Part shown: piece after piece, positions 1-64,000 of the stretch
Layout of the letters: the number at the start of each line of letters is the position of its first letter
Position numbering within the stretch: the first letter of the stretch is position 1
Sequence record: NZ_CP118990.1
From: a plasmid
Strand: one strand, 5' to 3'
DNA: 64,000 nucleotides
Notes under the pieces: model-generated
Told to the model about the DNA's origin: nothing
Seen by the model: the letters and a program-made list of their open reading frames with translations, nothing else
Databases searched by the model: none
Made by a program: the position numbers and the translations under genes

Positions 1-35
1 GACACCAGCATAGCCATTCAAACACTTCCATTCGT

Positions 36-67
36 AAGCCCGGTTAACTACCGGGCTTTTTTTTTTA
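36..67 (+). terminator. Rho-independent terminator of the upstream gene (outside window)
   Basis: GC hairpin aagcccgg/ccgggctt followed by a T10 run. Confidence 0.6.
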
Positions 68-157
68 CGATACCGCTGGATGTGACCAAAATGGGCCGTT
101 ACACAGTCGAGGCTATTTAATCCCCGCAGATACACTCCCAGCATCTAGGAGTTCGAC

Positions 158-883
158 ATGGGGGTAAACATGCTTGGAAAAATTCTTGGGGGGCTGATGG
201 TGCTAGGGGTCACAACCATCCCGGCTCCATTGGTTGCAGCCTCAAAGCTGGAAATTACAGATCCCAGGGCGGCCAAGATCAAGGAGATTGTGACCCTGCC
301 CATCAAGGGGATCAGAGCAGTCGAGAGTGATGGTCAGATCGTCTTCATCTCAGACAACGGTAGGTTTGTCATTACAGGGCAGATTTACGATGTGTGGGGT
401 AAAAAACCCCTCAGCTCGATGTCGGAAATGCGTGATGTCGCCGACCGCTTGCATCTCCAGGATATGGGAATGGATGTTGATAAGCTGAACACCATCTCGT
501 TCGGGCATGGGCCAAAGGATGTGGTTCTGTTTGTCGATCCACGCTGCGGTGTCTGCCACAAGTTGATTGGTGAGGCCAAGCCATTGGCTGAGGAATACAC
601 CTTCAAGATCGTCGTTATCCCTGCCCTAGGGGATGAATCAAACCAGCTTGCCAAAGCGCTGCACTGCGCGAAGGACAAAACCAATGCGCTGGATGCGCTC
701 TTGAATAACACCCTGGGTGCTCTCCCGTCAAAATCGCCATGCGATCCCGCTCAATATGACCAGACCCTGATGACAGCCCACCTGATCGGTATTCAGGGGG
801 TGCCTTTCGTCGTTGCACCCGATGGACGTGTAAGCAAGGGACGCCCTAATAACCTGAAAGCATGGTTGGAGAGTGCACAATGA
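158..883 (+). CDS. dsbC: DsbC-like periplasmic thiol:disulfide interchange protein of the conjugation cluster
   Basis: N-terminal signal peptide; thioredoxin-fold CGVC active-site motif (RCGVCHKL); AGGAG RBS 6 nt upstream; sits immediately upstream of traC as in SXT/R391 and F-type (TrbB) systems. Confidence 0.65.
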   Translation: MGVNMLGKILGGLMVLGVTTIPAPLVAASKLEITDPRAAKIKEIVTLPIKGIRAVESDGQIVFISDNGRFVITGQIYDVWGKKPLSSMSEMRDVADRLHLQDMGMDVDKLNTISFGHGPKDVVLFVDPRCGVCHKLIGEAKPLAEEYTFKIVVIPALGDESNQLAKALHCAKDKTNALDALLNNTLGALPSKSPCDPAQYDQTLMTAHLIGIQGVPFVVAPDGRVSKGRPNNLKAWLESAQ

Positions 884-3324
884 TCGTGACCATCAAGAAG
901 AAGCTCGACGGTGCGTTGATCCCGGAACATATGCGAGCCTCCGGAGTGATCCCTGTCCTGGCCTATAGCGAAGATGAACAGATATTCCTCATGGATGATC
1001 AGAGCGCCGGTTTCGGTTTTATCTGTGAGCCTCTGTGTGGGGCGGATGAAAAGGTGCAGGAGCGTATGAACGGCTTCCTGAATCAGGAGTACCCCTCCAA
1101 GACGACAATCCAGTTCCTGTTATTCAGATCCCCCGATATAAACCAAGAGATGTACCAGATGCAGGGGCTGCGTGACGGCTTCCGTCATAGCCTGCTGAGC
1201 TCCGTCATCCAAGAGCGAATCAGCTATCTCCAGCACCACACAACAGAAAGGATCATGGCGAGGACCAGCAAGGGCATCTACGACAACGGCCTGATCCAAG
1301 ACCTCAAATTGTTCGTTACGTGCAAAGTTCCCATCAAAGGCAACACCCCGAACGCGACTGAGCTCGCTGAGCTCGACCAATTGAAAACCAAGGTTGAGTC
1401 CTCTCTTCAAACGGTTGGCCTGCGGCCTAGGACAATGACCGCTGTGAACTATGTCCGAATCATGGGCACCCTTCTCAATTGGGGACCGGATGCTTCTTGG
1501 CGCCACGATGCCAGCCTATGGGAAACAGATAAGCCGATTTGTGAGCAACTCTTTGACTACGGTACAGACCTTGAAGTCAGTAAAAATGGCATTCGTTTGG
1601 GCGACTATCATGCCAAGGTGCTGTCAGCGAAGAAGCTACCGGATATTGCCTACTTTGGGGATGCGATCGCCTATGCAGGGGACCTGACGGGGGGTAACTC
1701 CAGCATCAAAGAGAACTACATCGTGGTTACCAACGTCTTCTTCCCCGAGGTGGAGAGCACCAAAAATACCCTTGAGCGCAAGAGGCAGTTTACGGTCAAC
1801 CAAGCTTACGGCCCGATGCTCAAGTTTGTCCCGGTCCTGGCAGACAAGAAGGAATCTTTTGACACGGTATATGAGTCCCTGAAAGAGGGGGCCAAACCGG
1901 TCAAGATAAGCTACTCCCTCGTGATTTTTGCCCCGACGAAGGAGAGAGTTGAATCGGCGGCAACAGCTGCACGGAGCATTTGGCGTGAGAGCCGTTTCGA
2001 GCTGATGGAAGATCGCTTTGTTGCCCTGCCGATATTCCTCAATAGCCTTCCGTTCTGCACCGACCGGGACGCAGTGCGTGATCTTTTCCGGTACAAGACC
2101 ATGACAAGCGAACAGGCAGCCGTCGTGCTACCGGTGTTTGGTGAGTGGAAAGGCACCGGCACATTTCATGCTGCTTTGATCTCCCGCAACGGGCAGCTCA
2201 TGAGCCTGTCGCTGCATGACAGTAACACCAACAAGAACCTTGTCATTGCCGCAGAGTCTGGTTCCGGCAAGTCGTTCCTGACCAACGAACTGATCTGCTC
2301 CTACCTCTCCGAGGGAGCTCAGGTGTGGGTTATTGACGCCGGTAAGTCCTATCAGAAAATGTCAGAGATGCTCAAGGGCGATTTTGTGCACTTTGAAGAG
2401 GGGACCCACGTTTGCCTCAACCCGTTTGAGCTGATCCAGAACTACGAGGATGAGGAGGATGCCATCGTGAGCCTGGTGTGCGCGATGGCTTCTTCCAAGG
2501 GGCTGTTGGTTGAGTGGCAAATCTCCGCACTGAAACAGGTGTTGTCCTCGATATGGGAAGAGAAGGGCACCGAGATGAAGGTGGACGACATCGCTGAGCG
2601 CTGCTTGGAGGGGGCGGATCAGCGCATGAAGGACGTGGGCCAGCAACTCTATGCCTTCACGTCAGGAGGTAGCTACGGCAAGTATTTCTCGCAGAAGAAC
2701 AACGTTTCTTTCCAGAACCAATTCACTGTGCTTGAGCTGGATGAGCTCCAGGGGCGAAAACACCTGCGGCAGGTAGTTCTGCTCCAGCTTATCTACCAGA
2801 TCCAACAAGAGGTGTTCCTAGGGGAGCGCAACCGCAAAAAAGTGGTGATCGTGGATGAGGCTTGGGACCTGCTGAAAGAGGGCGAAGTCTCGGTTTTCAT
2901 GGAACATGCCTACCGGAAATTCCGTAAATATGGTGGCAGCGTTGTCATCGCAACCCAGTCTATCAATGACCTGTATGAAAACGCAGTGGGACGGGCCATT
3001 GCTGAGAACTCAGCGAGCATGTACCTGCTCGGGCAGACAGAAGAGACCGTCGAATCAGTCAAACGAGCTGGTCGTCTGGCCCTCTCGGATGGCGGTTTCC
3101 ACACCCTCAAAACAGTTCACACCATTCAGGGTGTCTATTCAGAAATCTTCATCAAGTCGAAAGCCGGGATGGGCGTCGGCCGCCTGATCGTGGGTGACTT
3201 CCAGAAGCTTCTGTACTCGACAGACCCGGCGGATGTGAATGCCATCGATCAGTTCGTCAACCAAGGGCTCACTGTCCCAGACGCTATCAAAGCGGTGATG
3301 CAAGCCCGCCGACAAGCAGCATAA
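880..3324 (+). CDS. traC: TraC, F-type T4SS ATPase (VirB4 family)
   Basis: ~815 aa; Walker A AAESGSGKSFLT; Walker B-like VVIVDEAWDLL; start ATG overlaps the dsbC stop (ATGA) with a GGAGAG RBS. Confidence 0.85.
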   Translation: MIVTIKKKLDGALIPEHMRASGVIPVLAYSEDEQIFLMDDQSAGFGFICEPLCGADEKVQERMNGFLNQEYPSKTTIQFLLFRSPDINQEMYQMQGLRDGFRHSLLSSVIQERISYLQHHTTERIMARTSKGIYDNGLIQDLKLFVTCKVPIKGNTPNATELAELDQLKTKVESSLQTVGLRPRTMTAVNYVRIMGTLLNWGPDASWRHDASLWETDKPICEQLFDYGTDLEVSKNGIRLGDYHAKVLSAKKLPDIAYFGDAIAYAGDLTGGNSSIKENYIVVTNVFFPEVESTKNTLERKRQFTVNQAYGPMLKFVPVLADKKESFDTVYESLKEGAKPVKISYSLVIFAPTKERVESAATAARSIWRESRFELMEDRFVALPIFLNSLPFCTDRDAVRDLFRYKTMTSEQAAVVLPVFGEWKGTGTFHAALISRNGQLMSLSLHDSNTNKNLVIAAESGSGKSFLTNELICSYLSEGAQVWVIDAGKSYQKMSEMLKGDFVHFEEGTHVCLNPFELIQNYEDEEDAIVSLVCAMASSKGLLVEWQISALKQVLSSIWEEKGTEMKVDDIAERCLEGADQRMKDVGQQLYAFTSGGSYGKYFSQKNNVSFQNQFTVLELDELQGRKHLRQVVLLQLIYQIQQEVFLGERNRKKVVIVDEAWDLLKEGEVSVFMEHAYRKFRKYGGSVVIATQSINDLYENAVGRAIAENSASMYLLGQTEETVESVKRAGRLALSDGGFHTLKTVHTIQGVYSEIFIKSKAGMGVGRLIVGDFQKLLYSTDPADVNAIDQFVNQGLTVPDAIKAVMQARRQAA

Positions 3325-3337
3325 ACGAGAGAAGAGA

Positions 3338-3655
3338 ATGGACATCAAATCGATTGCAATCGCCGCGGTACTCGGTGCCGCTGGTGGCTTTAGTGGCAGC
3401 TATTACGTGCTGAATGAACAAACCTCGGCCATGCAAGAACGGCTGAACCAGTCTCCGCCCATCGTCGTCGTGGATTTCACCAAAGTTGCAGCCTCATATC
3501 CTGCTGGGGCCTCCGCAGAAGAGGTAGAGAAACTGATGGTCAAGACCAACGATGCGATCCTCAAACTCAAGGATGCGGGCTACTTGGTCCTCGATGCGGG
3601 ATCTGTGGTTGGTGCCCCTAGCGATGTCTACCTGCCGGAGGATTGGCTGAAATGA
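3338..3655 (+). CDS. Small secreted hypothetical protein of the tra cluster
   Basis: 105 aa with a hydrophobic signal-peptide-like N-terminus; RBS present; tightly packed between traC and the peptidase gene. Confidence 0.45.
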   Translation: MDIKSIAIAAVLGAAGGFSGSYYVLNEQTSAMQERLNQSPPIVVVDFTKVAASYPAGASAEEVEKLMVKTNDAILKLKDAGYLVLDAGSVVGAPSDVYLPEDWLK

Positions 3656-4185
3656 TCCAATCCCCGAAGGACTGGCTAGTGAAGAAGAGGGAGTCATGGC
3701 CGCGTTTTGGTATGAAAGCTGCCCTTGTGCTGCTGGCTCTGCTGGTGACGGGCAATGGGTTCATGAGCAGGTACCGCATTGGTATCGACCCGCAGAATGA
3801 AAAATGTCTCCCTGGGTACACGGTGTATTTGATCGATTTGAATGATCGGTCACTTCAAAAGGGAGCGATTTACTCCTTCCACGCAAAGAATCTCCAACCG
3901 CTCTACAAAGACGGCACCCGTATGGTCAAGATCTTGGCCGGAATGCCTGGGGACGTAGTGGAAGTTGACCAGTCATGGAATACCACGGTGAACGGGGAGG
4001 TCGTCGGGGAGGGGCTCCAGCTCGCTCGTAGGCTGCATCTCAATGAGAGCCAGTTTTACGGTAAGCGGACACTGACGGAAGGACACTACTGGTTTATGGG
4101 GAAGAGCCCATTCAGTTTCGACTCACGCTATTGGGGGACGGTGAACGATGAGCAAATCATTGGTCGCGCTTATCCCCTCCTATAA
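3652..4185 (+). CDS. trhF: TrhF/TraF-like signal-peptidase (S26) family pilus assembly protein
   Basis: N-terminal TM segment; conserved S26/TraF-type C-terminal motif (SFDSRYWG); GGAGGA RBS; position after traC. Confidence 0.6.
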   Translation: MIQSPKDWLVKKRESWPRFGMKAALVLLALLVTGNGFMSRYRIGIDPQNEKCLPGYTVYLIDLNDRSLQKGAIYSFHAKNLQPLYKDGTRMVKILAGMPGDVVEVDQSWNTTVNGEVVGEGLQLARRLHLNESQFYGKRTLTEGHYWFMGKSPFSFDSRYWGTVNDEQIIGRAYPLL

Positions 4186-5413
4186 GAGGATTGCGGTAGC
4201 AGTGCTGCTTGCCACGTCAGGCAATGCTTTCTCTCAAAATGCAGTCTTGACGGAGGAAGACATCGCCTTGATCGAGCAAGGGAGGTCTATCTCCAAAAAA
4301 GCGTCAGAGCTCGATCTATCGTTGCCCTTGCAGAATCGGCACATGAGTGAGGCTCAGAACGAAGCGAAGGATTTTTTCAGCCAGCTCCAGTCAACCGATA
4401 AAACCCTGAAAGAGATGCAGCGTAAGCAAGCGGAGAAGGGGGTATATACCGACCATCGGATGCTCGTCTTTGCTTCGCTCTCTTTGGGTGAGCAGGGGCT
4501 TGATGATGTGCTCTCCGCCGTATCAGGCCAGTCTGATGCGGTGATTGTGTTCCGGGGCATTCCTGAGGGGATGAACCTCGGCCAAGGGGTCAAGGCCATT
4601 CAGGATCTTGCGGCCAAGAAGGACCCGGTGCCGAACATTATCATCAATCCCCAGTTGTTCAAGCTGCACAATGTTACGTCGGTACCGACCGTCATCATAC
4701 TTGACGGCGAGCAACTGTTGGGCCAGCAACCAAAGGTGGTGGCCCAGGTTTCCGGTCTGGCGGATCCATCTTGGCTGGCTCGGGAGGTCAAAAGTGGGGA
4801 GGTGGGGGATCTTGGCGTGAGGGGGCCCGTGGAGGAGATCAGCGAACCTGACCTCATAGACGTTGCCAAAGCACGTCTTGCCAAGATCGATTGGGCGGAG
4901 AAGAAGAAACAAGCCATTGAGCGGTTCTGGAGCAAGCAGAACTTCCATGAGCTGCCTAGGGCGACTAAGGCACGGACTCGTGAAGTGGACCCAAGTGTCG
5001 TGGTGACGAAGGATATTGCAGCTGCGGATGGGTCAGTGTTCGCTCGGGCCGGTGAAGTGATCAACCCCCTGTGCGATCTCCGCATGGAATGTCAGCCAGG
5101 GACTCGCCCTTTCACGCAGGCGGTAGTCGTCTTCGATCCACAGGACAAAAAGCAGATGGCTCTGCTGGCGAAAGCTCTGCCAAAAATAAGGCTGGAGCCT
5201 GGGGTTCAAAGAATCACCTTCATAGCCACGGCCCTTGATAAAGACAAGGGATGGGACTCCTACAAGAGTGTCTCTGACCAGATTAACTCGCCAATTTACC
5301 TGTTGACCCCGGATCTCATTTCCAGATTCGAGCTGGAGCATACCCCGACAGTCATCACAGCCAAGAACCGGATGTTCATTGTCCGCGAGCTCGTAGAGGA
5401 AGCTGATAAATGA
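4148..5413 (+). CDS. traW: TraW-like periplasmic pilus assembly protein
   Basis: 421 aa with signal peptide; position between trhF and traU matches SXT/R391 gene order; identity inferred from synteny. Confidence 0.5.
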   Translation: MSKSLVALIPSYKRIAVAVLLATSGNAFSQNAVLTEEDIALIEQGRSISKKASELDLSLPLQNRHMSEAQNEAKDFFSQLQSTDKTLKEMQRKQAEKGVYTDHRMLVFASLSLGEQGLDDVLSAVSGQSDAVIVFRGIPEGMNLGQGVKAIQDLAAKKDPVPNIIINPQLFKLHNVTSVPTVIILDGEQLLGQQPKVVAQVSGLADPSWLAREVKSGEVGDLGVRGPVEEISEPDLIDVAKARLAKIDWAEKKKQAIERFWSKQNFHELPRATKARTREVDPSVVVTKDIAAADGSVFARAGEVINPLCDLRMECQPGTRPFTQAVVVFDPQDKKQMALLAKALPKIRLEPGVQRITFIATALDKDKGWDSYKSVSDQINSPIYLLTPDLISRFELEHTPTVITAKNRMFIVRELVEEADK

Positions 5414-6081
5414 TTTTCGCCCCGGCTTTCCAACCAATTAAACATGTCGGCACAGGATCCTTTGTCGCAGCGGAGGTTCTGGCTCGCTGGTATGACGAAG
5501 GCCGGGTGGTTGCGCCATCCAATATCAAGGTACCTTTGAACTGGGGGCTGGTGGATATAGAGGTAGCAAGGTTCATTCAAAACAACTTGCCATTTGGTCG
5601 AGTTCAACATCGTGCTCTATTCATTAATGTCTCGGAGCAAACTCTCGGTACGGACAGTATTTTTCAGACATGGGCAGGGATTATTAACCGAATTGCCAAG
5701 GATCGGGATACCCGAATTGTCATTGAAATTACAGAGGGCGTACAGGATACGTCTTTAGCCGAGAGATGGGATGCACTAGCAAATTTGGGGGGAGAGTTTG
5801 CACTCGATGATTACGGTGATAAGCACTCGTCCATGGCGAGGCTGAGTCAATACGTTTGGCATTATTGCAAGTTTGACGCAAGCAGGCTCCATTCTTTGGT
5901 GGACTATCCAGCAATTCAATATTGCCGCGAAAATGGAATTCAGCTGATTGCTGAGCAAATTGAAACTCCCCTCCAGGAAGAACGTGCCAAATTATTTGGG
6001 CTGTTGTTGCAGCAAGGTTTCTATCACGGGAAACCGACAGCTTTGGACGAATATATGAATTGCGTAAAGGCCTTATCATGA
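5410..6081 (+). CDS. Stand-alone EAL-domain protein (putative c-di-GMP phosphodiesterase, possibly degenerate)
   Basis: EAL-family motifs: FQPI..G.....EVLARW (EAL as EVL), DDYGDKHSS (DDFGTGYSS-like), ...IAEQIET...QGFYHGKP C-terminal motif; ATGA start/stop overlap with traW implies translational coupling inside the tra operon. Confidence 0.6.
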   Translation: MIFAPAFQPIKHVGTGSFVAAEVLARWYDEGRVVAPSNIKVPLNWGLVDIEVARFIQNNLPFGRVQHRALFINVSEQTLGTDSIFQTWAGIINRIAKDRDTRIVIEITEGVQDTSLAERWDALANLGGEFALDDYGDKHSSMARLSQYVWHYCKFDASRLHSLVDYPAIQYCRENGIQLIAEQIETPLQEERAKLFGLLLQQGFYHGKPTALDEYMNCVKALS

Positions 6082-7085
6082 TTACGAAAATCTTGAGAGT
6101 TATTGCCGTGAGTGCAGCGCTTTGGGGCGGTTCTGTCGCCGCCGACCCAGGATGCCAAAATGCCGATGTGATTAGTGGGAAGCTAATCACAGATGTCTGC
6201 TGGAGCTGCATTTTCCCTATCAAAATTGCAGGTGTCCCGATCAGTGGTCCTGGTGGGAGTTATCCCGATGACTCAGCCAAGAATCCGCTGTGTTTGTGCA
6301 ACGACAACTTGGGAGTCCCCCGACCGGGGGTAACCACCTCGATGTGGGAGCCAGCGAGACTCATCGAGTTCCAACGGGTACCGGGTTGCTCATCGGTTCT
6401 TAATGGCATGAGATTCCCATTTGACAGGACCAACCAGGGACACCACGGGGAAGGGGATATGGATGGTGGGGATGGGTCGTTCATGCACTACCACTACTAC
6501 GCCTTCCCGTTGCTGACGATGCTGGATCTCTTCGTCAAGCAAGCCTGTAATCCAGATGGTTACATGGACCTGGACATCATGTACCTCTCCGAACTGGACC
6601 CTACCTGGAACAACGATGAGTTGGCCTTCTTTACTAACCCTGAGGCGGCCCTGGTTGCGAACCCCGTTGCGGCAATGGCCTGTACCGCTGATGCAGTGTC
6701 ATCCACAGCGGGCAAGCCATTAAAGCAGATGTTCTGGTGCGCGGGCTCCTGGGGGACTCTGTACCCGCTGAGCGGTAACCAGAACGGAGGGAAGGGGGTG
6801 ATCAGGGATAGTTCTTTGCTGAGCGCTAGGGTGCTCACGGCGCTTCACCGCCGCGGCCTTGCATGGAAGACCATGGGAGATGAGGCGATGTGTCGGGGGG
6901 TGATTAGCCCGACGATGCCTAAGACACAGTATAAGTTCACGTTGTTGCATCCCGTGCCAGAGACAGATTCATCCCACGTCATCGGCGAATCTGCATTGAC
7001 TTGGGGCCTTTCCAAAACGATCCCAGCAATAGGTCAAGACCCAATCTATACCATCTGGCGATGGAACGACTGCTGCAACAGGTAA
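6078..7085 (+). CDS. traU: TraU-like pilus assembly protein
   Basis: Signal peptide; multiple conserved Cys typical of TraU; position between traW and traN. Confidence 0.55.
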   Translation: MITKILRVIAVSAALWGGSVAADPGCQNADVISGKLITDVCWSCIFPIKIAGVPISGPGGSYPDDSAKNPLCLCNDNLGVPRPGVTTSMWEPARLIEFQRVPGCSSVLNGMRFPFDRTNQGHHGEGDMDGGDGSFMHYHYYAFPLLTMLDLFVKQACNPDGYMDLDIMYLSELDPTWNNDELAFFTNPEAALVANPVAAMACTADAVSSTAGKPLKQMFWCAGSWGTLYPLSGNQNGGKGVIRDSSLLSARVLTALHRRGLAWKTMGDEAMCRGVISPTMPKTQYKFTLLHPVPETDSSHVIGESALTWGLSKTIPAIGQDPIYTIWRWNDCCNR

Positions 7086-7094
7086 GGACGTGAT

Positions 7095-9869
7095 ATGAAC
7101 AACCAATCGGTAGTCTACAAATTCATTGCAGCTACACTGACGCTCACCATTTCAATGCTGCCTGTGCATGGGTACGCCGCTGACGGCATCGCTAAAGTCG
7201 GAATGGAAGCTCAGGATCTGGGCAATGAGATGGCTAACTCATTCAAAGGATCGTCGGGTTCGGTGCAGAACGGGCAAATTACACTGCCATCCATCAAAGA
7301 TGGGAAATTTGATACATCAGGACAGGCTAGTTTTAGCGTCAATGAGCTATTCCCAGGTACTAGCGGTTCAAATTCTCAAGGGAGTAGCTACTACTTCCCG
7401 GATGCGAACAATCCGAACGTTGATAATTTAAAGGGTATGTACGACTCGAATACGAATATGGATTCGCAAGGCGGTAATGCTCAAGGTTCTCTTTATTCTG
7501 ATGCGAATGGTAGTAGTCCATCAATATCCGGTGCGGCATATAAAGTGTTGCTTGATGCAGCCAATCGCTCAAGGCCTGATTTCTCCAATGATCCGATGCT
7601 AAATATGAGCAAAGACACCTATGAGAATATAGATCTTATTTCACAGGGGTTTGGGGATTGCTCTGCTGAGTCAGTGATTAAAGACTCCACTCTAAATACT
7701 CATGTGCCGAAATATGAACGCTGCCAGAGAGTAATGGATCAGAGTGCTGACTGCGAGGTTCTTCATGATTATGATGCGTCGGTTGTGAAGCACTATGACG
7801 GTCCATACAACATAAAATCGTGCGGTGCTGACTGCACTGAATTATGGATTGGTCAGGTTGCGGATAACTACTGGAAAGGCTGGTGTACTATTTATGAAGA
7901 ATACACCAGAGTGATTGTTAGCAACCCTGAGGCAATTGTTTCTGCAACTTTGGAATACGCAAAGTATGACGATTACATGCAAGTTTGGGTAGGCAAATCA
8001 GGAGCGGAAACAAAAGTTTGGCAGGGGCCGAATAACGATTTTCCTCCAGAAACAGCTGGTGAATGTGAGTTGAATACAAGCTGGGAGCAAAACCCAAATG
8101 TAGACGTTACTAAATACTTTAAGAACGTTAACCCAGGGGATGTTGTTACATTTAAAATTAGAGTTTCGGTAGCTGATGAAGGTGAGGGGTTCGGGCGAAT
8201 TAAACTGAGATTTGACCCTTCTAAAACGGTCACAAAGGATACCTGGACTCCACAATCCTGTTTGGACTCGGCTAAAGGTGTCGTTGATAAATTTGCTAAG
8301 GGTTCTTTCGTGTGCAATGACATGCCTGTGGTTGATGCGGATAAATGCACAATTCTGAACGGCATTCGTGTTTGTGAAAGTGACCTTGCTGAATCCCCTC
8401 TGCCGGGGATTGATCGCTTGTGCAGAAAGGTACATGTCAAGGCTGACTGGGATTATTATAAGGGGCAAATGGAGTGCTGGGTTGACCCTCAAGGGGAAAA
8501 GCATTGCCCGGTTAATAATGGTGGAAATCTGAACTCATGCAAGCAGTATGAAAACAACCCTCAGTGTGGGTTCATCAGCTCAGAGTGTATTGACGGTGCA
8601 CAGGGTCAGTCAGGCACATGTTATGTGTTCAAGGATACCTACGATTGCGGCACAGATGTTAAAGTCCCCTCCATGGAGAAGGAGACAGAGTTCAAGTGTG
8701 GGGGACCTATTCGTTGCATGGGTGACGATTGTCTCGACATGACTAAGACGCAGAGCTCAGACTTTGCAAAAGCAACGGCATTGCTCAACGCCGCGCAGTT
8801 TATGACTCAAGATATGACTTGCACGGGCCAAGATGGAAATGACAAGCCTACGGGCGAAGAGAACGTTATTTGTTCCGCCTTTGCGGGAAAAAAAGGCGAG
8901 TGTAAAATTGCGGTCGGCGGCGTATCAGACTGCTGTGAAAAGCCGACCAATATTTCTTTGTCTGATTACCTCGCCTTGATCATGGCGGTGCCAAAGCTGG
9001 ATGGTGCTGTAATGAGCCTAAGTGACGGTAATGTGATGAAAGGGGCATATCAGGTAATCCGCGACCCGGCTGTCCAAGGATGGACCGAAGTTACTAAGCC
9101 ATTCACCAGTTACGTTGAAAACCTGTCAGGAAGTGTGGACTCATTCACTCAGCCAATTGAGCAGTTCGTTGATCAATTTATTGATCAGATTAAAGCTCAG
9201 ATAAAAGAAGTGATGATGGATGTGTTTAAATCAGCTGGGCAAGATGCTGCAACTGAACAGGCGGCCGCGGCCGCTTCCGAACAGGCAGCAGAGCAATTGA
9301 TGCAAAGCGCCGCCACATGGATGAGTACGGCAATGACCATTTATACAATTTATGTCGTTACAATGGTCATGATTCAAATGATCTGGAAGTGTGAAGAAGA
9401 TGAGTTCACTATGAATGCGCAACGTGCTTTGGATAATTGCACCTATGTTGGTTCATATTGTAAAACGAAAGTATTGGGTCAATGTATTGAGGAGCGAGAA
9501 GCTTATTGCTGCTTTAACTCCCCCCTTTCTAGAATTATCCAAGAGCAAGTTAGACCTCAGTTGGGACAAGACTTTGGCTCGGCAGAAAGCCCACAATGCC
9601 AAGGTATTCCTCTGGCTGACATTGGGAAAATTGACTGGAATAAAGTGGATTTGACCGAATGGCTCGGTATTTTACAGCAGAACGGGAAGTTTCCAAATCC
9701 ACAAGACATGGACATCAACAAGCTTACCGGTCAGGGCAGTGATTTTAATATTGATGGTGGAAGAAAAAATGCTCAGGAAAGAGCAACAGATAGACTAGAT
9801 GGTATTGATGTTGATGCTGTCAGGAAAAAGGTGACTGACAATATGGATGTTCCTACTGGTAGCAATTAA
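7095..9869 (+). CDS. traN: TraN, large cysteine-rich outer-membrane mating-pair stabilisation protein
   Basis: 924 aa; signal peptide; very Cys-rich C-terminal half (many CxxC/CC pairs) as in F-type TraN; followed by a terminator. Confidence 0.65.
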   Translation: MNNQSVVYKFIAATLTLTISMLPVHGYAADGIAKVGMEAQDLGNEMANSFKGSSGSVQNGQITLPSIKDGKFDTSGQASFSVNELFPGTSGSNSQGSSYYFPDANNPNVDNLKGMYDSNTNMDSQGGNAQGSLYSDANGSSPSISGAAYKVLLDAANRSRPDFSNDPMLNMSKDTYENIDLISQGFGDCSAESVIKDSTLNTHVPKYERCQRVMDQSADCEVLHDYDASVVKHYDGPYNIKSCGADCTELWIGQVADNYWKGWCTIYEEYTRVIVSNPEAIVSATLEYAKYDDYMQVWVGKSGAETKVWQGPNNDFPPETAGECELNTSWEQNPNVDVTKYFKNVNPGDVVTFKIRVSVADEGEGFGRIKLRFDPSKTVTKDTWTPQSCLDSAKGVVDKFAKGSFVCNDMPVVDADKCTILNGIRVCESDLAESPLPGIDRLCRKVHVKADWDYYKGQMECWVDPQGEKHCPVNNGGNLNSCKQYENNPQCGFISSECIDGAQGQSGTCYVFKDTYDCGTDVKVPSMEKETEFKCGGPIRCMGDDCLDMTKTQSSDFAKATALLNAAQFMTQDMTCTGQDGNDKPTGEENVICSAFAGKKGECKIAVGGVSDCCEKPTNISLSDYLALIMAVPKLDGAVMSLSDGNVMKGAYQVIRDPAVQGWTEVTKPFTSYVENLSGSVDSFTQPIEQFVDQFIDQIKAQIKEVMMDVFKSAGQDAATEQAAAAASEQAAEQLMQSAATWMSTAMTIYTIYVVTMVMIQMIWKCEEDEFTMNAQRALDNCTYVGSYCKTKVLGQCIEEREAYCCFNSPLSRIIQEQVRPQLGQDFGSAESPQCQGIPLADIGKIDWNKVDLTEWLGILQQNGKFPNPQDMDINKLTGQGSDFNIDGGRKNAQERATDRLDGIDVDAVRKKVTDNMDVPTGSN

Positions 9870-9883
9870 CCCGAATTGCGTGA

Positions 9884-9913
9884 AAAAGGGAGGCATGATG
9901 CCTCCTTTTTTAT
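9884..9913 (+). terminator. Rho-independent terminator after traN
   Basis: Hairpin aaagggagg-catgatg-cctccttt followed by a T-run. Confidence 0.7.
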
Positions 9914-9940
9914 TGGGTGCAGGTTGCTAGATCTAGCCCG

Positions 9941-10600
9941 CCAGCCGGGGGATCATGGCCGGGGGCCTGCGGCGGCCCCGGTTCCCGAGCGGCGGCGGCC
10001 GATGCCGGTGCGGCTGGATGCCGGAGCTCGCCCACCAGCCGGGGGATCATGGCCGAGGGCCTGCGGCGGCCCCGGTTCCTGAGCGGCGGAGGCCGGTACC
10101 GGTGCGGCTGGGTGCCGGAGCTGGCCCGCCAGCCGGGGGATCATGGCCGGGGGCCTGCGGCGGCCCCGGTTCCCGAGCGGCGGCGGCCGATGCCGGTGCG
10201 GCTGGATGCCGGAGCTCGCCCACCAGCCGGGGGATCATGGCCGAGGGCCCGCGGCGGCCCTGGTGCTCGATGGGCAGCAGCTGGTGGTGGGTATGGGGGG
10301 GGGGCCCGGAGCCGCCAGCCGGGGGGGATCATGGCCGAGGGCCCGCGGCGGCCCCGGTTCCCGAGCGGCGGCGGCCGATGCCGGTGCGGCTGGATGCCGG
10401 AGCTCGCCCACCAGCCGGGGGGGATCATGGCCGGGGGCCTGCGGCGACCCGGTAGCCGGTTCCAGCTCGGTGCCCTGGTGCTCTATGAGCAGCTGCCGGT
10501 GGACGGAGCCAGAGCTGGCTCACCAGCTGGGGGGATCATGGCCGGGGGCCTGCGGCGGCCCCGGCGAGCCGGTTCCCGCTCGGCGGTGGTCAGAGTGGGT
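9941..10600. repeat. GC-rich ~94-bp tandem repeat array, about 7 copies (first four near-identical, last three diverged)
   Basis: ccagccgggggatcatggcc recurs at 9941, 10035, 10129, 10223, 10315, 10412 and 10523; visibly much more GC-rich than flanking DNA; unit length not a multiple of 3. Confidence 0.85.
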
Positions 10601-10620
10601 GCTAAGACTGGTATTTGTAG

Positions 10621-10653
10621 ATAAAAAAATGGCCGCTAACAGATGGCGGCCAG
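10621..10653 (-). terminator. Rho-independent terminator of the minus-strand lipoprotein gene
   Basis: On the minus strand: hairpin tggccgc-catctgtta-gcggcca followed by a T-run. Confidence 0.6.
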
Positions 10654-10667
10654 AGAAGGGGCGATGT

Positions 10668-11531
10668 TTAAGAAGGATAAACAAAGAGCTCGGGTTTACC
10701 CTTTTCAAGCAGATATGGGAATTGGACCTTATCACCACTTTCCATAGTGACTTCTTTCGGAGCTAGATAGATGAAGCCCCAAGTCGGGAGGTTTTGGCTG
10801 ATTTTGGCATAGACAGCTTGTTCAGGAGCATGGCTTGCTGCGCCATTTGTGACATTGATGAAGTTAAACTGCGTTTCATGACCGGAAGTGAAGGCATACG
10901 CATCCCCTTGAACTCCAGTAATGAACGCTGGAGCTGTGCCCCGACTCGGTTCTACGACACGTACCTTGATGGAGCACATATCCGAAACCTTACTTTTACC
11001 ATTGATCCAAGTCGGGCAGCCCCATTCGTTCTTGTAAAATTGGTACGTCAGGTTGCCATCTTTGTCGTAGAGCAGAGTGAACTGCGCTCCTAGATCGGTC
11101 AGCGATGACTCGACAGAAAATTTCACATGTGAAATAAATTTGGCTTGAGCGTCAGCGGGAGATGCAGCCTCGCTTGCGGGCATCCAAGCAAGCAGGCTGT
11201 TACGGGAGCCATGCTGCTTGGGACCTATTGCCCAGTTAGCTAAATTGACCAGCCCGCCCTGCCAGTCAGATAACCCACTAACGCTCGGGGAGATATAGCC
11301 AGAGAGCACATAGGCGGCCCCAAAGGTTTTGGTATCTGTCAGTCGCTCCAACTGATCGCGTGGAACAGACGCATCCTGAATCCCTGTTTTCAGGTCACCG
11401 GCCTCGGCAATGTTGAAGGCGCGGCTGTGGTCAGTTTTGTAAGTTGCCGGTTCATAGCGGGCGCTCGTGCTTGCGCAACCAGAGAGCGTAGTCATGCACA
11501 GAGCTGTAGTGGCGATCAGTATCTTATTCAT
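10668..11531 (-). CDS. Lipoprotein of unknown function
   Basis: MNKILIATTALCMTTLSGCAS: signal peptide plus lipobox LSGC; AAGGAG RBS 6 nt upstream of the second Met; contains one copy of the ATTTCACATGTGAAAT palindrome. Confidence 0.6.
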   Translation of the reverse strand: MNKILIATTALCMTTLSGCASTSARYEPATYKTDHSRAFNIAEAGDLKTGIQDASVPRDQLERLTDTKTFGAAYVLSGYISPSVSGLSDWQGGLVNLANWAIGPKQHGSRNSLLAWMPASEAASPADAQAKFISHVKFSVESSLTDLGAQFTLLYDKDGNLTYQFYKNEWGCPTWINGKSKVSDMCSIKVRVVEPSRGTAPAFITGVQGDAYAFTSGHETQFNFINVTNGAASHAPEQAVYAKISQNLPTWGFIYLAPKEVTMESGDKVQFPYLLEKGKPELFVYPS

Positions 11532-11663
11532 TACGTTCTCCTTACTCACCTGAATGGGGTTTCACTTCATTGGCCTAGATAATATCACGGCATCAAAAAA
11601 TGCAACTGTAAAAAAAAGCCCCTCATTCAACTGAGGGGCAAGCACGGGTTGTTACAGGTTGTT

Positions 11664-12326
11664 CTATGCAACAGCTTTATCAGCCTGGTTCTCGATGTCA
11701 GCTTCGGCATCCAGCTCGTGTTGAGCGGCGACCGGGGCGGCTTGCGCAACTTCACTCTCTTTGCCCTTGGCATGAGCGGAGACTCTGGCCCGTTTTTCGA
11801 TGCCAATGATGCGGCCAGACAGTTTGAACAGGCGTTGTTGCCACTGATAGTTCGCTTCGGTCCGTTGCTTGTTGCTGAGGATGGCATTGAGCCAGAGTGT
11901 ATCGACGATACCCATCAAGCCATCAAGCTTGCGGATCAGATGAACAAACTGGGCCACTTGGGGAGAACTAATCTCGATGTCATAGGTGGTCGGATGGCTG
12001 TAGCCAGGCATACCGTCGATACCATTGTCTGCCATAACTTTCTTGAGTTGGGCGGTGCCCTTATCAAGATCTTCGGAAACCTTGGCGATGAGTTCCAGGA
12101 TGATAGCTTCAACCTGGTCGATTTCATCCTGTTCGCCGATGATGCGGAGGATAACATCAATAGAGAACAATGAGTTAGATACCCGGTCGAAACTGCGGTC
12201 CATGACACGTTGTGCCTGGAGGCTGTTCATTGTGACTGAGTTTTTAAACACCGGACGAGAGTAGTCCGGACGACTGATGTTAGGACGCGGCTGGCTTGCC
12301 GCGACAGCTATTTCTGCTTCTGCCAT
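11664..12326 (-). CDS. Hypothetical protein (acidic, coiled-coil-like)
   Basis: AAGGAG RBS before MAEAEIAV; no recognisable motif. Confidence 0.5.
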   Translation of the reverse strand: MAEAEIAVAASQPRPNISRPDYSRPVFKNSVTMNSLQAQRVMDRSFDRVSNSLFSIDVILRIIGEQDEIDQVEAIILELIAKVSEDLDKGTAQLKKVMADNGIDGMPGYSHPTTYDIEISSPQVAQFVHLIRKLDGLMGIVDTLWLNAILSNKQRTEANYQWQQRLFKLSGRIIGIEKRARVSAHAKGKESEVAQAAPVAAQHELDAEADIENQADKAVA

Positions 12327-12482
12327 TGATATGCTCCTTAGGGTACGGGGTAAACGCACGATAAGGATAAAGAGATTTTTTTCGTAATCAGATCGCTCAA
12401 GTTGCCCAAAATGGACACCTACAGCGTTTTCTATCCGAAATAGATCCGCTATATTTGAAGCATCTCAGTCGCTCTGCGACTT

Positions 12483-12520
12483 TGTGTGAGATAGCTGGTC
12501 TCCAAAAACAAACAGCATTC
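12483..12520 (+). promoter_or_regulatory. Partial copy of the conserved ATAGCTGGTC.CC.AAAACAAACAGCA module
   Basis: gagatagctggtctccaaaaacaaacagcattc matches the core of the ~135-bp module repeated at 22.1, 26.3 and 36.9 kb. Confidence 0.5.
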
Positions 12521-12614
12521 TGCTATGTGCCATCTGGCATTTTTAAACCCCACACCGGGGGCGTACTCCCGGTTATCGGGTGTTGCCCCTGTAATACCTT
12601 TCAGGAGTAACACC

Positions 12615-12977
12615 ATGCACATCATCACTTTCATTGCTGTTCTGTTCGTCGCTCTGGGTATGCTTTTCATCGGCGCGAAGGTCTTTGCACTTTCGTTTGT
12701 TGCCCTTGCCAAGCTGTTTCAGCGCGTCGGCTTGTTCCTCTGGAACAAGCTCCCAGTCGCTTCGATTGGTTTGTTCCTCAAGAACAAACTTGTCGAGCCA
12801 GCAATGCGGTCTTTGAAGGCCGTCATAACAAAGAACGTAGCCAAAGCCCGCAAGCCCAAAGCTACTGTTGTGTTTGAACCGCAAGCATTTAATGTTCCGC
12901 GTATTGATTTCGAGCTGGCCTATCCGGATCTCGATGTCCCTGCGTACTTGCGTAAGGGTACCAATATCGTCTGGTAA
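12615..12977 (+). CDS. Small membrane protein
   Basis: CAGGAG RBS; two predicted TM helices; preceded by module core and a GC hairpin. Confidence 0.45.
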   Translation: MHIITFIAVLFVALGMLFIGAKVFALSFVALAKLFQRVGLFLWNKLPVASIGLFLKNKLVEPAMRSLKAVITKNVAKARKPKATVVFEPQAFNVPRIDFELAYPDLDVPAYLRKGTNIVW

Positions 12978-13062
12978 CCTCGGTCGTCACTGACTGTTTT
13001 AACCCATCGGGGCAACTCTCCCCGCTGGGGATGTTGCCCCTTTTAACTCCAGGAGCAACATC

Positions 13063-13155
13063 ATGGAAATCGCTATCATCGCTACATGTATCCCTCCCGC
13101 CTGGTTCATCTCTCGCCCGCTGGTGAAGATTGCTGAGTGGTTTGGCTACCGCTGA
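13063..13155 (+). CDS. Possible 30-aa peptide
   Basis: CAGGAG RBS and ATG directly after an AACCC-GGGG/CCCC hairpin; short, so low confidence. Confidence 0.25.
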   Translation: MEIAIIATCIPPAWFISRPLVKIAEWFGYR

Positions 13156-13268
13156 TAGTTAATACAAAGAGAGAGGGTCACCTCTCTCTTTGGTCAAGCC
13201 TCTGTGGCTTGTCTTTAAAGCCCGCTGCATGAGCTGGCTTTGACGACAAGCTACAGGGGGAATGTCGA

Positions 13269-13448
13269 ATGCAACAACACGTATACGACGATAACAAGGG
13301 CGTCATCTACCTTGCCGACGGGCGCGAAGTTAGGTTTGACTCGACACTCTATTCCAGCGCAGAACTGGCGCATAGCGAAGCGGAGAGATGGGCCAAATTA
13401 ACGGGCGTCATCGGCCAGGACGACGATGTGATGATGTTCGTCCATTAA
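13269..13448 (+). CDS. Small hypothetical protein (59 aa)
   Basis: RBS-like AGGGGGA upstream; followed by strong hairpin ggtggcctc-acaaa-gaggccacc. Confidence 0.35.
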   Translation: MQQHVYDDNKGVIYLADGREVRFDSTLYSSAELAHSEAERWAKLTGVIGQDDDVMMFVH

Positions 13449-13516
13449 TAGGTGGCCTCACAAAGAGGCCACCTCTAACTTGAAGCAAGTCTGCTCACTC
13501 ATGGCTCGGTCATCAG

Positions 13517-13600
13517 TCAGTAGATTTTGTTCTCTTCGGAGAGCGAAAAAGTGCGATAGCTGGTCGCCAAAAACAAACAGCAAACGAACGTTTTTTTTCT
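13517..13600 (+). promoter_or_regulatory. B-type copy of the conserved promoter-like module
   Basis: agattttgttctcttcggagagcgaaaaagtgcgatagctggtcgccaaaaacaaacagcaaacgaacgttttttt; near-identical copies at 17794 and 31180. Confidence 0.55.
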
Positions 13601-13666
13601 AACCCATCCGGGTGCATCCTCCCGGTTCGGGAATAGATGCGCCTGCCATTTATAAGGAACGCATCT

Positions 13667-14635
13667 ATGTCTCAATACGCTCAATACTCAGTAAGCAAGG
13701 TCTTCGGTATGCCAAGCATCCCGGAAAAGGTTTTGGCTGTTGGCTATGCCGATACCACTAACCCGTTCATCCCTGCTACTGATCCCAACTACGTTTTCCG
13801 CAAAGAGTTTCTGCGAGAGGTTTTGGCCTTCCTCAAAGAACCTGGCGGTGACGGGTTGTTCACTACGGGCCCTACCGGGTCAGGTAAAACCTCTGGGATC
13901 ACTGAAATCGCGGGTCGTCTGAATTGGCCTGTACAGCAAATCACTGCCCATGGGCGGATGGAGCTGTGCGACCTGATCGGACATCACGCGCTGATTGCAG
14001 CTAACCCCGGTGAACCCCCTGTCATGAAGTTCATGTATGGACCGCTGGCAGTTGCCATGCGTGAAGGTCATATCCTCCTCATCAACGAGGTGGATCTGGC
14101 TGATCCTGCCGAACTGGCTGGTCTCAATGACGTCCTTGAAGGTCGTCCTCTGGTGATCGCTCAGAACGGTGGTGAAATCATCAAGCCGCACCCGATGTTT
14201 CGTGTGGCTGTTACCGGCAACTCTACTGGTTCCGGTGATGCTTCTGGTTTGTACCAGGGCGTGATGATGCAGAATATCGCCTCAATGGATCGCTATCGTT
14301 TCATCAAGGTGGGATATGCCGAAGATATTGCTGAACTCAGCATTCTTGGACGTGTCACTCCCAACCTGCCGGAGAACATCCGAAGTGGAATGGTGCGTAT
14401 CGCCAACCAGGTGCGCAAGCTGTTCCTCGGTGAGAACGGTGAAGATGGTCAGCTCAGCATTACCATGTCCACTCGGACGTTGGTGCGCTGGGCCAAGCTC
14501 TCTCTCGCCTTCCGTGGTGCCCCTAACGCTCTTGAGTACGCCTTGGATCAAGCTCTGCTTATCCGGGCCGCGAAAGAGGAACGTGAAGCTGTCCTGCGCA
14601 TTGCGAAGGATGTGTTTGGCGAACAGTGGCGCTAA
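13667..14635 (+). CDS. MoxR/CobS-like AAA+ ATPase
   Basis: Walker A GPTGSGKTS; Walker B ILLINEVD; sensor motifs; CobS-like proteins of this size occur in SXT/R391 ICEs and phages, paired with a VWA (CobT-like) protein. Confidence 0.75.
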   Translation: MSQYAQYSVSKVFGMPSIPEKVLAVGYADTTNPFIPATDPNYVFRKEFLREVLAFLKEPGGDGLFTTGPTGSGKTSGITEIAGRLNWPVQQITAHGRMELCDLIGHHALIAANPGEPPVMKFMYGPLAVAMREGHILLINEVDLADPAELAGLNDVLEGRPLVIAQNGGEIIKPHPMFRVAVTGNSTGSGDASGLYQGVMMQNIASMDRYRFIKVGYAEDIAELSILGRVTPNLPENIRSGMVRIANQVRKLFLGENGEDGQLSITMSTRTLVRWAKLSLAFRGAPNALEYALDQALLIRAAKEEREAVLRIAKDVFGEQWR

Positions 14636-14648
14636 GGGGAGGGCGGAT

Positions 14649-15545
14649 ATGAAGCTCAATGACTGTCTGTGCCGTCGTTACACCTTTTCTACTGTGACCG
14701 CTTGGCAAGTTAATCAAACGTTCATTGGTTTCAAAGTGCTGCGGGAGCCCAGCTCCTCAGCACCGGGCCAATTAGTGATGGTTGAAATTTGTCAGGTTGT
14801 TATAAATGGAAAGGCTCAAAATTGGTCCGAGCAGCAGCTTGGAAATACCTTTGAAGCCAACAGCTTTGAAACCATCCCGATGGTCTACCAAGACCAAGAA
14901 AAGCAGCATGTGTCGAAGTTAATCGAGCAGGGGTATGTCTACCTGGACGAGGTACTGGTAAACGCAACGACACGTATTGTGCAGGAAGTGGTAAAGGAGC
15001 GGGCGAACACCTCACCTGTGTGGTGTTCAGTCAACTGGTTGTTTACCCCTCCACCTGGAGGGGGAAAGATCTACAAAAAGTTTCTCAACAGAGTATTTGC
15101 CGAAGCCGCCACTTTGATTGAGTTTAAAGTTGAGCGAGATGGGAGCGATGATGAGCAACTATCCGGGGCATTGATGAGAACGGACAGTGGTTTTGAGCTG
15201 AGGGTAGATCGTAGTCTTGGCGAAAACACCATCCATCCTGACACGCTGGAAGGCGCTGGTGAGATTCGCTACGAACATGGTTATTTGCCGTTGCTGATCC
15301 TGATATACCTGCAACAGCAATATGCCTACCATTTCGTCGGTGTGAGCAATGCCCCATGGGTGACGTTCTGCGATGAGCAGGGCAACCCCTTTGAGTATTC
15401 GAACTTTGATTCGCTGGTACCCTTCATTGAGCGGTTCGGTTTCAGCTATGACGAGGTGAGGAAGGATGCGGAAAGGCTTGGCCTTGCGTCTGCACTGATC
15501 CGTCTGGCTGGGATTGAAACCGAGCAAGAGGACTTGTTCTTTTAA
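14649..15545 (+). CDS. Hypothetical protein
   Basis: GGGGAGGG RBS then ATG at 14649; the ORF-track start at 14316 overlaps the upstream gene and is rejected. Confidence 0.5.
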   Translation: MKLNDCLCRRYTFSTVTAWQVNQTFIGFKVLREPSSSAPGQLVMVEICQVVINGKAQNWSEQQLGNTFEANSFETIPMVYQDQEKQHVSKLIEQGYVYLDEVLVNATTRIVQEVVKERANTSPVWCSVNWLFTPPPGGGKIYKKFLNRVFAEAATLIEFKVERDGSDDEQLSGALMRTDSGFELRVDRSLGENTIHPDTLEGAGEIRYEHGYLPLLILIYLQQQYAYHFVGVSNAPWVTFCDEQGNPFEYSNFDSLVPFIERFGFSYDEVRKDAERLGLASALIRLAGIETEQEDLFF

Positions 15546-15650
15546 CCTTCGGAAGGGAGCTTTTCCCTTCCAAGTTACTTGTAATTAACCCTTCGGGGGC
15601 ACTACTGCCCCGAGGGGCATGGTGTCCCCCAATCACATTGGAGATACACC

Positions 15651-16655
15651 ATGTCTGAAACTAATTCCTTGGTTGTCCGTATGGCTTCCCGCTTCGGAGT
15701 CGATGGCGATAAGTTCTATGCAACGTTGAAAGCAACGGCATTCAAGCAGCGTGATGGCAGTGAGCCGACACATGAGCAGATGCTGGCGCTCATGGTTGTT
15801 GCGGAACAATACAACCTCAACCCCTTTACTCGGGAAATCTATGCGTTTCCTGACAAGCAGAATAAGGGGATTGTTCCGGTTGTTGGCGTTGATGGCTGGA
15901 GCCGTATCATCAATGACCACCCTCAGTATGATGGCGTCGAGTTCGTCTATACGGACAAAATGGTCAAAATGCCGGGGGCAAATGTCGAGTGCCCTGAGTG
16001 GATTGAGTGCGTGATTTACCGTAAGGACAGATCTCGCCCCACCCGCATCAAGGAGTTTCTCGATGAGGTCTATCGTCCGCCGTTTCAGGGGGATGGTGAG
16101 TATGGTGCGTACACAGTTAACGGTCCCTGGCAGACTCACACCAAGCGTCAACTCCGTCATAAAGTGTTGATTCAGTGTGCTCGGGTCGCGTTAGGTTTCT
16201 CTGGTATCTACGACCAGGATGAAGCCGAACGCATTCGCGAGATGGAGCAAGCTACGGCGATCAATCCCGCTGTAGCCAATCTTCCATCACCGGAAACCGT
16301 AAGTCAGATCGTGCCAGAGCCGGTTCAGGAAGTTGTGCTCATTGAGCACAAAGAAATGGACCCCATGCTGACCAAACTCGTTGGCCGCGCCATTAAAGGC
16401 AATGCCTGGTCTGCGGCACACGAGTATGTTGAAGAGCGATACAAAGGTACTCAGTTGGCGTATGCAGTTCACTACCTTCGTGAGAAGCAGATGGACCACA
16501 TGCCCCCCGCTGATGCCGACTACCAGGACATGCAAGGGCCGGTCATTGAACATGATCAGGCAGGTGCAGCACCGGTAGTTCAGGAATCCAATTCCCAACC
16601 ATCAAGTAAAGTGGAGGAGCCTCCCGTGATGGAAGAGGAAGTATGGTACGAGTAA
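15651..16655 (+). CDS. bet: Bet, RecT/Red-beta family single-strand annealing protein
   Basis: N-terminal region resembles lambda Bet / SXT-Bet (S065); acidic C-terminal tail; directly followed by exo. Confidence 0.75.
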   Translation: MSETNSLVVRMASRFGVDGDKFYATLKATAFKQRDGSEPTHEQMLALMVVAEQYNLNPFTREIYAFPDKQNKGIVPVVGVDGWSRIINDHPQYDGVEFVYTDKMVKMPGANVECPEWIECVIYRKDRSRPTRIKEFLDEVYRPPFQGDGEYGAYTVNGPWQTHTKRQLRHKVLIQCARVALGFSGIYDQDEAERIREMEQATAINPAVANLPSPETVSQIVPEPVQEVVLIEHKEMDPMLTKLVGRAIKGNAWSAAHEYVEERYKGTQLAYAVHYLREKQMDHMPPADADYQDMQGPVIEHDQAGAAPVVQESNSQPSSKVEEPPVMEEEVWYE

Positions 16656-16722
16656 TAAACCCCACCGGGGGGCTTCCCCCCTGTTGGGGGGATCTCCCTC
16701 CTAACCACTGGAGAGGTCCGTC

Positions 16723-17733
16723 ATGAAAATAGTCAACCTGTCGCAGCGCGAGGAGGATTGGCTTGCATGGCGGCGTCGAGGCATAACCGCCACCGACGCC
16801 GCTATCTTGCTCAATCGTTCTCCGTACAAAACCCGATGGAGACTGTGGGCCGAGAAGACCGGATATGCGCGAGAAGTCGATCTGAGTCTCAATCCTTTGG
16901 TTCGCCGAGGGGTTGCGAATGAAGATTTGGCAAGGCGAGCTTTCGAGGAGAAGCATGATGACATGCTGCTCCCGGTTTGTGTCGAATCGGTACAATATCC
17001 CCTCATCCGTGCTTCGTTGGATGGATTGAGGGATTGCGGTGAGCCGGTCGAGCTGAAATGCCCGAGCGCGACTGTCTGGCAAGACGTTTGTCTTGAGAAA
17101 GCAAACAGCAACGCATACAGGCTTTACTACCCGCAGGTGCAACATCAGCTCCTGGCTACGGGTGCAAAGCAAGGGTGGCTAGTCTTCTACTTTGAAGGCC
17201 TGATCCTGGAGTTCCCCATACTCCGTGATGAAGCCATGATTCAAGAAATCTTGGCTGAGGCACAGCGGTTCTGGCAGCAGGTGGTGGACAAGAAGGAGCC
17301 CGAAAAAGATCCGGAGAAAGACCTCTTTATACCGCAAGGTAAAGAGGTTAACGCATGGATCGCTGCGGCTGAGGAGTACCGTCTTTATGATGCAGAGGCT
17401 CAGGAGCTGAAACAGCGCTTGGCCGAGTTGCAAGAGAGGCAGAAACCTCACCTCGACACCATGAAGGCCCTCATGGGGCAATACTTCCATGCCGACTACT
17501 GTGGCGTGATGGTGACAAGGTACAAAGCGGCAGGTAGGGTGGACTACAAGAAGCTGTTGGCTGACAAGGCTGCGGGTGTTAAGCCCGAAGACATCGACCA
17601 GTACAGAGAAAACTCATCAGAGCGGTGCCGAGTGACGGTAACTGGCTCGGTGAAACCACGGTACATTGTGGATGATAGGGTCTTGGCCCCTCTCCAAAAT
17701 CTATCGGAAGAAGTAACGTCAAGTTGGTGGTAA
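16723..17733 (+). CDS. exo: Exo, YqaJ/lambda-Exo-like alkaline exonuclease
   Basis: N-terminal WLAWRRRGITATDAAILL...SPYKT motif typical of the YqaJ/lambda exonuclease family; partner of bet as in SXT (S066). Confidence 0.7.
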   Translation: MKIVNLSQREEDWLAWRRRGITATDAAILLNRSPYKTRWRLWAEKTGYAREVDLSLNPLVRRGVANEDLARRAFEEKHDDMLLPVCVESVQYPLIRASLDGLRDCGEPVELKCPSATVWQDVCLEKANSNAYRLYYPQVQHQLLATGAKQGWLVFYFEGLILEFPILRDEAMIQEILAEAQRFWQQVVDKKEPEKDPEKDLFIPQGKEVNAWIAAAEEYRLYDAEAQELKQRLAELQERQKPHLDTMKALMGQYFHADYCGVMVTRYKAAGRVDYKKLLADKAAGVKPEDIDQYRENSSERCRVTVTGSVKPRYIVDDRVLAPLQNLSEEVTSSWW

Positions 17734-17793
17734 GCGGGGATTTCCCCGCTTTACCCGTTTTCCACTGTGGACTCCATGAGTCTCCAATGGAAA

Positions 17794-17872
17794 GCAGATT
17801 TTGTTCTCTTCGGAGAGCGAAAAAGTGCGATAGCTGGTCGCCAAAAACAAACAGCAAACGAACGTTTTTTTC
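17794..17872 (+). promoter_or_regulatory. B-type copy of the conserved promoter-like module
   Basis: Near-identical to 13517-13600. Confidence 0.55.
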
Positions 17873-17936
17873 TAGCCCAACCGGGCGCATCCGCCCGGTA
17901 TGGGACGTGATGCGCCTCAAAAATATGGAGTGCATC

Positions 17937-19130
17937 ATGACTAAAGTGAACCACCTGAATCGCCTGTGCATCATTCACGTTGACTTCGACATCTGGAGCG
18001 GCCAGACCCGTTTGACCGCTGCGGACTTGAAGTTGGGAGTGGGCGGAGAAATCCCCCCCGAGAAGATTGCACTGCTCGGTAGTAAAAAAATCTGTGATCC
18101 GGCGAAGCTGAAAGGCTTCCATCGTCTGAAAACAGAAACTCGCCGTCTCCTGCTGAAATTCGGTATGCCGTTCATGAACGGTTTTGCCGTGCCGGTAGAG
18201 AAGGTCGATGAAATTACTGGAAAGCTCGATGATGTGGGCAGCCAGTTCAATGCTCTAAAACAAGACTTCATCAGGGGCTATAACATGGCTGTTGATGAGT
18301 GGTGTCTGGAGAACCCTGAATACGAAGGTGCTCTTCGCGCTGGCGCTCTCCCTAAGGAGACTGTCGAGAAGCGGATTGCCTTCGAATACCAGGCATTCAT
18401 GATCGTGGCCGATAGCGATAAAGGCCATGCAATGAAGCTCAACCGCAAGGTCGAGTGTCTCGGGGATGACCTCATTACCGAAGTTACCCAGGAAGCCAAT
18501 AAGTTCTACATGGAGCGTCTGGCGGGCCGTGATCAATGTGCTCTCACGACACGACAAACACTCCGGAACATCCGCGATAAAGTGGATGGGCTGAGCTTCC
18601 TGAACAGCGCGTTTACCCCACTGGTTAAGCTGCTCGATCAAACCCTCCGGGGTTACGATCAACATGCAGAGGGGCGAAATGTCGTTGCACCTTTCTTCTA
18701 CCAGGTTGTGGCCGCAGTGCTGATCATGAGCGATAAGGGGCGTATCGAACAATACGCCAACGGTTCGCTCACCGTGGAAGGGATGGCCGAGGGTGTGGTT
18801 GGTGCTGAGCTCGTTGCAAGCGCCGATCAGACGCCGCTCCATCAAAGTAATGCACAGCCTGCTGCACCTATTGCTCCCGAAATCGGGAACACCAATGCGC
18901 AAGCTGCTGAGGTGCTGGTTGATGAGGCTGACATCGATGCCTTCTTCAACAACTATGTAGAAAATCATGATGCTGGTGGTCAGAAAGAGGAGAAGACCGA
19001 GGCTGCACCGGTAGTACCGGACGTGGCTAAGGAACCTCTGGAAACCCCAGTGGAAAATGTAGTGGTGAATCAAACTCCCGTAGTTGAGACGCCACCGAAA
19101 GACGACGGCGTAAACGATCTTTACTTCTAA
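17937..19130 (+). CDS. Hypothetical protein with acidic/Pro-rich C-terminal tail
   Basis: ATGGAG RBS; the ORF-track start at 17724 runs through the module and hairpin and is rejected. Confidence 0.5.
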   Translation: MTKVNHLNRLCIIHVDFDIWSGQTRLTAADLKLGVGGEIPPEKIALLGSKKICDPAKLKGFHRLKTETRRLLLKFGMPFMNGFAVPVEKVDEITGKLDDVGSQFNALKQDFIRGYNMAVDEWCLENPEYEGALRAGALPKETVEKRIAFEYQAFMIVADSDKGHAMKLNRKVECLGDDLITEVTQEANKFYMERLAGRDQCALTTRQTLRNIRDKVDGLSFLNSAFTPLVKLLDQTLRGYDQHAEGRNVVAPFFYQVVAAVLIMSDKGRIEQYANGSLTVEGMAEGVVGAELVASADQTPLHQSNAQPAAPIAPEIGNTNAQAAEVLVDEADIDAFFNNYVENHDAGGQKEEKTEAAPVVPDVAKEPLETPVENVVVNQTPVVETPPKDDGVNDLYF

Positions 19131-19211
19131 GCGCCTCGTTCAATAAACCTACCCGGAGGGGATAGCCACCCTCCGGGATGGACTATCTCCTTCTCTACCT
19201 GGAGAAACGAT

Positions 19212-21008
19212 ATGTCCAAGAAAAGAACCATCTATAGCGCCTTGCCTATCGTGGCAGCTGCTTATGGAGAGAAGCTCGGTGTCAAAGTGGCGATCGGTAA
19301 CGATACCGCTTACACCGACGGAAAAACCATCGTGGTACCGAATATCCCTGACGATTATCCGAACATGGATGCCGTCTGGGGGTATTTGGCTCATGAGGCT
19401 GCCCACGTCCGTTTTACGGATTTTGGCGTGCATCGCCGTAAAGGCCTTCATGCTGAGCTGTCCAACATCCTGGAGGACTGCCGCATCGAACGGGCCATGA
19501 TGGATCTCTTCCCCGGTACCGCGCAAACCCTGAACGAAGTGGCTCGTTATATGGCGCAAGCAGGCCATTATGAGCATGTTACGGATGACGAGGCCCCGGC
19601 CTCGATCCTGACAGGGTTTTGCCTCTACTGGTTGCAAACCAAGGCTGTGGGCCAAACAGTCCTGCAACCCTACCTCGATTCGGCAACCACCGTTATCGGG
19701 CGAGTGTTCCCTCAAGGTGTCGTTGTGCGGCTCAACGCTTTGCTGCGTAAAGCCGTGAATACGAAATCCACCGCTGAGGTTATTTCCTTGACCGACGAGA
19801 TCATCAAAATGATTGAGGAGGAGAAGGAGAAAGAAGAGCAAAAATCCCAGAATGGTCAGGGTGATCAAAATCAGCAAAATGCAGGTGGCGAGCAACCTCA
19901 GAACAATCCGGGCGGGAGTGGGCAGGATCAAAATCAAAGCGCAGGTGGCAATGGTGGCGATCAGCAAGGCAAAGACCAGAAGCAAGAAGGGGCTGGTGGT
20001 CAGTCTGATCCGAAAGGACAAGGCGACCAAGGCTCATCGAATGCCGATGGGAGCACTCAGGCAGGACAGCAATCTGCTGGTGGTGATAATGGCACGTCCA
20101 AACAGGACGCGGCCAAGTTGCTCCAACAGGTTCTTAATGCCGGTGCAGGTGATTTGCGTGGTGACGCGCATGATGCACTGAAAGCTGAGCTCAACCAGGT
20201 GGCACAGGAGCAGGGCAACAGCAGCTATACGACTGTTCGCACTGCCAGTGACACTCACAACAACCCCATCGCAGGTAAAAGCCTGATTGGGAATGTAAAG
20301 AGCACCACGGCCAAGATCAGAACGCAGCTCTACGGCCTGGTACAAGCCAGCCAGCGAGTTGCTCATCGCACTCAGCGTTCAGGGAAGCGTGTTGACGCAC
20401 GGAAGCTACATCGCGTAGTTACCGGCGACACCCGCGTCTTCCTCAAACCGGAAGACAAGAAACGCCCGAACACGGCGGTTCACATCCTAGTTGATATGAG
20501 CTCGTCTATGTCCTATCGGGCAGCCAATGGGAAGGAGCGTCAGGACATCGCACGGGAAGCATCCCTCGCCATTGCTATGGCGCTGGAGGCGATCCCCGGA
20601 GTGAATCCGGCCGTTACCTTCTTTGGTGGCGACGATAATCAACCGGTGTTCAGTGCTGTGAAACATGGAGAGACTGTTCAGAATCGGGCCGGTCGGTTCG
20701 GGTTCAAAGCGAGAGGTAATACCCCGATGGCGGAAGCCATTTGGTATGCTGCCTTTGAACTCACTAAGACCCGTGAAGAACGAAAGATGTTGATCGTAGT
20801 GACAGATGGGGCACCTCAAAATGCCCCGGCCTGTAGCTCTGTCATCAACCTCTGTGAACGCAGTGATGTTGAAGTAATCGGCATTGGAGTTGAGACCAAC
20901 GCGGTAACAAGACTGTTCCCAACGAACATTGTCATTGATGACGCGGCGGCTCTCCAGCGCACGTTGTTCAAGTTGCTTGAGCGGTCCCTGACCTCTTTCG
21001 CGGCTTGA
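19212..21008 (+). CDS. CobT-like von Willebrand factor A (VWA) domain protein with Gln/Gly-rich low-complexity linker
   Basis: MIDAS motif DMSSSMS (DxSxS) at the start of a C-terminal VWA domain; repetitive QNGQGDQNQQNAGG... linker at ~19830-20110; partner of the AAA ATPase at 13667. Confidence 0.7.
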   Translation: MSKKRTIYSALPIVAAAYGEKLGVKVAIGNDTAYTDGKTIVVPNIPDDYPNMDAVWGYLAHEAAHVRFTDFGVHRRKGLHAELSNILEDCRIERAMMDLFPGTAQTLNEVARYMAQAGHYEHVTDDEAPASILTGFCLYWLQTKAVGQTVLQPYLDSATTVIGRVFPQGVVVRLNALLRKAVNTKSTAEVISLTDEIIKMIEEEKEKEEQKSQNGQGDQNQQNAGGEQPQNNPGGSGQDQNQSAGGNGGDQQGKDQKQEGAGGQSDPKGQGDQGSSNADGSTQAGQQSAGGDNGTSKQDAAKLLQQVLNAGAGDLRGDAHDALKAELNQVAQEQGNSSYTTVRTASDTHNNPIAGKSLIGNVKSTTAKIRTQLYGLVQASQRVAHRTQRSGKRVDARKLHRVVTGDTRVFLKPEDKKRPNTAVHILVDMSSSMSYRAANGKERQDIAREASLAIAMALEAIPGVNPAVTFFGGDDNQPVFSAVKHGETVQNRAGRFGFKARGNTPMAEAIWYAAFELTKTREERKMLIVVTDGAPQNAPACSSVINLCERSDVEVIGIGVETNAVTRLFPTNIVIDDAAALQRTLFKLLERSLTSFAA

Positions 21009-21113
21009 TTGAGCATAAAGCGGCTACCCCTGGGTAGCCGCCAGTTTTTGAACCCATCGGGGGCTGAGTTCCCCTAATGGGGATGAAGCCTCAATGTTTT
21101 TGAGGAAATCATC

Positions 21114-21314
21114 ATGGAAAACACCACAACCATCACGACCACGAAAGGCTACACACTGAAAGTGCTTCGTGAGGGTTTGTACTACCAATGCACACATCTG
21201 AATGGCGTCGAGTTGACGCCAGACTATCAAGATGTACTGGTACTGAAAACCGACGCTTCCTTCCTCTGCGGGGCGGCATACACCCCAGCAAACTGGGCCG
21301 GTGTGAAAGTGTAG
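21114..21314 (+). CDS. Small hypothetical protein
   Basis: GAGGAA RBS; preceded by AACCC hairpin. Confidence 0.4.
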   Translation: MENTTTITTTKGYTLKVLREGLYYQCTHLNGVELTPDYQDVLVLKTDASFLCGAAYTPANWAGVKV

Positions 21315-21447
21315 TGTGGGATCAATCTGGTCCCGTGCTGTGAAACGATAAGCGGTTACCCCTTGGGTCACCGCCCTTTATTAAAACCCACAGGGGGCTG
21401 ATTTCCCCCTGCTGGGGGATGAGGCCTCTGATTATCGAGGAATACTC

Positions 21448-21939
21448 ATGTCCATCATTTCTTTCAACATCCAAGTAGTGAAAAAGCTTGTAGACGAACT
21501 CAAAGCCACACAAGCCTACTCAGCCAGCACTGGTGATCTGTTCAATCCCGGTATGTATCCGGATGGCGTTCCACGCGATGAACATGGCCGCAGTGAGCAG
21601 GAAGCTGAGAAGTTAGGTGGGTTCTTTTGGCCGTCTTCAAAGTACATCGACCAGAGCAAAGTGAAGCCTTCGCTGGTGCTGGTAGGGGATCATGGCTTGT
21701 ACTTGATCACCAACGCAAAAGCTGAAGGTACTCCGGCCTCTCGTGGAACAGTGGTCTATGCAGCTGGTTGCAATCCCAAGCTGGATGATGACTTCTACGA
21801 GAATAAGTGCGACCTCTTTGGTGGTGATGATGGTTCGGTAAGCCTTCCTATGGAATGGGCCGAATGGGCTATCCAGAACAAGAAGAGAACTTTCCGCTTG
21901 AAATCCACCCGCGGCTCTATTTCGTTGGTGACTAAGTGA
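21448..21939 (+). CDS. Hypothetical protein
   Basis: GAGGAA RBS; preceded by AACCC hairpin. Confidence 0.5.
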   Translation: MSIISFNIQVVKKLVDELKATQAYSASTGDLFNPGMYPDGVPRDEHGRSEQEAEKLGGFFWPSSKYIDQSKVKPSLVLVGDHGLYLITNAKAEGTPASRGTVVYAAGCNPKLDDDFYENKCDLFGGDDGSVSLPMEWAEWAIQNKKRTFRLKSTRGSISLVTK

Positions 21940-22075
21940 GAAATGCACCCAACAGGGTGCAATAATCCAGACGGTTGTCCCCTTTGGGGATGGCCGTCTG
22001 TCACGGTTATTTCACCCGTAAAGGGCAGCTTGAGCGTTATCGCTTATGCTGTTGCTGTGCAACAATTTAAGCATG

Positions 22076-22212
22076 AGGGGGGGGTCCCCTCCTGCTTTCC
22101 TAGGGGCATAAAATTTCACATGTGAAATTGTTTGTGTCACTCGGAAAGCAAGATTTTGCTCTTTGTCGAGAGTGAAGCGTGAGATAGCTGGTCTCCCAAA
22201 ACAAACAGCAAT
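22076..22212 (+). promoter_or_regulatory. Full A-type copy of the conserved ~135-bp module
   Basis: GGGG..CCCC hairpin-ctgctttcc-ataaaatttcacatgtgaaat-tcggaaagcaagattttgctct(hairpin)gagagtgaa-cgtgagatagctggtctcccaaaacaaacagcaat; copies at 26281 and 36871. Confidence 0.65.
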
Positions 22213-22280
22213 CTACCTCAGCCCCTCGGGCGCACAGCGCCCGTTGGGTCATGTGCGTCCTCAACACTTAAGGAACGCAT

Positions 22281-22820
22281 ATGACTAACATCGAAAAAAT
22301 CAAAGCAGAAATGCTGAGCATCTCCAAGAAGAACAAGCTGCCGGAATTTTACGTGGAGGATTTGTCTAAGGACTTATCCCTCGTAGAGACGTTCAGCGGT
22401 CACAAGTTGGTATGGGTACTCCGCACTTGCGGGTCTGCCCTGGTGCCGACAAAGGTTGGGGTTCACCCCACTCATGTGACTCACTGGATCTGGGGGAACT
22501 CAGGACAGCAAATCATTACGTACTCGGTTGATACCCTTAGCGGCGTCATCGAGAAGATCGACTTCGAAGAAGCGGAACGCATGATCATGCAGCCGCCACG
22601 CCAGCTCACTCTTTCCCTCGGGAAGGAGGCTATATCCAAACAGGTCAACGAAGTGTTGGCTCTTGGGTGTGACCTCAAGGTCTGGGGGATTTTCGAGTCA
22701 CCGTCCAACGTTGACTCGATAGGTGGCTGGGCTCAGTGGCAGCAATATTTCCTGACCTCCGGAAATCACCTGATGGCTGATTTCGTGGGCAAGGCAATTC
22801 GCTTCACTAGCCAGCGCTGA
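22281..22820 (+). CDS. Hypothetical protein
   Basis: AAGGAA RBS; first gene after the A-type module. Confidence 0.5.
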   Translation: MTNIEKIKAEMLSISKKNKLPEFYVEDLSKDLSLVETFSGHKLVWVLRTCGSALVPTKVGVHPTHVTHWIWGNSGQQIITYSVDTLSGVIEKIDFEEAERMIMQPPRQLTLSLGKEAISKQVNEVLALGCDLKVWGIFESPSNVDSIGGWAQWQQYFLTSGNHLMADFVGKAIRFTSQR

Positions 22821-22933
22821 TAGGAGGCGATCATGATCGAACCTATCCGGTACTACTGACACTCAATAACAACCCTCTGGGGCCATGCTGCCCCAAGGGG
22901 CTGGTGGCTCCAAAACATCACTAAGGAGCCCCT

Positions 22934-23428
22934 ATGAACAACCTATCCACCTTGGAAACGATGATCACCCGTGACAGTGCGGCTCTTCGCTTTGTCGAAC
23001 AGCTCGATAAGAACGAACTGAGCTCTCTATCCGGGGAGATTTTTGCCAAGTTCTACTGGTACAAACGTAATCCCCAGTGGTTCAAAAAAGATACCAACCG
23101 ACAATTCGCTCGGCTTCGTTGGATCTGGCGCATCATCAAGAAACGCCTGAGTACCGGGCGGGCCAAGCCTGAATTGACTGTGCATGGTTCCGAGATGGAG
23201 CGCTTCAAACACCTCGGTGGAGATGCCTGGATGTTTTTCCGACATCACCTCGGAACCGGTTGGGAGATCGCTTTCGTGCCATCTCCTTACAGTGGTTTTT
23301 GGGTAAACGTGCATGAGCTACAGCTCTGTACCTACTGCGAAGGTGATGTGGTCATGATGAGGTCTCCTGATGAAGGATCCTTCGAACGTGATTACGGTCG
23401 TCTGTGCCAGTGGTACGAGGACAATTAA
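22934..23428 (+). CDS. Hypothetical protein
   Basis: AAGGAG RBS; preceded by AACCC hairpin. Confidence 0.5.
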   Translation: MNNLSTLETMITRDSAALRFVEQLDKNELSSLSGEIFAKFYWYKRNPQWFKKDTNRQFARLRWIWRIIKKRLSTGRAKPELTVHGSEMERFKHLGGDAWMFFRHHLGTGWEIAFVPSPYSGFWVNVHELQLCTYCEGDVVMMRSPDEGSFERDYGRLCQWYEDN

Positions 23429-23494
23429 TCCCTAACCAGGGGCGAACATGCCCCTGACGGGGGCAGGTGCGCCCCATCCAAAATGGAGGACACC

Positions 23495-24379
23495 ATGTTC
23501 AAATCGTCAGTATGCTCCTATGAAAATCGGGGGCCTTATGGAAACAACAAGTATCGCGGCAACTGCACGGGTCACATCGTAAAAGACTTTATCGAGTCTT
23601 ACATGAGAAAGCCCGAAGGCCTGGTTGCAGACCCCAGTATCGGGGGAGGATCCAGTGTCGATGTCGCCAACGAACTTGGTGTTCGTTTCAAAGGCACAGA
23701 CCTGCACCAGGGGTTCAATCTGTTGCGGGACGACTTCCGGGCGTTTCTCGGAGAGCCTGCCCATCTAATCTGGTGGCATCCACCTTACTGGGACATGATC
23801 CAATATTCCGGTGAGCAGTGGGGAGAGCCACATAAGTGGGATATGAGTCGAATGACCTTACCTGCCTTTGTGGAAGCGCTGGAGCTCGCAATCATGAATA
23901 TTCATGATGCTTGCGAACCGGGCGGCCACTACGGGATCTTGATGGGCAATCTGAGGCGGGAAGGGGACTACTACAACCTGTCCAGTCTCGTTGAGCGTCT
24001 GGCTCCTGGGAAGCTGGTGGATGAGATCATCAAGACGCAGCACAACTGTGTCAGTGATCGCACCCAGTATGCCGGGAAGCTAGTCCGTATCTCACATGAA
24101 AAGCTCCTCGTGTTTCGTCGTAGTGATTCCACTACATCGCTTCGTCTTCTTCCTGCTGTTGACCGTAGAGCCACCAAATCGGTTGCGACTACCTGGAGTG
24201 CAGCGATAAGGCGTGTGATGCAGGGAAAGACGTTAACGCTAGAGCAGATTTATCAAGAGATGGAGGCTTATGCGAAACACTTTGATAGTCAGTATTGGCG
24301 TGAAAATGTCAGGCAAATTATCGAAGACAGTAAGTTTTTTGTTCAACGCGAGGCCGGTGTCTATGCACTTGCTGAGTAG
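23495..24379 (+). CDS. Putative orphan DNA methyltransferase (N6-adenine/N4-cytosine type)
   Basis: Motif I-like DPSIGGGSS followed ~45 aa later by the catalytic (D/N/S)PP(Y/F/W)-type motif WWHPPYW; GGAGGA RBS. Confidence 0.5.
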   Translation: MFKSSVCSYENRGPYGNNKYRGNCTGHIVKDFIESYMRKPEGLVADPSIGGGSSVDVANELGVRFKGTDLHQGFNLLRDDFRAFLGEPAHLIWWHPPYWDMIQYSGEQWGEPHKWDMSRMTLPAFVEALELAIMNIHDACEPGGHYGILMGNLRREGDYYNLSSLVERLAPGKLVDEIIKTQHNCVSDRTQYAGKLVRISHEKLLVFRRSDSTTSLRLLPAVDRRATKSVATTWSAAIRRVMQGKTLTLEQIYQEMEAYAKHFDSQYWRENVRQIIEDSKFFVQREAGVYALAE

Positions 24380-24443
24380 CCCTTCCGTGGCGTGACTTCC
24401 CGGATGGGCTGGTCACGTTCTCTTAACCCTAAGGAACATGACC

Positions 24444-24668
24444 ATGAATATTGAGCTCCGTGCCAGCAGTGATGTGCTGTTGGTTCAGATCGAACGCAAG
24501 GGCCTTACTGTCGAAACACATTGTCGCAGTGGCTTTTGTGGCATGTGTAGGACTCGTCTCGTCAAAGGCCAAGTCGCCTATGAAGAGATGCCGATAGCAT
24601 TTGTGAACGAAGGGGAAGTATTGGTTTGTTGCGCTAAAGCAAAGACTGACGTGACCCTTGAAATTTAA
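24444..24668 (+). CDS. YfaE-like 2Fe-2S ferredoxin
   Basis: CRSGFCGMCRTRLVKGQV...VLVCC closely parallels the E. coli YfaE ferredoxin (CREGYCGSCRTRLVAGQV...ILPCC) that maintains the class Ia RNR diferric-tyrosyl cofactor. Confidence 0.55.
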   Translation: MNIELRASSDVLLVQIERKGLTVETHCRSGFCGMCRTRLVKGQVAYEEMPIAFVNEGEVLVCCAKAKTDVTLEI

Positions 24669-24728
24669 CCCACCCGGAGGGGCCAACCCCCGAGGGGTGA
24701 GGTTCCTCTGAAATATGAGGAAAAGAAT

Positions 24729-25133
24729 ATGTCCACCAAAACTCAACTGGAACAGATCGCCTACAACCACGCTGCCGCGATGATGCTCAGTGATCTGGGA
24801 ACGCATGAAAATGGCTATTCAGCCTATCTGTATTTGTGCGAGCTGGCTGAAAAAAGTGAAGATTCCAACGAACAGCTACCCGACGATATTTCTGCTTGGG
24901 GGCCCTTCGAAAATTGGAATTTGCTCGATGTTCTGAATCAGATCGACTGTGAGGCCGAAGCGCTGCTTCCCACGCTGGAGACTGTTCTGACATTCGCTCA
25001 CAAAGGCATTGTGCAATCTGCTATTGATTGCACCCTGGATTCGGACATGAACCTGCTTGATCTGAAAGATATGGTCGAAAAGGGGAGTGAGCTCGAACAG
25101 GCGGAGACTGTTGGAGGTGTGTATGCAGCTTAA
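24729..25133 (+). CDS. Acidic hypothetical protein
   Basis: RBS; preceded by AACCC hairpin. Confidence 0.45.
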   Translation: MSTKTQLEQIAYNHAAAMMLSDLGTHENGYSAYLYLCELAEKSEDSNEQLPDDISAWGPFENWNLLDVLNQIDCEAEALLPTLETVLTFAHKGIVQSAIDCTLDSDMNLLDLKDMVEKGSELEQAETVGGVYAA

Positions 25134-25575
25134 TCGATTCACAGCTCAAGGTGCCGACAAAAGCCGGATCCTGCGAGCCATCGGTTGGTGCCGACGTAAC
25201 CACCTTTCACTGGCTGGTCTGCCGTTTGATGAGAAGCTGTCCGGGAGTGAAGGGATCAACCTGGAGATTATTTCTCCTCCGGGTGTGTCGCGTGAAATGC
25301 TGACCCAGGCCATTAGTGAAGGCTACTCCGAGCGTGATGTCGTCAGGCATCGCATTTTGGAGTGTCCTCTAGGTTGGTTCATGGAGGCGGAAGGCCGGTC
25401 CTTTGATCAGGACATGTTCCATGACTATGTGGTTGCACATGGTTATGGAGAGCCTTCCACCGAAGCCTATGAGCTGGCAGAGAAGTGGTTCTGGCAAGGC
25501 CATGATTATGCAGTGATCGCCGCAGAAGTCGTTGCGCGTGACCTCTGCATCTGTGATGACGACGATGATGACTAA
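25123..25575 (+). CDS. Hypothetical protein with poly-Asp C-terminus (CDDDDDD)
   Basis: GGAGGTG RBS; overlaps the upstream stop. Confidence 0.45.
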   Translation: MQLNRFTAQGADKSRILRAIGWCRRNHLSLAGLPFDEKLSGSEGINLEIISPPGVSREMLTQAISEGYSERDVVRHRILECPLGWFMEAEGRSFDQDMFHDYVVAHGYGEPSTEAYELAEKWFWQGHDYAVIAAEVVARDLCICDDDDDD

Positions 25576-25675
25576 GCCAATGGCCGTGATCACCGAGTTG
25601 TTGCTCATGAACTGTTAACCCACGGCGCCACTCGCCCTGATGGGGGAGGGTCCTCTGTTCACAATGGAGAAGACC

Positions 25676-25867
25676 ATGACAGAACACAGTCAACTGATAG
25701 TGTTTCCAGGGAACAATTCTGAGTCGGTTGCAGAGGCCAGGGCCATGCTGAGCGCGGTGTCGAAAGATGCCAGCCGAGCAAGCAATCCGGAGCATAAACG
25801 TGACCTTGAATCGCTTTACGACTGGCTGGAGGAGAATATCAATTCTCGTCTGGTGGGCGCGAAGTAA
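25676..25867 (+). CDS. Small hypothetical protein
   Basis: GGAGAAG RBS. Confidence 0.35.
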   Translation: MTEHSQLIVFPGNNSESVAEARAMLSAVSKDASRASNPEHKRDLESLYDWLEENINSRLVGAK

Positions 25868-25934
25868 CGATGACTCTAACCCTACCGGGGCACTGTGCCC
25901 TGTTGGGGACATGGTGCCCGTCTAAGGAGCTACC

Positions 25935-26288
25935 ATGAGTGCAGTGAAACTGATCCAGAATGTAAACCAGCTTGAGCTACAACTTTTCTTTCTGGAAGAG
26001 ATGCCTAAAACCGCAGAAATTATCCCGTTAGAGCCGAAGCTTGAATGGACTGATGATGAGGTTTGGCAATTACGAGACGGACTGCTCTGGCATAGCCTGA
26101 GAGTCCTGGCCGATGGTCGAGCTGGAGTGGAGATCAAACGGGAGACGATGGGGTGGATGATGTCAGATGACATCCATCCGTTCTCGTTCGTCGTCTGTTG
26201 CGCTCAAGCGGGCTATGACCCATCTGGTATTAGGGAAGGCGTTGAGTCTATCCTAAACCGCCTTGCGCGGGTTAAAGTGGGGGGGTAA
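25935..26288 (+). CDS. Hypothetical protein
   Basis: TAAGGAG RBS. Confidence 0.45.
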   Translation: MSAVKLIQNVNQLELQLFFLEEMPKTAEIIPLEPKLEWTDDEVWQLRDGLLWHSLRVLADGRAGVEIKRETMGWMMSDDIHPFSFVVCCAQAGYDPSGIREGVESILNRLARVKVGG

Positions 26289-26412
26289 CCCCCTGCTTTC
26301 CCAGAGGCATAAAATTTCACATGTGAAAATTTTTTGTGTCTCTCGGAAAGCAAGATTTTGCTCTCTGTCGAGAGTGAAACGTGAGATAGCTGGTCTCCCA
26401 AAACAAGCAGCA
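26281..26412 (+). promoter_or_regulatory. Full A-type copy of the conserved module
   Basis: See 22076; includes the tttcacatgtgaaa palindrome. Confidence 0.65.
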
Positions 26413-26517
26413 TATAGCCTATCCTGACCGGCATCTCCGGTCAGACCATCAAAAACCCATTGGGACGTACACTCCCTTTCGGGTCGTGCGTCCTTCTTTA
26501 CCCCTAAGGAGTACGCC

Positions 26518-26847
26518 ATGAATGTAAATATCAAAACCCTGGTTCTTGAGGCGATCAAAGAAACACTTCGCGTGGCTCAACGCCAAACTCAGAAGCAGCG
26601 GCCAATCGACAACCTCGATGCCGAGTCTATTTGCCACCGCTTCCTCACTGAAAAGGAGGATGCGCTCACCCATGGTACCGATAGCTATGGCTACTGGTTG
26701 ACCGCCTTCATCGAAAGCGATGCTGGTCTGGATGAGGCTGTCGAACTTGATGAAGTAGTTGCCAAGTTGAAGGATGGATTCACTTCCGGCTTCGGCTCTT
26801 GTGAATCAGGGCAGTATTGTTTTGATGTTCACGAGCAGGCTCATTAG
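26518..26847 (+). CDS. Hypothetical protein
   Basis: TAAGGAG RBS. Confidence 0.45.
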   Translation: MNVNIKTLVLEAIKETLRVAQRQTQKQRPIDNLDAESICHRFLTEKEDALTHGTDSYGYWLTAFIESDAGLDEAVELDEVVAKLKDGFTSGFGSCESGQYCFDVHEQAH

Positions 26848-26917
26848 AAATCCAACCCAATCAGGGCGCATACCCTGCTGGGATACTGCGTCCTATTCTT
26901 GATAGGAGTGCACGACC

Positions 26918-27187
26918 ATGGCATACGCAAGTTTGCTACCAGATCAACGGTTCAATGAGATCTACGACTTGCTGAACCAACGAGTGGCTGCGGCCGCCAA
27001 CGCTGCGTATAACGCGAAGCTGGCGAAAGCGAAAACCCGTAAGCAGCGTGAGTCCTGTGCAGGGCACTACCCAAGCGACTGGTCAGTTCTATTTGGCCTG
27101 TGGTGTCGGGACAAAGTGACGAACTTGCATGTGCTTGACTGCCTGCGATTGGGTCATGTCTACAGCGGCCAGGATCTGGCTAGTTAG
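26918..27187 (+). CDS. Hypothetical protein
   Basis: TAGGAG RBS. Confidence 0.45.
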   Translation: MAYASLLPDQRFNEIYDLLNQRVAAAANAAYNAKLAKAKTRKQRESCAGHYPSDWSVLFGLWCRDKVTNLHVLDCLRLGHVYSGQDLAS

Positions 27188-27273
27188 ACTGTCCGTAATC
27201 AACTCAATTAACGCCAACCGGCGCATCCGCCCGGTTGGGACGTGATGCGCTCACAATTTACTTGGAGAGCATC

Positions 27274-27579
27274 ATGGAAAAATTACACCTCAAAGACGGG
27301 TACAGCATTTATTTTGCCGATGTCTATTTTGACGACGTGATCTATTCGATGGGTACCGGGCTGGGGTTCACCGACGTGATTTACGGCTATTCATTAGGCC
27401 GCGATCAACAGGAAGCCGAACAGCTGGTGACCGAGAAGTACAATGGAAAAGTTTCTGCAAAGCCCAACGGTGACGAGGTGCGGGTGAAGAAGGTCTATCT
27501 GCGACTCGCTCGCAGTCAGGACATCAACCGCTACACCTTCCCCGAGAACATGGCTGGGTACTCCCACGCCATTCAGTAA
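27274..27579 (+). CDS. Hypothetical protein
   Basis: GGAGAG RBS. Confidence 0.45.
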   Translation: MEKLHLKDGYSIYFADVYFDDVIYSMGTGLGFTDVIYGYSLGRDQQEAEQLVTEKYNGKVSAKPNGDEVRVKKVYLRLARSQDINRYTFPENMAGYSHAIQ

Positions 27580-27675
27580 TGCAGATCGCTTTGTACTGAC
27601 AACACACAAACCCAATTGGGGGCCACCACCCCCCGCTTGGGCCGGTAGTGGCCTCTCTTGCTAAAGGAGAAGGCT

Positions 27676-27972
27676 ATGTCCGGAATGAAATACATGAACA
27701 GCTGTGTGAATTGGCCGCAACATGATGTCAGCGCCGAAGGCGGATTGTCAGACATGGTGGATCTGTCCAGAGATGTCTCACGCAGTACCTTTTTGAAGCA
27801 TGTAGACCAGGCAGACCTCCACGAGTTGGAGGCTTGTTTAGGTTACTCACGCTCACCCAGGCAGGGTATGACCATGGCGGACGATTACCACGTCAGCTAC
27901 CACCGGTCGAAACTGCATGGTGACACCGTGTATTACTTGAAGCACTCAGCTATTGAGTACGTTTTCGCGTGA
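27676..27972 (+). CDS. Hypothetical protein
   Basis: AAAGGAGAAGG RBS. Confidence 0.45.
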   Translation: MSGMKYMNSCVNWPQHDVSAEGGLSDMVDLSRDVSRSTFLKHVDQADLHELEACLGYSRSPRQGMTMADDYHVSYHRSKLHGDTVYYLKHSAIEYVFA

Positions 27973-28055
27973 TACAACAAACACATTAACCCACTCGGGG
28001 CCACACCTCCCGACTGGGGCGGTAGTGGCTCTCCCGACACCAAGGAGATACAAAT

Positions 28056-29680
28056 ATGGCTACTATCGTTAACACCAAATTAGGGGAACATCGGGGCAAA
28101 CCGCGTGTGTGGCTGGAAGGCTACAAGCTGTTGCGTGAAGGCTACTCGCCTGGCACTAAGTTCGATCTGGAGTTGAGAGACTCTCAAATCGTTCTTCGGG
28201 TCAAGGAAGAGGGCAAGTTCACGGTCAGCAAGCGGGAGCGTAATGGCCGTGTCACCCCCATCATCGATTTGAACGCGCAGGAGCTCGCTACCGTCTTTGA
28301 CGGGGTTGAGATGCTCCGGGTGTTCATTCGTCAAGGCGCGATTCTGATCTCTGCTCATCATCAACATGAGCGAGTCGTTGAGCGTGTCAACCGCCTCACC
28401 AGCAAACTGGAGAAGGGAGAGCCTCTTTCGGTATGCAGCCTCTTCCATGGGGGCGGTGTGCTGGATAAAGCGATCCACGCGGGGTTTAAGAGATCGGGTA
28501 TCGCAAGCTCTATCGCGGTTGCTGTCGAGATGGAAGGGTCATATCTTGACTCGTCCCTCGCCAACAACCCTGAGCTGTGGGATGAAAACTCGATAGCTAT
28601 TGAGTCACCCATCCAGGCCGTGAACCTGAGCAGGAATCCCACGCAATGTGAGATCGTGATCGGCGGGATCCCCTGCACTGGAGCTTCTAAGAGTGGTCGT
28701 AGTAAGAACAAACTGGAATATGCCGAATCCCACCAGGATGCCGGAGCACTGTTCTTCAACTTCCTTGAGTTTGTCAAAGCTCTCAATCCAGCAATGGTTC
28801 TGATTGAGAACGTTCCCGAGTACCAGAAAACCGCCAGTATGGAGGTGATCCGGTCTGTGCTCTCCTCGCTAGGATACTTCGTGCAGGAACGCATACTCGA
28901 CGGTAATGAGTTCGGTGTCATTGAATGTCGCAAGCGTCTTTGCGTCGTTGCGCTTTCCCACGGGATTGATGGGTTTGACCTTGAACAGGTTCAGCCAGTC
29001 CGTACCAAAGAAAGCTGCATCAAAGACATTCTTGAGCCTGTCCCACTCGATTCTCAACGTTGGAAGTCATTCGACTATCTGGCGGATAAAGAATTGAGGG
29101 ACAAGCCGCAGGTAAGGGATTCGCACGTCAGCTCCTGACAGGTGATGAAGCTTTCTGCGGCACGGTAGGCAAGGGGTACTCAAAGTGTCGCTCAACCGAG
29201 CCGTTCATTGTTCATCCGGAGCAGAGTGAGCTATCCAGGCTCTTCACCCCAGCCGAACATTGTCGGATCAAGGGGATACCCGAGGAGCTGATTGATGGCC
29301 TGTCGGACACGACTGCTCACGAGATCCTCGGGCAGTCGGTTGCTTATCCTGCGTTCGAGGCCTTGGCCTCATCGCTTGGTAACAGCCTCTGGAGCTGGAG
29401 AGGTATGAAGCCACTCATAGTTGAGCTGGTGGATGATTCTCAGCCGACTATCGGTGGAGGAGACTTCCATTGGGCAACTGCTCTGGTTGACCTGAAAGGT
29501 ACCCTCACGCTATCGCCGACGGCGAAAAAGCTGGGGATGCCTATCCACGTTCGGGACGGCCAACTGGCCGTTTACTCCCGCACTGGTTCGAAGACAAGCC
29601 ACGGCCATGCGCCATGTGAGTATCTCCCGGTCATGCAGTCCGGAGATGCGATCATGGTTCAGTCGTCGCTTGTCCATTAG
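28056..29680 (+). pseudogene. C5-cytosine DNA methyltransferase (Dcm-like) interrupted by a frameshift near 29090-29140
   Basis: Frame A (28056-29138) carries motif I LFHGGGVLD, motif IV GIPCTGASKSG and IENVPEY. Frame B (open from 29090 to 29680) carries the C-terminal motifs RLFTPAEHCRIKGIPEEL and ILGQSVAYP (GNxV-like). The two halves overlap by ~50 nt in different frames. Confidence 0.6.
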
Positions 29681-29740
29681 CAACTCACCGGGGTAATGCC
29701 GAAAGGCAATTACCCCGGCCTATCCGAAAAGGAGTGAGTC

Positions 29741-30172
29741 ATGAAAATCGAAATGGTTGTGCCCCTACCTGTAGAGGATTCGGGGCTTCAACACAGCATT
29801 GCCAGGTTCCATAATTTTAACATGGACTCAAAGAGGCAAGATAAAGCCAGGTTCTTCCGCAGGGAACCGGTTGTCATCGTAAACCCCGAGACCAAAGCGA
29901 AGGTGTTGCGGTATGCGATGGGTAACCCTGGTGGGCTTTCTATCACCAAGGGAGCGATAGCGTTGGATTACGATGCGGTCGATGCGCTTGGTGTCCGGTT
30001 CAAAGGCGCTGTAGAGCTTGAGGTTCGCAGGGCTAAGCGCTGGGAAGTATGGCAATGGTTCTGGAACCATCGGGATCAGAGCGTTCAGCTGTCAATCAAG
30101 ATGGGCGTAGTCGGTACAGTTCTGGGAGTCCTTGGCTTCCTGACTGGGCTTGCACCGTACCTTCTTGGGTAA
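29741..30172 (+). CDS. Hypothetical protein with C-terminal TM helix
   Basis: AAAAGGAG RBS. Confidence 0.45.
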   Translation: MKIEMVVPLPVEDSGLQHSIARFHNFNMDSKRQDKARFFRREPVVIVNPETKAKVLRYAMGNPGGLSITKGAIALDYDAVDALGVRFKGAVELEVRRAKRWEVWQWFWNHRDQSVQLSIKMGVVGTVLGVLGFLTGLAPYLLG

Positions 30173-30245
30173 TTCAAAAAAACCTTATCGGGCAAAGTAG
30201 GCCCGGTACGGGGCTTGCTTTGCTCTCCCTTCAAGGAGAACAGAC

Positions 30246-30644
30246 ATGGCATATCAAGCAACACTCGCGCCTCTTTCTAAAGAAGAGCTGCTGACAATCC
30301 CTTGCTACCGGTACATCAACTTGGAAGTGCAGGAAGCGGATCTCGAACAATGGGATCAGTGGTTCATGCAGTACCGGCGCAAGCCTCATGTCTACAGCAC
30401 CAAGCGCCAGGGATGCAGCACCTTTCGTGCAGAAATCCAGGGTGACTACGTGAATGTTGACTGGCGGGTTTACCGGACCTGGTGTAACACCTTCCATCTT
30501 CGGTACGCACCGTTGCTTAACGAGCTCGGCGTGAAGGTAACAAACCCTCACATCGGTTCGGAAACACAGTTTCTGGTCGCGAAGCTGATGGACAATGGTT
30601 GGCGCCCCAAAGCGCTGGCCGATTGTACTGTCGGAACCAACTAG
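30246..30644 (+). CDS. Hypothetical protein
   Basis: CAAGGAGAA RBS. Confidence 0.45.
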   Translation: MAYQATLAPLSKEELLTIPCYRYINLEVQEADLEQWDQWFMQYRRKPHVYSTKRQGCSTFRAEIQGDYVNVDWRVYRTWCNTFHLRYAPLLNELGVKVTNPHIGSETQFLVAKLMDNGWRPKALADCTVGTN

Positions 30645-30720
30645 CCAGATCTCAATACAAACCCAGAGGGGAACATGCCCCTTTGGGCCATGTTCCCTCC
30701 CCATCATGAAGGAAGAGAAC

Positions 30721-31089
30721 ATGGGATTACCCGATTCGTATACCCTGACGGAAACGCTGGATAAGCTGCGTTATGTGCTGACAGAGACCCGCAGAACCGG
30801 CGCCCTTGAGTTGTTGGATAAAGCCGTAAGCAAGTCTCGCGAAGACGACGCTTATGCCAAGCAACTGGAAGTGGCGTTGCTGCGCGGTTCAACGTTGGAG
30901 TGCCGGGAGTTGTTCGCGGTGTTTGGTGATTACATCGCCCCACCAAGAGAGACTTTCCCCCCGTATCCACATATGGATGCAGTCAACGGGATAGACTCTG
31001 GCATGTTGGCGGTGAAACTCGAAGGTCAGACGCCAGGTGCAATGCAAGAGAGCATCGATTTCGTCAAGCTGATGAGAGGTATCGCCTGA
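30721..31089 (+). CDS. Hypothetical protein
   Basis: AAGGAAGAG RBS; preceded by long perfect GGAACATGCCCC/GGGCCATGTTCC hairpin. Confidence 0.45.
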   Translation: MGLPDSYTLTETLDKLRYVLTETRRTGALELLDKAVSKSREDDAYAKQLEVALLRGSTLECRELFAVFGDYIAPPRETFPPYPHMDAVNGIDSGMLAVKLEGQTPGAMQESIDFVKLMRGIA

Positions 31090-31117
31090 GCCAATCCGGC
31101 TCAGTCATTTGTCTTAA

Positions 31118-31258
31118 AGGGCAGGGGGAAACCCCTGCTTTCACCACAGTCTACTTACCCATGGCCGCGCCATCGGTAAGCAGATTTTGTTCTCCCTGGA
31201 GAGCGAAAACGTGCGATAGCTGGTCGCCAAAAACAAACAGCAAACTATCAATTTTTTT
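31118..31258 (+). promoter_or_regulatory. B-type copy of the conserved module (with A-type GGGGG-aaa-CCCC head)
   Basis: ggcagggggaaacccctgctttc...gcagattttgttctccctggagagcgaaaacgtgcgatagctggtcgccaaaaacaaacagcaaac. Confidence 0.55.
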
Positions 31259-31320
31259 ATTAACCCACTGGGGGAACGTGCCCCTGATGGGGCCGTTCCT
31301 TCTCCTACCGGAGAAGAACG

Positions 31321-32388
31321 ATGACTAATTACGTGCAATGCAGTGACCTTCCTGTGGAAGTTCAGCAGATGATGAAATACAAAGCCGCTACCGTCGAAGA
31401 CGCCATTGCCATGCACCGTCAAGGACATGTGACAATCGTGGACAACGGCGTGAGCTGGAGTGTGTATCGGCTGGGAGAATACCTCGGTGTCGTGACTTGG
31501 GAGGGCCATAAAGGAACTCCGAGGAATGTGCCTTGTGTACCCCGCAAGAAATACCAGGACAAAGTGAGCCAGTACCGATTGTTGAGTGTCGAGCTGGTTT
31601 CCGAATCTCAGCTACGGGATGAGGGCATTGAGCTGACCATGGCTCAAATGCTTGAACAGCTTGTTGTGGATGGGCCTCGCTTGGTATTGCCAACATCGGT
31701 CACCTTCGCACCGCATTCCTATCAGGTACTGAAAAAAGCGCTGATAAAGGCAAATGGGAAGTATCAAGGCTCCTCGTTTGGTTTTGATAGTCAAGCAACT
31801 GCAACCGATGTTCTGACCCGGCTTATGCAGGGGGAGGACATCAACATCAAGAAGACCCTCCAGTATTATCCGACCACGGATCCTGCTGGTGATCGTCTTC
31901 TGGATGGTGTGAAGCTCAACGGCAAGGTGGTTTGCGAACCGTCGGCCGGAGAGGGTTACATTGTTCGTCGGGCTCTCGCTGCCGGAGCTAAAGAGGTGTT
32001 GGCCGTGGAGCTCTATGAGCCGTTCCATGAACCTCTCCGGCGAGCTGGTGGCCGTATCATCGGGTGTAACATCTTCGATGTCACCCCGGATGATGTCGCC
32101 AATGTAGATGTCGTGCTCATGAACCCGCCATTCTCTGGCGCTCAGGATGTGAAGCACGTTGAGTATGTCCTTTCTATTGTGCCTGATCGTGTGGAGGTCC
32201 ACGCCATCATGTCAGGGGCGGTAAAGGACAACACAAGCCGGATCTATACGGGTTTTCGAACCTTGCTGGATGCGTTTGGAATAAAGCCGGAAGACCTGCC
32301 TGCTGGAACCTTCAAGGACTCCGGCACTCAAGTTAAAAGCTGTATCGTTCGGATACCTAGCCGCCGCAAAGCTACGCTGGCTGCATAA
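31321..32388 (+). CDS. Putative orphan N6-adenine DNA methyltransferase
   Basis: SAM-binding motif I-like VCEPSAGEG and catalytic motif IV VLMNPPFS (NPPF); N-terminal extra domain. Confidence 0.55.
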   Translation: MTNYVQCSDLPVEVQQMMKYKAATVEDAIAMHRQGHVTIVDNGVSWSVYRLGEYLGVVTWEGHKGTPRNVPCVPRKKYQDKVSQYRLLSVELVSESQLRDEGIELTMAQMLEQLVVDGPRLVLPTSVTFAPHSYQVLKKALIKANGKYQGSSFGFDSQATATDVLTRLMQGEDINIKKTLQYYPTTDPAGDRLLDGVKLNGKVVCEPSAGEGYIVRRALAAGAKEVLAVELYEPFHEPLRRAGGRIIGCNIFDVTPDDVANVDVVLMNPPFSGAQDVKHVEYVLSIVPDRVEVHAIMSGAVKDNTSRIYTGFRTLLDAFGIKPEDLPAGTFKDSGTQVKSCIVRIPSRRKATLAA

Positions 32389-32470
32389 GTGTCGTTGAAA
32401 CAAAACCCTCACCGGGGTGCTTACCCGGAAGGGGAGGGCACCCTGCTTATTGATAATCAGGAGGCCCTCT

Positions 32471-34921
32471 ATGCAACATTCACTGAACTTTGACGTACCG
32501 GCACAACCTCACCCAGTCCTTCTTCGGGGGGACAAGTGGGATTCGGTATGGTCAACACTGGCGGATAACGAGGATCTGAACTTCGTGGACGCGAGTCGAG
32601 GTACCAGTCTTGCATCGTTGATCACCTCGTCCGTAGAAGCGATTCATACCGCTTTACTGGACGGCTGGACAATGATGGTAGGGTACTCTAGTGGCAAAGA
32701 CTCTGAAACGGTGTTGCACTTGTTCCTGATGGCCCTTATCCGGGCTGTTCGGACAGGACAAACCATCAGTCAGCACCACTTTATTCTTCATACTGACACG
32801 CTAATCGAGAGCCCAGAGGTTCGCTGGTTGGCGGATATGAAACTGGCTGCCCTGGAACGCTTCATCGCGAAGGAGAACCTTCCGTTGACTATCGTTCTGG
32901 CAAAGCCAGGGATCACTCAAAGTTGGACTGGCCGCATCTTAACTGGGCGCGGATTGCCAACTTTTTCCAACAGTAGCGCCAGGCAGTGTAGTGCTGATTT
33001 GAAAATTTCGTCTGCCAAAAGGGCCAAGGCAGCCTACATGCGAGACCTTCCCAAGGAGGTGCGTGAGAGGGTTTGCCTGATGCTCGGTAGTCGTGATGCT
33101 GAGAGCAGCATTCGTGCGGCCAACATTGCCAAACAGCAAGGAAACTCCACTCGTGTCGTAAAGACAAAGGAGGGAGGTGAGTTGTATGTGGTGAAGCAAT
33201 GGCTGGCAAGCGACGTGTGGGAGTTGCTACTGTCCTCAGGAATGGGGGCGGCTTACCCTTTGCCAAGTTACTTGGAGAGCAACACCGAAACGGCGGAACT
33301 CTACAAGGCGGCGACAGGGGAATGTGTCTGGTCGGCCAATGATAAGAAGAAAAGCGACGCCTGTGGCGCCCGCTTTGGTTGTTGGGCCTGCCAGGCTGTT
33401 GGGTTAGACAAGTCGATGGAGACCCTACTCGCCACCGATCCTGAAAAACACAACTACATGAAGGGCCTGAATAGCATCCAGCGGTACCTTGCTAAGCGGC
33501 GTTACGCCTGGGAGGATCGTCATCCGGTCGGGAGAACGATCTATGCGGGCGGGTACATCAAAATTCAGCCAGACGTCTACCACCCCAAGTTCATCGAGAG
33601 GTTGCTCCATGTTTGTTGCAGCATGGACTTTATAGAGCAGCAGAGAGCCGAAAAGCAGGCTGATATGCTGGCTATGGGCCTGATCGAGGATAACGAGTGG
33701 AATCGTCGTATGGCTGAACCGCAGTTCCGGATCGTGTCGGAACAAGCGTTGGTGCACATCGACTTTATGTGGTCGTTCCATCACTTCAACGACAAACCGT
33801 TCCGGGCCCTGGAGATTTATCACAGGGTCTGGTCCTTTGGTGAGTTGGATTTGTTGGAGGATGAAGCTGAGTGTGAAACCTTTCCCCAGACGCCGATCCC
33901 CAAGCCCCTGTGGCTAAAGGTGGCCCGTTGGGGAGATGGCTCGCTCTCTGACGGCCTGGCCGATCCTATGGCGGAAATGACCTACTTTGACGGTGGCGAT
34001 GACCCAGCAGCAGTGCGGGTAATCAATACCGCGGACGGGAAAAGGCGGGTTGTTTGTTTCGCAGAAGATGACGAGGTGACGGTCGATCCGGATTCCGCCG
34101 CGTTCATTATCTGGGAGGAGTACCCGCGATTGCGTGAATCTGTACTGGCAGGACAATACACCCCCGGCAGTGCAGCGCAGTTCTACCTCAGGTTTGGAGT
34201 AATCCAGCTTGCGAAGGGGAAGGGCGCTCTGTATCACAGAATGATGCAGCGCGGCCAGACCTACCATCAAATGGGCCTCACCGGGTACCAGACGATGGAA
34301 GGCCTCCAGCAGCGCAAGGATGTCAAGGTGCTCAGCGATGCTAAGTACCGGGATCTGGTGAAACGAAAAATCAAAGGGAAACTGGCAACGGTGCGCTGGT
34401 GGCTGAATCTGGATCTCGCGTTCAGATACCACCTCCACCACAAAACGCCGATAGGCCTGTTCATCCAGGCTCGTCTTGATGCGGAAGCTCAGGCGGAGGC
34501 ACAGCAGCACCAAGCTCGTTGGTTTAACAACGTATCCGGTGCAATGCTTGGCTACTCCAGTGCTTTTGGCATGAGTGTCATGGAAGGGAGGGAAGGTGCC
34601 GGTAATACGGACATCCGTCGCTACATGATCGCCACACGAAGGAAGGCCTATAAGGCTCTCAACGAGCTTCTGGAACATGCTGGCATTGATTGGGCTGGCA
34701 AGGTTATCCATGAGCTTGTGAAAGAGTATGAAGGCATCCTGGCTGCGCTTAACGAGGGTTCAGCGTTAGCGCTGAGTCTGGACTGGTTGAATTTACTGTC
34801 AAAGCGTCATCCTGAGGCTCTGCATCGGCATGTCAGAACGATGATCAAGGCAATCCATCGCCAAGAGCATCTGCATGGTAAGCCGCACAGGGGACAGGTT
34901 GGCCTGTCTTTGGCCGCATAA
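32471..34921 (+). CDS. Large PAPS-reductase/PP-loop family protein (~816 aa), DndC/DUF3440-like
   Basis: PP-loop-like motif MVGYSSGKDSE (SGGxDS family) near the N-terminus; Cys cluster CGARFGCWAC; CAGGAGG RBS; followed by a strong terminator. Confidence 0.55.
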   Translation: MQHSLNFDVPAQPHPVLLRGDKWDSVWSTLADNEDLNFVDASRGTSLASLITSSVEAIHTALLDGWTMMVGYSSGKDSETVLHLFLMALIRAVRTGQTISQHHFILHTDTLIESPEVRWLADMKLAALERFIAKENLPLTIVLAKPGITQSWTGRILTGRGLPTFSNSSARQCSADLKISSAKRAKAAYMRDLPKEVRERVCLMLGSRDAESSIRAANIAKQQGNSTRVVKTKEGGELYVVKQWLASDVWELLLSSGMGAAYPLPSYLESNTETAELYKAATGECVWSANDKKKSDACGARFGCWACQAVGLDKSMETLLATDPEKHNYMKGLNSIQRYLAKRRYAWEDRHPVGRTIYAGGYIKIQPDVYHPKFIERLLHVCCSMDFIEQQRAEKQADMLAMGLIEDNEWNRRMAEPQFRIVSEQALVHIDFMWSFHHFNDKPFRALEIYHRVWSFGELDLLEDEAECETFPQTPIPKPLWLKVARWGDGSLSDGLADPMAEMTYFDGGDDPAAVRVINTADGKRRVVCFAEDDEVTVDPDSAAFIIWEEYPRLRESVLAGQYTPGSAAQFYLRFGVIQLAKGKGALYHRMMQRGQTYHQMGLTGYQTMEGLQQRKDVKVLSDAKYRDLVKRKIKGKLATVRWWLNLDLAFRYHLHHKTPIGLFIQARLDAEAQAEAQQHQARWFNNVSGAMLGYSSAFGMSVMEGREGAGNTDIRRYMIATRRKAYKALNELLEHAGIDWAGKVIHELVKEYEGILAALNEGSALALSLDWLNLLSKRHPEALHRHVRTMIKAIHRQEHLHGKPHRGQVGLSLAA

Positions 34922-34925
34922 CATG

Positions 34926-34953
34926 GACCTCCCTTCGGGGAGGTTTTTTTTGC
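34926..34953 (+). terminator. Rho-independent terminator
   Basis: acctccc-ttcg-gggaggt followed by T9. Confidence 0.7.
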
Positions 34954-35036
34954 GCCCCAAAAAGGCATTTACAGCGTTTTACAAAAAGACCTGGGGCACA
35001 TAATATTTTCCCATTGTCAGCGCTTGCTGGCTCAAT

Positions 35037-35060
35037 GGTAGCTGGCCCAAAACAGCAAAA
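35037..35060 (+). promoter_or_regulatory. Partial copy of module core (tagctggcccaaaacagcaaaac)
   Basis: Matches ATAGCTGGTC.CCAAAACAAACAGCA core; sits after the terminator and before the next gene block. Confidence 0.4.
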
Positions 35061-35126
35061 CTTCCTCAATCCGGAGAGCCCTCTCTGGGGGCGATCCAAA
35101 TCCCCCCCCATCAAGGAGAATGCCTC

Positions 35127-35324
35127 ATGGAAAAATTGAACTCACTCGTTTCTCAACTTGAGAACGTCCAGACCGAACTTGATGATGAAATCATCGAAGA
35201 GGTCATCAACGTCATTCAAACCCGAGAGCAAGGCTTGGCGCTGGAATTAGTTGGCTCGTTACCCGCGAACCATCCCTTCACGCCGTTTGTTGTCGCCCTC
35301 GCGCACAAGATCAACAATAAGTGA
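35127..35324 (+). CDS. Small acidic hypothetical protein
   Basis: AAGGAGAA RBS. Confidence 0.4.
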   Translation: MEKLNSLVSQLENVQTELDDEIIEEVINVIQTREQGLALELVGSLPANHPFTPFVVALAHKINNK

Positions 35325-35447
35325 CTGCTTGGCACCTCTCTAGCAAAATGCCGTGAGAGCACCAACCCACCTATCTCACTTTTACCCACCGGGTACATCA
35401 TGCCCCGGTCGGGCTTGGCGTACCTCCAACATCCAATTGGAGTCAAT

Positions 35448-35735
35448 ATGTCCGATATAGCCACACGCAGCCCTGGTCCTGGCTACCTCAAAATTAAGGA
35501 TTTTGGTTGTGACAAGCTCTTTCAATCTGTCGATGAGCTCAAAGGCGTATTGTCTGAACAGTACAAAGGCAAACACGTCACCATCGTTTACCCGTTGAAA
35601 AGCGGGATTCATAGAATGCTACTCGTCAGCATCAACGCAGAAGGTTGCGTCAATGAGACCTATGGGCAACAGAGGCCGATCGACTTCGCTGCTATCAACG
35701 CTGAACGTCAACTTGCAGAGGTGGTACTCGTATGA
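35448..35735 (+). CDS. Hypothetical protein
   Basis: TGGAGT RBS; preceded by AACCC-type hairpin. Confidence 0.4.
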   Translation: MSDIATRSPGPGYLKIKDFGCDKLFQSVDELKGVLSEQYKGKHVTIVYPLKSGIHRMLLVSINAEGCVNETYGQQRPIDFAAINAERQLAEVVLV

Positions 35736-35950
35736 GTTATCGTCAGGTAGTGCTCGATTCTGATGAATGGCATAGCATGTGGGCCGAGCTGGCGTCTGAG
35801 GAGATCAACTCTGGCGATCCAGCGTGTGTCCATCCAGAAACTCAGGAAGCCTGGCAGTACATGGGTACCAGTAATGGCGTCCATTCGTTCCGTCATCGCA
35901 ATCATCCGGTAACTGGCACAAGAGAATATCGCCACGTTCCAATGAAGTAA
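35732..35950 (+). CDS. Small hypothetical protein
   Basis: ATGA start/stop overlap with the upstream gene. Confidence 0.4.
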   Translation: MSYRQVVLDSDEWHSMWAELASEEINSGDPACVHPETQEAWQYMGTSNGVHSFRHRNHPVTGTREYRHVPMK

Positions 35951-36020
35951 TCCATTAACCCCACCGGGGACATCCGTCCCCGAGGGGAGGGTGTCTCCCA
36001 CTGAAAATCAGGAGATACCT

Positions 36021-36866
36021 ATGATTAAGCAACATTTTCAAAATGAACTGGTCAAGCACGGCTACCCCGCAGATCTGACTATCGAATACAGTCTGGGATA
36101 CTGTCAGGGAGATGGCATGGCCTTCTACGGAAGCCTGGGTGTTGATGACGTTCAGGCACTGATGAAGCGTTTGTTCGGTACCGAGCAGGGCTCAGCCGAT
36201 GCAGTTCGCCGAGTGAAGAACCTGATGGCGCAAAAGGACATCGATCACATGATTAATGTTCTTCGCGATTACGGTAACTGTGACCTATCTATAACTCGAA
36301 ACAGCTTCGGTCAGCATTACAGTCACTGGAATACGATGAGAATCGATAGCAACGTGGACTTCACCGGGGTTTTCCCTGATGAAGAGACCATGCTGGGAAC
36401 TGGCATTGAGGGTATCAACCCTGAGATGTTGGAACGCTGGCAAGGTATCTGGGATCGCTTCATTGACGCGCTCCAGGACGACGTAAAGAGCTTATCCAAG
36501 AGGCTTGAAGCTGATGGATATAAGCTGATCGAAGCTACCCCGTATGAAGAGACAGTTGTTTGGCAACGAACTACTGAAAGCTACCAGGTACGTGTCATCG
36601 AGCTCCCTGAACACGAGTTTGACATGGATGACTGGGATGCAGATTGTCGAGACCAGACCATTCGCGATCTCCTGGATGGGAGTCAGCGAGTGCTGGGCCT
36701 ACGTGTTGAGGTTCGTGATCATGATGGCGATTACATCTTGGCTGACAACAGCATGTATGGTCTGACCCTATCCATCGATGATAAGAAGTACGATGGATAC
36801 AGACGTGAGATGCTCCGGGATGTGATAACGCAGGTCAGATTACTTAACGACCTTAAAGCGGCATGA
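36021..36866 (+). CDS. Hypothetical protein (281 aa)
   Basis: AGGAGATA RBS. Confidence 0.5.
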   Translation: MIKQHFQNELVKHGYPADLTIEYSLGYCQGDGMAFYGSLGVDDVQALMKRLFGTEQGSADAVRRVKNLMAQKDIDHMINVLRDYGNCDLSITRNSFGQHYSHWNTMRIDSNVDFTGVFPDEETMLGTGIEGINPEMLERWQGIWDRFIDALQDDVKSLSKRLEADGYKLIEATPYEETVVWQRTTESYQVRVIELPEHEFDMDDWDADCRDQTIRDLLDGSQRVLGLRVEVRDHDGDYILADNSMYGLTLSIDDKKYDGYRREMLRDVITQVRLLNDLKAA

Positions 36867-36870
36867 TGAA

Positions 36871-37006
36871 GGCAGGGGGAAACCCCCTGCTTTCCAGGTG
36901 GCATAAAATTTCACATGTGAAATTTTTGTGTTACTCGGAAAGCAAGATTTTGCTCTCTGCTGAGAGTAAATCGTGAGATAGCTGGTCTCCCAAAACAAAC
37001 AGCAAT
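36871..37006 (+). promoter_or_regulatory. Full A-type copy of the conserved module
   Basis: See 22076. Confidence 0.65.
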
Positions 37007-37076
37007 TTTATTAACCCCTGCGGGTACATCATCCCGCTCGGGATCGGTGTACCCACCACAAAATGGAGTACACCTT

Positions 37077-37457
37077 ATGAACAAAGTTATTTTGGACCCT
37101 ACCCACATCCGTCAACAAGCTATCGATGATGAGCTGCTGGTGGACCATTCAGCGTTAGCTGAAAAAGCTGGTTTCCTAACTGGTGTGGCCGTCACTAAGG
37201 CGGTCTACCTCGGTGTTATCGGACTCAGCAGTAAAAACGTAGACGACCATCAGCTTCTGTTTTTGCAAGTCTGTTCAGCACAAACAAAGGTTGCGCTCAC
37301 CGACTACAAGCAGTGGCAGCGGATACGCTTTTACTACCCCATACCAACTTCTGACGGATTTTTCATTCCGAAGGAAGTGGTCATTAAATGCGATGTTAAT
37401 CACTCATTCGTCACGATCATGTTGGCCTCGGAAGAGGGCACTCAACTGTTTCTGTGA
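37077..37457 (+). CDS. Hypothetical protein
   Basis: ATGGAG RBS. Confidence 0.45.
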   Translation: MNKVILDPTHIRQQAIDDELLVDHSALAEKAGFLTGVAVTKAVYLGVIGLSSKNVDDHQLLFLQVCSAQTKVALTDYKQWQRIRFYYPIPTSDGFFIPKEVVIKCDVNHSFVTIMLASEEGTQLFL

Positions 37458-37629
37458 TGATCCTAATCGGCCTCCCTTCGGGGGCTGATTTTTAAACCCC
37501 TGCCGGGGAGAGCTCCCCGGTTGGGGTGCCTCCTTGGCGTATCTGCCCGGTGTCGGGGTTTCCTTAAACCCCTTGCAACGGGGGGATTAAGGAAGCCTCG
37601 ATGCCGGGGTTATCGCTAAGGAGAAACCT

Positions 37630-39321
37630 ATGTCTTATTACAAAGCTGATACCGTTCGTAATGCAGCAGTCGGAAATTGGTTGTTCATCCTGGCGGCCCT
37701 GGCGCCCCATCTTGAACCCTCGCTCCGTAAGCCAGGTCGTCATGTTAGTTGCCCAATTCATGGGGGGCGTGATGGCTTTCGGTTGTTCAAAGATGTCCAT
37801 CAAACAGGAGGCGGTGTATGTAACACATGCGGTGCTTTCCATGATGGTTTTGAGCTGCTGATGTGGGTCAACAATCTTGACTTTAAGCAGTGTCTGATTG
37901 AAGTAGGTGAGTACCTGGGTGTCGAGAAAGAAGATAACCAGACTCAACAGCCGTCGGTGAAACCAGCGCAAGTTCCTGTACAGGCAAGTCCTGTTCAGCA
38001 AGGACCTGTAATGGTGAATAACAAACTTCGCGAGGGTAAACCTCACAAGGTTGTCAGCGGCACTCTTATTGCTCACGGCCAAGCGCCGTTTGACCATAAA
38101 GAGGAGAACGAGCTCAATTACTTCGCAGTGCTCCGTACCAAGTCCAATCATGAGCGGACTTGTTGGGGAGTGGATCTTGAGCGGGCCATTAGTGAATGTG
38201 GTGTTGAACTGGGCGAAGACATCATCATGACAAACCTCGGGCGCGAGCCTGTCACTGTCCTCATCCAAGTCAAGGATGAACAGGGGAATGTCGTGAAGGA
38301 ACAACCCATGCAAACCCACCGTAACACCTGGGTGGTAGAACGCAGTAATGCGACGGTGACAGCGCTTCGCGCTCGCTCAAACGGCGGTGTAGAACCTGTA
38401 GTCGGAAGTGAAGTGGCCATGTCTGTGGCCGCAGAACAACCGGTCGTGCCGGAAGCCCCAGCTGCAATAACCAACCAGAAGGTTGTTCCGATGTTCCGTG
38501 AACAACCGAAACCCTGGTTACTCGAACTTCAAGAGGAAATGGCGAAGCGTATGGAGCGTGAACGCGCCTACAGCGCTCGTCTTCGCGAGAAGATTGAGAA
38601 AATCTGGGAGGGGTGTGTTCCATATTCCTGCCGGATTACTGAGCCAATGAGGCTCTACCTCCAAAGCCGTGAACTCGTGTTCAACGTGGATGAGGTAGAG
38701 AAATCAGACTGCTTGCGGTTCCATCCAGAAATGGCCTACTACGACGAAGATGGCAATGAGGTCGGGAAGTTCCCGGCCATCGTTTGCGCCATCCGAGACG
38801 TTGACGGTAATTTGGTTACGCTCCACCGTACCTACCTGAGCAAAAGCGGTAAAAAGGCCAAGGTAGTTAACGCCAAAAAGATGATGCCAATTCCCGATGG
38901 ATTGGATGTCAATGGCGCGGCGGTGAGACTGGGTGAACCGACAGAAGGGATTCTGGGTCTGGCCGAAGGGCTCGAAACAGCGCTCTCGGCTTATCGAGTG
39001 ACTCAGATACCCGTCTGGTCAACGGTGAACGCAACCCTGATGGAGTCTGTCGAGATTCCGGCCGGTGTGCACACCGTCTTGATCTGGGCTGATAAAGACA
39101 AGTCGGTAACCGGCGAGAAGTCAGCAAACGTGCTGAAAGCCAAGCTGGAAAAGCTGGGCATTCAGGTTTACGTGCTGCTGCCTAAACTCCCGATCCCGGC
39201 AAAGGCGAAAGGCGTTGACTGGAATGACGTTCTGATGAGCCAGGGGACTCTCGGTTTCCCGAATGCTCGCTATCTGCGCGATTTTATTGCCAGAAGGAGA
39301 GCTGAATATGGCCGTTCTTAA
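37630..39321 (+). CDS. DNA primase: N-terminal zinc-binding (CHC2/P4-alpha-like) domain plus C-terminal Toprim domain
   Basis: Zn motif HVSCPIHGGRDGFRLF...GGGVCNTCG; Toprim motifs LAEGLETALS (catalytic Glu) and VLIWADKDKS (DxD); TAAGGAGAAA RBS. Confidence 0.65.
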   Translation: MSYYKADTVRNAAVGNWLFILAALAPHLEPSLRKPGRHVSCPIHGGRDGFRLFKDVHQTGGGVCNTCGAFHDGFELLMWVNNLDFKQCLIEVGEYLGVEKEDNQTQQPSVKPAQVPVQASPVQQGPVMVNNKLREGKPHKVVSGTLIAHGQAPFDHKEENELNYFAVLRTKSNHERTCWGVDLERAISECGVELGEDIIMTNLGREPVTVLIQVKDEQGNVVKEQPMQTHRNTWVVERSNATVTALRARSNGGVEPVVGSEVAMSVAAEQPVVPEAPAAITNQKVVPMFREQPKPWLLELQEEMAKRMERERAYSARLREKIEKIWEGCVPYSCRITEPMRLYLQSRELVFNVDEVEKSDCLRFHPEMAYYDEDGNEVGKFPAIVCAIRDVDGNLVTLHRTYLSKSGKKAKVVNAKKMMPIPDGLDVNGAAVRLGEPTEGILGLAEGLETALSAYRVTQIPVWSTVNATLMESVEIPAGVHTVLIWADKDKSVTGEKSANVLKAKLEKLGIQVYVLLPKLPIPAKAKGVDWNDVLMSQGTLGFPNARYLRDFIARRRAEYGRS

Positions 39322-39586
39322 TGCTGCGAAAGTTAACACTACGCCTGGCAATGACGCTGTGTGCCCCTTCTCACCCCCTTTGGGGTGGGAAGGTGACTCG
39401 GCGGCCTATATGGTATTGATGCGTTCTCGGTACACCGACTTGATGCACGGGCAGCGAATGTTGTTCATCAGCTCCTTCTCCAGAAGAGGGAACCTGGTGG
39501 AGATAGTCGGACCCTATGCAGAAGAGGCAACCAGGATCATTGAAGCCATGCACAACAAGCCAAAGGCCCTCAAGGCCTCGGCTTAA
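39308..39586 (+). CDS. Small hypothetical protein translationally coupled to the primase
   Basis: ATG overlaps the last codons of the primase. Confidence 0.4.
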   Translation: MAVLNAAKVNTTPGNDAVCPFSPPLGWEGDSAAYMVLMRSRYTDLMHGQRMLFISSFSRRGNLVEIVGPYAEEATRIIEAMHNKPKALKASA

Positions 39587-39654
39587 TTTTTAAACCCTTA
39601 GGGGGGCAAAGACCCCTGAGGGGGTCATGCGCCCTCCAATTTTTGGAGAGAATG

Positions 39655-39903
39655 ATGAAGAAGTTTTTGCGCATGAAAATGTGGTGGGTGCTGTTATTGG
39701 CCCCTGGCAAGAAGACACTAATGGCTATCGGCGACGACCTGCGTAAGGTCGGGGTCAACGCTCTGAGTGTCGGCATTGTCGGCGTGGTTGTCACTGGTGA
39801 TACAATAACCGGTGACGAAGCCTTGCTCGTACTGCTGGGTGGGGTTATCCTTTGGTTAACAGGGGTAATCCTGACCGGTATGGGCAATAGGGAGGATGAA
39901 TGA
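39655..39903 (+). CDS. Small membrane protein
   Basis: GGAGAG RBS; two TM segments. Confidence 0.4.
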   Translation: MKKFLRMKMWWVLLLAPGKKTLMAIGDDLRKVGVNALSVGIVGVVVTGDTITGDEALLVLLGGVILWLTGVILTGMGNREDE

Positions 39904-40019
39904 GCAGCATCGCCATCTTGGTCGGTCTGTTTGGATTCTTAATATTGTTTGCGATTGGAAGTGCATACCTTTTCCATGAGCGCGAAAAGCAAAAAAAGCA
40001 TCCTCACGGCCATCCGTGA
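39900..40019 (+). CDS. Possible 39-aa single-TM peptide
   Basis: GGGAGGA RBS; overlaps the upstream stop; immediately followed by a terminator. Confidence 0.3.
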   Translation: MSSIAILVGLFGFLILFAIGSAYLFHEREKQKKHPHGHP

Positions 40020-40032
40020 ATCACGATGATAA

Positions 40033-40066
40033 AAAGGGGTCAGCATAAGCTGACCCCTTTTTTTAT
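40033..40066 (+). terminator. Strong rho-independent terminator ending the conserved plus-strand gene array
   Basis: aggggtcagc-ataa-gctgacccct followed by T7. Confidence 0.75.
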
Positions 40067-40152
40067 GCTCCAAATCCTGGGGGAAGGCACCAGCCCATGG
40101 TTACCCTTCATGAACACCTGATGGGATTTGTTTGGTCTCAGCGAACTAATCT

Positions 40153-40178
40153 TGGTGTGGGATGAAAATATTTTCATC
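40153..40178. repeat. Perfect 26-bp palindrome GTGGGATGAAAATATTTTCATCCCAC
   Basis: Exact inverted repeat; the same GGGATGAAA motif recurs inside the ISAs1-like MITE at 46.3-46.5 kb. Confidence 0.6.
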
Positions 40179-40204
40179 CCACACTTGGGATTAAACTAGG
40201 TAGA

Positions 40205-40240
40205 CATATTTGACTGGTAAGCAAGCCGGGGTTAAAGTGG
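40205..40240 (+). promoter_or_regulatory. Candidate sigma70 promoter (TTGACT-17-TAAAGT)
   Basis: ttgactggtaagcaagccggggttaaagtg, 17-nt spacer, upstream of the 40.3-42.5 kb small-gene block. Confidence 0.35.
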
Positions 40241-40356
40241 ACATATATGACAGTGCTAATCCGTAAGAAGTATCAAGGAACGGCAATGTATTGCCCTGCA
40301 TGAGTTGTTGTCCGCTTCCATACTTCGGCGATGCGGCTCCCGAGCTTGGAGATGAA

Positions 40357-40644
40357 ATGGCCGCCGATGTGATAGCTGCTTTAAAGCGTATATCTTCAAG
40401 TAGTCAGGCAGATAAAGGGGTAATCATGACAGTAGAGCAGCTTTTGAAGATGGCCCCAGATGCCGCGATGGCTTGGGTGCAGGAGAACCGTGCAACATTT
40501 GAGCTCGTGCCTTTAACCCCTTCTGATGAAATGATCAAAGCCGCAGCGGGGCCCGATTATAGCCAAGAAGATCGTGAGTTGGTTACTCGGGAATGGGTAG
40601 ACATGATCGAGACGCACCGCCACGGCTATTCCATCGTGGCCTAA
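40357..40644 (+). CDS. Hypothetical protein (start uncertain; alternative ATG at 40426)
   Basis: Open frame; shares the MAADVIAA motif with the 41300 ORF. Confidence 0.35.
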   Translation: MAADVIAALKRISSSSQADKGVIMTVEQLLKMAPDAAMAWVQENRATFELVPLTPSDEMIKAAAGPDYSQEDRELVTREWVDMIETHRHGYSIVA

Positions 40645-40659
40645 ATCAGAGGGAAAGCT

Positions 40660-40887
40660 ATGAAATTGGTACGCATCACTCTCCCTGGTTACATGCTGAA
40701 AGGCGAAGCTGAATGCCTGCACTGTGATTACGTGAAGCCATACAGTATGAATCGTGAGGGAATGGCTCGTGGAACAGCGCTTGATAAGGCCCGTGCGGCT
40801 GTAGCGGCCCTCTGCTGCCCGTCATGCGGTACGAGCGATGATGGTTGTATAGCCGTACTGAGCCCCGGCCAGACCGGCGATAAGTAA
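40660..40887 (+). CDS. Small hypothetical protein
   Basis: GAGGGAAAG RBS. Confidence 0.4.
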   Translation: MKLVRITLPGYMLKGEAECLHCDYVKPYSMNREGMARGTALDKARAAVAALCCPSCGTSDDGCIAVLSPGQTGDK

Positions 40888-40900
40888 GAGGATAAACGGC

Positions 40901-41149
40901 ATGGAACACACAGAAGGCCCTTGGGTCGTCAACGAAAAGCATCCTGCTCGTAGCAGCGACGCTGAGGTTATCATCGAGCAGAAGGGGGGCAGTGCCCCTA
41001 TCGCGATCTGCCCACCTATTTATGGTGGCCAGCAGAAAGCTAACGCCCGGCGCATCGTGGTCTGTCAGAAAATCTGCCGAGGTTACTCGACTGATGAACT
41101 CGAACAGAGAGGGCTCGTTGCCCTCGTCGGCGACGAGCTGCTGAAATAG
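40901..41149 (+). CDS. Small hypothetical protein
   Basis: GAGGA RBS. Confidence 0.4.
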   Translation: MEHTEGPWVVNEKHPARSSDAEVIIEQKGGSAPIAICPPIYGGQQKANARRIVVCQKICRGYSTDELEQRGLVALVGDELLK

Positions 41150-41299
41150 GATGGACTGCTCAAGAGCATCAGGGAGCGAATCCGCGACTGGACTTCGATG
41201 ACCCCAGCCGACATGAAAGCCGCTCTGTCCGACATTGAGGACGAGATCTCCGCAGCCGAACTGCTGTGAGCGCGATAAGAGTTAAGGGAAAGACAGACC

Positions 41300-41620
41300 A
41301 TGGAAATGACTTTTACAGCCCTGATAGCCCTTGGCGTGAGCTGGTCAGCCGGTGCCGTTCTTGAGGTGTCATCGCATGACGCGGATGTGCGGAAGATGGT
41401 TCTTGATGATATAGCCGAGGACGGCGACAAGGAATTTATTGATGCTCTCGGCGCTGGTCTGCCAAAGTCGGGCCTTATCAAGGTTCATGCCGAACTGGTC
41501 GGCTGGCCGAGCGAGTATGAGGCGGGCGAGTACAGGCTAATCAGCGCCACGACAGTATTGGCTCCTGAGCTGGCTAATGTCATGGCGGCTGATGTGATCG
41601 CCGCAGCAAGCAACTGCTAG
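41300..41620 (+). CDS. Small hypothetical protein
   Basis: AAGGGAAAG RBS. Confidence 0.4.
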   Translation: MEMTFTALIALGVSWSAGAVLEVSSHDADVRKMVLDDIAEDGDKEFIDALGAGLPKSGLIKVHAELVGWPSEYEAGEYRLISATTVLAPELANVMAADVIAAASNC

Positions 41621-41790
41621 GGTGTTCATGCTCCGTCATGCGGCTAGCCGGTTGCTGGATCTGGAGTCAACTGAACTGACAGAGGGGGCCGATGGCCGCC
41701 CCGATCCGGTGAAGCTCAAAGAGGCCCAGGCAGTCGCCAAACGCCTTGAAGCGATGGCCGATAGGCTGGAATCCAAGGGATAGAGGAACA

Positions 41791-42087
41791 ATGGGAACAC
41801 TGATTTTTTACTCTAATGACCCCGCGATATTGCCACGGGTTTCCTCGAACGCCCGCGGGGCGGAGAGTTGGAGCGGACTTAGAGTTGATCAGCTTTCCGA
41901 AGAGCAAATAGAGCAGCTCTTTCGATACTGCCGCACGGAAGGATACCGGCAGGGGTGGAATGACGCTGTTGGTCGGCGCATGGGTGACAGCAGGAAGGGG
42001 CCATTCCATCCAGAACTACTGGGTGGGAAACCCAGTAAGTTGTGGCAGGAAAGCTATGACGATGGAACGGAGGAGAGGGGCGCATAG
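41791..42087 (+). CDS. Small hypothetical protein
   Basis: AGAGGAA RBS. Confidence 0.4.
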   Translation: MGTLIFYSNDPAILPRVSSNARGAESWSGLRVDQLSEEQIEQLFRYCRTEGYRQGWNDAVGRRMGDSRKGPFHPELLGGKPSKLWQESYDDGTEERGA

Positions 42088-42191
42088 CCAATTCCCCACA
42101 GGCTCTCCATCCACATGCTGGCTGGGATGAACTGTGAATATATTCGCGTTCCTTTGGAAGATAATTATGACGAGAGGTAAGCCAGACACCT

Positions 42192-42554
42192 ATGACTAGC
42201 ACTAGCAAAGCTAACGGACCATTCCACCAGATCATTCGGGGGAAAGGTTGGACGCTGGTTGAGGTCGGCCTGCGCTGGGGGATTAAAGAACGGCAGATGA
42301 GCCGCATCGCAAACTCGGCAAAGCAAAGAGACCTTGATGCCGCCAACGGTCTACCGTTGAATGACAAAAATGCCTCAAAGATGGTGGGCGAGCCCATGCA
42401 CCAGCACATCCGGGGTAAAGGCTGGACGTTGACCGAGGTAGGAGAACGATGGGGCGTCGCTAAACGGCAAATGAGCCGCATCGTGAAGGCGGGCAAGCCA
42501 AAAGATCTTGATGCCGCAACCGGCTTGCCTCACCAAGACAAGTCAGCCAAGTGA
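42192..42554 (+). CDS. Tandem-duplicated helix-turn-helix (XRE/Cro-like) protein
   Basis: Two ~55-aa repeats IRGKGWTL.EVG.RWG...RQMSRI...K..DLDAA.GLP; pattern matches HTH of XRE-family regulators. Confidence 0.5.
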   Translation: MTSTSKANGPFHQIIRGKGWTLVEVGLRWGIKERQMSRIANSAKQRDLDAANGLPLNDKNASKMVGEPMHQHIRGKGWTLTEVGERWGVAKRQMSRIVKAGKPKDLDAATGLPHQDKSAK

Positions 42555-42741
42555 TGGTCTCTAGGAGGTGTGGTGCGGGCATAGCCCATGCAGCCCCAGC
42601 CGAACCGGCTGGGGCTGGGTTTTATTGCGTTTTGCATATGCAGTTGCATTTTGAGATGCAGTGGTACCATTGAATAAAACATTAAGGGGGATTTGACGGT
42701 GAGACCGATCAACACCCTACAACACTAACGAGGTAAGTATC

Positions 42742-43467
42742 ATGATGACATTGACCACTGTCGCCAAAAAGACATCCAACAACTCAGCCCTGGTATTCTG
42801 GCGCGTAGGTACGAAACGCAAGGGCATTCTGGACGTTCGCACGGACTTCGAGCATGAGGAATCTGACCTCCTCGCAGAGTTGATCGCGATTCGACACCTG
42901 GCATTGGATAAGCAGGTATTCTGCCGGGAGCCAGGCGCCGGAGCTGGTTACAAGCTGGTGGTTTCGAAAGGTGCGATCAAGAAACTAGCGTTGGGGAAAT
43001 CAAGTAAGGCATTCGCCGCTAAGTTTGCATCCTTCCTGACTGGCAGGATGCAGGGGGCCACTATTGAAGTGGCCCAAGGCATGGATTACATGGATGAGCC
43101 CGGTGAGAGTAACATCGAACTCCTTGATGTGGACAAGCAGGCATTCACTCAAACCTATGATGAGATCAATACACCTGCTATTGGCCCAGTGCTTGTAACT
43201 CAACATGCCCTCAGCCAATATCAAGCTAGGATCACATCTGGTGACCCCAAGAAACCTTGGGCTTCGCTTGTCGGCCGCCTCAAGCACCCGGAGCTACAGT
43301 TGCAACCATTCGATGAGAGGGTGGCCCGCCACAAAGCAATGAGGTATGGCCGCGTGGATAACGTGGAAGTCTGGGGGCACCGGGATTCTAAATTCAAATA
43401 TCTGATGGTCATCAATGACGATAATAAGAAGCGGGTATTGGTAACTGTATTTGAACGAAAGGAATAG
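42742..43467 (+). CDS. Hypothetical protein (241 aa); last ~25 codons lie in a 162-bp direct repeat
   Basis: GAGGTAAG RBS; no motif recognised. Confidence 0.5.
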   Translation: MMTLTTVAKKTSNNSALVFWRVGTKRKGILDVRTDFEHEESDLLAELIAIRHLALDKQVFCREPGAGAGYKLVVSKGAIKKLALGKSSKAFAAKFASFLTGRMQGATIEVAQGMDYMDEPGESNIELLDVDKQAFTQTYDEINTPAIGPVLVTQHALSQYQARITSGDPKKPWASLVGRLKHPELQLQPFDERVARHKAMRYGRVDNVEVWGHRDSKFKYLMVINDDNKKRVLVTVFERKE

Positions 43468-43551
43468 TTGAGTAATTTGTCATATAGATCTTATTCTGCA
43501 AGGTGTAAAAAATCGGTGCCGACTAGGCAGTTATCGGACAGATCGCCTTGA
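43389..43551. repeat. Direct repeat copy 1 (~162 bp), second copy at 46609-46770
   Basis: taaattcaaatatctgatggtcatcaatgacgataataag...ggacagatcgccttgaa identical at both sites. Confidence 0.85.
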
Positions 43552-43826
43552 ATGTGGATAGTCGATGAACGATCTCCGGGTTGATAGGAGCGACGCAGGG
43601 TCTTGCCATCAACGGCAATCAATGCCCCATCCATCTGCTGCTGGATGGCCTGGGTCCAGCGAATGAATGCTGCCTGAAACTGCTCTGGCTGGATGCGGGA
43701 GATGATCCTGGCGATGGTGTCATGCACAGGAATACCATTTAGAAACAGTCCCTTATCTTGAAGCCATGCCAGATGGACCTCGCCAAAGTCTTCGATGTCC
43801 TCCCACCCCTGAGCGCCACCAATCAC
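43491..43826 (-). pseudogene. ISAs1 (H-repeat) family transposase N-terminal fragment, truncated at both ends and fused to the duplicated 3' end of the 46711 gene
   Basis: GAQGWEDIEDFGEVHLAWL...NGIPVHDTIARIISRIQPEQFQAAFIRWTQ...AVDGKTLRRSY matches the conserved N-terminal region of ISAs1/H-rpt transposases; lacks ~35 N-terminal aa and the entire catalytic region. Confidence 0.6.
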
Positions 43827-43873
43827 AGCGCAAACGGTCAGAAACAGGACATCGTAAAAGGGATAAGAGATTT

Positions 43874-44437
43874 TTGGATGATGTCACACTGGTGGTTTCA
43901 GAAGGGGATACGACGCAGATAGACCACATTGTCGTTGCTCCAACCGGAATATTTGTCGTCGAGACAAAGTTCTATAAAGGCCGGATTTATGGCAAGGAAT
44001 CAGACAAGCAGTGGACCCAGAAAATCTTCAAGAACACCTATAAGTTCCAGAACCCGTTTCGTCAGAACTACAAGCATGTGAAGGCTATTGAGGCACTTCT
44101 TCCCAACATTGGGTTGGCAAACATTCATTCCGTGGTTGTCATGCTCGGGGAATGTGAGTGGGCAAGCAAAGATCGACCAGCAGCTCTCTTCACTTCCGGG
44201 TGGAAAGCGGCGGACTACATTAACGACATGATTGCCAGTGGACAGAAGGTGCTCGATGTCGAAGAGGCCTCTGCGAGGCTCCAGAGTCTCAGGCTAAATG
44301 TTTCTCGAAAGGCTGGGCGCGGTGGTAGGACTATTGCAGAGGCAGTTAAAGAAGGTATTAATGTTCGTGTAATACAAGAATCTAATGGTGATATTGTTTC
44401 GGGTTTTCCAACAAACGTACCAAGGAATCCAAAATGA
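43874..44437 (+). CDS. NERD (nuclease-related domain) protein, apparently N-terminally truncated (TTG start?)
   Basis: QIDHIVVAPTGIFVVETKFYKG...W.Q......YKFQNPFRQNYKH matches the NERD family core; no upstream TM/N-terminal region; abuts the transposase fragment. Confidence 0.55.
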   Translation: MDDVTLVVSEGDTTQIDHIVVAPTGIFVVETKFYKGRIYGKESDKQWTQKIFKNTYKFQNPFRQNYKHVKAIEALLPNIGLANIHSVVVMLGECEWASKDRPAALFTSGWKAADYINDMIASGQKVLDVEEASARLQSLRLNVSRKAGRGGRTIAEAVKEGINVRVIQESNGDIVSGFPTNVPRNPK

Positions 44438-44709
44438 AAAATGAATATAGAGAAATTGAATCCACGCTAGATCTTTTGCTTATGGTGCTGTCTGATTCGT
44501 TTTCTGAATCTGAAAGTATAGAAGTGCAAGAATTTATTGATGTGGGTGAGTATGGAATCGCACTAGAAACTATCATTGACATTATTAATGAAGAGTCAAA
44601 GAACATAACAAATGAAGCTGAGTTTCTGATTGAAAAAGCAGGGAGGATAATGAATATGGATACTGCATCCATTGTGGATAAGATTTCAAAACATATAGAT
44701 AAAGAATAA
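44434..44709 (+). CDS. Small acidic cytoplasmic protein (immunity-like)
   Basis: ATGA overlap with the NERD gene stop; visibly AT-rich coding sequence. Confidence 0.45.
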   Translation: MKNEYREIESTLDLLLMVLSDSFSESESIEVQEFIDVGEYGIALETIIDIINEESKNITNEAEFLIEKAGRIMNMDTASIVDKISKHIDKE

Positions 44710-44710
44710 G

Positions 44711-44953
44711 ATGAAAAAAATCGGTTTAAAATATAGAGCAGTATATCTGCTTGGATTTCCGTTAGCTGGAGTCCTTATAGGGATTGCAGTGTTCGCTTTA
44801 TTCAACTATGTGAATGGGCCTCTAAGTAAATTCGCCTTATATCTGTCCGTTGGTGTTTGGGGGGGGTATGGAGTGTTCTCAGGAACCTATGGATACTTAA
44901 ATCTAAGGAAAATATTAAAGTTAAAGAGAGCTAATGAGGAATCCAAGGATTAA
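44711..44953 (+). CDS. Small two-TM membrane protein
   Basis: Hydrophobic; AT-rich cassette. Confidence 0.4.
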   Translation: MKKIGLKYRAVYLLGFPLAGVLIGIAVFALFNYVNGPLSKFALYLSVGVWGGYGVFSGTYGYLNLRKILKLKRANEESKD

Positions 44954-45000
44954 TTACGGCTCACATGGTTCTGCTATTGGCGTAGCTTTGGGGACGGTTT

Positions 45001-45300
45001 ATGGAAATCAATAACTGGTTTGATTTTATTATATACACAATTTATTTCTTTGGGGTTGTGATAGTTATCCTTCCTACTGGGGTTATCTTTCTTTGGTTGA
45101 CATTGAAAAATCTTGTCAAAATGAGAACCCCGAGATACGAAATAAAGCACTACAAGTATTTCTCTGCAAGAAATATATTTGAAGTGTGTGTTGCAGGTGT
45201 TTTTTCTGTGGCTTTTTCTGTTTGGTATCTGTTTTTTGCCAAAGGGGGAAATCTGTTTCTTTATCCGTCAGAGGTAATGAGATTTTTTTCAGGCGGATGA
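45001..45300 (+). CDS. Small membrane protein
   Basis: Hydrophobic; AT-rich cassette; stop abuts the Rhs fragment. Confidence 0.4.
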   Translation: MEINNWFDFIIYTIYFFGVVIVILPTGVIFLWLTLKNLVKMRTPRYEIKHYKYFSARNIFEVCVAGVFSVAFSVWYLFFAKGGNLFLYPSEVMRFFSGG

Positions 45301-45303
45301 TAG

Positions 45304-45759
45304 TGTGGATCAGGCTCTGGCGTTGGCCCGGCCGCCGTCAGCGGCCAAGTGGTTTGGAAGGCGAGCTACAGCCCGTTCGGTAAGGCCAGCGTCACCACCC
45401 AGGGGCCAACCTTCAACCTGCGATTCCCAGGACAGTATTACGACGCGGAGACCGGGCTCCATTACAACTGGCATCGCTACTATGACCCAGCACTTGGCCG
45501 TTACTTACAATCAGACCGCCTTGGCCTGTTCGATGGGGTGGATACCTATGGGTATGTTCGCGCAAACCCTTTATCTGCCGGAGCGGCGGCTGGTGCGGGT
45601 ATAGCCAGCCTGCTTGGTCAAAGTGCTGGTCTATATGTTTCAGGAAAGGATGTTACTGATTACTGTAATTATGATTTTTCCGCTGTGGCTGGAGCTGCGC
45701 TGGGAGGGGCTTTAGGAGGACCTCTAGGAAGTACAATAGGGCGTTATATTAGCCCTTAG
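45304..45759 (+). CDS. Orphan Rhs C-terminal fragment: end of the RHS core plus a short Gly-zipper C-terminal (toxin) domain; no canonical start
   Basis: SYSPFGKA....[38 protein letters not shown] is the hallmark RHS core terminus (PxxxxDPxGL region); followed by a ~75-aa G/A-rich tail; the frame opens directly after the stop of the preceding gene. Confidence 0.65.
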
Positions 45760-45886
45760 CGCTTTACAATCATTGGACGTCCATTAAGTTCATCAGGGAT
45801 AAATAAAATTCCGGGAAATACTGTTGGCTCTGTGGTTGAAGGTGTTACCGTTGGCTCGGGTGAATTATTTGGTAAGGGGTTTTAAT

Positions 45887-46239
45887 ATGATGTGGATTGT
45901 TACGGCCATGTACTTTGTTGTTGTATCAGGTCTTTTATTAGTAGGGTTCGTTGTTTATGGGAAAACTCTATTTTTCCTGGGTAGGTCCGGTGCCTTTGCT
46001 AAATATGTGGGGGGGGGGGTATTGTTTACGTGTTGTTTGCGTGTGTATTGGTTGCACCGTTATTTATTGCTCCCGTGTTTATCAATGGGTGGCGTGAAGC
46101 TTTTAATTCTAATGTGGTTTATGCAGTTTATTTTATGGTGCTTTTTGTTTTAGCAGCATTACCGGGTGGGCTGTATTTCAAAAAGAATTTCTTATCTCGT
46201 CTGAGAAGGCTTGGCTACTTTAAGAAAAGGCAGTATTGA
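45887..46239 (+). pseudogene. Putative membrane immunity protein split by a frameshift at a G11 homopolymer (46009-46019)
   Basis: AAGGGG RBS and ATG at 45887; a hydrophobic N-terminal ORF and a hydrophobic C-terminal ORF (46030-46239) overlap in different frames exactly across the G11 tract. Confidence 0.45.
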
Positions 46240-46287
46240 GAACGGCTTGAAATATTGCCACCAGCGGTTAAGCCTGCTGGTGGCGTA

Positions 46288-46607
46288 GGGAAGGTGCGAA
46301 TAAGTCACCAAACATAAAAATGTGTGGGATGAAAATAAAGTTTCATCCTTGCAAATAAAGTGTCATCCCAACGGGATGAAAGCATTGATTTTGCTGGGCT
46401 GTAGCCGTTCTTACTGCTCAAATCACTGACTTTAGGATGAAACTTTAACCATCGTAGCGGGCTGGATCGCAACGTAATTTCTGGGTTTCAAGGCGGCGAA
46501 AGGATGAAACTTTATTTTCATCCAACAAAATGCGCCCTTGTAAGTATTTGAATTTAATGAACTAAATTTTTCTGTTTCGTTGTGGAGGGTGCTTATTCGC
46601 ACCCTCC
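46288..46607. mobile_element. ISAs1-family-derived miniature element (MITE): terminal inverted repeats GGGAAGGTGCGAATAAG / GGAGGGTGCGAATAAG, no transposase
   Basis: Left end gggaaggtgcgaataagtcacc at 46288; right end (reverse complement) ggagggtgcgaataagcaccc at 46607; interior carries GGATGAAA inverted-repeat motifs (46326, 46360, 46437, 46501). Confidence 0.5.
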
Positions 46608-46608
46608 A

Positions 46609-46770
46609 TAAATTCAAATATCTGATGGTCATCAATGACGATAATAAGAAGCGGGTATTGGTAACTGTATTTGAACGAAAGGAATAGTTGAGTAATTTGT
46701 CATATAGATCTTATTCTGCAAGGTGTAAAAAATCGGTGCCGACTAGGCAGTTATCGGACAGATCGCCTTG
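46609..46770. repeat. Direct repeat copy 2 (~162 bp)
   Basis: Identical to 43389-43551; begins immediately after the MITE right end. Confidence 0.85.
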
Positions 46771-47253
46771 AAAAAGCAGAGTAGAGATCTCTTGCTCTGT
46801 AATTAAATTATTGCTTTTAAGAACATTTATTAAGGCTGTATCAGCAATATCGTGGAATCCCTCAATAAGGTCTTCCACCATTGCGGCAGCCTTTCGTTCT
46901 TCTTCGCTTTTCCCCATCGACCCGTCGCAGAGCCAATCTTCCACATTGCCGTATTGGGCAACGTAACTGAGTTGTTCGCACTCATGCGCAATCAGCCCAG
47001 TAACTCTCTCCATGAGTAGGTCATCGTAGGTGGGGAGTACCAGCACTGCGCCATGGCCTGGGATGTTGCGTTGGACCGTCGCCTCACTCTGAGGGCTACT
47101 TTTGAGCCATGAGAAGGCCCAAAGACCAGAACCGATCTTTTCAAGAAATATGCCTCGCTCGGAGAAGAAATCGGAGACATTTTTGAAGATGGTGCCACCT
47201 GGAGCGGCCATCGAATAGATGGATGCCATTAGCTCATCCTGACTCATGTACAT
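46711..47253 (-). CDS. Hypothetical protein (180 aa)
   Basis: AGAGG RBS before MYMSQDEL; C-terminal 18 aa identical to the fused tail of the transposase fragment because of the direct repeat. Confidence 0.5.
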   Translation of the reverse strand: MYMSQDELMASIYSMAAPGGTIFKNVSDFFSERGIFLEKIGSGLWAFSWLKSSPQSEATVQRNIPGHGAVLVLPTYDDLLMERVTGLIAHECEQLSYVAQYGNVEDWLCDGSMGKSEEERKAAAMVEDLIEGFHDIADTALINVLKSNNLITEQEISTLLFQGDLSDNCLVGTDFLHLAE

Positions 47254-47644
47254 TCACACACACCTCTTGACTTGTTAATTTGTTTGTATAAGCGACCATC
47301 ACCGGGTCGATAATAAATCACGATCCTTGTACTAGACTTGTATAAGCAAAGATTGTACCAGTAGTACGGATTTCGAGTTAGGTTGCACAGTAAACTACCC
47401 GACAGACTATGACTGATAAAATTAAACTGCATCAGATTTTAGTCTATTCGATTGTAGACTGCTGAAAAGAGGATTAGCTCAAAGTGCGGGGGGAACTTAA
47501 ATGGCTCATTGCGCTGAGTGTTTCTACACAATGAGCCATTTAATTGACCCTCTACAAGGGGAGGGAGTGACTGTTGGGGCTTTGAAGAGGCACCTAAGAC
47601 AATAGGCGTAAACCGCCAACTATTGGGCGGAAGCGACACGTCTG

Positions 47645-48676
47645 TCAGGCGTCTTTCTTTACCTTGTGGAAGGAGCTGGTGACGTCGTTGCGCCAAGCGT
47701 CATAGGCTAGGTGCAGCACTTCTCCCTCAACCCGGAACCCTTCACCATCAAATTCGATCTTACCAATAGTCACTGGGCTCAGTGCCTTCGGCGGCCAAGT
47801 CTTCACATCCCAAGAGCCGGATACCAAACCGCAGTTATGAGCTTGGTGTCCGCCCATGCGGGGGGAACGAGCGAATTCTAACAAAGCAGCAATGAAAAAG
47901 CCCAGTTCGATCTGACTGACTGACTTGAGGGACATGCGGTGCTCCATCACTGTACCGGCGCAGATCGCCTCGTATTGGTCGATGGGGCGACGTATAGACT
48001 CCCGAGCCTCCCCCTTCTGATCTTTGCGATCTTGGATTTGTGCGTCCAATGCCGCGAGCTGGTCAAACAACACCCTTTTCTCGTCGTTCGGAGCCGTTTT
48101 CAACTGTTTTTTCAGCTCTTTTTGCTTGTCCTTCAATACTCCGACGTCGGCGGAGGCAAGGGTCTGCTCTTCCAAAATGGTTTGGAGCCGGTTTCTTTCC
48201 GACTGATCCAGTGTTTCGAGGAGCTCCGGGGAGCGTTCAAACATGATGGTGCGAGCACCACCACCAAACATGGCCGTTGCATTGGCCGTGATGGGGAAGC
48301 CGTTCCCTATGTTAGCTTTTGATGGAAGCCCCCATATGCCGAAGAGACTCAGCATCGGGTTGCCTTCGCGCAAGTGTCGATCAGAGTTCACCTCGTCGTC
48401 GGCAGGGGCAGAAATATCTCCCACAATGTCTACCCCTTGGGCCAACATGAAATGCTCTGCCAGGTCAAATGGTGGGCGTTGATTGTCTTCATTGAACATC
48501 AACACAACCCGGTGCGCAGCATGGCGCAATGAACCACGGGTAGTCGTTGCAGGCCAATAAGCTGGGGCATCGAACCCGCCATTACGTGGCAGGCGGCCCT
48601 GGGTGTTTTTTATGGTGACGGTCAAGGGCTCAACTGCGGTCAGGTGGCCGTCGAAAACAAAGGTACTTTGAGTCAT
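47645..48676 (-). CDS. csf2: Csf2, type IV Cas7-like backbone protein
   Basis: RAMP-like G-rich region PATTTRGSLRHAAHRVV; size 343 aa; last gene of a csf1-cas6-dinG-csf3-csf2 operon. Confidence 0.6.
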   Translation of the reverse strand: MTQSTFVFDGHLTAVEPLTVTIKNTQGRLPRNGGFDAPAYWPATTTRGSLRHAAHRVVLMFNEDNQRPPFDLAEHFMLAQGVDIVGDISAPADDEVNSDRHLREGNPMLSLFGIWGLPSKANIGNGFPITANATAMFGGGARTIMFERSPELLETLDQSERNRLQTILEEQTLASADVGVLKDKQKELKKQLKTAPNDEKRVLFDQLAALDAQIQDRKDQKGEARESIRRPIDQYEAICAGTVMEHRMSLKSVSQIELGFFIAALLEFARSPRMGGHQAHNCGLVSGSWDVKTWPPKALSPVTIGKIEFDGEGFRVEGEVLHLAYDAWRNDVTSSFHKVKKDA

Positions 48677-48694
48677 GGAAATTCCTTGTTGATG

Positions 48695-49393
48695 TTAAAT
48701 CAGCTGGTGAAGCATTTCAGAACGGACCCTTTGGGGGGCGACAATGGGCATTTTTTCTTTTGAGTAATACGGAGGGAGCAGTGGCGATAGGCCTGGTACC
48801 CCATCGATCCCGGATGATACCGGGAGTGGTCGATTAGCCTTATCCAACAGGATAAGGCTGGCATCTTCCTGCATGGGGGTGATGATCAGATTATCAAAGG
48901 CTCCCATCTGGCAGTTCTGAGCGTCGTAACCTAAGCCCAGAACGAAAAAATCCAGCAACCCCTTTATCAGGTAGGGATTCCCCAATCCATCGAACACTGC
49001 AAAAGGGGCTTGGTAAGCGGGCATCTCCCGCAAGCGTCGTTTGGTCGGTCCTCCCTTGAGCTTGATCTTCACATAGCGTCCTTTGCCGTTGGGGGCAAAC
49101 ATCGCCGGAGATAGTTTCTCGGGAGTATGCCGATCTGCTCTGACGTAGCTGCCGACAGTCAAGCCAACGGCCATCGTGACACCGAATCTCATTGCCGAGG
49201 CATGGAAGACACCAAGTTGGTCGTTATAGAGAAGGTAGTTGCTCATTTCCTGCAAGAGTTCTTCCCTGCTGGCAAGTGGGGAGCGCTGGCTCAGAGCCTC
49301 AAAAACCAAAGCATCAAGAGTTGGGGGGTAGTCAGTTAATACCACCGGGGTCTTTAACGACATGACCAGGCGAAAGGGTTCAAATTCGAACAT
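48695..49393 (-). CDS. csf3: Csf3, type IV Cas5-like protein
   Basis: N-terminal LKTPVVLTDYPPTLDALVFEAL pattern typical of Csf3/Cas5; 232 aa; start overlaps the dinG stop. Confidence 0.55.
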   Translation of the reverse strand: MFEFEPFRLVMSLKTPVVLTDYPPTLDALVFEALSQRSPLASREELLQEMSNYLLYNDQLGVFHASAMRFGVTMAVGLTVGSYVRADRHTPEKLSPAMFAPNGKGRYVKIKLKGGPTKRRLREMPAYQAPFAVFDGLGNPYLIKGLLDFFVLGLGYDAQNCQMGAFDNLIITPMQEDASLILLDKANRPLPVSSGIDGVPGLSPLLPPYYSKEKMPIVAPQRVRSEMLHQLI

Positions 49394-51342
49394 CAGAAGT
49401 AAACCTCCAATGGAGTTGCAGGTGATTGCTCGCCGTCAGTTAACAGCCCTTTGGCCTGCCGGTACTGTTGCAGAAACCGAACGGGAATGATGTTTCGCAG
49501 GATGGCGTGTTTGGACGACAAATCGTGAGACAGTGGGAAACGGGGATCGAGAATATCGACTTCAATGCAATCGTCAGGTGAACGGATCCCGCGGCCAATG
49601 GCTTGTCGCATCAACCGAATAACGGCGTTTTGAGTACGCATATACTCCTGCTTGTAGAGCTGTTTACTCAGGTCAGTCTTCTTGGTCTTCTTGTAGAAAC
49701 TTACCAACGCTTCGACTTCGGAAGTGCGTGGTTGGCCGTAGGCAATTCGAGTGATCATCAGGCGATCGAATCCAACTGAGCCAGCGTCATCGGTGATATT
49801 GAGCCCGGTATGGCCCGCAGCGGTGATCATTACTCCCCGGCCATGATGTCTGCATACCTTCTTGAACTCTTCAATCAATGATTTGAGTGGGGTGCCACGC
49901 TGGTGGACCAGCACCTGCCGATGCTCAATTTGAGCCAAAACTGCGGCCAATTTACGGCTCTCTTCATGTGAAGCTGTCAGCACAACCACCCGTCCGCATC
50001 GGTTGGTGATCTGATGTGCGACTGCTTGCAACCATTTTTCAGAAAGGGCAGGGGCATTCCCCTCAGAGGACGGTCTTGAGTAGATAGCCGGGAACGAGGG
50101 GCCCGCCAGAGTCAGGGTCATGCTCCCATATTTTTTCGGGGAGAAAAGGGCAATGGCGCCGAGCATGGTGTCATCAATACCAAGTTCCATTCGCAACGAA
50201 GTGGTACCATTCACTGGCTCAGGCGTGATACTCAGTGTGCCGGAGGTGAGGAGAACAGACTCAAAAGCTGAGGTCGCGTATTTCCCGAAGAACCGAACAA
50301 ACCACGGGGAGAGTGAGACGATGGCCGGTTCCCGGCGTATCAGTGAAACGCCGATCCCCATGGACGAGGTTTGCATCATCAGGAGCTGCTGCTGCAAAGA
50401 TGTTGAGACATCCTTATCCAGGTTATTCAACCGGCAAATCTTCTCGATCTTTCCAATGGTGGCCCGCGCCAGTTCCGCCAGCTCGGTATCCCAGGCATAT
50501 TGCTGCATCCCCAGCCGCTCTTGGATTGTCTTAATTGAATTAGCAAGAGGGGCTAATTGCCGAGCTGATAGTTGCTCGCCCAACTGGGAGGCGACACGAA
50601 CAAGATTCAGGCGCCGCTGAGTCCATTCTTGCAACCGATTCACCAGGGCATCAGCTTCATCAACAATCAGCACTGTCGGCCGTGACTTATCGGCCAAAAG
50701 CGCATTATTTCGCAGCATGTCTACTGCGATCATGGCATGAGTTGTGACCACGATGTCGCATTTAGATTCAGCCTGTTGCTGTTCGTCAAATGCCTCATTT
50801 TCACACTCAGCCGTCAGGCAAATTTGAGAGGCCAACAAGTCGCAGGGGAGTCCGCCAAACTCATCCTCAAATTCTGCAATCGTCCCTGACCAGTCACGCA
50901 AAGTAGCCACTTCGCGCTCCTCTAGGGCTGACAGAGAGCGGTTGGTGAGGGCAATATTGATCCGCTTTGGCGATACGAAATTGACCCGTCCGAGAAGACG
51001 GCCGATAGACAACGGTCTATGTCCATAATGACGGGCGACTTTGGTCAGCAGCACACTGTCTTTTTCGAGAAGTTGTTGCATCAGTGCGTGGCTGTGTGTT
51101 GCGACGATAACCCGAGGGCGACGTGGGTCGCAGAGTGCAAACTGCATGGCTGGCAAGAGATAGCCCAGCGACTTTCCGAGGCCGGTGTCAGCGTGAAGAA
51201 GCGATATTTTCCCGGTGTCAGCCAGCACTTGCTCAATCATTAGCGCATATTGGGTCTGCTCATCCCGAGCGATGAGGCCGCCAGCGGCCATCAGCTCTCC
51301 GAACTTGGCTGTGTGGATCCCGTCCTCTGGCAAGGGGCTCAT
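49393..51342 (-). CDS. dinG: Csf4/DinG, type IV-A Rad3/XPD-like helicase
   Basis: Helicase motif I HADTGLGKSLGYLLPA; motif II VLIVDEADALV; DinG/Rad3-like insert regions; 649 aa. Confidence 0.75.
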   Translation of the reverse strand: MSPLPEDGIHTAKFGELMAAGGLIARDEQTQYALMIEQVLADTGKISLLHADTGLGKSLGYLLPAMQFALCDPRRPRVIVATHSHALMQQLLEKDSVLLTKVARHYGHRPLSIGRLLGRVNFVSPKRINIALTNRSLSALEEREVATLRDWSGTIAEFEDEFGGLPCDLLASQICLTAECENEAFDEQQQAESKCDIVVTTHAMIAVDMLRNNALLADKSRPTVLIVDEADALVNRLQEWTQRRLNLVRVASQLGEQLSARQLAPLANSIKTIQERLGMQQYAWDTELAELARATIGKIEKICRLNNLDKDVSTSLQQQLLMMQTSSMGIGVSLIRREPAIVSLSPWFVRFFGKYATSAFESVLLTSGTLSITPEPVNGTTSLRMELGIDDTMLGAIALFSPKKYGSMTLTLAGPSFPAIYSRPSSEGNAPALSEKWLQAVAHQITNRCGRVVVLTASHEESRKLAAVLAQIEHRQVLVHQRGTPLKSLIEEFKKVCRHHGRGVMITAAGHTGLNITDDAGSVGFDRLMITRIAYGQPRTSEVEALVSFYKKTKKTDLSKQLYKQEYMRTQNAVIRLMRQAIGRGIRSPDDCIEVDILDPRFPLSHDLSSKHAILRNIIPVRFLQQYRQAKGLLTDGEQSPATPLEVYF

Positions 51343-51911
51343 AACACCTCCAGGTTCGACAACTGGCCGTAGCCAAATACCCGCTTACGGCCAATGCCAT
51401 AAACAACAGCCTGCTCGGCCAGCGCAACATCCTTGATCTCAGCAACGACACTGACCGGGTTGCACTGGAGGGTGAAGCTCTGTTTTTTCTTGAGGTAGCG
51501 CTCCAGGTAGGGGCTGTTGGCTGAGTGGCTCTGGAGCGAGAGTCCTGCCCCTTCGCACTGCCTGGCTAGAACATCAGGCAAGATGGCCATCGGCAGATTC
51601 ATCGACCGTTTTTTGGTGGTGCCTGGGATCGGATGCTTGATTGGGAAGCAGAAGTTGAGGTTGAACATGACTGCATCTGCCACGTTCAGTTCAAGTTGTA
51701 CGGCTTGTTCGCCAGCTAGGCCAAGTTGCGTTGCCGATCGCAAGTAGATAACGGTTGTGTTGGGCTCATGAGGGTGAGCAATCCGCCGCCAGCTATAGGG
51801 GACTTTACAGCGCAATGTCTCCTGTACCAAATAATCAAGACGCTGGTGGACCAGATACGGAAGAGACGGGTCAGTTTCACGCAGTTTGAGGGTGTTTTCA
51901 TAGTAAATCAT
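51339..51911 (-). CDS. cas6: Cas6-family crRNA endoribonuclease (Csf5; Cas6e-like)
   Basis: C-terminal glycine-rich loop GIGRKRVFGYGQLS characteristic of Cas6; 190 aa; CRISPR repeats nearby are I-E-like. Confidence 0.6.
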   Translation of the reverse strand: MIYYENTLKLRETDPSLPYLVHQRLDYLVQETLRCKVPYSWRRIAHPHEPNTTVIYLRSATQLGLAGEQAVQLELNVADAVMFNLNFCFPIKHPIPGTTKKRSMNLPMAILPDVLARQCEGAGLSLQSHSANSPYLERYLKKKQSFTLQCNPVSVVAEIKDVALAEQAVVYGIGRKRVFGYGQLSNLEVL

Positions 51912-52744
51912 TGGAGCTTGTCCGCGATGTGAATCAGCTTGAGGCGCTGGTGGGGGTCCGCCGGTAAAGTGCGAAATATCGTGCCGAACGATGGTTTTTT
52001 GCTGATCTGTTCACTGGCCTGCTGGGGGGTAATGCGTCCGTTCGAGAGGCCAACGACTAACTTATTGAAGGCGTTGCGTTCCTGACTTGTTAGTGTGTTG
52101 AGCCCCCCTGATAGCCGCATGGCCGCATCCAGATTAACCGTGCATTCGACTCGGGTAACTGAATCCATACCGGCGTCACTACAGCAGTAGAGCGCCTGCG
52201 GTGACAGAGATATGGTCAACCCTCGCATAAGCGCCGCGGTTTTACGTCCGAAAGATTCGATGTATAGCAGAGGGAATTTTGCATTCTCTGCGATCCATGG
52301 CAGGTGACCACCAACGGTAATCTTCACCACATCGACGTGCTCTAAAAATGATGCAGGGAACTTGTCATACACCCCTGGTGGGGCTAGGAGCGTTGAACGC
52401 TGAGGCTTACCTGGGACATCTGCAATTTCGTGCACCCAACCGACACCACTCATCATTCCAAAGCGCTGGCCCACCTTCTTGTCGCTTTTCCCGGCAGTTC
52501 GCTCATTACCCATGATGTTGGGGTCGGTCACAAACATGGCCTGGCAAGGAGCACAGTGGTTGAACGGCGTTTTATAGCTATCCAGACCTTGATAACCCAC
52601 ACGGTCAAACGAGCTTGCAGGGCGCTTGCAGCAAGAACATGCCGCACCAGTCTTTACAGCTTCTCCCAAGGCTGGAGCCAAAATATGGGTGAGGTTGGCA
52701 TAAAGAAGATCAATTGGATGTTGCACGTCACCTCCGAGAAACAT
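51908..52744 (-). CDS. csf1: Csf1, type IV large-subunit-like protein with zinc finger
   Basis: Cys cluster CSCCKRP...CAPC near the N-terminus; 278 aa; first gene of the operon. Confidence 0.55.
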   Translation of the reverse strand: MFLGGDVQHPIDLLYANLTHILAPALGEAVKTGAACSCCKRPASSFDRVGYQGLDSYKTPFNHCAPCQAMFVTDPNIMGNERTAGKSDKKVGQRFGMMSGVGWVHEIADVPGKPQRSTLLAPPGVYDKFPASFLEHVDVVKITVGGHLPWIAENAKFPLLYIESFGRKTAALMRGLTISLSPQALYCCSDAGMDSVTRVECTVNLDAAMRLSGGLNTLTSQERNAFNKLVVGLSNGRITPQQASEQISKKPSFGTIFRTLPADPHQRLKLIHIADKLQ

Positions 52745-52865
52745 TCTGAAACAGTTTCACATAAGATAATAGATTTCTTTTTTTTGTAAAGAGGCAGGTC
52801 CTTGATAATCGACCGTTTTTAGTGGCCTGGTAGAAACGGGTGCTGTATAAGCTAAAACCTCGGTA

Positions 52866-52989
52866 TGCCGCCCTTTGGCGGGGGTTAGCGGTTTGAGCCA
52901 GCGCAAAAACAAGCCAGAGCAGAGCCATGCTGGAGTGCCTCCCAGTGGCGGGGGTTAACAGATGAATGGCAACCTCTGGGGTTGAACGG
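52866..52989 (+). CRISPR. Vestigial CRISPR mini-array: 2-3 degenerate repeats adjacent to the cas operon start
   Basis: tgccgccctttggcgggggttagcgg (52866), tgcctcccagtggcgggggttaacag (52936), ctctggggttgaacgg (52971) resemble the main-array repeat ..CCCCCGCAGGCGGGGGTTAACGG. Confidence 0.4.
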
Positions 52990-53088
52990 AGGTAAAGCTC
53001 CGGGGGCCATAGCCCCTATGTTGGGAGCGCCATGTTCAGTGACATTTTACCAACGGAACAAAGTTCTGGTGTTATTTCAGGGGGAAGT

Positions 53089-53751
53089 ATGAAGGGTAAT
53101 ATAATTTCATGGAAAGATGAAAAAGGCTTCGGCTTTATAAAAAATGATGAGAATGGCGAACATATATTTTTTCATATATCGAGCGTTATAAAAGGGACGA
53201 GGCAGCCTATTGTTGGTGATGCAGTTACATTTGATGTAGGGGTTGATTCCAGCAACCGAAAAAAAGCAAAAGATATTTTTATTGAAGGGGTGTCATTTAC
53301 CAATATCCCAAGGCGAGTATTTACGGAAAAGGTTAAGCGCGACCGTTTCGATTATTATTGTTACGTCGCGATAGTGTTATCAGTGGCAATAACACTCGCT
53401 GTGTATATTAAAATGGGGCAGCCTCGACTGGCATTATTTCCCGCCGCCGTTGCTATAATGCTGTTTTTGTATATCTCCGTCCGTACTAAAAAACCTGCAA
53501 ATGACATATTCTCATGCGGGAAATGCTCATCAGTGGTTAGACATGACGCAAGAACCATTCGGGCATGGAATAAGGGTGCGTGTAAATTATATTGCAGAAC
53601 CTGCAATCAGAACTGGCATCGTGAAAAGCCACAAAGGGATAGCACTAAAAAATATAATCGCCCTCAGAAGTCTGGATGTCTAGGGGTATTATTATTTATA
53701 ACATTCGTGCCGGTATTTTTAATTTCAAGCATCATCACCTTACTGGTGTAG
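53089..53751 (+). CDS. Cold-shock-domain protein fused to a membrane (DUF1294-like) region with a CxxC...CxxC zinc-ribbon insert
   Basis: N-terminal CSD KGFGFI...GEHIFFHISS; two or more TM helices; CGKC...CRTC. Confidence 0.55.
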   Translation: MKGNIISWKDEKGFGFIKNDENGEHIFFHISSVIKGTRQPIVGDAVTFDVGVDSSNRKKAKDIFIEGVSFTNIPRRVFTEKVKRDRFDYYCYVAIVLSVAITLAVYIKMGQPRLALFPAAVAIMLFLYISVRTKKPANDIFSCGKCSSVVRHDARTIRAWNKGACKLYCRTCNQNWHREKPQRDSTKKYNRPQKSGCLGVLLFITFVPVFLISSIITLLV

Positions 53752-53793
53752 AAAGAAATGTTGAAGCCTTGTTGCCTGGACTATTAACTGAAT

Positions 53794-53827
53794 GAGCCTC
53801 ATCATAATCATGGGTGAGGCTTTTTTA
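53794..53827 (+). terminator. Rho-independent terminator
   Basis: gcctca...tgaggc hairpin followed by T6. Confidence 0.55.
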
Positions 53828-53907
53828 ATGGCCCGATAAAGGGCGAAAAGTGTCGCTCTCAAATTGCCACGCACTGACCGCGTTTCCCAAGTCGATGACA
53901 CTGAATA

Positions 53908-54040
53908 GTGTACAAACTTTATTATGCAAGTGACTGATCTGTAGTGTCCGTTGTGTACAAACTTTACTGTCCGAGTCACCGCTACGCCGTGTTTGCTGCG
54001 TACAAACTTCATTGTCACTGTACTGCTTGCGCAGCCTAAC
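53908..54040. repeat. Three direct repeats with 45-bp period carrying G(T/C)GTACAAACTT
   Basis: gtgtacaaactttat at 53908, gtgtacaaactttac at 53953, gcgtacaaacttcat at 53998. Confidence 0.7.
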
Positions 54041-54222
54041 GGCGCCTGCGGCCACAGTACAGACAACCCCGCATTGCGTACTTCTCCATGCCCTCCTTCA
54101 CACACAGAGGCTCAAGCGTGTCTCTGTGTGTCTCTACTTATTAAAATGATTCTTTGAAAAAGTAGTGTTTATAAAATAGGATAGTTGGCAGGAAAGTCCT
54201 TCATTTTTCACGGAGAGAACGC

Positions 54223-54753
54223 ATGAGAGAGGTGCACTTCATTAGCCAGGTCGAGGCCGAAAAACTGGCGCCGGTTGCCGGTGCGGCGATGATCTCGATC
54301 ACCGACCCGGACAAACCGGAGGCGGCCCTGGGAGATTGGCAACTCTTGTATCGGGACAGCTTTTACGATGGTGGCTACAGTGAGGACACCATCCGTACCA
54401 TGAAAGGGTCTTTTCGGATGAGCTACGCATCCTACATTGACTCCCATCAGGCGAAGAACCTATCCAACTACATCGATGAGCTGGTGCAGAGCGGCATCAG
54501 CCAGATCTTTGTTCACTGCTACTACGGGGAATCCCGAAGTGGCGCGATTGCTTTGTATCTGTGCAACAAACATGGATTCACCTCGAACAAGCCCATCACC
54601 AAGCCTAACAGGACGGTCTACGATCTCCTCTGCTCCCCTTTGAAATATGAAGCACTGATACAGAGTTACGAAACACAAGATGCTGCGCCTACCGAGAGTA
54701 TCTACACCAAGATATGGGATTTATTGCTCGTGGCTATCGGTGTTAGGAGGTAA
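54223..54753 (+). CDS. CX5R protein-tyrosine/dual-specificity phosphatase-like protein
   Basis: Active-site signature VHCYYGESRSG (HCxxGxxRS); GGAGAG RBS. Confidence 0.5.
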   Translation: MREVHFISQVEAEKLAPVAGAAMISITDPDKPEAALGDWQLLYRDSFYDGGYSEDTIRTMKGSFRMSYASYIDSHQAKNLSNYIDELVQSGISQIFVHCYYGESRSGAIALYLCNKHGFTSNKPITKPNRTVYDLLCSPLKYEALIQSYETQDAAPTESIYTKIWDLLLVAIGVRR

Positions 54754-54755
54754 CT

Positions 54756-55760
54756 TTGCACCAACGGAACAACCGCGACACCACTGAACTTTCACACGCG
54801 AAAGTCATTGTCTTGCCAGAACAAACCTCAGGTGGAGGCCTCCCGCAAGTCACCGGGGGGCTCAGAAGCGCACAAGATAATCCGGCAGTTGCATACCTGA
54901 TCAGCCTTGGCTCCAGGCGCAGTCGGCAAACCATGGGCTCATTTCTCAGCATTGTTGCTCGGATGATCGGGTACCAAAACCTGCGTGATTGCGCGTGGGA
55001 GTCGATGCGGCGGCATCATGTCCAAGCTGTGATCCAAATGCTCAGTGACTCTGACCGAGCGCCAGCTACGATCAATACCTACCTGGCAGCGCTGAAAGGA
55101 GTTGCCCTGGAAGCGTGGACAATGAAGCTGATTGATACCGACAGTTACCAGCATATCAAGCAGGTGCGTTCGGTGAGAGGCTCTCGTTTACCCAACGGGC
55201 GGGCCCTCGAAAAGCACGAGGTCAGAGCCCTTTATTTCACATGTGAAAACGATCGGAGCTCCAAAGGGCTGCGTGACGCAGCCATCCTTGCTGTTTTAGT
55301 CGGGTGCGGACTTCGGCGCTCAGAGGTTGTCGCCCTCGATATGGAATGTGTCATCACCAGGGATCAGGCACTTCGTGTGCTCGGTAAGGGCAATAAAGAA
55401 CGCATCGCCTATGTGCCTGACGGGGCATGGCAGCGGCTTATGCGGTGGGTGGAGGAGGTTCGTGGTGATCAGCCGGGATCGCTGTTTCAGCGGATCAGGC
55501 GGTTTGATGATGTCACCGCCGACAGAATGACTGACCAGGCTATCTATCACATTCTTGAAACGAGAAGGATTGAGGCGGGGCTGGAAAAATTCGCTCCTCA
55601 TGATCTCCGCAGAACCTTTGCATCGGCCATGCTGGATAATGGCGAGGACATCATCACGGTCAAGGATGCGATGGGCCATGCCAGTGTCACGACCACGCAG
55701 AAGTATGATCGTCGGGGAGATGAGCGATTGAAACAGGCCAGTCGGCGACTCGATTTTTGA
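54756..55760 (+). CDS. Tyrosine recombinase/integrase (XerD/phage-integrase family)
   Basis: C-terminal catalytic motifs HDLRRTFAS...GHASVTTTQKYDRR (R..HxxR..Y); TTG start with AGGAGG RBS 5 nt upstream; overlaps the upstream stop; contains one ATTTCACATGTGAAAA palindrome. Confidence 0.75.
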   Translation: MHQRNNRDTTELSHAKVIVLPEQTSGGGLPQVTGGLRSAQDNPAVAYLISLGSRRSRQTMGSFLSIVARMIGYQNLRDCAWESMRRHHVQAVIQMLSDSDRAPATINTYLAALKGVALEAWTMKLIDTDSYQHIKQVRSVRGSRLPNGRALEKHEVRALYFTCENDRSSKGLRDAAILAVLVGCGLRRSEVVALDMECVITRDQALRVLGKGNKERIAYVPDGAWQRLMRWVEEVRGDQPGSLFQRIRRFDDVTADRMTDQAIYHILETRRIEAGLEKFAPHDLRRTFASAMLDNGEDIITVKDAMGHASVTTTQKYDRRGDERLKQASRRLDF

Positions 55761-55888
55761 GTCGGAAGACCAATGTTAATCAGTTGCGCACTCAGAATTT
55801 AAGAGGTAAATTTCAGCCACCAATCCTCAAGTGTGCGAACATCGCTGAACGTGACCTAATCTTGATGGTAATTGTTGACTTGGTAAGT

Positions 55889-56584
55889 ATCGCCCCCCCG
55901 CAGGTGGGGGTTAACGGGCGTGTAAAGCGTCCAACGTGACTTACAGAAAATCGCCCCCCCGCAGGTGGGGGTTAACGGAGTGGATGCATTTGCTGACTTC
56001 CACCGATGAATCGTCCCCCGTGCCTGGGGGTTAACGGTACTCGGCCTGGCACAACATGGACCTCACCCGATTTCTCCCCCGCAGCTGGGGGTTAACGCCG
56101 CGAGGGGAGCTGTTGCTATAGCGGGAATGAATCCCCCACCGCAGGCGGGGGTTAACGGCGTCAGCACATCACACAGCTATTGAGCACCAGATCGATCCCC
56201 CGCAGGCGGGGGTTAACGGTTTTCGATGATGTCGGTGGCGTTTGCCATCATATCGCCCCCCGCAGGCGGGGGTTAACGGACGCTGATAACGCATATCGAC
56301 GACGGATTTGAATCACCCCCCCGCAGGCGGGGGTTAACGGCCCGCGGGATAGAGAAGTGGTGCCATCAGCGCATCTCTCCCCCGAGCCTGGGGGTTAACG
56401 GTGCCCTTTTTGTGCACAAACAAAAAAATCAAAATCCATCCCCCTGTTACGGGGGTTAACGAAGCGGGACGTCGTGGTGCTGTGCTGCGGCTGCATCTCC
56501 CCCCAGCAGGCGGGGGTTAACGTTAGCTTCACACCAGGCCTTGATAGCATCGCCGATCTATCCCTCGCGACTGGGGGTTATCGG
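55889..56584 (+). CRISPR. CRISPR array, 12 repeats of 28-29 bp with 11 spacers of ~32 nt; consensus ATCGCCCCCCGCAGGCGGGGGTTAACGG; repeats unusually heterogeneous
   Basis: Period ~61 bp; conserved 5' ATC + C-run and 3' GGGGGTTAACGG; loop and stem flank vary between units; terminal unit degenerate (ttatcgg); geometry and stem-loop resemble type I-E/IV-A3 repeats; AT-rich leader-like 128 bp upstream. Confidence 0.8.
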
Positions 56585-56772
56585 GAGGAAGCATGGCACA
56601 ACAGAACGTTTTCCTTCTTCGATTGAGGGTTATGCGCGAAATGGCCGCCGACACCGACTCGGTGATCTCTGCCGTCACGGCCGAGCTGCCAGTCGGTTTC
56701 CCTGAGCACATTAGCAAGGCCATTTTTTCTGGGTTGTCGGCTCAAGCAGCCAAGCTTCTGAGAGGGTGAGAA

Positions 56773-57270
56773 ATGGCTGAAATGAGCAATTTTGGGGAAA
56801 GCTTCAAGCTTTATTCCGACGGGCAACGAGATCCTGTCAAGCGCACAGGCCTGAACGTCCAGTACACAGAGACTCGGGCCAACTACCCGACAATCAGCAT
56901 CGAGATCGCTCCCATCCGGGCGGCAGGAGCAAAAGCAGACTGGGAGCAGAAGATCACAGTACAACTGACCAGGGCAGAGCTGACCGCGTTCTGCGGTGTG
57001 ATGTTTGGGCTCAGGAAGGATGCCACAGGGTCATACCATGGTGACGCCAACAACAAGAGCTTCGCGACATACTGCAACGGCAAGTCCGGCGTCGCCATCC
57101 TTCTCATGGCACGAGGGAACCAGTACCAGCACCTCATTACACCCGATGACCGAATGGAGCTAGCTGTATTCGCGATAAGGAGGTTGGCTGAGGCATGGAA
57201 GGTCACCCCTTCTGATGCGATTGCGATGCTCCGTCAAGGGGCGTGGATGAGCAAGAATCAGGTAAATTAG
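56773..57270 (+). CDS. Hypothetical protein (165 aa)
   Basis: GAGGGTGAGAA RBS; followed by terminator. Confidence 0.45.
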   Translation: MAEMSNFGESFKLYSDGQRDPVKRTGLNVQYTETRANYPTISIEIAPIRAAGAKADWEQKITVQLTRAELTAFCGVMFGLRKDATGSYHGDANNKSFATYCNGKSGVAILLMARGNQYQHLITPDDRMELAVFAIRRLAEAWKVTPSDAIAMLRQGAWMSKNQVN

Positions 57271-57285
57271 AATGGGTTAGATAAT

Positions 57286-57312
57286 GAAAATCCCGCTTGA
57301 GCGGGCTTTTCG
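57286..57312 (+). terminator. Rho-independent terminator
   Basis: aatcccgc-ttga-gcgggctttt. Confidence 0.6.
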
Positions 57313-57524
57313 AAATTTGGGGTGGCCCTGCATGACAGGGCCAGTACGAACCTAGTGTCATCACCAGTAAGGTAGCTGGGAGAGGACGGAGCCTAGAAGT
57401 AGAGATCCCGCTAGGTCCTCTTATTTTCAATTGGCTACTCTTGTCTGCTCTTGATTTGCACTTGTTTAATACTGATTCCGCCGCGGTTACTCTCCTCCTG
57501 CACCTGACCAAACGGAGAGAAATT

Positions 57525-58070
57525 ATGCGCTATCACTCACCTCTGCACGACCCGCTGACTCAAGATGAACTCAATGCACTTAGAGCCTCACTCTCTGCAA
57601 AAGAGTTCCAGCATGACTTATTCCGAGCATTCCTGTTCGTATGCGAGACAGGGTTGAGTTGGGAGGATGTTTACCTCCTAAAGTGGACGCAAATCGATAG
57701 GGAAAACCACCTGCTGGTTCACGACTATGAACGAATCAATGGACATCAAACCCAACGCCTTTCGCAGTTCGCATTGAATGTTTTGCCCGAGCAGAGCAGC
57801 AGCAAGGTCTTTCCTGATCTACATTTCGAGCTCATTCAAGACCGATATGGGGAATGGTGCTCGTCTGACCTATGGGTCTGGGGGAAGAGATCAAATATCA
57901 AGCGCGGGTTTTGTCTTGAGGCTGCTGGGGCCACCTTCGTTACCAAAATGACAGCTCAACACGTTGATGAGCATGAGCTCGCAAAAATGCTGAACATTAC
58001 CGAGCTCGACTTACGTTGGATTTACCCAATACGTTCATTTAACCCGATTGACCTAATGTTCCTCTCCTAA
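57525..58070 (+). CDS. Short tyrosine-recombinase-catalytic-domain-like protein, probably degenerate
   Basis: FLFVCETGLSWEDVYLLKWTQID resembles the first conserved box of tyrosine recombinases but with His in place of the box-I Arg; only 181 aa; GGAGAG RBS. Confidence 0.3.
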   Translation: MRYHSPLHDPLTQDELNALRASLSAKEFQHDLFRAFLFVCETGLSWEDVYLLKWTQIDRENHLLVHDYERINGHQTQRLSQFALNVLPEQSSSKVFPDLHFELIQDRYGEWCSSDLWVWGKRSNIKRGFCLEAAGATFVTKMTAQHVDEHELAKMLNITELDLRWIYPIRSFNPIDLMFLS

Positions 58071-58107
58071 ACGTTGTCCTGAGCGAACAAGGAAACCTGA
58101 TCGCATC

Positions 58108-59220
58108 ATGCCGCTAAAGTGCTTGCACCACCACACCACCATCTTCGCCTTTGATTTCGATGCAGCAGGTTGGGAGAAACTGAAAGCCAGCAACCGAGCA
58201 GATGCCGGCCTCATAATGACATGCTGCCAGGCCCGAGCGGTCCCGAAGGTATCCAAGCTCGGCACCCGGTTCTTTGCACATCACAAGAGTGGCGAATGTA
58301 CCAGCACACCGGAGACAGCGGAGCACCTATGGGCCAAGACCATCGTCTGTCAGGCTGCCCGAGCGGCAGGGTGGACAGCCGATACGGAGGTAAGGGGCCA
58401 AACTCCGGCCGGTGAAGACTGGGTGGCCGATGTGCTATCCACCAAAGGCAGCGCTAAGGTCGCCATCGAGATCCAGTGGTCACGCCAAGGCACCGAAGAG
58501 ACCCAGCGCCGTCAGCGTCGCTATGCCGACTCTGGAGTGCGAGCATTATGGCTACTGCGTCACCCTGACCTGCTGGTGGAGCGGGGCACGCCATCGTTCT
58601 TGTTGGATGTCCGAGCGAGTGAGTCAGCAGCCTTCGTGCGACTCCCATCAAGCCAATTCGATCCGCGCTGGGTCACCAACCGCAACAAGAGCGAAGCGGA
58701 ATATTGGCAGCAAACCATCGCGCTGGAGACGTTCGTCCGTGGAGCCCTGACCGGCTCATTAAAGTTCGCCCCGGCGATTGACCAGCCCATACCGGTGACC
58801 ATCAGTGCCACAAAGATCCGGTGCTGGCGCTGTAAGCGTGAGACCTGGACGGTACAAGGGCTTACCCTGGAGGTCAGTACGCGGTTCGCGGGTCACCCAG
58901 ACCTGCACACGAGCCTTGAAGAGCTCGATAGCGGGGAGGAGACTGCACCGTGGCTGGCTAACTTGTTCCCGGCCGCACTGTTGAAGCAACACGGGATAGG
59001 CGTGATCAAGCCGCGCTTTAGCCGCACAGCAGGATGCAGCTATCTATCGAACGGCTGTACACACTGCGACGCCCTCCAGGGTCGCCACTTTGACCACGAC
59101 GATTACCAGGAAGCGACCGACGTCTGCCAGTATGAAGTCACCCTGAGTAGTGAGTTGCTAGAGCAACTGGCTACCGTGGGCAACGATATTGCCTATCGCT
59201 GGTGGTTTGCAGAGAGGTAA
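58108..59220 (+). CDS. CoiA-like (competence protein CoiA family) putative nuclease
   Basis: CoiA-like architecture with CxxC..HFAH...ES.EH...K region and AIEIQWS core. Confidence 0.5.
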   Translation: MPLKCLHHHTTIFAFDFDAAGWEKLKASNRADAGLIMTCCQARAVPKVSKLGTRFFAHHKSGECTSTPETAEHLWAKTIVCQAARAAGWTADTEVRGQTPAGEDWVADVLSTKGSAKVAIEIQWSRQGTEETQRRQRRYADSGVRALWLLRHPDLLVERGTPSFLLDVRASESAAFVRLPSSQFDPRWVTNRNKSEAEYWQQTIALETFVRGALTGSLKFAPAIDQPIPVTISATKIRCWRCKRETWTVQGLTLEVSTRFAGHPDLHTSLEELDSGEETAPWLANLFPAALLKQHGIGVIKPRFSRTAGCSYLSNGCTHCDALQGRHFDHDDYQEATDVCQYEVTLSSELLEQLATVGNDIAYRWWFAER

Positions 59221-59329
59221 ACGTGGCCGGTTTCTTCATAAATTAGACCATCATGCAGCGAGGGGTAGAAAGCCCCACACCAACCCCCGAGGCCTACCTT
59301 TTACCCCGGCGCCGCTCCACTGAGCGCGT

Positions 59330-59366
59330 CTCTTCTTTCTCTCTCTTTTTCTCTCTTTCTCAATCT
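59330..59366. repeat. CT-rich low-complexity tract
   Basis: tctcttctttctctctctttttctctctttctc. Confidence 0.7.
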
Positions 59367-59582
59367 AATCTCCCGCGAGCGCGGGCCTAGCACAGGGGCT
59401 GAGCTCGTTCGGGGGTAAGGCTCACCGGGTCCAACATTGTCACGATAAAACATCGGGCTCACCCTCCCCCGACGCCGCGCAGCGGCGGCGATCATCTCTT
59501 ATACCCCTCGTTGCATGATGGTCTAATATTGCCTATTCTCTAACCAATATTCTATCGGTACAAACCCCAGGTAAGGACCTCC

Positions 59583-60464
59583 ATGCAGACTAACTTCATC
59601 TCCGAACAGTACACAGCCATCACCCGTGACCTCGATCGCCTCGCAACTCTCATCCGGCGCCTGCCCCATCGCGACGCCCGTGTCGCGGCCATCACACCCA
59701 CGGCCAAAGGCTCCGAAAGCGAGCCTACAACCAACATTGTTGTCCTGGAACAAACCGGGAGCGATGCCCTGGCGCTCGCCGCCGACTGCTACCGGGATCT
59801 CCACATCATCCCCCAGCTCTCCCAGAAGTCGGCCCGCCGAACCGTCGGCGTATTGTGGCTCTCCCCTTCCCAGAGCGGCGCGGCCGCCACTGACGAGCTC
59901 CGGCAGCTGGTGGACCGCATCAACACCGCCAAGGCCGGTATCGAGACGTTCATCGTCTCCAACTACGGCACCCGCCAGGAGCGTTTTGAGGCACTCCGGG
60001 CCGAATGCCCCGGCGTGATGACCCTGCACCTGTACCGGCAGATCCGGTGCTATGCCGAGGGGGACGTGGATTCTATCCGGTTCACCTGGCAGCAGAAGGA
60101 CTCGCTCAAACGGCCCGACAAAGATGAGCTGATGCGCCGGATCCGGGTTGAACTGGAGAAAGCAGGGCCAGATTTTCGGCCGCAGCTGGAGGAGCTGCTC
60201 GACAAGATTTCCGGCACCCCCGAGGCAGCGCTGCGCGAGCGCCGGGAGGTAAAGGTGCAGCCGGTGGCAAACATCATGGCCGCGGGGGCACTGAGAACGG
60301 TGACGGCACCGATGCCTCTGATCCTGCTCCAGGATGCTGATGCCAAGATCAAGATGCTCAAGTCGTTTGACCCGAAGGCAGGGCGCAAAACGCGGAACGA
60401 CCGGGTGGAATCCCGTGTTATCGGGACATTTTGCGGGGTCGCCATCGAGGCATTTCCGTTGTGA
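59583..60464 (+). CDS. Hypothetical protein (293 aa), GC-rich
   Basis: AAGGACCTCC RBS; no motif recognised. Confidence 0.45.
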   Translation: MQTNFISEQYTAITRDLDRLATLIRRLPHRDARVAAITPTAKGSESEPTTNIVVLEQTGSDALALAADCYRDLHIIPQLSQKSARRTVGVLWLSPSQSGAAATDELRQLVDRINTAKAGIETFIVSNYGTRQERFEALRAECPGVMTLHLYRQIRCYAEGDVDSIRFTWQQKDSLKRPDKDELMRRIRVELEKAGPDFRPQLEELLDKISGTPEAALRERREVKVQPVANIMAAGALRTVTAPMPLILLQDADAKIKMLKSFDPKAGRKTRNDRVESRVIGTFCGVAIEAFPL

Positions 60465-60602
60465 TGACATGACGGGATAAGCAAGGTGGGCCGTTGAAAA
60501 CGGCCATATCCGGGGTTTGGGGAGCAATGGAACCAAAAACCAACGTAAGCTCTGAATCCCACCGTAAAGGGGCTTTCCGATCTCCAGCTCACCCGCCAGG
60601 CA

Positions 60603-61004
60603 TTACTCTCTGATCAGTGCCTCGATGATCGGGCAGATCGTTCCGCCGTCTCCCGCATCACATTGCTGCACCAGTTCGCCTAACAGTTGCTGCATGACGA
60701 CCAAGTCGGCCATCTTCTGCTCGATCAACGCGAGCTTGCGTGCAGCCCGTGCTCGCGTTTCGGCACAGGCGCACGACTCATCCAGCGTCAGCAGTCCACC
60801 GACTTCCGAGAGCGTGAAACCCAGCGCCTGAGCCCGCTTGATGAAACGCAGTCGCTTCACCATGTCCACCGGATAGCGCCGATGGCCACCCAAGGGTTTG
60901 GCTGGTTCATCCAGCAGCCCGCGTCGCTGGTAGTAGCGGATCGTCTCGACGTTCACCCCGGCGGCGTCTGCCAGCTTGCCAATGGTCAGCTCTGTGGCCA
61001 TCAC
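60603..61004 (-). CDS. merR: MerR, Hg(II)-responsive transcriptional regulator
   Basis: N-terminal HTH GVNVETIRYYQRRGLL and C-terminal metal-binding Cys pattern (C..C, CP) closely parallel Tn21/Tn501 MerR; divergent from merTP. Confidence 0.85.
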   Translation of the reverse strand: MMATELTIGKLADAAGVNVETIRYYQRRGLLDEPAKPLGGHRRYPVDMVKRLRFIKRAQALGFTLSEVGGLLTLDESCACAETRARAARKLALIEQKMADLVVMQQLLGELVQQCDAGDGGTICPIIEALIRE

Positions 61005-61069
61005 TTTCTCCTTGATTCCGTACTTTGGTACGGAGTTTAGAATAGCACCTAGGCAATCAGGCTCAGGAG

Positions 61070-61426
61070 ATGGGAATGGGGATGCAACTCACCGGGAAAG
61101 GCTCGCTGGTCGCGAGTTCGCTGACCGCCATCGGTGCGTCGGTGTGCTGTGTCGGGCCACTGGTGCTGTTGGCACTCGGTGTCGGCGGTACGTGGGTGGG
61201 CGCTCTGACCATGATGGAGCCACTACGCCCCCTCTTCATCGGGTTGACTCTACTGTTCCTGGGATTGGCATTCCGCAAGCTCTACCTGGTGCCACAGGTT
61301 TGTACGCCAGGTACACCCTGCGCCGATCCGCGCACGCTCGTGCGACAGCGACTCGTGTTCTGGATCGTCAGCGTGCTGCTGCTCGGCCTATTGGCCGTGC
61401 CGTGGCTCGCCCCGCTGTTCTACTGA
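61070..61426 (+). CDS. merT: MerT, mercuric ion transport membrane protein
   Basis: Conserved first-helix CC pair (ASVCCVGPLVL) and second Cys pair; length and TM pattern as Tn21 MerT. Confidence 0.8.
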   Translation: MGMGMQLTGKGSLVASSLTAIGASVCCVGPLVLLALGVGGTWVGALTMMEPLRPLFIGLTLLFLGLAFRKLYLVPQVCTPGTPCADPRTLVRQRLVFWIVSVLLLGLLAVPWLAPLFY

Positions 61427-61438
61427 AGGAGATTAACC

Positions 61439-61714
61439 ATGCGCAAACTGCTGATCGCCGTGCTTTTCGCCTTGCCCTTCGTGGCGCTGGCGGCTCCCCC
61501 GAAAACCGTCACGCTCGACGTGCAGAACATGACGTGCGGACTCTGTCCGATCACGGTCAAGAAGTCGCTGGAGAAGGTGTCCGGCGTGAGTGACGTCCAG
61601 GTCAATTTCGACCAGAAGACGGCGACCGTCACCTACGATCCCGATAAGGCCCAGCCCGAGGCACTGACTGAGGCGACCGCGAACGCGGGATACCCCTCCA
61701 CAGTGCAGAAGTGA
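61439..61714 (+). CDS. merP: MerP, periplasmic mercury-binding protein
   Basis: Signal peptide plus HMA motif GMTCGLCP. Confidence 0.85.
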   Translation: MRKLLIAVLFALPFVALAAPPKTVTLDVQNMTCGLCPITVKKSLEKVSGVSDVQVNFDQKTATVTYDPDKAQPEALTEATANAGYPSTVQK

Positions 61715-61721
61715 GGTCACG

Positions 61722-61934
61722 ATGAGCGCCATTGTCCTTGAGTCCGTGCTGACTTGCCCGCGCTGCGGCTTCGCCAAGCCGGAAACCATGCCCACGGACG
61801 CCTGCCAGTTCTATTACGAGTGCAGCAACTGCAAGGCGCTGCTGCGCCCCAACCCAGGGGATTGCTGCGTTTTCTGTTCGTTCGGCTCGGTGAAGTGCCC
61901 GCCGATCCAGCAGCAGCTTGGGTGTTGCTCATAG
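61722..61934 (+). CDS. Small Cys-rich (zinc-ribbon-like) protein in the merA position
   Basis: CPRCG...CSNCK...CCVFC; 70 aa; is not MerA/MerC/MerF by inspection. Confidence 0.35.
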   Translation: MSAIVLESVLTCPRCGFAKPETMPTDACQFYYECSNCKALLRPNPGDCCVFCSFGSVKCPPIQQQLGCCS

Positions 61935-61946
61935 CGTTTAGGGGGA

Positions 61947-64000
61947 TCACAGGTCGTCGTCTGGATTACGCAGTGGCCGCAGCTCGCCGCGCGCAACTTC
62001 TTCCGGTACCGCAAAGGAATACCGCCCGAGCATGTTGATGTGCTCGTAGATCAGCGGCGATAGCCGGGCCAAATCCTCTTCCAGCACTGGATAGCCGTGC
62101 TGCTTGAGCCGTTCCACGGCCGCCGTCATGTAGAGGGTGTTCCACAGCACGATGATGTTCACCACCAGGCCCAGAGCACCGAGCTGGTCTTCCTGGCCTT
62201 CGCGGTAGCGCTGGCGGAGCTCGCCGCGTTTGCCGTGGAACACGGCGCGGGCCAGGCTGTGCCCGCCTTCGCCTCGGTTCAACTGGGTCAGGGTGGCGCG
62301 GCGCTTGGACTCGTCGTCGATATAGGTCAACGTGTGCAGAGTCTTTTCGATCCGCCCGAATTCGGCCAGCGCCTGGGCCAGCCGGGTGGGTCTATCTCCC
62401 GTTTGCAGCGTGCGCATGATGCCAGTCGCCGGCACCCGGCCGAGTTTGAGCGAGCCGGCCAGGCGCAGCAGGTCGTCCCAGTGCTCGGCGATCAGGTCGA
62501 GTTTGACCGACTGGCGGGCCAGCCCGTTGAGCTTGCCGTAGTCCGCGTCCGGGCGCGTGCGCCAGAAGCGGGTACCGCCGACATCGGCCAGCCGCGGACT
62601 GAAGTGGTAGCCAAGTAGGCGGAAGAGCCCGAACACCACATCGCTGTAGGCCCCGGTGTCGGTCATGATTTGCGTCGGCTGCAACTCGGTCTGCTGTTCC
62701 AGCACGACCGCCAGCAACACCAGGCTGTCGCGCAGCGTGCCGGGCACGGTGATGGCGTTGAGGCCGGAGAATTGGTCGGAAATCAGGTTGTACCAGGTGA
62801 CACCCCGGCCGGTGCCGAAATACTTCGGATTGGGGCCGGCATGCACGGTGCGCACCGGTATGACGAAGCGCATGCCATCGGCGGAGGCGACCTCGCCGCC
62901 ACCCCAGACTTGGGCCAGTTCCAGTTGGCTTTGCGCTCCGACCAGGATGGCGTTAGCCGCTGACAGGGTGTCGTCGCGGATATAATTCTGGCTGACCCAG
63001 GACAGCCGGTCACGGCGCAGCGCCGGGTTGTCGGTGCGGATCAAGGGCTCCAGGCCGGTGTTGCAGGCCCCGCCCAACAGCACCGCGCAGAGGCTGGTGA
63101 CCAGGTTGTCGGCGCGTGCATTGCGTTCGGAGACATGGGTGAAGGCCTCGGAAAAGCCAGTGCGGGCGGCGATTTCCAAGAGGATTTCCGGCAGATCGAC
63201 ACGCGGCATCAGGTCAGACACGGCCGCCCGCAGTTGCAGCAACGAGCAGGGCTCGTCCAGCTTGTCCAGCGCCCCGAGCGACAGTTCGGTCTTGCCCTCG
63301 GTGTTCTCGCTCAGTTGAATCGCCGGGTTGTCGGGCAGGCGCGCGGCTACTGCCAGCCAGGTTGCATCCAGCTCGACGGACAAGGCGTCCAGGGTGGTTT
63401 TGGCGTCGATGGTCACGCCCAGTGACCGGCAGATGATCGGTCGCGCCGCCAGCCATTCGGCACCGTCGAGCAGGCCAAGGCGCGGGTCGGCATAGCGCCA
63501 ACTGGGCGAGACGAAGACATCGCGGCGGCGCAGGGCCGTGCGCAGCGCATCGAGCGTGCAGAACACATAGGCACCCATGTCGAGGGAGCCATCTTCGCGG
63601 GTGATGTGCTTCTGCCAAGCCTTGGCCACGATCTCCTGCGGCGCGTCATCCTCTGGCTTCCGGCGCGGCAGGTTCAGTTGCAGCCACTCCAGACTAGCCG
63701 CCACGCCCTTGCCGGCCGGGCTGAAGCCGAAGCGGATGTGCTTGAGCAGGTCGGGCAGGAAGCGGCGCACGCTGCGGTAGCGCGCTTCCAATGCAAGAAA
63801 ATAGACGTCATCTACCGGGCGGATCAGCGCGTTGACCTCTTCCAGGGCCTTTTCCAGGGTGGTCCTCGGCAGGTCGTTGAACAGCCGGGCGCGCACGTTG
63901 TCATCGCTGATCGAGCTGTCCAGCACGACCTTGCACGCGGCGGCGAGCGTCGCGGCCGACCGATCCAGGTCTTTCAGGCTGCGCATGCGGGCTTTCTTGT
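61947..64000 (-). mobile_element. tnpA: Tn3-family transposase TnpA, C-terminal ~680 aa (N-terminus beyond window end)
   Basis: C-terminal region ...VNIIVLWNTLYMTAAVERLKQHG...SPLIYEHINMLGRYSF parallels the Tn21/Tn501 TnpA C-terminus; ORF runs off the window edge. Confidence 0.85.

Follow-up and report, generated by a model that had tools for sequence, protein, structure and literature searches.

The window, by which we mean the whole 64,000-nucleotide stretch of the plasmid record NZ_CP118990.1, carried on its + strand the traN gene for the mating-pair stabilisation adhesin (7095-9869; NCBIfam NF011458 TraN equivalog, 1543 bits; Pfam F_T4SS_TraN), with 91.7% nucleotide identity to traN of plasmid pAsa4c. 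The gene was followed by an intrinsic terminator at 9883-9912, composed of an A-run, a GGAGGCA-TGA-TGCCTCC hairpin (9889-9905) and a T-run, which was read from the sequence and also returned by a terminator scan (9905-9889). This terminator was bidirectional in shape and conserved in three relatives (L001, L019 and L022). A second intrinsic terminator was read on the - strand at 10623-10652, where a TGGCCGC/GCGGCCA stem with a 9-nt loop (hairpin 10630-10652) was associated with a T-run on the - strand and preceded by an A-run on the + strand. It was missed by the scan because its loop was 1 base beyond the maximum of the tool, and it was conserved in L001, L019 and L029. The convergent gene that it terminated (10668-11549, - strand) encoded 293 amino acids with a lipoprotein-like N-terminus (...TTLSGC). 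The initial annotation had recognized a lipoprotein gene here, and we could now identify it as a homologue of sfx, encoding a surface-exclusion outer-membrane lipoprotein, given its 75.8% amino-acid identity to the traN-adjacent gene of about 780 IncC/IncA plasmids. It has previously been reported that the traN-adjacent gene, including that of pAsa4c and pAhD4-1, is sfx and that it is placed between traN and acaB (PMC11493245). The next ORF (11664-12359, - strand) was probably the transfer activator gene acaB, as judged from its position only; it had no Pfam or NCBIfam match. Further along, an hde-like operon (13637-17730, + strand) matched Pfam families for a CbbQ/AAA_5 ATPase (13637-14632), a RecT-family Bet (15651-16652) and a YqaJ-family Exo (16723-17730), and the genes of this Bet/Exo single-strand-annealing system were located 3-7 kb from the repeat array that we describe here. 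The sequence and, for the traN terminator, the scan agreed with the earlier placement of this array immediately after traN, with a convergent terminator on either side.

The near relatives of the window were all circular MOBH/MPF_F Aeromonas plasmids. The host element was a pAsa4/pAhD4-1-type IncA/C-like (ACL) backbone of a conjugative Aeromonas plasmid and not an SXT/R391 ICE. Thus, the suggestion that the array occupied a traN-proximal ICE hotspot held with respect to the syntenic position but not with respect to the element, which was a plasmid.

In the draft contig the array was composed of 7 head-to-tail units (9942-10600) with a period of 94 bp, later 96 and 111-112 bp. Tandem Repeats Finder returned 9936-10450 as 5.5 copies of a 94-bp period (82% matches, score 726). 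A 35-nt core (GGGGGATCATGGCCGGGGGCCTGCGGCGGCCCCGG) occurred seven times, at 9947, 10041, 10135, 10229, 10323, 10419 and 10530, with successive spacings of 94, 94, 94, 94, 96 and 111. Similarly, a 21-nt core pattern had 7 matches in the window compared with 0.01 expected from shuffles, and zero matches outside the array in the whole 64 kb. A unit profile search of the window recovered exactly the 7 array units, all on the same strand, and no solitary unit away from the array. The GC content was 0.74-0.80 over 9900-10600, as opposed to 0.42-0.50 on either side, and was about 0.80 in the array itself. These observations confirmed the GC-rich array of about seven 94-bp copies that had been annotated. 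The possibility that its existence (as distinct from its exact copy number) was an assembly artefact was rejected since independent complete plasmids carried the array.

All units were read on the + strand. The degenerate, AT-richer left edge of the array (9919-9941) held a 12-bp palindrome, GCTAGATCTAGC (9926-9937), that aligned to the unit end GGAGCTCGCCC. This left boundary was common to L001, L019, L020, L022 and L026 and was partly kept in L018, where an IS3 insertion cut through it. Unit 1 (9942-10035, 94 bp) was of type A (profile E=1.3e-18), unit 2 (10036-10129, 94 bp) was a type A variant with GGTACCGG (E=3.7e-20), and unit 3 (10130-10223, 94 bp) was of the same type as unit 1. Unit 4 (10224-10315, 92 bp) was a type C variant (...GCTCGATGGGCAGCAGCTGGTGGTGGGTATG-G10...) with its G10 tract at 10295-10304, whereas unit 5 (10316-10411, 96 bp) was of type A with a G7 run (E=1.4e-18). 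The diverged unit 6 (10412-10523, 112 bp) was orthologous to a 110-bp unit of the metagenome relative L029, and the terminal unit 7 (10524-10611) decayed into an AT-richer right boundary, GGTGCTAAGACTGG, that was identical in L029 and 1 base different in pAsa4c-type plasmids. Unit lengths were 92, 94, 95, 96 and 112 bp, a variation driven by the length of the G-runs. Accordingly, the four near-perfect copies of the initial annotation did exist as canonical units, but the fourth unit in order was the 92-bp G10 variant, so that units 1, 2, 3 and 5 were canonical and units 4, 6 and 7 were variants. Units 1+2 and 3+4 formed a 188-bp higher-order repeat, that is, a duplication. The first and the last units were degenerate and AT-richer than the interior, and there were no inverted-repeat pairs in the array.

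The array was lineage-specific and hypervariable. Among the PLSDB plasmids, all 10 whose traN was near-identical had the array, a derivative or a remnant at the traN-sfx site, and the copy number across related plasmids ranged from 1.5 (L020) through 3.4 plus 1 (L022), about 4.5 (L029) and 7 (window) to 9.4 (L001, L018 and L019). In pAhD4-1, the array had a remodelled 68/80-bp unit, and in the IncC plasmid pP99-018 the gap between sfx and traN was only 38 bp. No match to the array was found in phages or in 5,426 E. coli genomes, which include many IncC plasmids, and 185,579 species genomes contained no arrays and only single chance matches to the core pattern. L001 and L018/L019 differed in unit order (BBAABAAAA versus BBBBABAAB) despite 100% identity of traN among the three plasmids and 99.9-100% identity of sfx; therefore, turnover was much more rapid in the array than in the flanking DNA. 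The flanks of the window and of pAsa4c were 92% identical, but their units only 79%. Moreover, related plasmids had related units at no fewer than four intergenic sites besides this one (L031, L034/L040, L024 and L025), some of them about 650 bp downstream of rep genes. pAsa4c had no second array, only a very weak remnant (E=0.23) about 650 bp downstream of rep.

The array was also repeatedly struck by insertions. Namely, Tn7-like elements with TGT...ACA ends were inserted inside units with exact 5-bp target duplications in L022 (GCTGG), L028 (GCCCG) and pHX3/L023 (AGAGC). A further insertion was found at the right edge of the array in L020 and L022, and IS3 (pS44-1) and IS1595 (RZ6S-1 pA) were located between the traN terminator and the array. 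In general, the traN-adjacent position in relatives gathered IS elements, Tn7-like elements and extra genes, which agreed with the early placement of the array at a traN-proximal hotspot. Judged from the inserts seen at array sites alone, the best reading is that the array would be an insertion hotspot. Since the window had Tn7-like ends at other sites as well, the arrays were not an exclusive target of these elements. A dedicated Tn7 attachment site was rejected because there were three end families with differing insertion points and orientations, and the same end type occurred elsewhere in the window.

On balance, we consider that the array is probably a non-coding, GC-rich, self-homogenising minisatellite that serves as a recombination-prone and insertion-prone spacer of Aeromonas IncA/C-like plasmids. 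The head-to-tail units, the polymorphism of copy number and unit order among relatives and the lack of any coding or RNA signal in the sequence were those of a minisatellite or VNTR, in line with one of the roles first suggested for it. The gap between the convergent genes traN and sfx, otherwise tiny, is filled by the array. Homology-driven exchange between units (by unequal crossing-over, gene conversion, replication slippage or single-strand annealing) may let the interior units expand, contract and reshuffle, while the edge units would escape homogenisation and decay. These exchanges would likely be catalysed by RecA of the host and by the Bet/Exo annealing system that the plasmid itself encodes. 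A gene-free buffer beyond both terminators could tolerate and accumulate IS and Tn7-like insertions, and we propose that, owing to such tolerance, the variable-DNA hotspot near traN would be physically centred on the array in plasmids of this lineage. From these patterns we infer both which recombination pathways act on the array and that the array has no dedicated sequence-specific function.

The high GC content was apparently inherited by amplification rather than maintained at equilibrium. In the old and degenerate array of L040, GC-to-AT changes outnumbered AT-to-GC changes by 90 to 32, corresponding to an equilibrium GC of about 0.59 compared with 80% GC in the array. Thus, GC-biased conversion keeping the array at its equilibrium composition was rejected, as L040 was decaying toward about 0.59.

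On the other hand, the retention in 10 of 10 plasmids and the spread to at least four other sites exceeded what would be expected for a deletion-prone repeat under a neutral reading, and were compatible with a selected cis-acting role. The units might constitute such a selected module, either a landing pad that co-evolved with Bet/Exo (hde) and is favoured by Tn7-like elements, or a factor-binding array. We regard this possibility as unlikely but worth keeping in mind, since it would explain the universal retention, the spread to at least five intergenic sites and the survival of the GATC and CCGGAGCT blocks. The blocks conserved across all array variants were GG.GATC, GGCC.GCGGCG and CCGGAGCT.G.CC. 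GATC was kept in most units although the neighbouring bases changed, and it could be a candidate binding or methylation site. Of the four - strand Chi octamers of the window, three coincided with junctions between units (CCACCAGC), and unit 4 had one Chi octamer on the + strand (10280). However, relatives mostly read CCGCCAGC, so the Chi octamers were a by-product of one mutation and the cluster was rejected as a conserved feature.

The related proposal that the array binds a protein once per unit, as a centromere-like, handcuffing or titration element or as a Dam/SeqA-type methylation cluster, is to our mind similarly improbable. It would attribute the retention of the array in 10 of 10 lineage members to selection on factor binding. 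The narrow range of the period of the direct repeats (94-96 bp, about 9 turns of the helix), the blocks common to all variants and the units at other intergenic sites, some of them close to rep genes, are consistent with it, as is the presence of one GATC per unit in most variants compared with about one per 800 bp predicted from composition. However, the 68-bp unit of pAhD4-1 had no GATC. The neighbours of the array in the window were traN, sfx and the probable acaB, with none of the adjacent par or rep genes that mark a centromere or iterons, and the ParA/KorB and ParM genes of pAsa4c were tens of kb away. No dyad symmetry or short invariant core was conspicuous, and conservation was evenly spread, as homogenisation predicts. 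The palindrome content was inconsistent as well, with a z of -1.8 for the window array and of +8 for pAsa4c. One relative kept only 1.5 units, the array of pHX3 was split, the true iterons of L025 were a different 16-29 bp repeat, and the IncC and IncA relatives functioned without the array. Some narrower candidates were also rejected. A restriction-site or palindrome decoy did not fit the palindromic hexamers, which the pAsa4c units had in strong excess (z=8) and the window array in deficit (z=-1.8), and the left-edge palindrome was unique in the window and therefore not a repeated operator. No Ter sites for the Tus-like protein of the plasmid were found.

It is doubtful that the array acts as a transcriptional or topological insulator between the AcaCD-dependent traN and the constitutive sfx, in which a stiff spacer of high GC content would prevent read-through, take up supercoiling or halt the spread of silencing. 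Its position exactly between two convergent terminators would suit such a role, and it has been reported that sfx is expressed constitutively and at a high level, in contrast to the repressed tra genes (PMC11493245). The arrays of L025 and L040 were likewise between convergent genes, but those of L024, L031 and L034 were not. Furthermore, only 38 bp separated sfx and traN in IncC plasmids, both genes already had an intrinsic terminator, and the copy number of 1.5-9.4 had no visible constraint.

We give equally little weight to the view, also raised initially, that the unit is a roleless relic of a foreign high-GC sequence acquired a single time and amplified thereafter, with a GC content that reflects the donor. 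The contrast of 0.80 GC with about 0.5 in the backbone, the substitution spectrum indicating decay away from a high-GC state and the location at an insertion hotspot speak for it. However, no donor was found among the 185,579 species genomes, which had only single chance matches to the core pattern, nor was there a match in phages or E. coli genomes, or a protein family related to any reading frame. This view concerns the origin of the array rather than its mechanism and is compatible with the minisatellite explanation.

A structured RNA, an array of sRNAs or a CRISPR-like array is very improbable. CRISPR arrays consist of short conserved repeats that alternate with unique spacers, and they have a leader and, in most cases, cas genes. 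Although a 35-nt conserved core alternated with more variable stretches of about 59 nt, these would-be spacers were themselves repeated in 2-3 types, the neighbours were traN and sfx, and nothing reached the gathering threshold of Rfam, including any CRISPR repeat family; thus, a CRISPR array was rejected. On either strand, folding was not superior to that of shuffles (z-scores of -1.3 to +1.05), and the array was enclosed by two terminators, with the only promoter-like site of the scanned region outside it.

Finally, there is next to no chance that the array codes for a repetitive protein rich in Pro, Gly and Ala, or for small peptides. The candidates were a 235-aa ORF on the + strand and ATG-initiated ORFs of 63-95 aa on the - strand, with one start per unit. 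Several frames held long ORFs, ATGATC opened each - strand unit, and products of 157 aa and 158 aa had been predicted by gene callers for the source assembly. However, the periods of 92-96 and 112 bp were not multiples of 3 and shifted by 1-2 bp between units, and the GGATCC variants found in L031 and L034 had lost the ATG. The GC content at the three codon positions was 0.78/0.76/0.76, compared with 0.68/0.45/0.83 in a real high-GC gene of the window, and the period-3 signal-to-noise ratio was 0.31 in the array, 24 in traN and 6.2 in sfx. ORFs through the array had no Pfam or NCBIfam match, a search of 5.8 billion proteins returned only 9 patchy array-derived ORFs without domains and no conserved full-length homologue, and the gene tables of all 12 matching PLSDB records had no CDS under the array. 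The array is non-coding, the long Pro/Gly-rich ORF was indeed spurious as had been suspected, and a protein-coding repeat gene was rejected.

IncA/C-like plasmids, those of the pAsa4 type included, spread multidrug resistance among Aeromonas from aquaculture and from the clinic, and it is in the traN-proximal region that these plasmids acquire or lose their cargo. Of the metagenome contigs that we examined, five ended inside an array; a hypervariable, transposon-attracting, GC-rich array accounts for short-read assemblies breaking at the traN-proximal site. The array can be considered as a fine-scale typing marker for plasmids with otherwise identical genes, and as a natural substrate to test plasmid reshaping by Bet/Exo or RecA. 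Should it bind a factor or steer insertions, the array would represent a new type of cis-element on plasmids; otherwise, it would illustrate neatly how satellite-like DNA can evolve on a plasmid in bacteria. The repeat was not described in the literature searched, the coverage of which was incomplete.

Among the known systems, REP/BIME elements are imperfect palindromes of about 35-40 bp that alternate in orientation and have hundreds of chromosomal copies. The array was similarly GC-rich, extragenic and located between convergent genes. However, we rejected this assignment because there were no inverted-repeat pairs, all units were on one strand, and the 185,579 species genomes contained single chance matches rather than chromosomal copies. 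The sopC centromere of F is a tandem-repeat plasmid centromere of 12 x 43 bp, and like it the array was composed of direct repeats on a large low-copy plasmid. In contrast to sopC, it had no adjacent partition operon or per-unit dyad core, and both its sequence and its copy number were very labile, with close relatives lacking it altogether. Its conservation was diffuse despite the shared blocks, with remodelled units in pAhD4-1.

A variable-DNA hotspot of SXT/R391 ICEs is said to have been placed downstream of traN by Wozniak and colleagues in 2009 (HS4, traN-s063). The array was in the syntenic position, directly downstream of traN in a related conjugation module, but its site held sfx and a tandem array and was on a plasmid; we know of no tandem array described for the ICE hotspot.

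The IncC plasmids have the intergenic direct repeats rptI-rptIV of 7-155 bp, which are annealing substrates of Bet/Exo homologues that recombine them independently of RecA, and it has been suggested that sets of repeats co-evolve with their own Bet/Exo system (Roy et al. 2020, PMC7498323). Similarly, the array consisted of non-coding intergenic direct repeats in the same plasmid superfamily with an hde operon present, and Bet/Exo may act on it as well. However, the IncC repeats are dispersed kilobases apart, and their annealing deletes the DNA between them, whereas all 7 array copies were in tandem, so that annealing within the array would only change the copy number. There was also no sequence similarity to the array in E. 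coli genomes, many with IncC plasmids, and the window's own dispersed repeats were better analogues of rpt than the array. As for the bacterial minisatellites or VNTRs used as MLVA loci, the array shared with them head-to-tail units of tens of bp, variability between near-identical replicons, and a homogenised interior with degenerate edges. In comparison to the usual minisatellites, it was plasmid-borne and 30 percentage points GC-richer than its surroundings, and its units were common to several intergenic sites of one plasmid family and were struck by transposons.

The tandem array at 9942-10600, seven GC-rich units of the 94-bp type, was best explained as a self-homogenising non-coding satellite. 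The head-to-tail repeat was visible by reading the sequence of 9900-10640, and Tandem Repeats Finder recovered a period of 94 at 9936-10450 (5.5 copies, 82% matches, score 726). A repeat finder located a 35-nt core seven times (9947, 10041, 10135, 10229, 10323, 10419 and 10530) at spacings of 94, 94, 94, 94, 96 and 111. A 21-nt core pattern matched seven times in the 64 kb, always inside the array, versus 0.01 matches expected from shuffling, while a profile made from units of many arrays returned the same seven units, with no isolated unit in the rest of the 64 kb. The array was therefore as described in the initial annotation. Split at the CAGCYGG anchor, the units were 94, 94, 94, 92, 96, 112 and ~80-88 bp long, although the window came from the 67,974-bp draft contig JAPCIT010000024.1 and short-read assembly could collapse or expand the four near-identical 94-bp units. 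Units 1, 2, 3 and 5 were canonical (type A), and units 6 and 7 were diverged. The four near-perfect 94-bp copies initially proposed therefore held for units 1-3 but not for unit 4, a 92-bp variant with a G10 tract at 10295-10304; the canonical unit 5 had 96 bp. A 188-bp two-unit duplication was also present. The array had a GC content of 0.74-0.80 and a base composition of A 0.09, C 0.33, G 0.46 and T 0.12, versus a GC content of 0.42-0.50 in the flanks. G-runs of 5, 6, 7 or 10 were found across the units, including the G10 homopolymer, and since their length differed among units, this spot was likely prone to slippage and sequencing errors.

The proposed setting between two convergent terminators was also correct. 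Upstream were the traN gene (7095-9869, NCBIfam equivalog, 1543 bits) and its terminator (9889-9911); downstream were the minus-strand terminator (10623-10652) and the convergent ORF of a 293-aa lipoprotein-like protein (10668-11549), both terminators consisting of a hairpin and a T-run. The array site was syntenic with the traN-proximal hotspot of SXT/R391 ICEs, so the initial label of an ICE hotspot was right about the position but not about the host element, which was a plasmid backbone: in PLSDB the array and its flanks matched only Aeromonas MOBH/MPF_F conjugative plasmids, including pAsa4c, pS44-1, pAhD4-1, pKAM339_1 and pHX3, with traN and the lipoprotein gene 83-92% identical to those of the window. 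These are the IncA/C-like (ACL) plasmids of the Burrus group, in which traN and acaB flank the lipoprotein gene sfx; it encodes a surface-exclusion factor, and TraN determines the specificity of this factor (PMC11493245). The 293-aa ORF had 75.8% protein identity to the traN-adjacent gene in ~780 IncC/IncA plasmids. Elsewhere on the plasmid, a Tus-like gene (59583-60464, plus strand; Pfam Ter, E=8.6e-41) was located at 54.1-60.5 kb, where the window shared 99.4% identity with A. caviae plasmids of the pGSH8M-1-1 type; a search of the window for Ter sites of the E. coli type was negative. The region of 56-64 kb was a mosaic accessory region common to many enterobacterial plasmids, with a Tn3-family transposase gene (61947-63986, minus strand) in a block of GC 0.6-0.67 at the right end.

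By sequence analysis, the array was neither coding nor a structured RNA. Its period was not a multiple of three and shifted by 1-2 bp with the G-run length. The longest ORF through it had GC of 0.78, 0.76 and 0.76 at codon positions 1-3, versus 0.68, 0.45 and 0.83 in a real high-GC gene of the window, and the period-3 signal was 0.31 times the background, versus 24 times for traN and 6.2 times for sfx. No Pfam or NCBIfam model matched any array ORF; the long Pro/Gly-rich ORF was spurious, as had been suspected. A search of 5.8 billion proteins returned nine patchy domain-less ORFs, all from related arrays, and none of the 12 matching PLSDB records, whose gene tables were incomplete, listed a CDS under the array. 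Rfam gave no score close to the gathering threshold, single units folded like dinucleotide shuffles on both strands (z -1.3 to +1.05), and the single promoter-like site of the scanned region was outside the array.

Comparison with relatives revealed a rapid turnover of units. The copy number ranged from 1.5 to 9.4, and a metagenome relative (L040) had ~13 degenerate units. An A. caviae plasmid (L001) shared traN with pS44-1 and pAsa4c at 2775/2775 positions and sfx at 99.9-100%, yet the unit order, typed by simple motifs, was BBAABAAAA in the former and BBBBABAAB in the latter two. Such variation fitted the VNTR or minisatellite suggested initially. Between the window and pAsa4c, genes were 92% identical but units 79%. 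The traN-sfx site of pAhD4-1 (4369-4712) was occupied by a tandem array with units of 68 bp (3.9 copies) and 80 bp (2 copies), made of rearranged pieces of the 94-bp unit and lacking GATC. Edge units were degenerate and AT-richer, and array boundaries were kept among relatives, a pattern typical of interior units homogenised through unequal exchange or conversion. The old array of L040 had accumulated 90 GC-to-AT and 32 AT-to-GC changes relative to the unit consensus. Such a spectrum implies an equilibrium GC near 0.59, so the 80% GC was inherited through amplification rather than kept at equilibrium.

All 10 PLSDB plasmids with near-identical traN possessed an array, derivative or remnant at the traN-sfx site. 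Metagenome scans added further carriers (L026, L028, L029, L030, L031, L034/L045/L047, L036 and L040). Related units also occupied other ACL-type intergenic sites: beside the homologue of window position ~47.4 kb (L031), downstream of topB and close to the MobH relaxase gene (L034 and L040), flanked by a tyrosine recombinase gene and a HipA toxin-antitoxin operon (L024), and ~650 bp downstream of rep (L025). The mobH-lipoprotein-topB module of the L034/L040 type was also found in pAsa4c, which had a faint remnant at the rep site and one array only. No array was found in IncC plasmids, in 5,426 complete E. coli genomes, in phages, or in 185,579 species-representative genomes, the last giving 16 single chance matches in high-GC organisms.

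The only demonstrated activity of the array was homology-driven rearrangement. In IncC plasmids, Bet/Exo repairs double-strand breaks through RecA-independent recombination of direct repeats in intergenic DNA, for which repeats of 7 bp can suffice (PMC7498323). The window encoded Bet/Exo homologues 5-7 kb from the array, in an hde-type operon (CbbQ/AAA_5 ATPase, RecT/Bet and YqaJ/Exo). Since a 94-bp tandem array would be an ideal substrate for them, the loss and shuffling of units are likely the work of Bet/Exo, acting alongside RecA and replication slippage. Annealing of tandem copies alters only their number and leaves breaks at other plasmid positions unrepaired; therefore, no repair function is proposed. 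The E. coli-type Chi octamer GCTGGTGG was strongly enriched and orientation-biased in the backbone, with 19 plus-strand sites (3380, 5547, 18972 ... 59906) and one minus-strand site (46258) outside the array, where chance predicted ~1 per strand. Inside the array it occurred at 10032, 10220 and 10408 (minus) and 10280 (plus), so that three of the four minus-strand sites of the window were array unit junctions.

The demonstrated consequence of the array was a gene-free, insertion-tolerant buffer. In three arrays, a Tn7-like (TGT...ACA) element was inserted inside a unit and flanked by an exact 5-bp target duplication: a 326-bp MITE-like element in pKAM339_1 (7935-8260, GCTGG), a ~870-bp element with small genes in the metagenome relative L028 (~388-1258, GCCCG), and a 3.3-kb element in pHX3 (7912-11253, AGAGC). 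Another element was at the right edge of the array in pKAM339_1 and L020, and in two further plasmids IS3 or IS1595 separated the array from the traN terminator. The three array-borne elements were non-autonomous and differed in end sequences, insertion points and orientations, and the window carried ends of the same type outside the array. The array was thus no dedicated attachment site but a permissive, perhaps favoured, target. In the window, a perfect 28-bp palindrome (TGTGGGATGAAAATATTTTCATCCCACA, 40156-40183) resembled a pair of Tn7-like ends joined directly to each other; the TAGACATATTTGAC motif following it at 40201 also preceded small array-adjacent Ner-like HTH genes in pHX3, L028 and L034. 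A tandem pair of small Ner-like HTH genes (42201-42356 and 42381-42536) was related to the HTH genes of the pHX3 and L028 elements, with 52-79% identity at the amino-acid level. A Tn7-like end at 46321-46380 contained three ~20-bp TnsB-type repeats. An AT-rich 3.2-kb island (43.5-46.6 kb, GC 0.34-0.43), absent from L031, was flanked by a 177-nt direct repeat (43389-43565 and 46609-46785, 97% identical).

From the sequence, the array might also be a candidate protein-binding array, since all lineage members retained it or a remnant, the blocks GG.GATC, GGCC.GCGGCG and CCGGAGCT were conserved, and units kept a 94-96 bp phase. However, no par or rep gene was adjacent, the units lacked a dyad core and had inconsistent palindrome content, the 68-bp derivative had lost GATC, and relatives functioned with 1.5 units or none. 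It seems rather unlikely that the array is a selected cis-element. A role as an insulator between the convergent genes was weakened by the IncC plasmid pP99-018, with a 38-bp sfx-traN spacer and no array, and by arrays that were not between convergent genes. A foreign origin, compatible with the satellite reading, was unsupported by any database match.

We found no prior description of the array in the literature searched, which was incompletely covered but included the pAsa4 comparative paper; the sfx paper (PMC11493245) had zero occurrences of "repeat". Among known systems, a CRISPR array, a REP/BIME element and a coding repeat were each rejected, and a centromere was rejected by context. 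The intergenic DNA of the window also had dispersed direct repeats in two families, one of 125 nt (13488-13612, 17762-17886 and 31148-31272) and one of ~150 nt that contained GGCATAAAATTTCACATGTGAAA (22080-22230, 26281-26432 and 36875-37024). They were 76-87% identical and might be analogues of the rpt repeats on which Bet/Exo acts in IncC plasmids, or be shared promoters. These rpt repeats were the nearest functional relatives of the array, but it differed from them in both dispersal and sequence, whereas it showed every tested feature of a VNTR or minisatellite.

Follow-up and report, generated by a model that had tools for sequence, protein, structure and literature searches.

The DNA analysed here, called the window, is a 64,000-nt stretch of plasmid record NZ_CP118990.1, a pAsa4-like relative of the IncA/C plasmids. 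The repeated ~135-bp modules described in an initial annotation are real, and all of their coordinates were verified. The core, GTG-NNNN-TAGCTGG-NNNN-CC-A-rich-CAGCA, occurs in the window in seven strong copies and one divergent copy, on the plus strand throughout; the pattern TAGCTGGTCNCC has seven matches, on the plus strand only (chance expectation 0.98), and a covariance model built from related copies recovers the same seven at E values of 5e-19 to 1e-9. The eighth copy (35003-35062) is a weak match to the model (E 4.2); judged by its relatives it is nonetheless real, because pAsa4 and IncC plasmid pYR1 have orthologous divergent copies, likewise at this AcaCD-dependent promoter. Every copy is co-oriented with the gene downstream, and the end of its tail precedes a start codon by 70-106 nt in all eight window copies, in agreement with the ~70-110 bp originally proposed.

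The constant part of the module is ~55 nt long. It opens with hairpin A, which has 6-10 bp, many of them G·U; 5-7 purine-rich nt separate this from hairpin B, in which a 4-bp stem, free in sequence, carries the invariant loop UAGCUGG. An A/C-rich single-stranded tail with CAGC(A) at its end follows. In internal modules the order T hairpin, hairpin 0, hairpin A is kept from Aeromonas plasmids to betaproteobacterial elements. The T hairpin is G+C-rich and terminator-like, with a weak U-tract; hairpin 0 is long and imperfect, and its closing stem covaries (GCUUUCC/GGAAAGC, and CUUUUCG/CGAAAAG in Tepidiphilus). The suggestion that copies often directly follow a terminator thus holds for the presence of G+C-rich hairpins, but their U-tracts are poor and a terminator scan does not call them. 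The features are:

11121-11134: parS core palindrome outside the modules, inside a minus-strand ORF
12404-12416, plus: AcaCD-type activator box GCCCAAAATGGAC, with the geometry of published AcaCD promoters
12416, minus: divergent AcaCD-type box serving an acaB-like gene
12449-12454, plus: -10 element CTATAT; transcript start predicted at ~12461
12467-12517, plus: leader copy 1, promoter-proximal (E 1e-9); hairpin A (AGTCGC-TCT-GCGACT) 12467-12481, hairpin B (GAGA-TAGCTGG-TCTC) 12488-12502, tail CAAAAACAAACAGCA up to 12517; ATG 12615
13450-13582, plus: module 2, type 2; T hairpin 13450-13474, hairpin 0 13491-13523, hairpin A 13525-13548, hairpin B (GCGA/TCGC) 13553-13567, tail to 13582; ATG 13667, a CbbQ-like AAA ATPase gene, homolog of vcrx089
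17729-17856, plus: module 3, type 2; T hairpin inside 17729-17755, hairpin 0 17757-17795, hairpin A 17799-17822, hairpin B 17827-17841, tail to 17856; ATG 17937 (DUF3150)
22014-22026, plus: AcaCD-type box ACCCGTAAAGGGC, 5' of module 4
22061-22066, plus: likely -10 element AACAAT
~22073, plus: predicted transcript start, directly 5' of the T hairpin of module 4
22076-22210, plus: module 4, type 1; T hairpin 22076-22093, hairpin 0 22094-22149 with parS core TTTCACATGTGAAA at its tip (22114-22127), hairpin A 22154-22177, hairpin B (GAGA/TCTC) 22181-22195, tail to 22210; ATG 22281
26280-26412, plus: module 5, type 1 (fold z -5.2); T hairpin 26280-26293, hairpin 0 26294-26352 with parS core 26315-26328, hairpin A 26356-26379, hairpin B 26383-26397, tail to 26412; ATG 26518
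31118-31242, plus: module 6, type 2; T hairpin 31118-31141, hairpin 0 31150-31184, hairpin A 31185-31208, hairpin B 31213-31227, tail to 31242; ATG 31321
34954-34966, plus: AcaCD-type box, with -10 element CATAAT at 34999-35004; ortholog of P_vcrx114 of pVCR94
35018-35057, plus: divergent leader copy 3' of that box; hairpin A (CAGC-GCTT-GCTG) 35018-35029, GG-TAGCTGG-CC 35037-35047, short tail CAAAACAGCA to 35057; ATG 35127
36874-37004, plus: module 7, type 1; T hairpin 36874-36888, hairpin 0 36889-36943 with parS core 36909-36922, hairpin A 36946-36972, hairpin B 36975-36989, tail to 37004; ATG 37077
37630-39321: zinc-ribbon/Toprim primase gene of the array, after module 7
55235-55248: parS core palindrome outside the modules, inside a tyrosine-recombinase gene

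The constant part is a structured element with heavy covariation, known from 81 distinct copies in Gamma- and Betaproteobacteria. Hairpin B has its four standard pairs in 88 of 90 matches to loop plus tail (82 entirely Watson-Crick, six with one G·T, none with A·C); the remaining two are chance matches within genes. The change from GAGA/TCTC to GCGA/TCGC, taken at the outset as compensatory and as a sign of selected secondary structure, is indeed that: with relatives included, the stem has 17 versions, each of them complementary, and all four pairs vary on both sides. Hairpins A and B together vary on both sides at 11 of 11 pairs in a model-based alignment of 109 hits (81 distinct), with 97.9% of cells paired as against 73.7% in shuffles and 41-52% with the partners slid, the alignment of hairpin A being fitted to the model structure. 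The GAGA/TCTC stem was also considered as a dyad protein site and is excluded as such, since many stem versions share one invariant loop; of the dyad sites first envisaged, only the palindrome, a sub-part of three modules that matches the IncC-type parS core, survives. No Rfam family matches the leader element.

Wobble pairs read as G·U in the sense strand only, and for hairpin A the sense fold is the stabler one in 65 of 78 copies (mean -9.1 versus -6.3 kcal/mol, p = 2e-12). Internal modules fold with a mean z of -3.9; the core alone is thermodynamically ordinary (z -0.8), and for one full module the antisense fold is as good as the sense fold. Single-stranded DNA of the same strand also tolerates G·T pairs.

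Pairing between CAGC in the tail and GCUG in the loop is possible and would give a small H-type pseudoknot; this helix is invariant, so covariation speaks neither for nor against it. CAGC is retained alongside an A-rich spacer of variable length and sequence, and the only change seen, to CAGU, preserves pairing with loop G. The invariance of the loop and of CAGC implies some kind of partner that recognises their sequence. The architecture, a short stem with a ~7-nt loop and an A-rich tail folding into a compact H-type pseudoknot, resembles that of the preQ1-I riboswitch aptamer. The likeness ends there: the module lacks an Rfam match, its tail is clear of the ribosome site, eight copies per element stand before unrelated genes, and gene context implies no ligand.

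Where, then, does this element lie with respect to transcription? AcaCD/SetCD (FlhDC-like) class II promoters of the IncA/C and SXT/R391 type are found directly 5' of three window copies and of many relatives. The boxes adjoin the module and are not part of it: the AcaCD box, GCCCNDWWWGGGC at -64 to -37 (PMC8373056), is absent from the module, and the module as AcaCD box is accordingly rejected. Seventeen genuine promoter-proximal copies, taken from unrelated elements, have TAGCTGG 87-95 nt (mostly 88) past the start of an AcaCD-type box, which, with the published box position, puts the motif at ~+30; the leader occupies ~+5 to +55 of transcripts. A sigma-70 promoter of Tepidimonas (TTGACA-16-TAGCAT) stands at the equivalent distance. 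The promoter at 12404-12454 is orthologous to P_vcrx087 of pVCR94, whose mapped start sites (65081-65083) are just 5' of hairpin A; the ortholog of the box at 22014-22066 is an AcaCD ChIP-exo peak 5' of vcrx098, without a mapped start. The start codon mostly follows TAGCTGG by 94-108 nt, and more than 35 unrelated protein families are encoded downstream. In SGI1 the 32-nt core is unchanged behind the AcaCD-dependent promoter P_S018. The association is not general for AcaCD: the AcaCD-dependent dsbC promoter of the window (box at 84) has no leader, and the eight pYR1 copies are all confined to the array that separates traN from traF, so that none stands before a transfer-gene operon.

The modules were first thought to be a co-regulated family of promoters or operators for SetCD, AcaCD or SetR. 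This reading is not supported: they contain no AcaCD box, and a sigma-70 promoter scan calls none in any of them. In IncC, AcaCD dependence covers the whole array. The pVCR94 genes behind box-less modules (vcrx089, 094, 107, 112 and 120) score 0-12 in RNA-seq when AcaCD is absent and 46-1649 in wild type, and ChIP-exo finds no AcaCD peak at these modules (PMC4207636 supplements); by RT-PCR, a single transcript runs from vcrx087 to vcrx094 across two modules (PMC7498323). The box-less modules of the IncC orthologs therefore lack autonomous promoter activity.

A different kind of promoter, activated by a second plasmid factor that itself depends on AcaCD or by an alternative sigma factor, and giving each box-less module its own transcript, is unlikely. 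Such a cascade would account for AcaCD-dependent expression where AcaCD is not bound, Rockhopper operons in pVCR94 do begin at modules (vcrx089-093, 094-095, 107-111 and 112-113), and elsewhere the leader always comes after a promoter. However, there is no conserved -35/-10-like sequence, and hairpin 0, where the promoter would have to be, varies freely in sequence. The T-run and G of 'AGATTTTG' are the 5' arm of hairpin A, and in the Comamonas copies an AcaCD-type box and a -10-like hexamer, CATACT, precede 'AGATTTTG', which is therefore presumably transcribed. The vcrx087-vcrx094 region is found in one RNA, RNA levels do not rise consistently at box-less modules, and a candidate activator sought among the array proteins was not found. 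Repeated regulatory cassettes before many accessory or anti-restriction genes are familiar from mobile elements, as the CUP repeats of IncN plasmid pKM101 and the PeSL cassettes of T4-type phages, and may likewise promote modular shuffling; those cassettes carry active promoters, which the modules here apparently do not.

Slightly less probable again is a leader that acts in cis as a processive antiterminator, like the two-hairpin put RNA of phage HK022, allowing transcription from a few AcaCD promoters to cross the terminator-like hairpins of the 30-kb array. Two adjacent hairpins right after a promoter, a terminator-like hairpin before every internal copy, demonstrated read-through and the driving of the whole array by few promoters all fit this reading. 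But the internal copies are 3', not 5', of the hairpins to be crossed, and these, with their weak U-tracts, may need no help. Similarity to put, nut or ops is lacking, the ops consensus GGCGGTAGnnTG fails at an essential G in most copies, and a NusG/RfaH-like gene was not found in the window.

At the level of DNA, the modules belong to the same sequence family as rptI of IncC plasmid pVCR94 (85% identical), present in 7-8 copies per IncC plasmid at orthologous intergenic positions. Roy et al. 2020 (PMC7498323) describe the rptI repeats as substrates of Bet/Exo repair: deletions between copies were recovered after Cas3 cleavage, and three reported sizes (9268, 10310 and 23702 bp) equal the distances between mapped copies. 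That paper treats them as recombination substrates only, with the suggestion that their palindromes perhaps pause Exo, and reports no RNA structure, covariation, leader role or spread beyond IncC-like plasmids and SGI1. It is nevertheless improbable that the modules are kept as dispersed direct repeats for double-strand-break repair by single-strand annealing, even with bet and exo in the same array. Annealing requires identity between copies, not complementarity inside one, and copies of one plasmid differ precisely at stem positions; covarying stems, sense-only G·U and the fixed distances from transcript start and start codon go unexplained. Use in repair, though demonstrated, may be a by-product.

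More doubtful still is action of the hairpins in the single-stranded DNA entering a recipient, as priming signals for a plasmid primase or as Frpo-type promoters. The copies are all on one strand, the array encodes a zinc-ribbon/Toprim primase, its genes act in the recipient, and DNA can accommodate G·T pairs; DnaG recognises the trinucleotide CTG, which the loop contains. Yet a priming site gives no rationale for fixed distances from transcript start and start codon, and a single-strand promoter needs a folded template strand, whereas the wobble pattern favours the sense strand. The Frpo/ssi promoters of F-like leading regions are also hairpin-rich one-strand repeats before anti-defence genes of conjugative plasmids (PMC11541004); the stems of the module lack their -35/-10 sequences, and the array is not beside oriT but, in IncC, tens of kb away. 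Either strand may be the one transferred, as the nic site of IncA/C was not found (PMC5587640). That the modules are remnants of a small mobile element (a MITE or an IS end) is hardly credible: they are dispersed and of similar length, but their ends lack terminal inverted repeats and target duplications, and they keep orthologous positions in the window, pAsa4 and IncC, one orientation and a fixed distance to the start codon.

One part of the module does have a DNA-level counterpart. The palindrome TTCACATGTGAAA is in the three full copies, as initially annotated, and at two additional sites outside modules (11122 and 55236). The 14-bp core TTTCACATGTGAAA is identical to that of the IncC parS site, which is bound by a KorB-domain ParB (PMC10954446), and such cores are scattered in both plasmids (14 in pYR1, five in this window), some intergenic and some inside ORFs. 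IncC also has one in a xerC-like gene, comparable to that in the tyrosine-recombinase gene here. Since the flanks are AAAA/TTTT rather than the AAAC/GTTT that IncC ParB needs, binding by a cognate pAsa4-type ParB is presumed. Only three of eight window modules carry the core, so that parS explains one sub-part and leaves hairpins A and B unaccounted for. The rptI repeats and the parS palindrome are thus already published; hairpins A and B with the A-rich tail appear to be the new part.

Taken as a whole, the initial interpretation is supported in part, and the alternative that it listed last, a small structured RNA, comes closest to the evidence. The module is probably a 5' leader, transcribed as part of the mRNA that it heads and acting in cis, with a parS/ParB site in three copies. 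Directly behind a promoter (AcaCD-type or sigma-70) this leader begins ~5 nt past the transcript start; inside the AcaCD-dependent array it is preceded instead by the terminator-like hairpin and hairpin 0. The weak terminator would mostly be read through by polymerase, and hairpin 0 may mark a 3' end or a processing point, cut by RNase III in its stem or by RNase E in the 2-4 unpaired nt beyond. Each downstream message would then start with hairpin A, as primary transcripts do, and hairpin A could protect the 5' end. Hairpin B and the tail may set translation or decay of the following gene, whose ribosome site would lie within a further hairpin, by way of a C/A-rich ribosome standby or enhancer site or a site for a putative factor; ribosome-site burial behind modules, however, exceeds that at the other genes of these loci only slightly (0.66 versus 0.59). 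At the DNA level, hairpin 0 would in three copies also present a parS/ParB site at its tip. The analysis shows the structure, its strand, its place in the transcript and, for the IncC orthologs, the absence of autonomous promoter activity; from these we infer processing, stabilisation and translational control by the leader along the lines given.

There are precedents for such an arrangement. Phage T7 has RNase III processing hairpins between its early genes, and the ompA leader has a stabilising 5' stem-loop. As in these systems, a transcript that is read through carries long imperfect hairpins repeatedly between its cistrons, and each message has a hairpin within a few nt of its 5' end; the modules have no sequence similarity to either system, and cleavage and stabilisation are putative here. 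On the best reading, this leader recurs at intervals along a long gene array that depends on an activator, in an IncA/C-like resistance plasmid as well as in many conjugative elements related to it.

The repeated module is present in the window at every place where the initial annotation had put it. There are seven occurrences of its core, TAGCTGGTCNCC, all of them on the + strand, where chance would give about one; R1, a covariance model built from related copies, recovers the same seven with E values of 5e-19 to 1e-9. An eighth copy, at 35003-35062, has a weak R1 score (E 4.2) and is accepted because pAsa4 and the IncC plasmid pYR1 share its divergent version at an orthologous AcaCD-dependent promoter. 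All copies end 70-106 nt before a start codon, in keeping with the gap of ~70-110 bp originally described. A full module consists of a G+C-rich, terminator-like hairpin, hairpin 0, hairpin A, hairpin B and an A-rich tail ending in CAGC; the last three make up the leader. We take the modules to be cis-acting leader RNAs, the demonstration being confined to the structural and positional parts of that reading.

Structure is conserved over a wide range of hosts. A scan with TAGCTGGNNNCCNNAAACAANCAGC, restricted to one genome per species, yielded 67 loci, from Vibrio, Shewanella, Photorhabdus, Edwardsiella, Providencia (in an SGI1-like island), Alcanivorax, Marinobacterium and Idiomarina, and also from Betaproteobacteria, among them Comamonas, Tepidimonas, Tepidiphilus and Sulfuritalea. 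Four standard pairs surround the loop of hairpin B in 88 of 90 loop-plus-tail matches, the other two being obvious chance matches inside genes. These stems occur in 17 versions; 82 are fully Watson-Crick, six have one G·T and none has an A·C, and in a gap-free alignment both sides change at all four pairs. In the related loci compared, R1 recovers 109 copies (81 distinct), in whose alignment both partners vary at all 11 pairs in hairpins A and B and 97.9% of cells are paired, against 73.7% when shuffled and 41-52% when partners are slid by one to three columns; since this alignment was fitted to the model, the figures somewhat inflate the support for hairpin A and leave that for hairpin B unaffected. 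U·G and G·U pairs are frequent in hairpin A, and in 65 of 78 copies it folds more stably when read in the sense direction. It is accordingly the sense strand that folds, as mRNA or, in formal terms, as DNA of that strand. Full modules fold well below their shuffles (z -5.2 and -3.2), and the antisense strand of one of them folds equally well; single-sequence folding of the core alone is not significantly different from shuffles (z -0.8). The energy of the core is thus unremarkable, and the case for it rests on comparison.

The leader also has a fixed place in its transcript. Among 17 genuine promoter-proximal copies on unrelated elements, TAGCTGG, the loop of hairpin B, follows the first base of an AcaCD-type box by 87-95 nt (mostly 88). 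By the published box geometry, hairpin A would lie near +5 and the loop near +30, a placement with which the mapped transcript start of vcrx087 in IncC pVCR94 (65081-65083) agrees; in Tepidimonas the corresponding site is taken by a consensus sigma-70 promoter. The Comamonas elements have a GATTTTG stretch 3' of both the AcaCD-type box and a CATACT -10-like hexamer; it is therefore likely to be transcribed, and folding assigns its T-run and G to the 5' arm of hairpin A. Start codons mostly follow 94-108 nt 3' of TAGCTGG, and the genes behind the leader belong to more than 35 unrelated families. Fixed distances and unrelated genes thus define the leader as a portable cassette of ~130-150 nt. 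Covarying helices, sense-strand specificity and a constant position relative to transcript start and start codon are the general attributes of a structured cis-regulatory leader RNA, and the module shows all three; covariation, strand bias and position accordingly favor the selected secondary structure, or small structured RNA, that had been entertained as an alternative at the outset.

The modules had been regarded primarily as a family of co-regulated operon promoters, and this is not upheld. The AcaCD box (GCCCNDWWWGGGC, at -64 to -37 of the transcript start; PMC8373056) is found inside none of them, so that they are not AcaCD/SetCD-dependent promoters; boxes scoring at least 12/13 lie upstream of three copies only, at 12404, 22014 and 34954. 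The proposed comparison with AcaCD ChIP-exo data likewise goes against the promoter family: the IncC data have no peak at modules lacking an upstream box, and the box is not part of the module. For sigma-70 promoters (TTGACA- and TATAAT-like hexamers spaced 16-18 bp), a scan of 12000-31900 called 12 sites against 13.2 expected, none in a module, and the module's -10-like AAGATT would place a transcript start inside hairpin A. A sigma-54 promoter fails the GG/GC spacing test by eye and is rejected because the -12 position is A-rich. By published RNA-seq, the pVCR94 genes behind box-less modules (vcrx089, 094, 107, 112 and 120) have values of 0-12 in an acaCD mutant, of 46-1649 in wild type and of 382-10485 when induced; RNA levels at these box-less modules show no consistent step up, and by RT-PCR a single mRNA runs from vcrx087 to vcrx094, reading through the modules (PMC7498323). 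These findings correct the obvious interpretation: the array is probably a small number of activator-dependent transcription units with punctuation at the RNA level, rather than a string of independent promoters. In a first rival reading, the modules are promoters driven by a secondary activator. Further AcaCD-type boxes lie at 84-96 (+), upstream of dsbC, and at 12416 (-), divergent, for an acaB-like gene. The dsbC promoter lacks a leader element, so that the leader is tied to accessory or "establishment" genes and not to transfer genes.

Where no promoter lies upstream, two structures precede the leader, from Aeromonas plasmids to betaproteobacterial elements (mean z -3.9). In the internal modules the first of these is a G+C-rich hairpin; immediately 3' of it, hairpin 0 is an imperfect hairpin of 20-27 bp with the closing stem GCUUUCC/GGAAAGC, which covaries (for example, CUUUUCG/CGAAAAG). 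Of the terminators originally placed ahead of the copies, the G+C-rich stems stand. An intrinsic terminator would need five or more U among the 8 nt behind such a stem; the tails are of the CUGCUUUCC type, and the terminator scan called none of them. Put-like antitermination is a second rival, and RT-PCR in IncC documents read-through of terminator-like hairpins.

At its tip hairpin 0 carries, where present, a parS palindrome. The 14-bp symmetric core TTTCACATGTGAAA is exact in the modules at 22114, 26315 and 36909, and is the fully conserved core of IncC parS (PMC10954446), to which the KorB-domain ParB binds in EMSA when the flanks are AAAC/GTTT (PMC10954446). Those flanks are absent here, the window and pAsa4 having AAAA(T)/(A)TTTT; the candidate sites AAAATTTCACATGTGAAATTTT are presumed to be bound by the cognate pAsa4-type ParB. 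The palindrome TTCACATGTGAAA, first seen as a component of the three full copies, is indeed in each of them and also stands outside modules, at 11122 and 55236, where the parS core is located as follows:
11121-11134: within an ORF on the - strand, beside the acaB-like gene
55235-55248: inside a tyrosine-recombinase gene
IncC likewise has a parS core inside its xerC-like gene, and pYR1 has 14 dispersed copies, one of them in a module. At the Shewanella carassii (~130) and Vibrio injensis (~814) loci a parS-type palindrome, AACTTTCACATGTGAAAGTT, lies ~30 nt 3' of the leader core instead of 5'; palindrome and leader are therefore associated in no fixed order.

The module is ~85% identical across 862 PLSDB plasmids, typically at seven places per record. 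Homologous sequence and orthologous intergenic positions make it a member of the rptI repeats of pVCR94 (rptIa-f, intergenic, the longest 155 bp), named by Roy et al. 2020 (PMC7498323). Cas3 breaks are repaired by Bet/Exo annealing of rptI copies (PMC7498323), and pYR1 copies, mapped onto pVCR94 coordinates via flanking gene starts, are 9268, 10310 and 23702 bp apart, exactly three published rptI deletion sizes. The searched literature describes the repeats as recombination substrates only, and selection of the modules purely as recombination repeats is a third rival; an exact-sequence full-text search for the palindrome and loop returned nothing relevant. SGI1 carries an identical 32-bp piece of rptIb (PMC7498323). 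A fourth rival is a single-stranded-DNA signal; comparison with Frpo/ssi (-35 and -10 hexamers paired in a long stem, on the transferred strand) finds no promoter hexamers in the module stems, and the searched literature gives no nic site for IncA/C. A MITE or IS remnant is discounted, as there are no terminal inverted repeats or target-site duplications at the module ends and the positions are orthologous between plasmids.

Several narrower identifications fail. The ops/RfaH element (GGCGGTAGnnTG, with G immediately 5' of TAG in the non-template strand) is rejected because TAGC can be preceded by any of the four bases, according to stem version; no NusG-like protein is found among the scanned window proteins. 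UGCUCU in hairpin A is not boxA/nut, because it is base-paired and covaries, and GCTGGT is not Chi-like, because a free stem follows GCTGG. An exposed RNase E site at AG/AUUUUG is weakened: UUUUG is the 5' arm of hairpin A, with 2-4 nt unpaired. The SGI1 sgm-sRNA (PMC9299015) and the S004-repA stem-loop (PMC7826253) come from different regions and are unrelated to the module.

The window is a close relative of Aeromonas salmonicida pAsa4 (91.6% identity over 86% of a 17-kb query), IncC plasmids (MOBH, MPF_F) being more distant. The array is the counterpart of vcrx087-vcrx125 in pVCR94, a region that includes a host-defence-evasion operon (PMC7498323). The genes and the other repeats of the window are:
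158-9869: dsbC, traC, a TrbC-type pilus-assembly gene and traN, with unscanned ORFs between
9919-10564: 94-bp tandem repeat, ~7 units, G+C-rich (GGGGGATCATGGCCGGGGGCCTGCGGCGGCCCCGG...), directly 3' of traN, overlapping mechanical ORFs
12.5 to ~46 kb (+): array of CbbQ-like ATPase, RecT/Bet, YqaJ exonuclease, DUF3150, VWA/CobT-like protein, DUF3085, DNA methylases and zinc-ribbon/Toprim primase
12993, 13593, 16651, 17866, 21044, 25870, 37005, 37488 and 39586: copies of a second dispersed family, ~40 nt each, AACCC, a G+C hairpin and GGG(G/A)(T/A)
37630-39321: plasmid-encoded DnaG-like primase ("toprim" protein; zinc ribbon, DUF7146, Toprim_3), behind the last module
43389-43565 and 46609-46785: 177-bp direct repeat, 97% identical, 3.2 kb apart, flanking the NERD-nuclease gene region at the array end
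46711-52744 (-): six genes with sub-threshold but concordant matches to Csf2, Csf3 and Csf4/DinG, and a weak Cas6e-like match
52867-52962: two units of a repeat of period 60-61 bp, beside the six-gene block
55876-56583: 11-12 units of the same repeat
The second dispersed family lies 3' of leaders, in distant relatives as well, and also in ordinary gaps between array genes; it could represent another conserved RNA element ahead of ribosome sites. The 177-bp repeat may mark an insertion or a recombination scar. The 60-61 bp repeats (conserved part CCCCCGCAGGYGGGGGTTAACGG) are somewhat degenerate, with compensatory changes in a palindromic stem; judged from sequence, block and repeats are probably a plasmid-borne type IV-A CRISPR-Cas system.

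No family of Rfam 15, STAXI, preQ1-I and the traJ leaders included, gives a match at gathering threshold in the window or any match in six related loci. At E up to 5, 12300-37300 gives one weak, unrelated match:
21963-22060: PYLIS_2 (E 4.1; 18.4 bits, with the gathering score at 36), a short way 5' of module 4
The rptI repeats, the parS core and the neighboring AcaCD promoters are known; what appears new is the structured cis-regulatory 5' leader, unusually widespread and unusually well supported by covariation, a candidate RNA family absent from Rfam.

As cis-acting leader RNAs the modules might work as follows. Polymerase from the few AcaCD promoters would read through the weak terminator-like hairpins; hairpin 0 would be a 3' end or processing point, so that each message would start with hairpin A, as primary transcripts do; hairpin B and the tail would influence translation or decay. 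A buried ribosome site, as reported for a hairpin at vcrx089 (PMC7498323), is real and not module-specific, the effect being small (0.66 for module-led genes against 0.59 for other genes of the same loci). The invariant loop, together with CAGC, suggests that a sequence-specific partner exists. No RNA-binding domain is recognizable among the scanned array proteins; a cold-shock-domain protein (53032-53751) is rejected as a conserved RNA-chaperone partner, the IncC gene compared (36815-37540, picked by equal length and taken as vcrx127) being unrelated.

GCUG of the invariant loop could pair with CAGC at the tail end to form a pseudoknot, a helix that minimum-energy folds often choose; covariation speaks neither for nor against it. 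In divergent copies the A-rich spacer varies in length and sequence and CAGC is kept. Its sole change, to CAGU in three copies, retains a G·U pair; the helix is otherwise invariant, and one copy has an uncompensated loop change, UAACUGG. It is conceivable, if improbable, that the A-rich tail with its CAGC folds with hairpin B into a compact pseudoknot serving as sensor or docking site, which could bind a small ligand or a conserved protein, or act on RNA polymerase itself. It would then be a shared post-transcriptional switch, holding "establishment" genes back in donors and releasing them after entry. If so, anti-restriction, recombination, methylase and primase genes would be under one switch throughout a very large family that takes in conjugative plasmids, ICEs and their parasitic islands.

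IncC/IncA plasmids, with their relatives, rank among the major vehicles of multidrug resistance, and the genes behind the modules help the plasmid to survive CRISPR and restriction on arrival in a new host (PMC7498323). The loop and tail of the leader are conserved to the nucleotide, and the parasitic island SGI1 has copied it. With more than 35 unrelated genes behind it, this one leader would therefore be a control point common to the whole set, and would offer experiments or antisense inhibition a clean target.

Follow-up and report, generated by a model that had tools for sequence, protein, structure and literature searches.

Why should some 30 consecutive genes of one plasmid each be preceded by a similar hairpin with its own inner sequence? 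The question is raised by a 64,000-nt stretch of plasmid record NZ_CP118990.1 (the window), in which a sequence-only reading had noticed more than 25 GGGG/CCCC hairpins on the plus strand between 12540 and 39640. That reading took the surroundings for an SXT-type ICE backbone, an assignment that the sequence matches do not bear out. They place the window among conjugative plasmid backbones of the IncA/C–pAsa4 type, with 91% identity to pAsa4-type plasmids and ~81% to IncA/IncC plasmids. Modelling suggests that ~30 consecutive genes each have their own small mRNA element able to mask or unmask the ribosome-binding site (RBS). These elements are likely to be cis-acting translational attenuators that throttle the adjacent downstream gene and retain a conserved ON alternative.

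The reported abundance is confirmed. The strict pattern A[AG]CCC..GGG..CCC..GGG..CC matches 23 times on the plus strand (span 12546–39593) and 0 times on the minus strand. When the AA requirement is dropped there are 27 matches in 12.5–39.7 kb, against 0.43 on average and never more than 3 in 200 dinucleotide-preserving shuffles. A covariance model, R1, seeded only with the AAA-ATPase, DUF3150 and 27211 leaders and their orthologues, finds 25 matches at E≤0.011, all on the plus strand, all within 12.5–39.7 kb and all terminating at ATG+2 of a gene (25/25). Together with five weaker variants (E 0.023–0.71; 37493, 32402, 21049, 24375 and 19143), the family comprises ~30 copies (Table 1). Neither the tra region (1–12.5 kb) nor the sequence past 40 kb contains an R1 match under E=1. 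The folds are also more stable than shuffled controls, with a mean z-score of −4.1 (range −2.1 to −5.9; 22 typical copies). The antisense strand folds as well as the sense strand (−31.2 and −31.5 kcal/mol, respectively), so energetics alone are no proof of action at the RNA level; the argument for RNA comes from orientation and from the involvement of the Shine-Dalgarno sequence (SD) and AUG. Of 179 model matches across 35 related loci, 178 lie on the gene strand.

Table 1. Elements of the window, read as probable translational attenuators (E, R1 E value; z, folding z-score).
Position	Strand	Putative type and downstream gene (start)	E	Remarks
12545..12617	+	attenuator, 5′ leader of vcrx087-like gene (12615)	0.002	two-state fold; kept in orthologues
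12998..13065	+	attenuator, 5′ of 30-aa ORF (13063)	1.3e-5	GATGTTGCCCC has alternative partners, GGGGCAAC or GGAGCAACATC
13598..13669	+	attenuator, leader of AAA_5/CbbQ_C ATPase gene, vcrx089-like (13667)	4.9e-16	seed; z=−3.66; covariation
15584..15653	+	attenuator, 5′ of bet (15651)	3.1e-9	z=−5.19
16656..16725	+	attenuator, 5′ of exo, YqaJ-type (16723)	0.001	
17871..17939	+	attenuator, leader of DUF3150 gene (17937)	4.6e-15	seed; covariation
19143..19214	+	variant attenuator, 5′ of VWA/CobT-like gene (19212)	0.71	z=−3.44; HP1+HP2, SD paired; loop GAUAG complementary to CUAUC
21049..21116	+	attenuator, 5′ of 66-aa ORF (21114)	0.076	
21383..21450	+	attenuator, 5′ of DUF3085 gene (21448)	4.9e-4	
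22217..22283	+	attenuator, leader of 179-aa gene (22281)	9.8e-8	
22869..22936	+	attenuator, 5′ of 164-aa gene (22934)	0.0013	
23431..23497	+	variant, 5′ of DNA-methylase-like gene (23495)	4.3e-7	CCCTAACCA replaces AACCC
24375..24446	+	variant, 5′ of YfaE-like ferredoxin gene (24444)	0.2	CCC adjoins upstream stop codon TAG
24664..24731	+	attenuator, 5′ of 134-aa gene (24729)	0.0047	upstream stop codon is the TAA within TAACCC
25615..25678	+	attenuator, 5′ of 63-aa gene (25676)	0.004	
25875..25937	+	attenuator, 5′ of 117-aa gene (25935)	9.3e-5	
26451..26520	+	attenuator, leader of 109-aa gene (26518)	2e-5	
26852..26920	+	attenuator, 5′ of 89-aa gene (26918)	2.6e-5	
27207..27276	+	attenuator (ACGCC variant), 5′ of 101-aa gene (27274)	3.7e-13	seed; covariation
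27607..27678	+	attenuator, 5′ of 98-aa gene (27676)	0.011	
27985..28058	+	attenuator, 5′ of cytosine methyltransferase gene (28056)	7.8e-5	
30178..30248	+	variant, 5′ of 132-aa gene (30246)	0.0014	long single hairpin + small SD hairpin
30657..30723	+	attenuator, 5′ of 122-aa gene (30721)	6.9e-6	
31259..31323	+	attenuator, leader of 355-aa gene (31321)	0.0042	
32402..32473	+	attenuator, 5′ of 816-aa gene (32471)	0.071	PAPS-reductase-like by annotation in relatives
35379..35450	+	variant (TACCC), 5′ of 95-aa gene (35448)	2.9e-5	
35954..36023	+	attenuator, 5′ of 281-aa gene (36021)	9.9e-8	
37010..37079	+	attenuator, leader of 126-aa gene (37077)	7.8e-10	
37493..37632	+	atypical composite, 5′ of Toprim/zinc-ribbon primase gene (37630)	0.023	partial match, 37493–37536
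39590..39657	+	attenuator, 5′ of 82-aa gene (39655)	3.4e-7	

The (T)AACCC that was said to precede every hairpin is found in 23 of the ~30 copies; others carry variants such as ACGCC at 27211, TACCC at 35383, AACCT at 30184, TAGCCC at 24381 and CCCTAACCA at 23431. The elements had also been placed exactly between a stop codon and the next RBS. Instead, their 3′ arm base-pairs across the RBS as far as the start codon or into it, and this pairing with the SD-to-AUG stretch was overlooked. A fixed site before each gene is retained from the original description, but seven copies (12546, 13601, 17874, 22220, 26454, 31262 and 37013) lie in 5′ leaders and not in intercistronic gaps. A repeated leader module is found ~30–45 nt upstream of each of these.

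Each element consists of six alternating tracts: C0 (AACCC), G1+x, C2, G3, x′+C4 and G5 (the SD, GGAG), the last followed by x″, which extends to AUG. Two mutually exclusive folds are predicted. State B, the full-length minimum free energy (MFE) structure at nearly all of the 31 junctions folded with RNAfold, contains a hairpin, HP1, in which C0:G3 encloses G1:C2, followed immediately by HP2, in which x′+C4 is paired to a stretch running from the SD to, or into, the start codon, masking the RBS. State A is one long hairpin pairing G1+x with x′+C4 and C2 with G3, which leaves AACCC and SD/AUG single-stranded. RNAfold returns state A when given a prefix lacking the SD, whereas the full UTR yields HP1 and HP2 with SD and AUG paired. 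Such competing pairings, noticed earlier at 17873 and 27215, prove to be a general and conserved property of the copies. In the modelled folds the 3′ arm is an anti-Shine-Dalgarno and G1+x is an anti-anti-SD mimicking each gene's own SD region, and the gene-specificity of the inner sequences follows from this. The anti-Shine-Dalgarno nature of the 3′ arm makes translation control the primary reading. The RNA-level role proposed earlier stands, with processing, antitermination and cruciforms now secondary.

Cognate specificity and covariation are found for both folds. Within the window, cognate 5′-arm/3′-arm pairs reach −22.4 kcal/mol and non-cognate ones −15.7 kcal/mol, and for 3′-arm/SD tail pairs the values are −11.8 and −7.4 kcal/mol; 0 of 20000 permutations did as well in either comparison. 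The compensatory-change test with a covariance model that had been suggested earlier is positive. When 28 orthologues and paralogues are aligned by sequence with MAFFT, 78% of state B cells are paired (slid controls 28–55%) with 33 double-change cells against 16.7±2.7 in shuffled controls (0/500), and 85% of state A cells (slid 30–52%) with 32 double-change cells against 13.5±3.0 (0/500). A second set of 93 copies from 12 elements was aligned on the state B model with state A left unfitted. State A is nevertheless 82% paired (slid 49–63%) with 92 double-change cells against 35.6±5.9 (0/500); the values for state B are 78% paired and 162 against 78.6±7.0. A single 3′-arm column, 59, covaries with partners from both folds (59/19: AU24/GC23/GU18; 59/125: UA29/CG20). 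The covariation of x with x′ is also compatible with a loop-to-tail pseudoknot that leaves HP1 in place, instead of the full long hairpin.

A search of orthologous junctions, SXT/R391 ICEs included, finds the elements present, with their structure retained through compensatory changes in pAsa4b, pAhD4-1, IncA/IncC plasmids, SXT/R391 ICEs and more distant elements. For instance, in IncA orthologues CCC:GGG becomes CCTA:TAGG at the DUF3085 gene, GTTC:GAAC becomes GCTC:GAGC at the YfaE-like ferredoxin gene, and the element of the 82-aa gene is entirely re-paired (CATGATT:AATCATG). At exo loci the structure survives where protein identity has fallen to 43–46%. Many uncharacterised relatives share the architecture, as do SXT/R391 elements.

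Two precedents qualify the earlier statement that the arrangement was not described. One is the strong translational attenuator reported in front of SXT bet and 'also present' in IncA/C plasmids (Garriss 2013, cited in PMC4542580); the bet element of the window occupies the orthologous position. An RBS-sequestering structure has been predicted at vcrx089 of pVCR94 (PMC7498323), with which the element at 13598..13669 agrees. Six tracts and two alternative folds also characterise the SXT bet UTR, which is located (L025:5832–5899, E=0.0086) by a model built from other junctions. By sequence and fold, the SXT bet attenuator, as described in the cited account, is one member of a conserved, plasmid-wide family. 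The single attenuator was already known; no account of a family-wide, ~30-copy, two-state architecture was found in the literature and no matching family in Rfam.

How could such an element permit expression? Each −1.4 kcal/mol of RBS hairpin stability reportedly lowers translation of the MS2 coat gene about ten-fold, according to De Smit and van Duin. HP2 is worth ~ −13 kcal/mol, with a net RBS-opening cost of ~8–9 kcal/mol. Over −14..+3, opening takes 8.8 kcal/mol in element genes and 6.0 kcal/mol in other window genes (p=0.0045), a modest contrast in which the starts of the control genes are predicted. State B lies ~7 kcal/mol below state A, and direct-path barriers are ~14 (A→B) and ~21 kcal/mol (B→A). 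State A may form rarely, since HP1 arises first in transcription and the nested path from HP1 to state A has an estimated barrier of ~19 kcal/mol.

In the proposed mechanism, state B would be translationally silent, leaving AcaCD/SetCD-dependent operons highly transcribed yet weakly translated; weak translation has been measured for SXT bet (Garriss 2013, cited in PMC4542580). Expression would arise from the share of transcripts attaining state A. Located in the HP1 loop in state B, x would serve as a toehold capturing x′, either co-transcriptionally, prior to SD synthesis (kinetic partitioning), or once the first ribosome has opened HP2 (latch). This route would bypass the nested-path barrier through pseudoknotted intermediates. 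C0 would determine the strength of the OFF-state lock, and neither ligand nor leader peptide would be required.

A simpler view, that HP2 merely sets a low gene-specific translation rate in the manner of natural tunable intergenic regions and that state A is never populated, seems rather unlikely. The complementarity of the HP1 loop to the anti-SD would then reflect a loop-to-tail pseudoknot or another constraint. The prevalence of state B as full-length MFE, the early formation of HP1, the nested barriers of ~19–21 kcal/mol and the fact that attenuation is the only effect in the published account as cited all fit this view. However, x:x′ pairs are kept by double changes across the 93 copies in an alignment unfitted to state A, and the same 3′-arm columns covary with two distinct partners. 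Moreover, HP2 alone would be expected to nearly abolish translation, yet element-bearing genes are functional, for example the hde genes (PMC7498323).

Equally doubtful is a hidden post-transcriptional regulon, in which a single trans-acting factor, either an sRNA with GGGUU as its seed or an RNA-binding protein encoded by the element or the host, would bind the shared (U)AACCC/HP1 module and switch all copies OFF or ON together, for instance during establishment in a new host. (T)AACCC is >90% conserved among IncA/C, pAsa4 and SXT copies although its AA is unpaired in both folds, occupancy of C0 would abolish C0:G3 and bring B near A in energy, and an A-rich (ARN)n-like tract precedes the leader copies. 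Against this, distant elements replace AA (ATCCCC, GACCCC, TTGCCC), leaving only CCC universal. No sRNA candidate with TGGGTTA emerged, plus-strand matches lying in coding sequence and minus-strand matches being the elements themselves. Pfam scans of 50 window proteins gave no conserved RNA-binding protein (a factor could be encoded outside the window), and the sole cold-shock-domain protein (53032–53751) is encoded by a gene that does not belong to the backbone.

Translational coupling is improbable. Here a ribosome terminating upstream, sometimes at the TAA of TAACCC, would melt C0/G1; C2:G3 would form, G1 would take C4 and the next SD would be freed, so that a gene is translated only if its upstream neighbour is. 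The stop adjoins C0 or lies ≤10 nt from it at 24381, 24667, 16658, 23431, 26854, 35957 and 39593, and a TAA, TAG or TGA triplet is read before CCC in ~19/26 copies. The seven leader copies have no upstream ORF, however, the stop-to-C0 spacing ranges from 0 to ~45 nt and differs among orthologues, and the C0-adjacent triplet is in a different frame from the actual stop at 13001 and 15587, the two junctions examined.

A role in mRNA processing or stability is about as improbable. Possibly alongside attenuation, the hairpins would shield the upstream 3′ end or downstream 5′ end once an endonuclease had cut the A/U-rich stretch ahead of AACCC, or would be RNase III sites resembling those between T7 early genes. 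Stable GC-rich hairpins do stand at every junction of long polycistronic transcripts, and AACCC is often preceded by an A/U-rich single-stranded stretch. This leaves unexplained why the 3′ arm tracks SD-to-AUG and why two alternative pairings covary. Typical RNase III substrates are longer than the 10–16 bp helices of the elements.

DNA-level structures, whether cruciforms or hairpins of the transferred single strand for priming or single-strand promoters, are very improbable. Both strands fold equally well and the plasmid encodes a Toprim/zinc-ribbon primase, but the elements are strictly co-oriented with genes (25:0 in the window, 178:1 in relatives) and locked in register to SD and start codon, and the pVCR94 counterpart region falls within mapped AcaCD transcripts. 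To our knowledge, ~30 copies per element is far above known priming signals.

Intrinsic terminators or transcription attenuators between genes are hardly credible, as the earlier reading had judged for simple terminators: a TTTT follows state A at 13001 and a few copies have T-rich tails, but most lack a T-run, the plus-strand scan overlaps parts of two copies only (21078–21093 and 31280–31293) with 26 sites in the region vs 18.0±4.1 expected, and RT-PCR demonstrates co-transcription over several pVCR94 junctions (PMC7498323).

The copies at 29683, 35075 and 37493–37632 are atypical. In the last, a composite, an AACCC hairpin precedes a second structure with AAACCCC, and the MFE is −67 kcal/mol over 109 nt.

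Hairpin elements of ~70 nt stand before about 30 of the 37 genes on the + strand between 12.5 and 39.7 kb, and most of the remaining genes overlap their upstream neighbour. A strict sequence pattern finds 23 matches on the + strand of the window and 0 on the − strand. A relaxed pattern finds 27 in the region, against a mean of 0.43 and a maximum of 3 in 200 dinucleotide shuffles, and the folding z-scores of the elements have a mean of −4.1. A covariance model (R1), seeded with only the AAA-ATPase, DUF3150 and 27211 leaders and their orthologues and run with filters off, gives 25 window matches at E≤0.011 and five weaker variants besides. All 25 lie on the + strand inside 12.5–39.7 kb, and each stops exactly two bases into a start codon. 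Pattern counts, shuffles, z-scores and R1 thus bear out what the sequence-only reading had described, hairpin elements at gene junctions, including their stability relative to shuffled controls.

The element region encodes an AAA_5/CbbQ_C ATPase, bet, a YqaJ-type exo, DUF3150, VWA/CobT-like and DUF3085 proteins, together with methylases, a YfaE-like ferredoxin, a Toprim primase and many small uncharacterised proteins. Its portion at 12.5–22 kb is 91% identical to Aeromonas salmonicida pAsa4-type plasmids, 87% to pAhD4-1 and ~81% to IncA/IncC plasmids, and matches 836 plasmid records, nearly all of them conjugative MOBH/MPF_F. Gene order of the window is collinear with pAsa4b, pAhD4-1, two IncA plasmids and the IncC plasmid pVCR94. 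On the grounds of similarity, collinearity and gene content, the region is assigned to the accessory backbone of an IncA/C-family plasmid, as the counterpart of pVCR94 vcrx087–vcrx129. These comparisons gave no support to the earlier attribution to an SXT/R391-type ICE backbone. The window also carries an EAL-domain gene among its tra genes, and a cytosine-5 methyltransferase gene that is single in relatives (1626–1632 nt) and seemingly divided here, which may reflect a frameshift or a pseudogene. An 8-codon mini-ORF occupies a position at which pAsa4b and pAhD4-1 carry a full 609-nt gene, and is therefore probably a deletion remnant.

Coordinates and strands of features in the window
Feature	Position	Strand	Remarks
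dsbC, traC, signal peptidase, trbC/traW-like, traU, traN	1–12 kb		upstream of element region
EAL-domain (c-di-GMP phosphodiesterase-type) protein	5410–6081	+	between trbC/traW-like gene and traU
Leader module, GATAGCTGGTC(T/G)CC(A/C)AAAACAA(A/G)CAGCA	12490–12517, 13555–13582, 17829–17856, 22183–22210, 26385–26412, 31215–31242, 36977–37004	+	seven copies, each ~30–45 nt upstream of an attenuator
Attenuators with nearly the same inner sequence, GGGCGCATCCGCCCGG...GTGATGCGCC	13598–13669, 17871–17939, 27207–27276	+	two also share an 80-nt upstream leader
GC-rich hairpin with T-rich tail, GCGGCTACCCCTGGGTAGCCGC+CAGTTTTTG	21020–21046	+	directly upstream of attenuator 21049
GC-rich hairpin with T-rich tail, GCGGTTACCCCTTGGGTCACCGC+CCTTTATT	21353–21381	+	directly upstream of attenuator 21383
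Parts of two elements met by terminator scan	21078–21093, 31280–31293	+	
Mini-ORF, ATGATCGAACCTATCCGGTACTACTGA	22822–22860	+	own AGGAGG; between 179-aa gene and next attenuator
Cytosine-5 methyltransferase gene	28056–29680	+	two ORFs, 28056–29138 and 29363–29680
CsrC-terminator-like Rfam match	40029–40067		
Gene block	47645–52744	−	
DEAD/Helicase_C_2 (DinG-like) helicase	49393–51342	−	within gene block
Cas6-like PF08798 match, weak	51339–51911	−	within gene block
239-aa protein, N-terminal cold-shock domain PF00313	53032–53751	+	E=2.5e-10
CRISPR-like array, ~11 repeats GTTAACCCCCGCCTGCGGGGGG(C)GA	~55895–56530	−	each repeat a CCCCC-N6-GGGGG hairpin

When the 5′ UTRs are folded through the start codon, the 3′ G/C arm pairs also with the Shine-Dalgarno (SD) sequence up to the AUG. 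Six alternating tracts make up the element: C0 (the CCC of AACCC), G1+x, C2, G3, x′+C4, and G5 (the SD, GGAG)+x″. In the full-length minimum-energy fold, termed state B (−22 to −43 kcal/mol), C0:G3 closes G1:C2 to form a first hairpin, HP1, which adjoins a second, HP2, made of x′+C4 and SD+x″. HP2 pairs the SD up to the AUG in the minimum-energy fold at most of the 31 junctions folded, and at about a quarter of them the SD lies in a small local hairpin instead. The computed folds show the SD and AUG buried in state B, and AACCC finds its explanation there because it is the pairing partner of G3. A transcript that ends before the SD folds into state A, a single long hairpin of G1+x:x′+C4 and C2:G3 which leaves AACCC, and later the SD, unpaired. 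In this folding model G1+x is an anti-anti-SD that copies the SD region of its own gene, for instance GGGGCAAC versus GGAGCAAC at 13001, and the inner segments differ site by site because of this copying.

Both folds carry marks of selection. When arms are swapped between window sites, the pairing of 5′ arm with 3′ arm weakens from −22.4 kcal/mol for cognate pairs to −15.7, and that of 3′ arm with SD tail from −11.8 to −7.4; in each case 0/20000 permutations are as good as the cognate set. In pAsa4b, pAhD4-1 and two IncA plasmids, 19–23 pattern matches fall on the gene strand versus 1 on the other. Persistence at orthologous junctions, a check proposed with the sequence-only reading, is seen in all four related plasmids, with compensatory changes (GATGCG:CGCATC to GGTGCG:CGCACC; GTTC:GAAC to GCTC:GAGC; CCC:GGG to CCTA:TAGG). 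When 28 orthologues and paralogues are aligned by sequence, 78% of cells are paired for state B (slid partners 28–55%), with 33 double-change cells versus 16.7±2.7 when shuffled (0/500). For state A that alignment has 85% paired (slid 30–52%) and 32 double-change cells versus 13.5±3.0 (0/500).

A larger set of 93 copies from 12 elements was aligned to the state-B model, and state A played no part in the alignment. State A is nevertheless paired in 82% of cells (slid 49–63%), with 92 double-change cells versus 35.6±5.9; state B has 162 versus 78.6±7.0. The shuffle control is blind to phylogeny, whereas the slid controls retain it and are still much lower than observed. Column 59, in the 3′ arm, covaries twice: with column 19 (AU24/GC23/GU18) and with column 125 (UA29/CG20). 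Read from the alignment, this three-way covariation is the mark left by selection on mutually exclusive pairings; one of these frees the SD, and both states are supported by covariation. A MAFFT alignment of paralogous copies placed HP2 out of register (48% of cells paired) and was replaced by cross-site permutation, orthologue alignment and model-based alignment. Three window attenuators have nearly identical inner sequences and two of them a common 80-nt leader, which indicates duplication of leader and attenuator modules between operons.

One relative of these elements has been studied at the bench. The bet UTR of SXT reads TTTAACCCAG(C/T)CGGGAGTACTTTCCCGTCAGGGGCAGACTCCC...GGAGTCCA(C/T)AATG across ICE copies (T at both variable positions in the copy at locus L025). 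It contains AACCC, HP1 and the anti-SD:SD hairpin, and its folds match those of the window elements. R1, built without any bet sequence, finds the SXT-type bet UTR at L025:5832–5899 with E=0.0086, and the window bet with E=3e-9. For the SXT attenuator, strong inhibition of translation is reported, in an operon that is highly transcribed (Garriss 2013, as cited in PMC4542580). Its SD-pairing stem-loop and its homology place it in the same class; one member is therefore experimentally supported as an attenuator. SXT bet was described as a lone attenuator at one gene, whereas the window plasmid carries ~30 gene-specific copies. To that description the window elements add the six-tract grammar, an ON fold with three-way covariation, and a spread beyond SXT and IncA/C.

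Another relative is vcrx089 of pVCR94, for which a predicted RBS-sequestering structure has been published (Roy et al. 2020, PMC7498323, Suppl. Fig. S2). It is the orthologue of the window element at 13598–13669, and is mentioned there in passing for a polar deletion phenotype, with neither a family nor an alternative fold discussed. Full-text searches found no description of the family, its copy number or the alternative fold, a provisional result in that Garriss 2013 is known via citation. Rfam 15 gives 0 matches at the gathering threshold over the window, and its sole match in E-value mode over 12300–40100 is CsrC-terminator-like. One member was known before; the family, its scale and the two-state design appear to be new.

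The module is distributed well beyond this plasmid. A survey of loci around exo homologues, with one genome per species, yields 179 R1 matches at E≤0.01 in 35 loci, 178 of them on the gene strand. Hosts include Vibrio, Shewanella, Edwardsiella, Marinomonas, Halomonas, Pseudomonas, Methylomonas and Chromatiaceae, as well as Comamonas (Beta) and Pseudovibrio (Alpha), and SXT/R391-type ICEs are among the loci surveyed. Distant elements retain only the CCC of AACCC, not the AA. pVCR94 has 17 matches in 36 kb, and its promoters are mapped: AcaCD boxes span 29 bp, with the transcription start a further 34–36 nt downstream (Carraro 2014, Table S3). The start for vcrx087 lies ~120 nt upstream of AACCC, which rejects AACCC as a transcription start or 5′-terminal hairpin. 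In pVCR94 a repeated GATAGCTGGTC..AAAACAAACAGCA module and the attenuator are both inside the transcript. This leader module lies downstream of the mapped AcaCD starts and is therefore transcribed, and the repeated ~80-nt sequence upstream of leader copies was accordingly rejected as a promoter. Shuffles predict 0 copies of the leader module. Covarying changes (GAGA/TCTC to GCGA/TCGC) preserve its stem, the TAGCTGG loop is constant, and an A-rich (ARN)n-like tract comes after the stem. With 8/11 positions in common, the module is similar to the RfaH ops element GGCGGTAGCGTG, and it might be an antitermination or Hfq-type signal.

The sequence-only reading had proposed an RNA-level role for the hairpins. 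The RNA level was right; the core function predicted here, in place of that broader role, is translational attenuation: the 3′ arm would sequester the SD by pairing with it, and a conserved alternative fold would serve as ON. HP2 is worth ~13 kcal/mol (state B minus HP1), and RBS hairpins as stable as this cut initiation by orders of magnitude. Exposing positions −14 to +3 costs 8.8 kcal/mol net, against 6.0 for other window genes (p=0.0045); this is less than HP2 is worth, since state A offers the RNA a fold to relax into. In nested refolding, HP1 has to cross a barrier of ~19 kcal/mol to reach A, and the exchange between A and B has barriers of ~14 and ~21 kcal/mol; all are findpath values that are upper bounds for nested paths only. 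State B would be OFF, and the selected state A would provide the route to expression. Since HP1 is transcribed first and nested barriers are high, x, displayed in the HP1 loop, is proposed to act as a toehold for x′ along pseudoknotted paths. It could catch x′ before the SD emerges, a kinetic partitioning with the C4-to-SD spacer as timer, or once a first ribosome has opened HP2, a latch in which A would last for minutes or longer. C0 would adjust how tightly OFF is locked.

This scheme can be extended to a modular, evolvable RNA latch. Translation of each of ~30 establishment and anti-defence genes of IncA/C plasmids, SXT/R391 ICEs and relatives would then depend entirely on transcripts that break out into a metastable ON fold. 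Such a latch is a rather unlikely proposition. ON could be reached through the HP1 loop toehold, or through a still-unfound factor that recognises AACCC/HP1 and would unlock all copies together. In ermC/cat leader-peptide attenuation, competing consecutive segments likewise decide SD sequestration and the upstream segment is an anti-anti-SD, but no leader peptide or drug-stalled ribosome is evident for the window elements, many copies being intercistronic and others placed in leaders, and an unsystematic look saw no conserved uORF at the copies. In the MS2 maturation gene and hok mRNA, the equilibrium fold hides the SD and translation occurs only from a transient or metastable fold made during synthesis. 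Those are single long-range cases, whereas the window has a compact, gene-specific ~70-nt element at ~30 genes, for which kinetic control may be inferred.

One alternative is that the elements are purely static attenuators, a view that has to be set beside the covariation supporting state A. A trans factor acting on AACCC/HP1 might instead control them, but the window yielded neither an sRNA with a GGGUU seed nor, by Pfam, an RNA-binding protein in the backbone. Outside the backbone, the window encodes a protein with a cold-shock domain, dissimilar to the 241-aa protein at the corresponding place in pVCR94 and possibly an RNA chaperone specific to this plasmid. Coupling through terminating ribosomes is another candidate; seven copies are in leaders and the rest behind full-length genes, and the stop-to-C0 distance varies from 0 to ~45 nt, values only indicative because spurious frames make the automated stop finder noisy. 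That finder and direct reading likewise gave no support to a fixed stop-to-element spacing or to an in-frame back-up stop in TAACCC. Processing or stability elements are a further candidate. Among known structures, synthetic tunable intergenic regions, T7 early RNase III sites and REP/BIME are hairpins between the cistrons of long operons that set relative expression or stability. REP sequences are conserved, occur in either orientation and are not tied to the SD, and the T7 sites are RNase III substrates; the window elements are variable in sequence, conserved in structure, in one orientation and in register with the start codon. A role as DNA structures draws on the equal folding of sense and antisense strands, on which G·U asymmetry failed as proof of the RNA strand, but is opposed by orientation and start-codon register. 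Terminators are the weakest candidate, given that a + strand scan catches parts of two elements only, which also rejects transcription attenuators.

Other readings were rejected as well. REP/BIME/MITE-type repeats do not agree with inner segments that differ per site, orientations of 25:0 and 178:1, and a 3′ end locked to the ATG. For a riboswitch, only (A)ACCC, the G/C tracts and the SD are invariant in the 93-copy alignment on which this was judged (the list of invariant columns was made for 22 copies), ~45 nt lie upstream of the SD hairpin, and Rfam has no match. An RNA thermometer of the ROSE or fourU type is not indicated, as mean opening energy falls gradually from 10.4 kcal/mol at 25 °C to 8.1 at 37 °C and 7.2 at 42 °C, without a melting transition. 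Two GC-rich hairpins with T-rich tails, one flagged by the terminator scan (21020) and the other noted by sequence reading only (21353), could be genuine terminators or mark the limits of operons within the region.

Multidrug resistance travels to a large extent on IncC/IncA plasmids and SXT/R391 ICEs. Genes bearing the element include the host-defence-evasion locus (vcrx089-type ATPase, bet, exo), DNA methylases and a primase, and the neighbouring ssb of pVCR94 carries one too. The published bet attenuator turns from an anecdote into one copy of a conserved two-state RNA module, ~30 per plasmid or ICE, that forms a testable regulatory layer and is found widely among related elements from Gamma-, Beta- and some Alphaproteobacteria. 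If the latch were real, it would place a hidden post-transcriptional layer over the genes with which resistance plasmids evade host defences after transfer. The 179 matches in 35 loci offer many natural variants of one switch design for work on co-transcriptional folding and strand displacement, and the family is suited to an Rfam entry. The elements also explain why deletion mutants of these plasmids show polar and expression artefacts, and start-codon annotation should be informed by them because each ends exactly at the true start.

Elsewhere in the window lies a CRISPR-like array with a period of ~60 and unique spacers of ~32–36 nt, missed by Tandem Repeats Finder. A nearby gene block with a DinG-like helicase and a weak Cas6-like match, together with the array, suggests a plasmid-borne type IV-like CRISPR-Cas system in a variable region; the syntenic stretches compared in pAsa4b and pVCR94 lack this region. 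The array repeat starts with TTAACCCCC and so bears a superficial likeness to the (T)AACCC of the attenuators, which is probably a coincidence.
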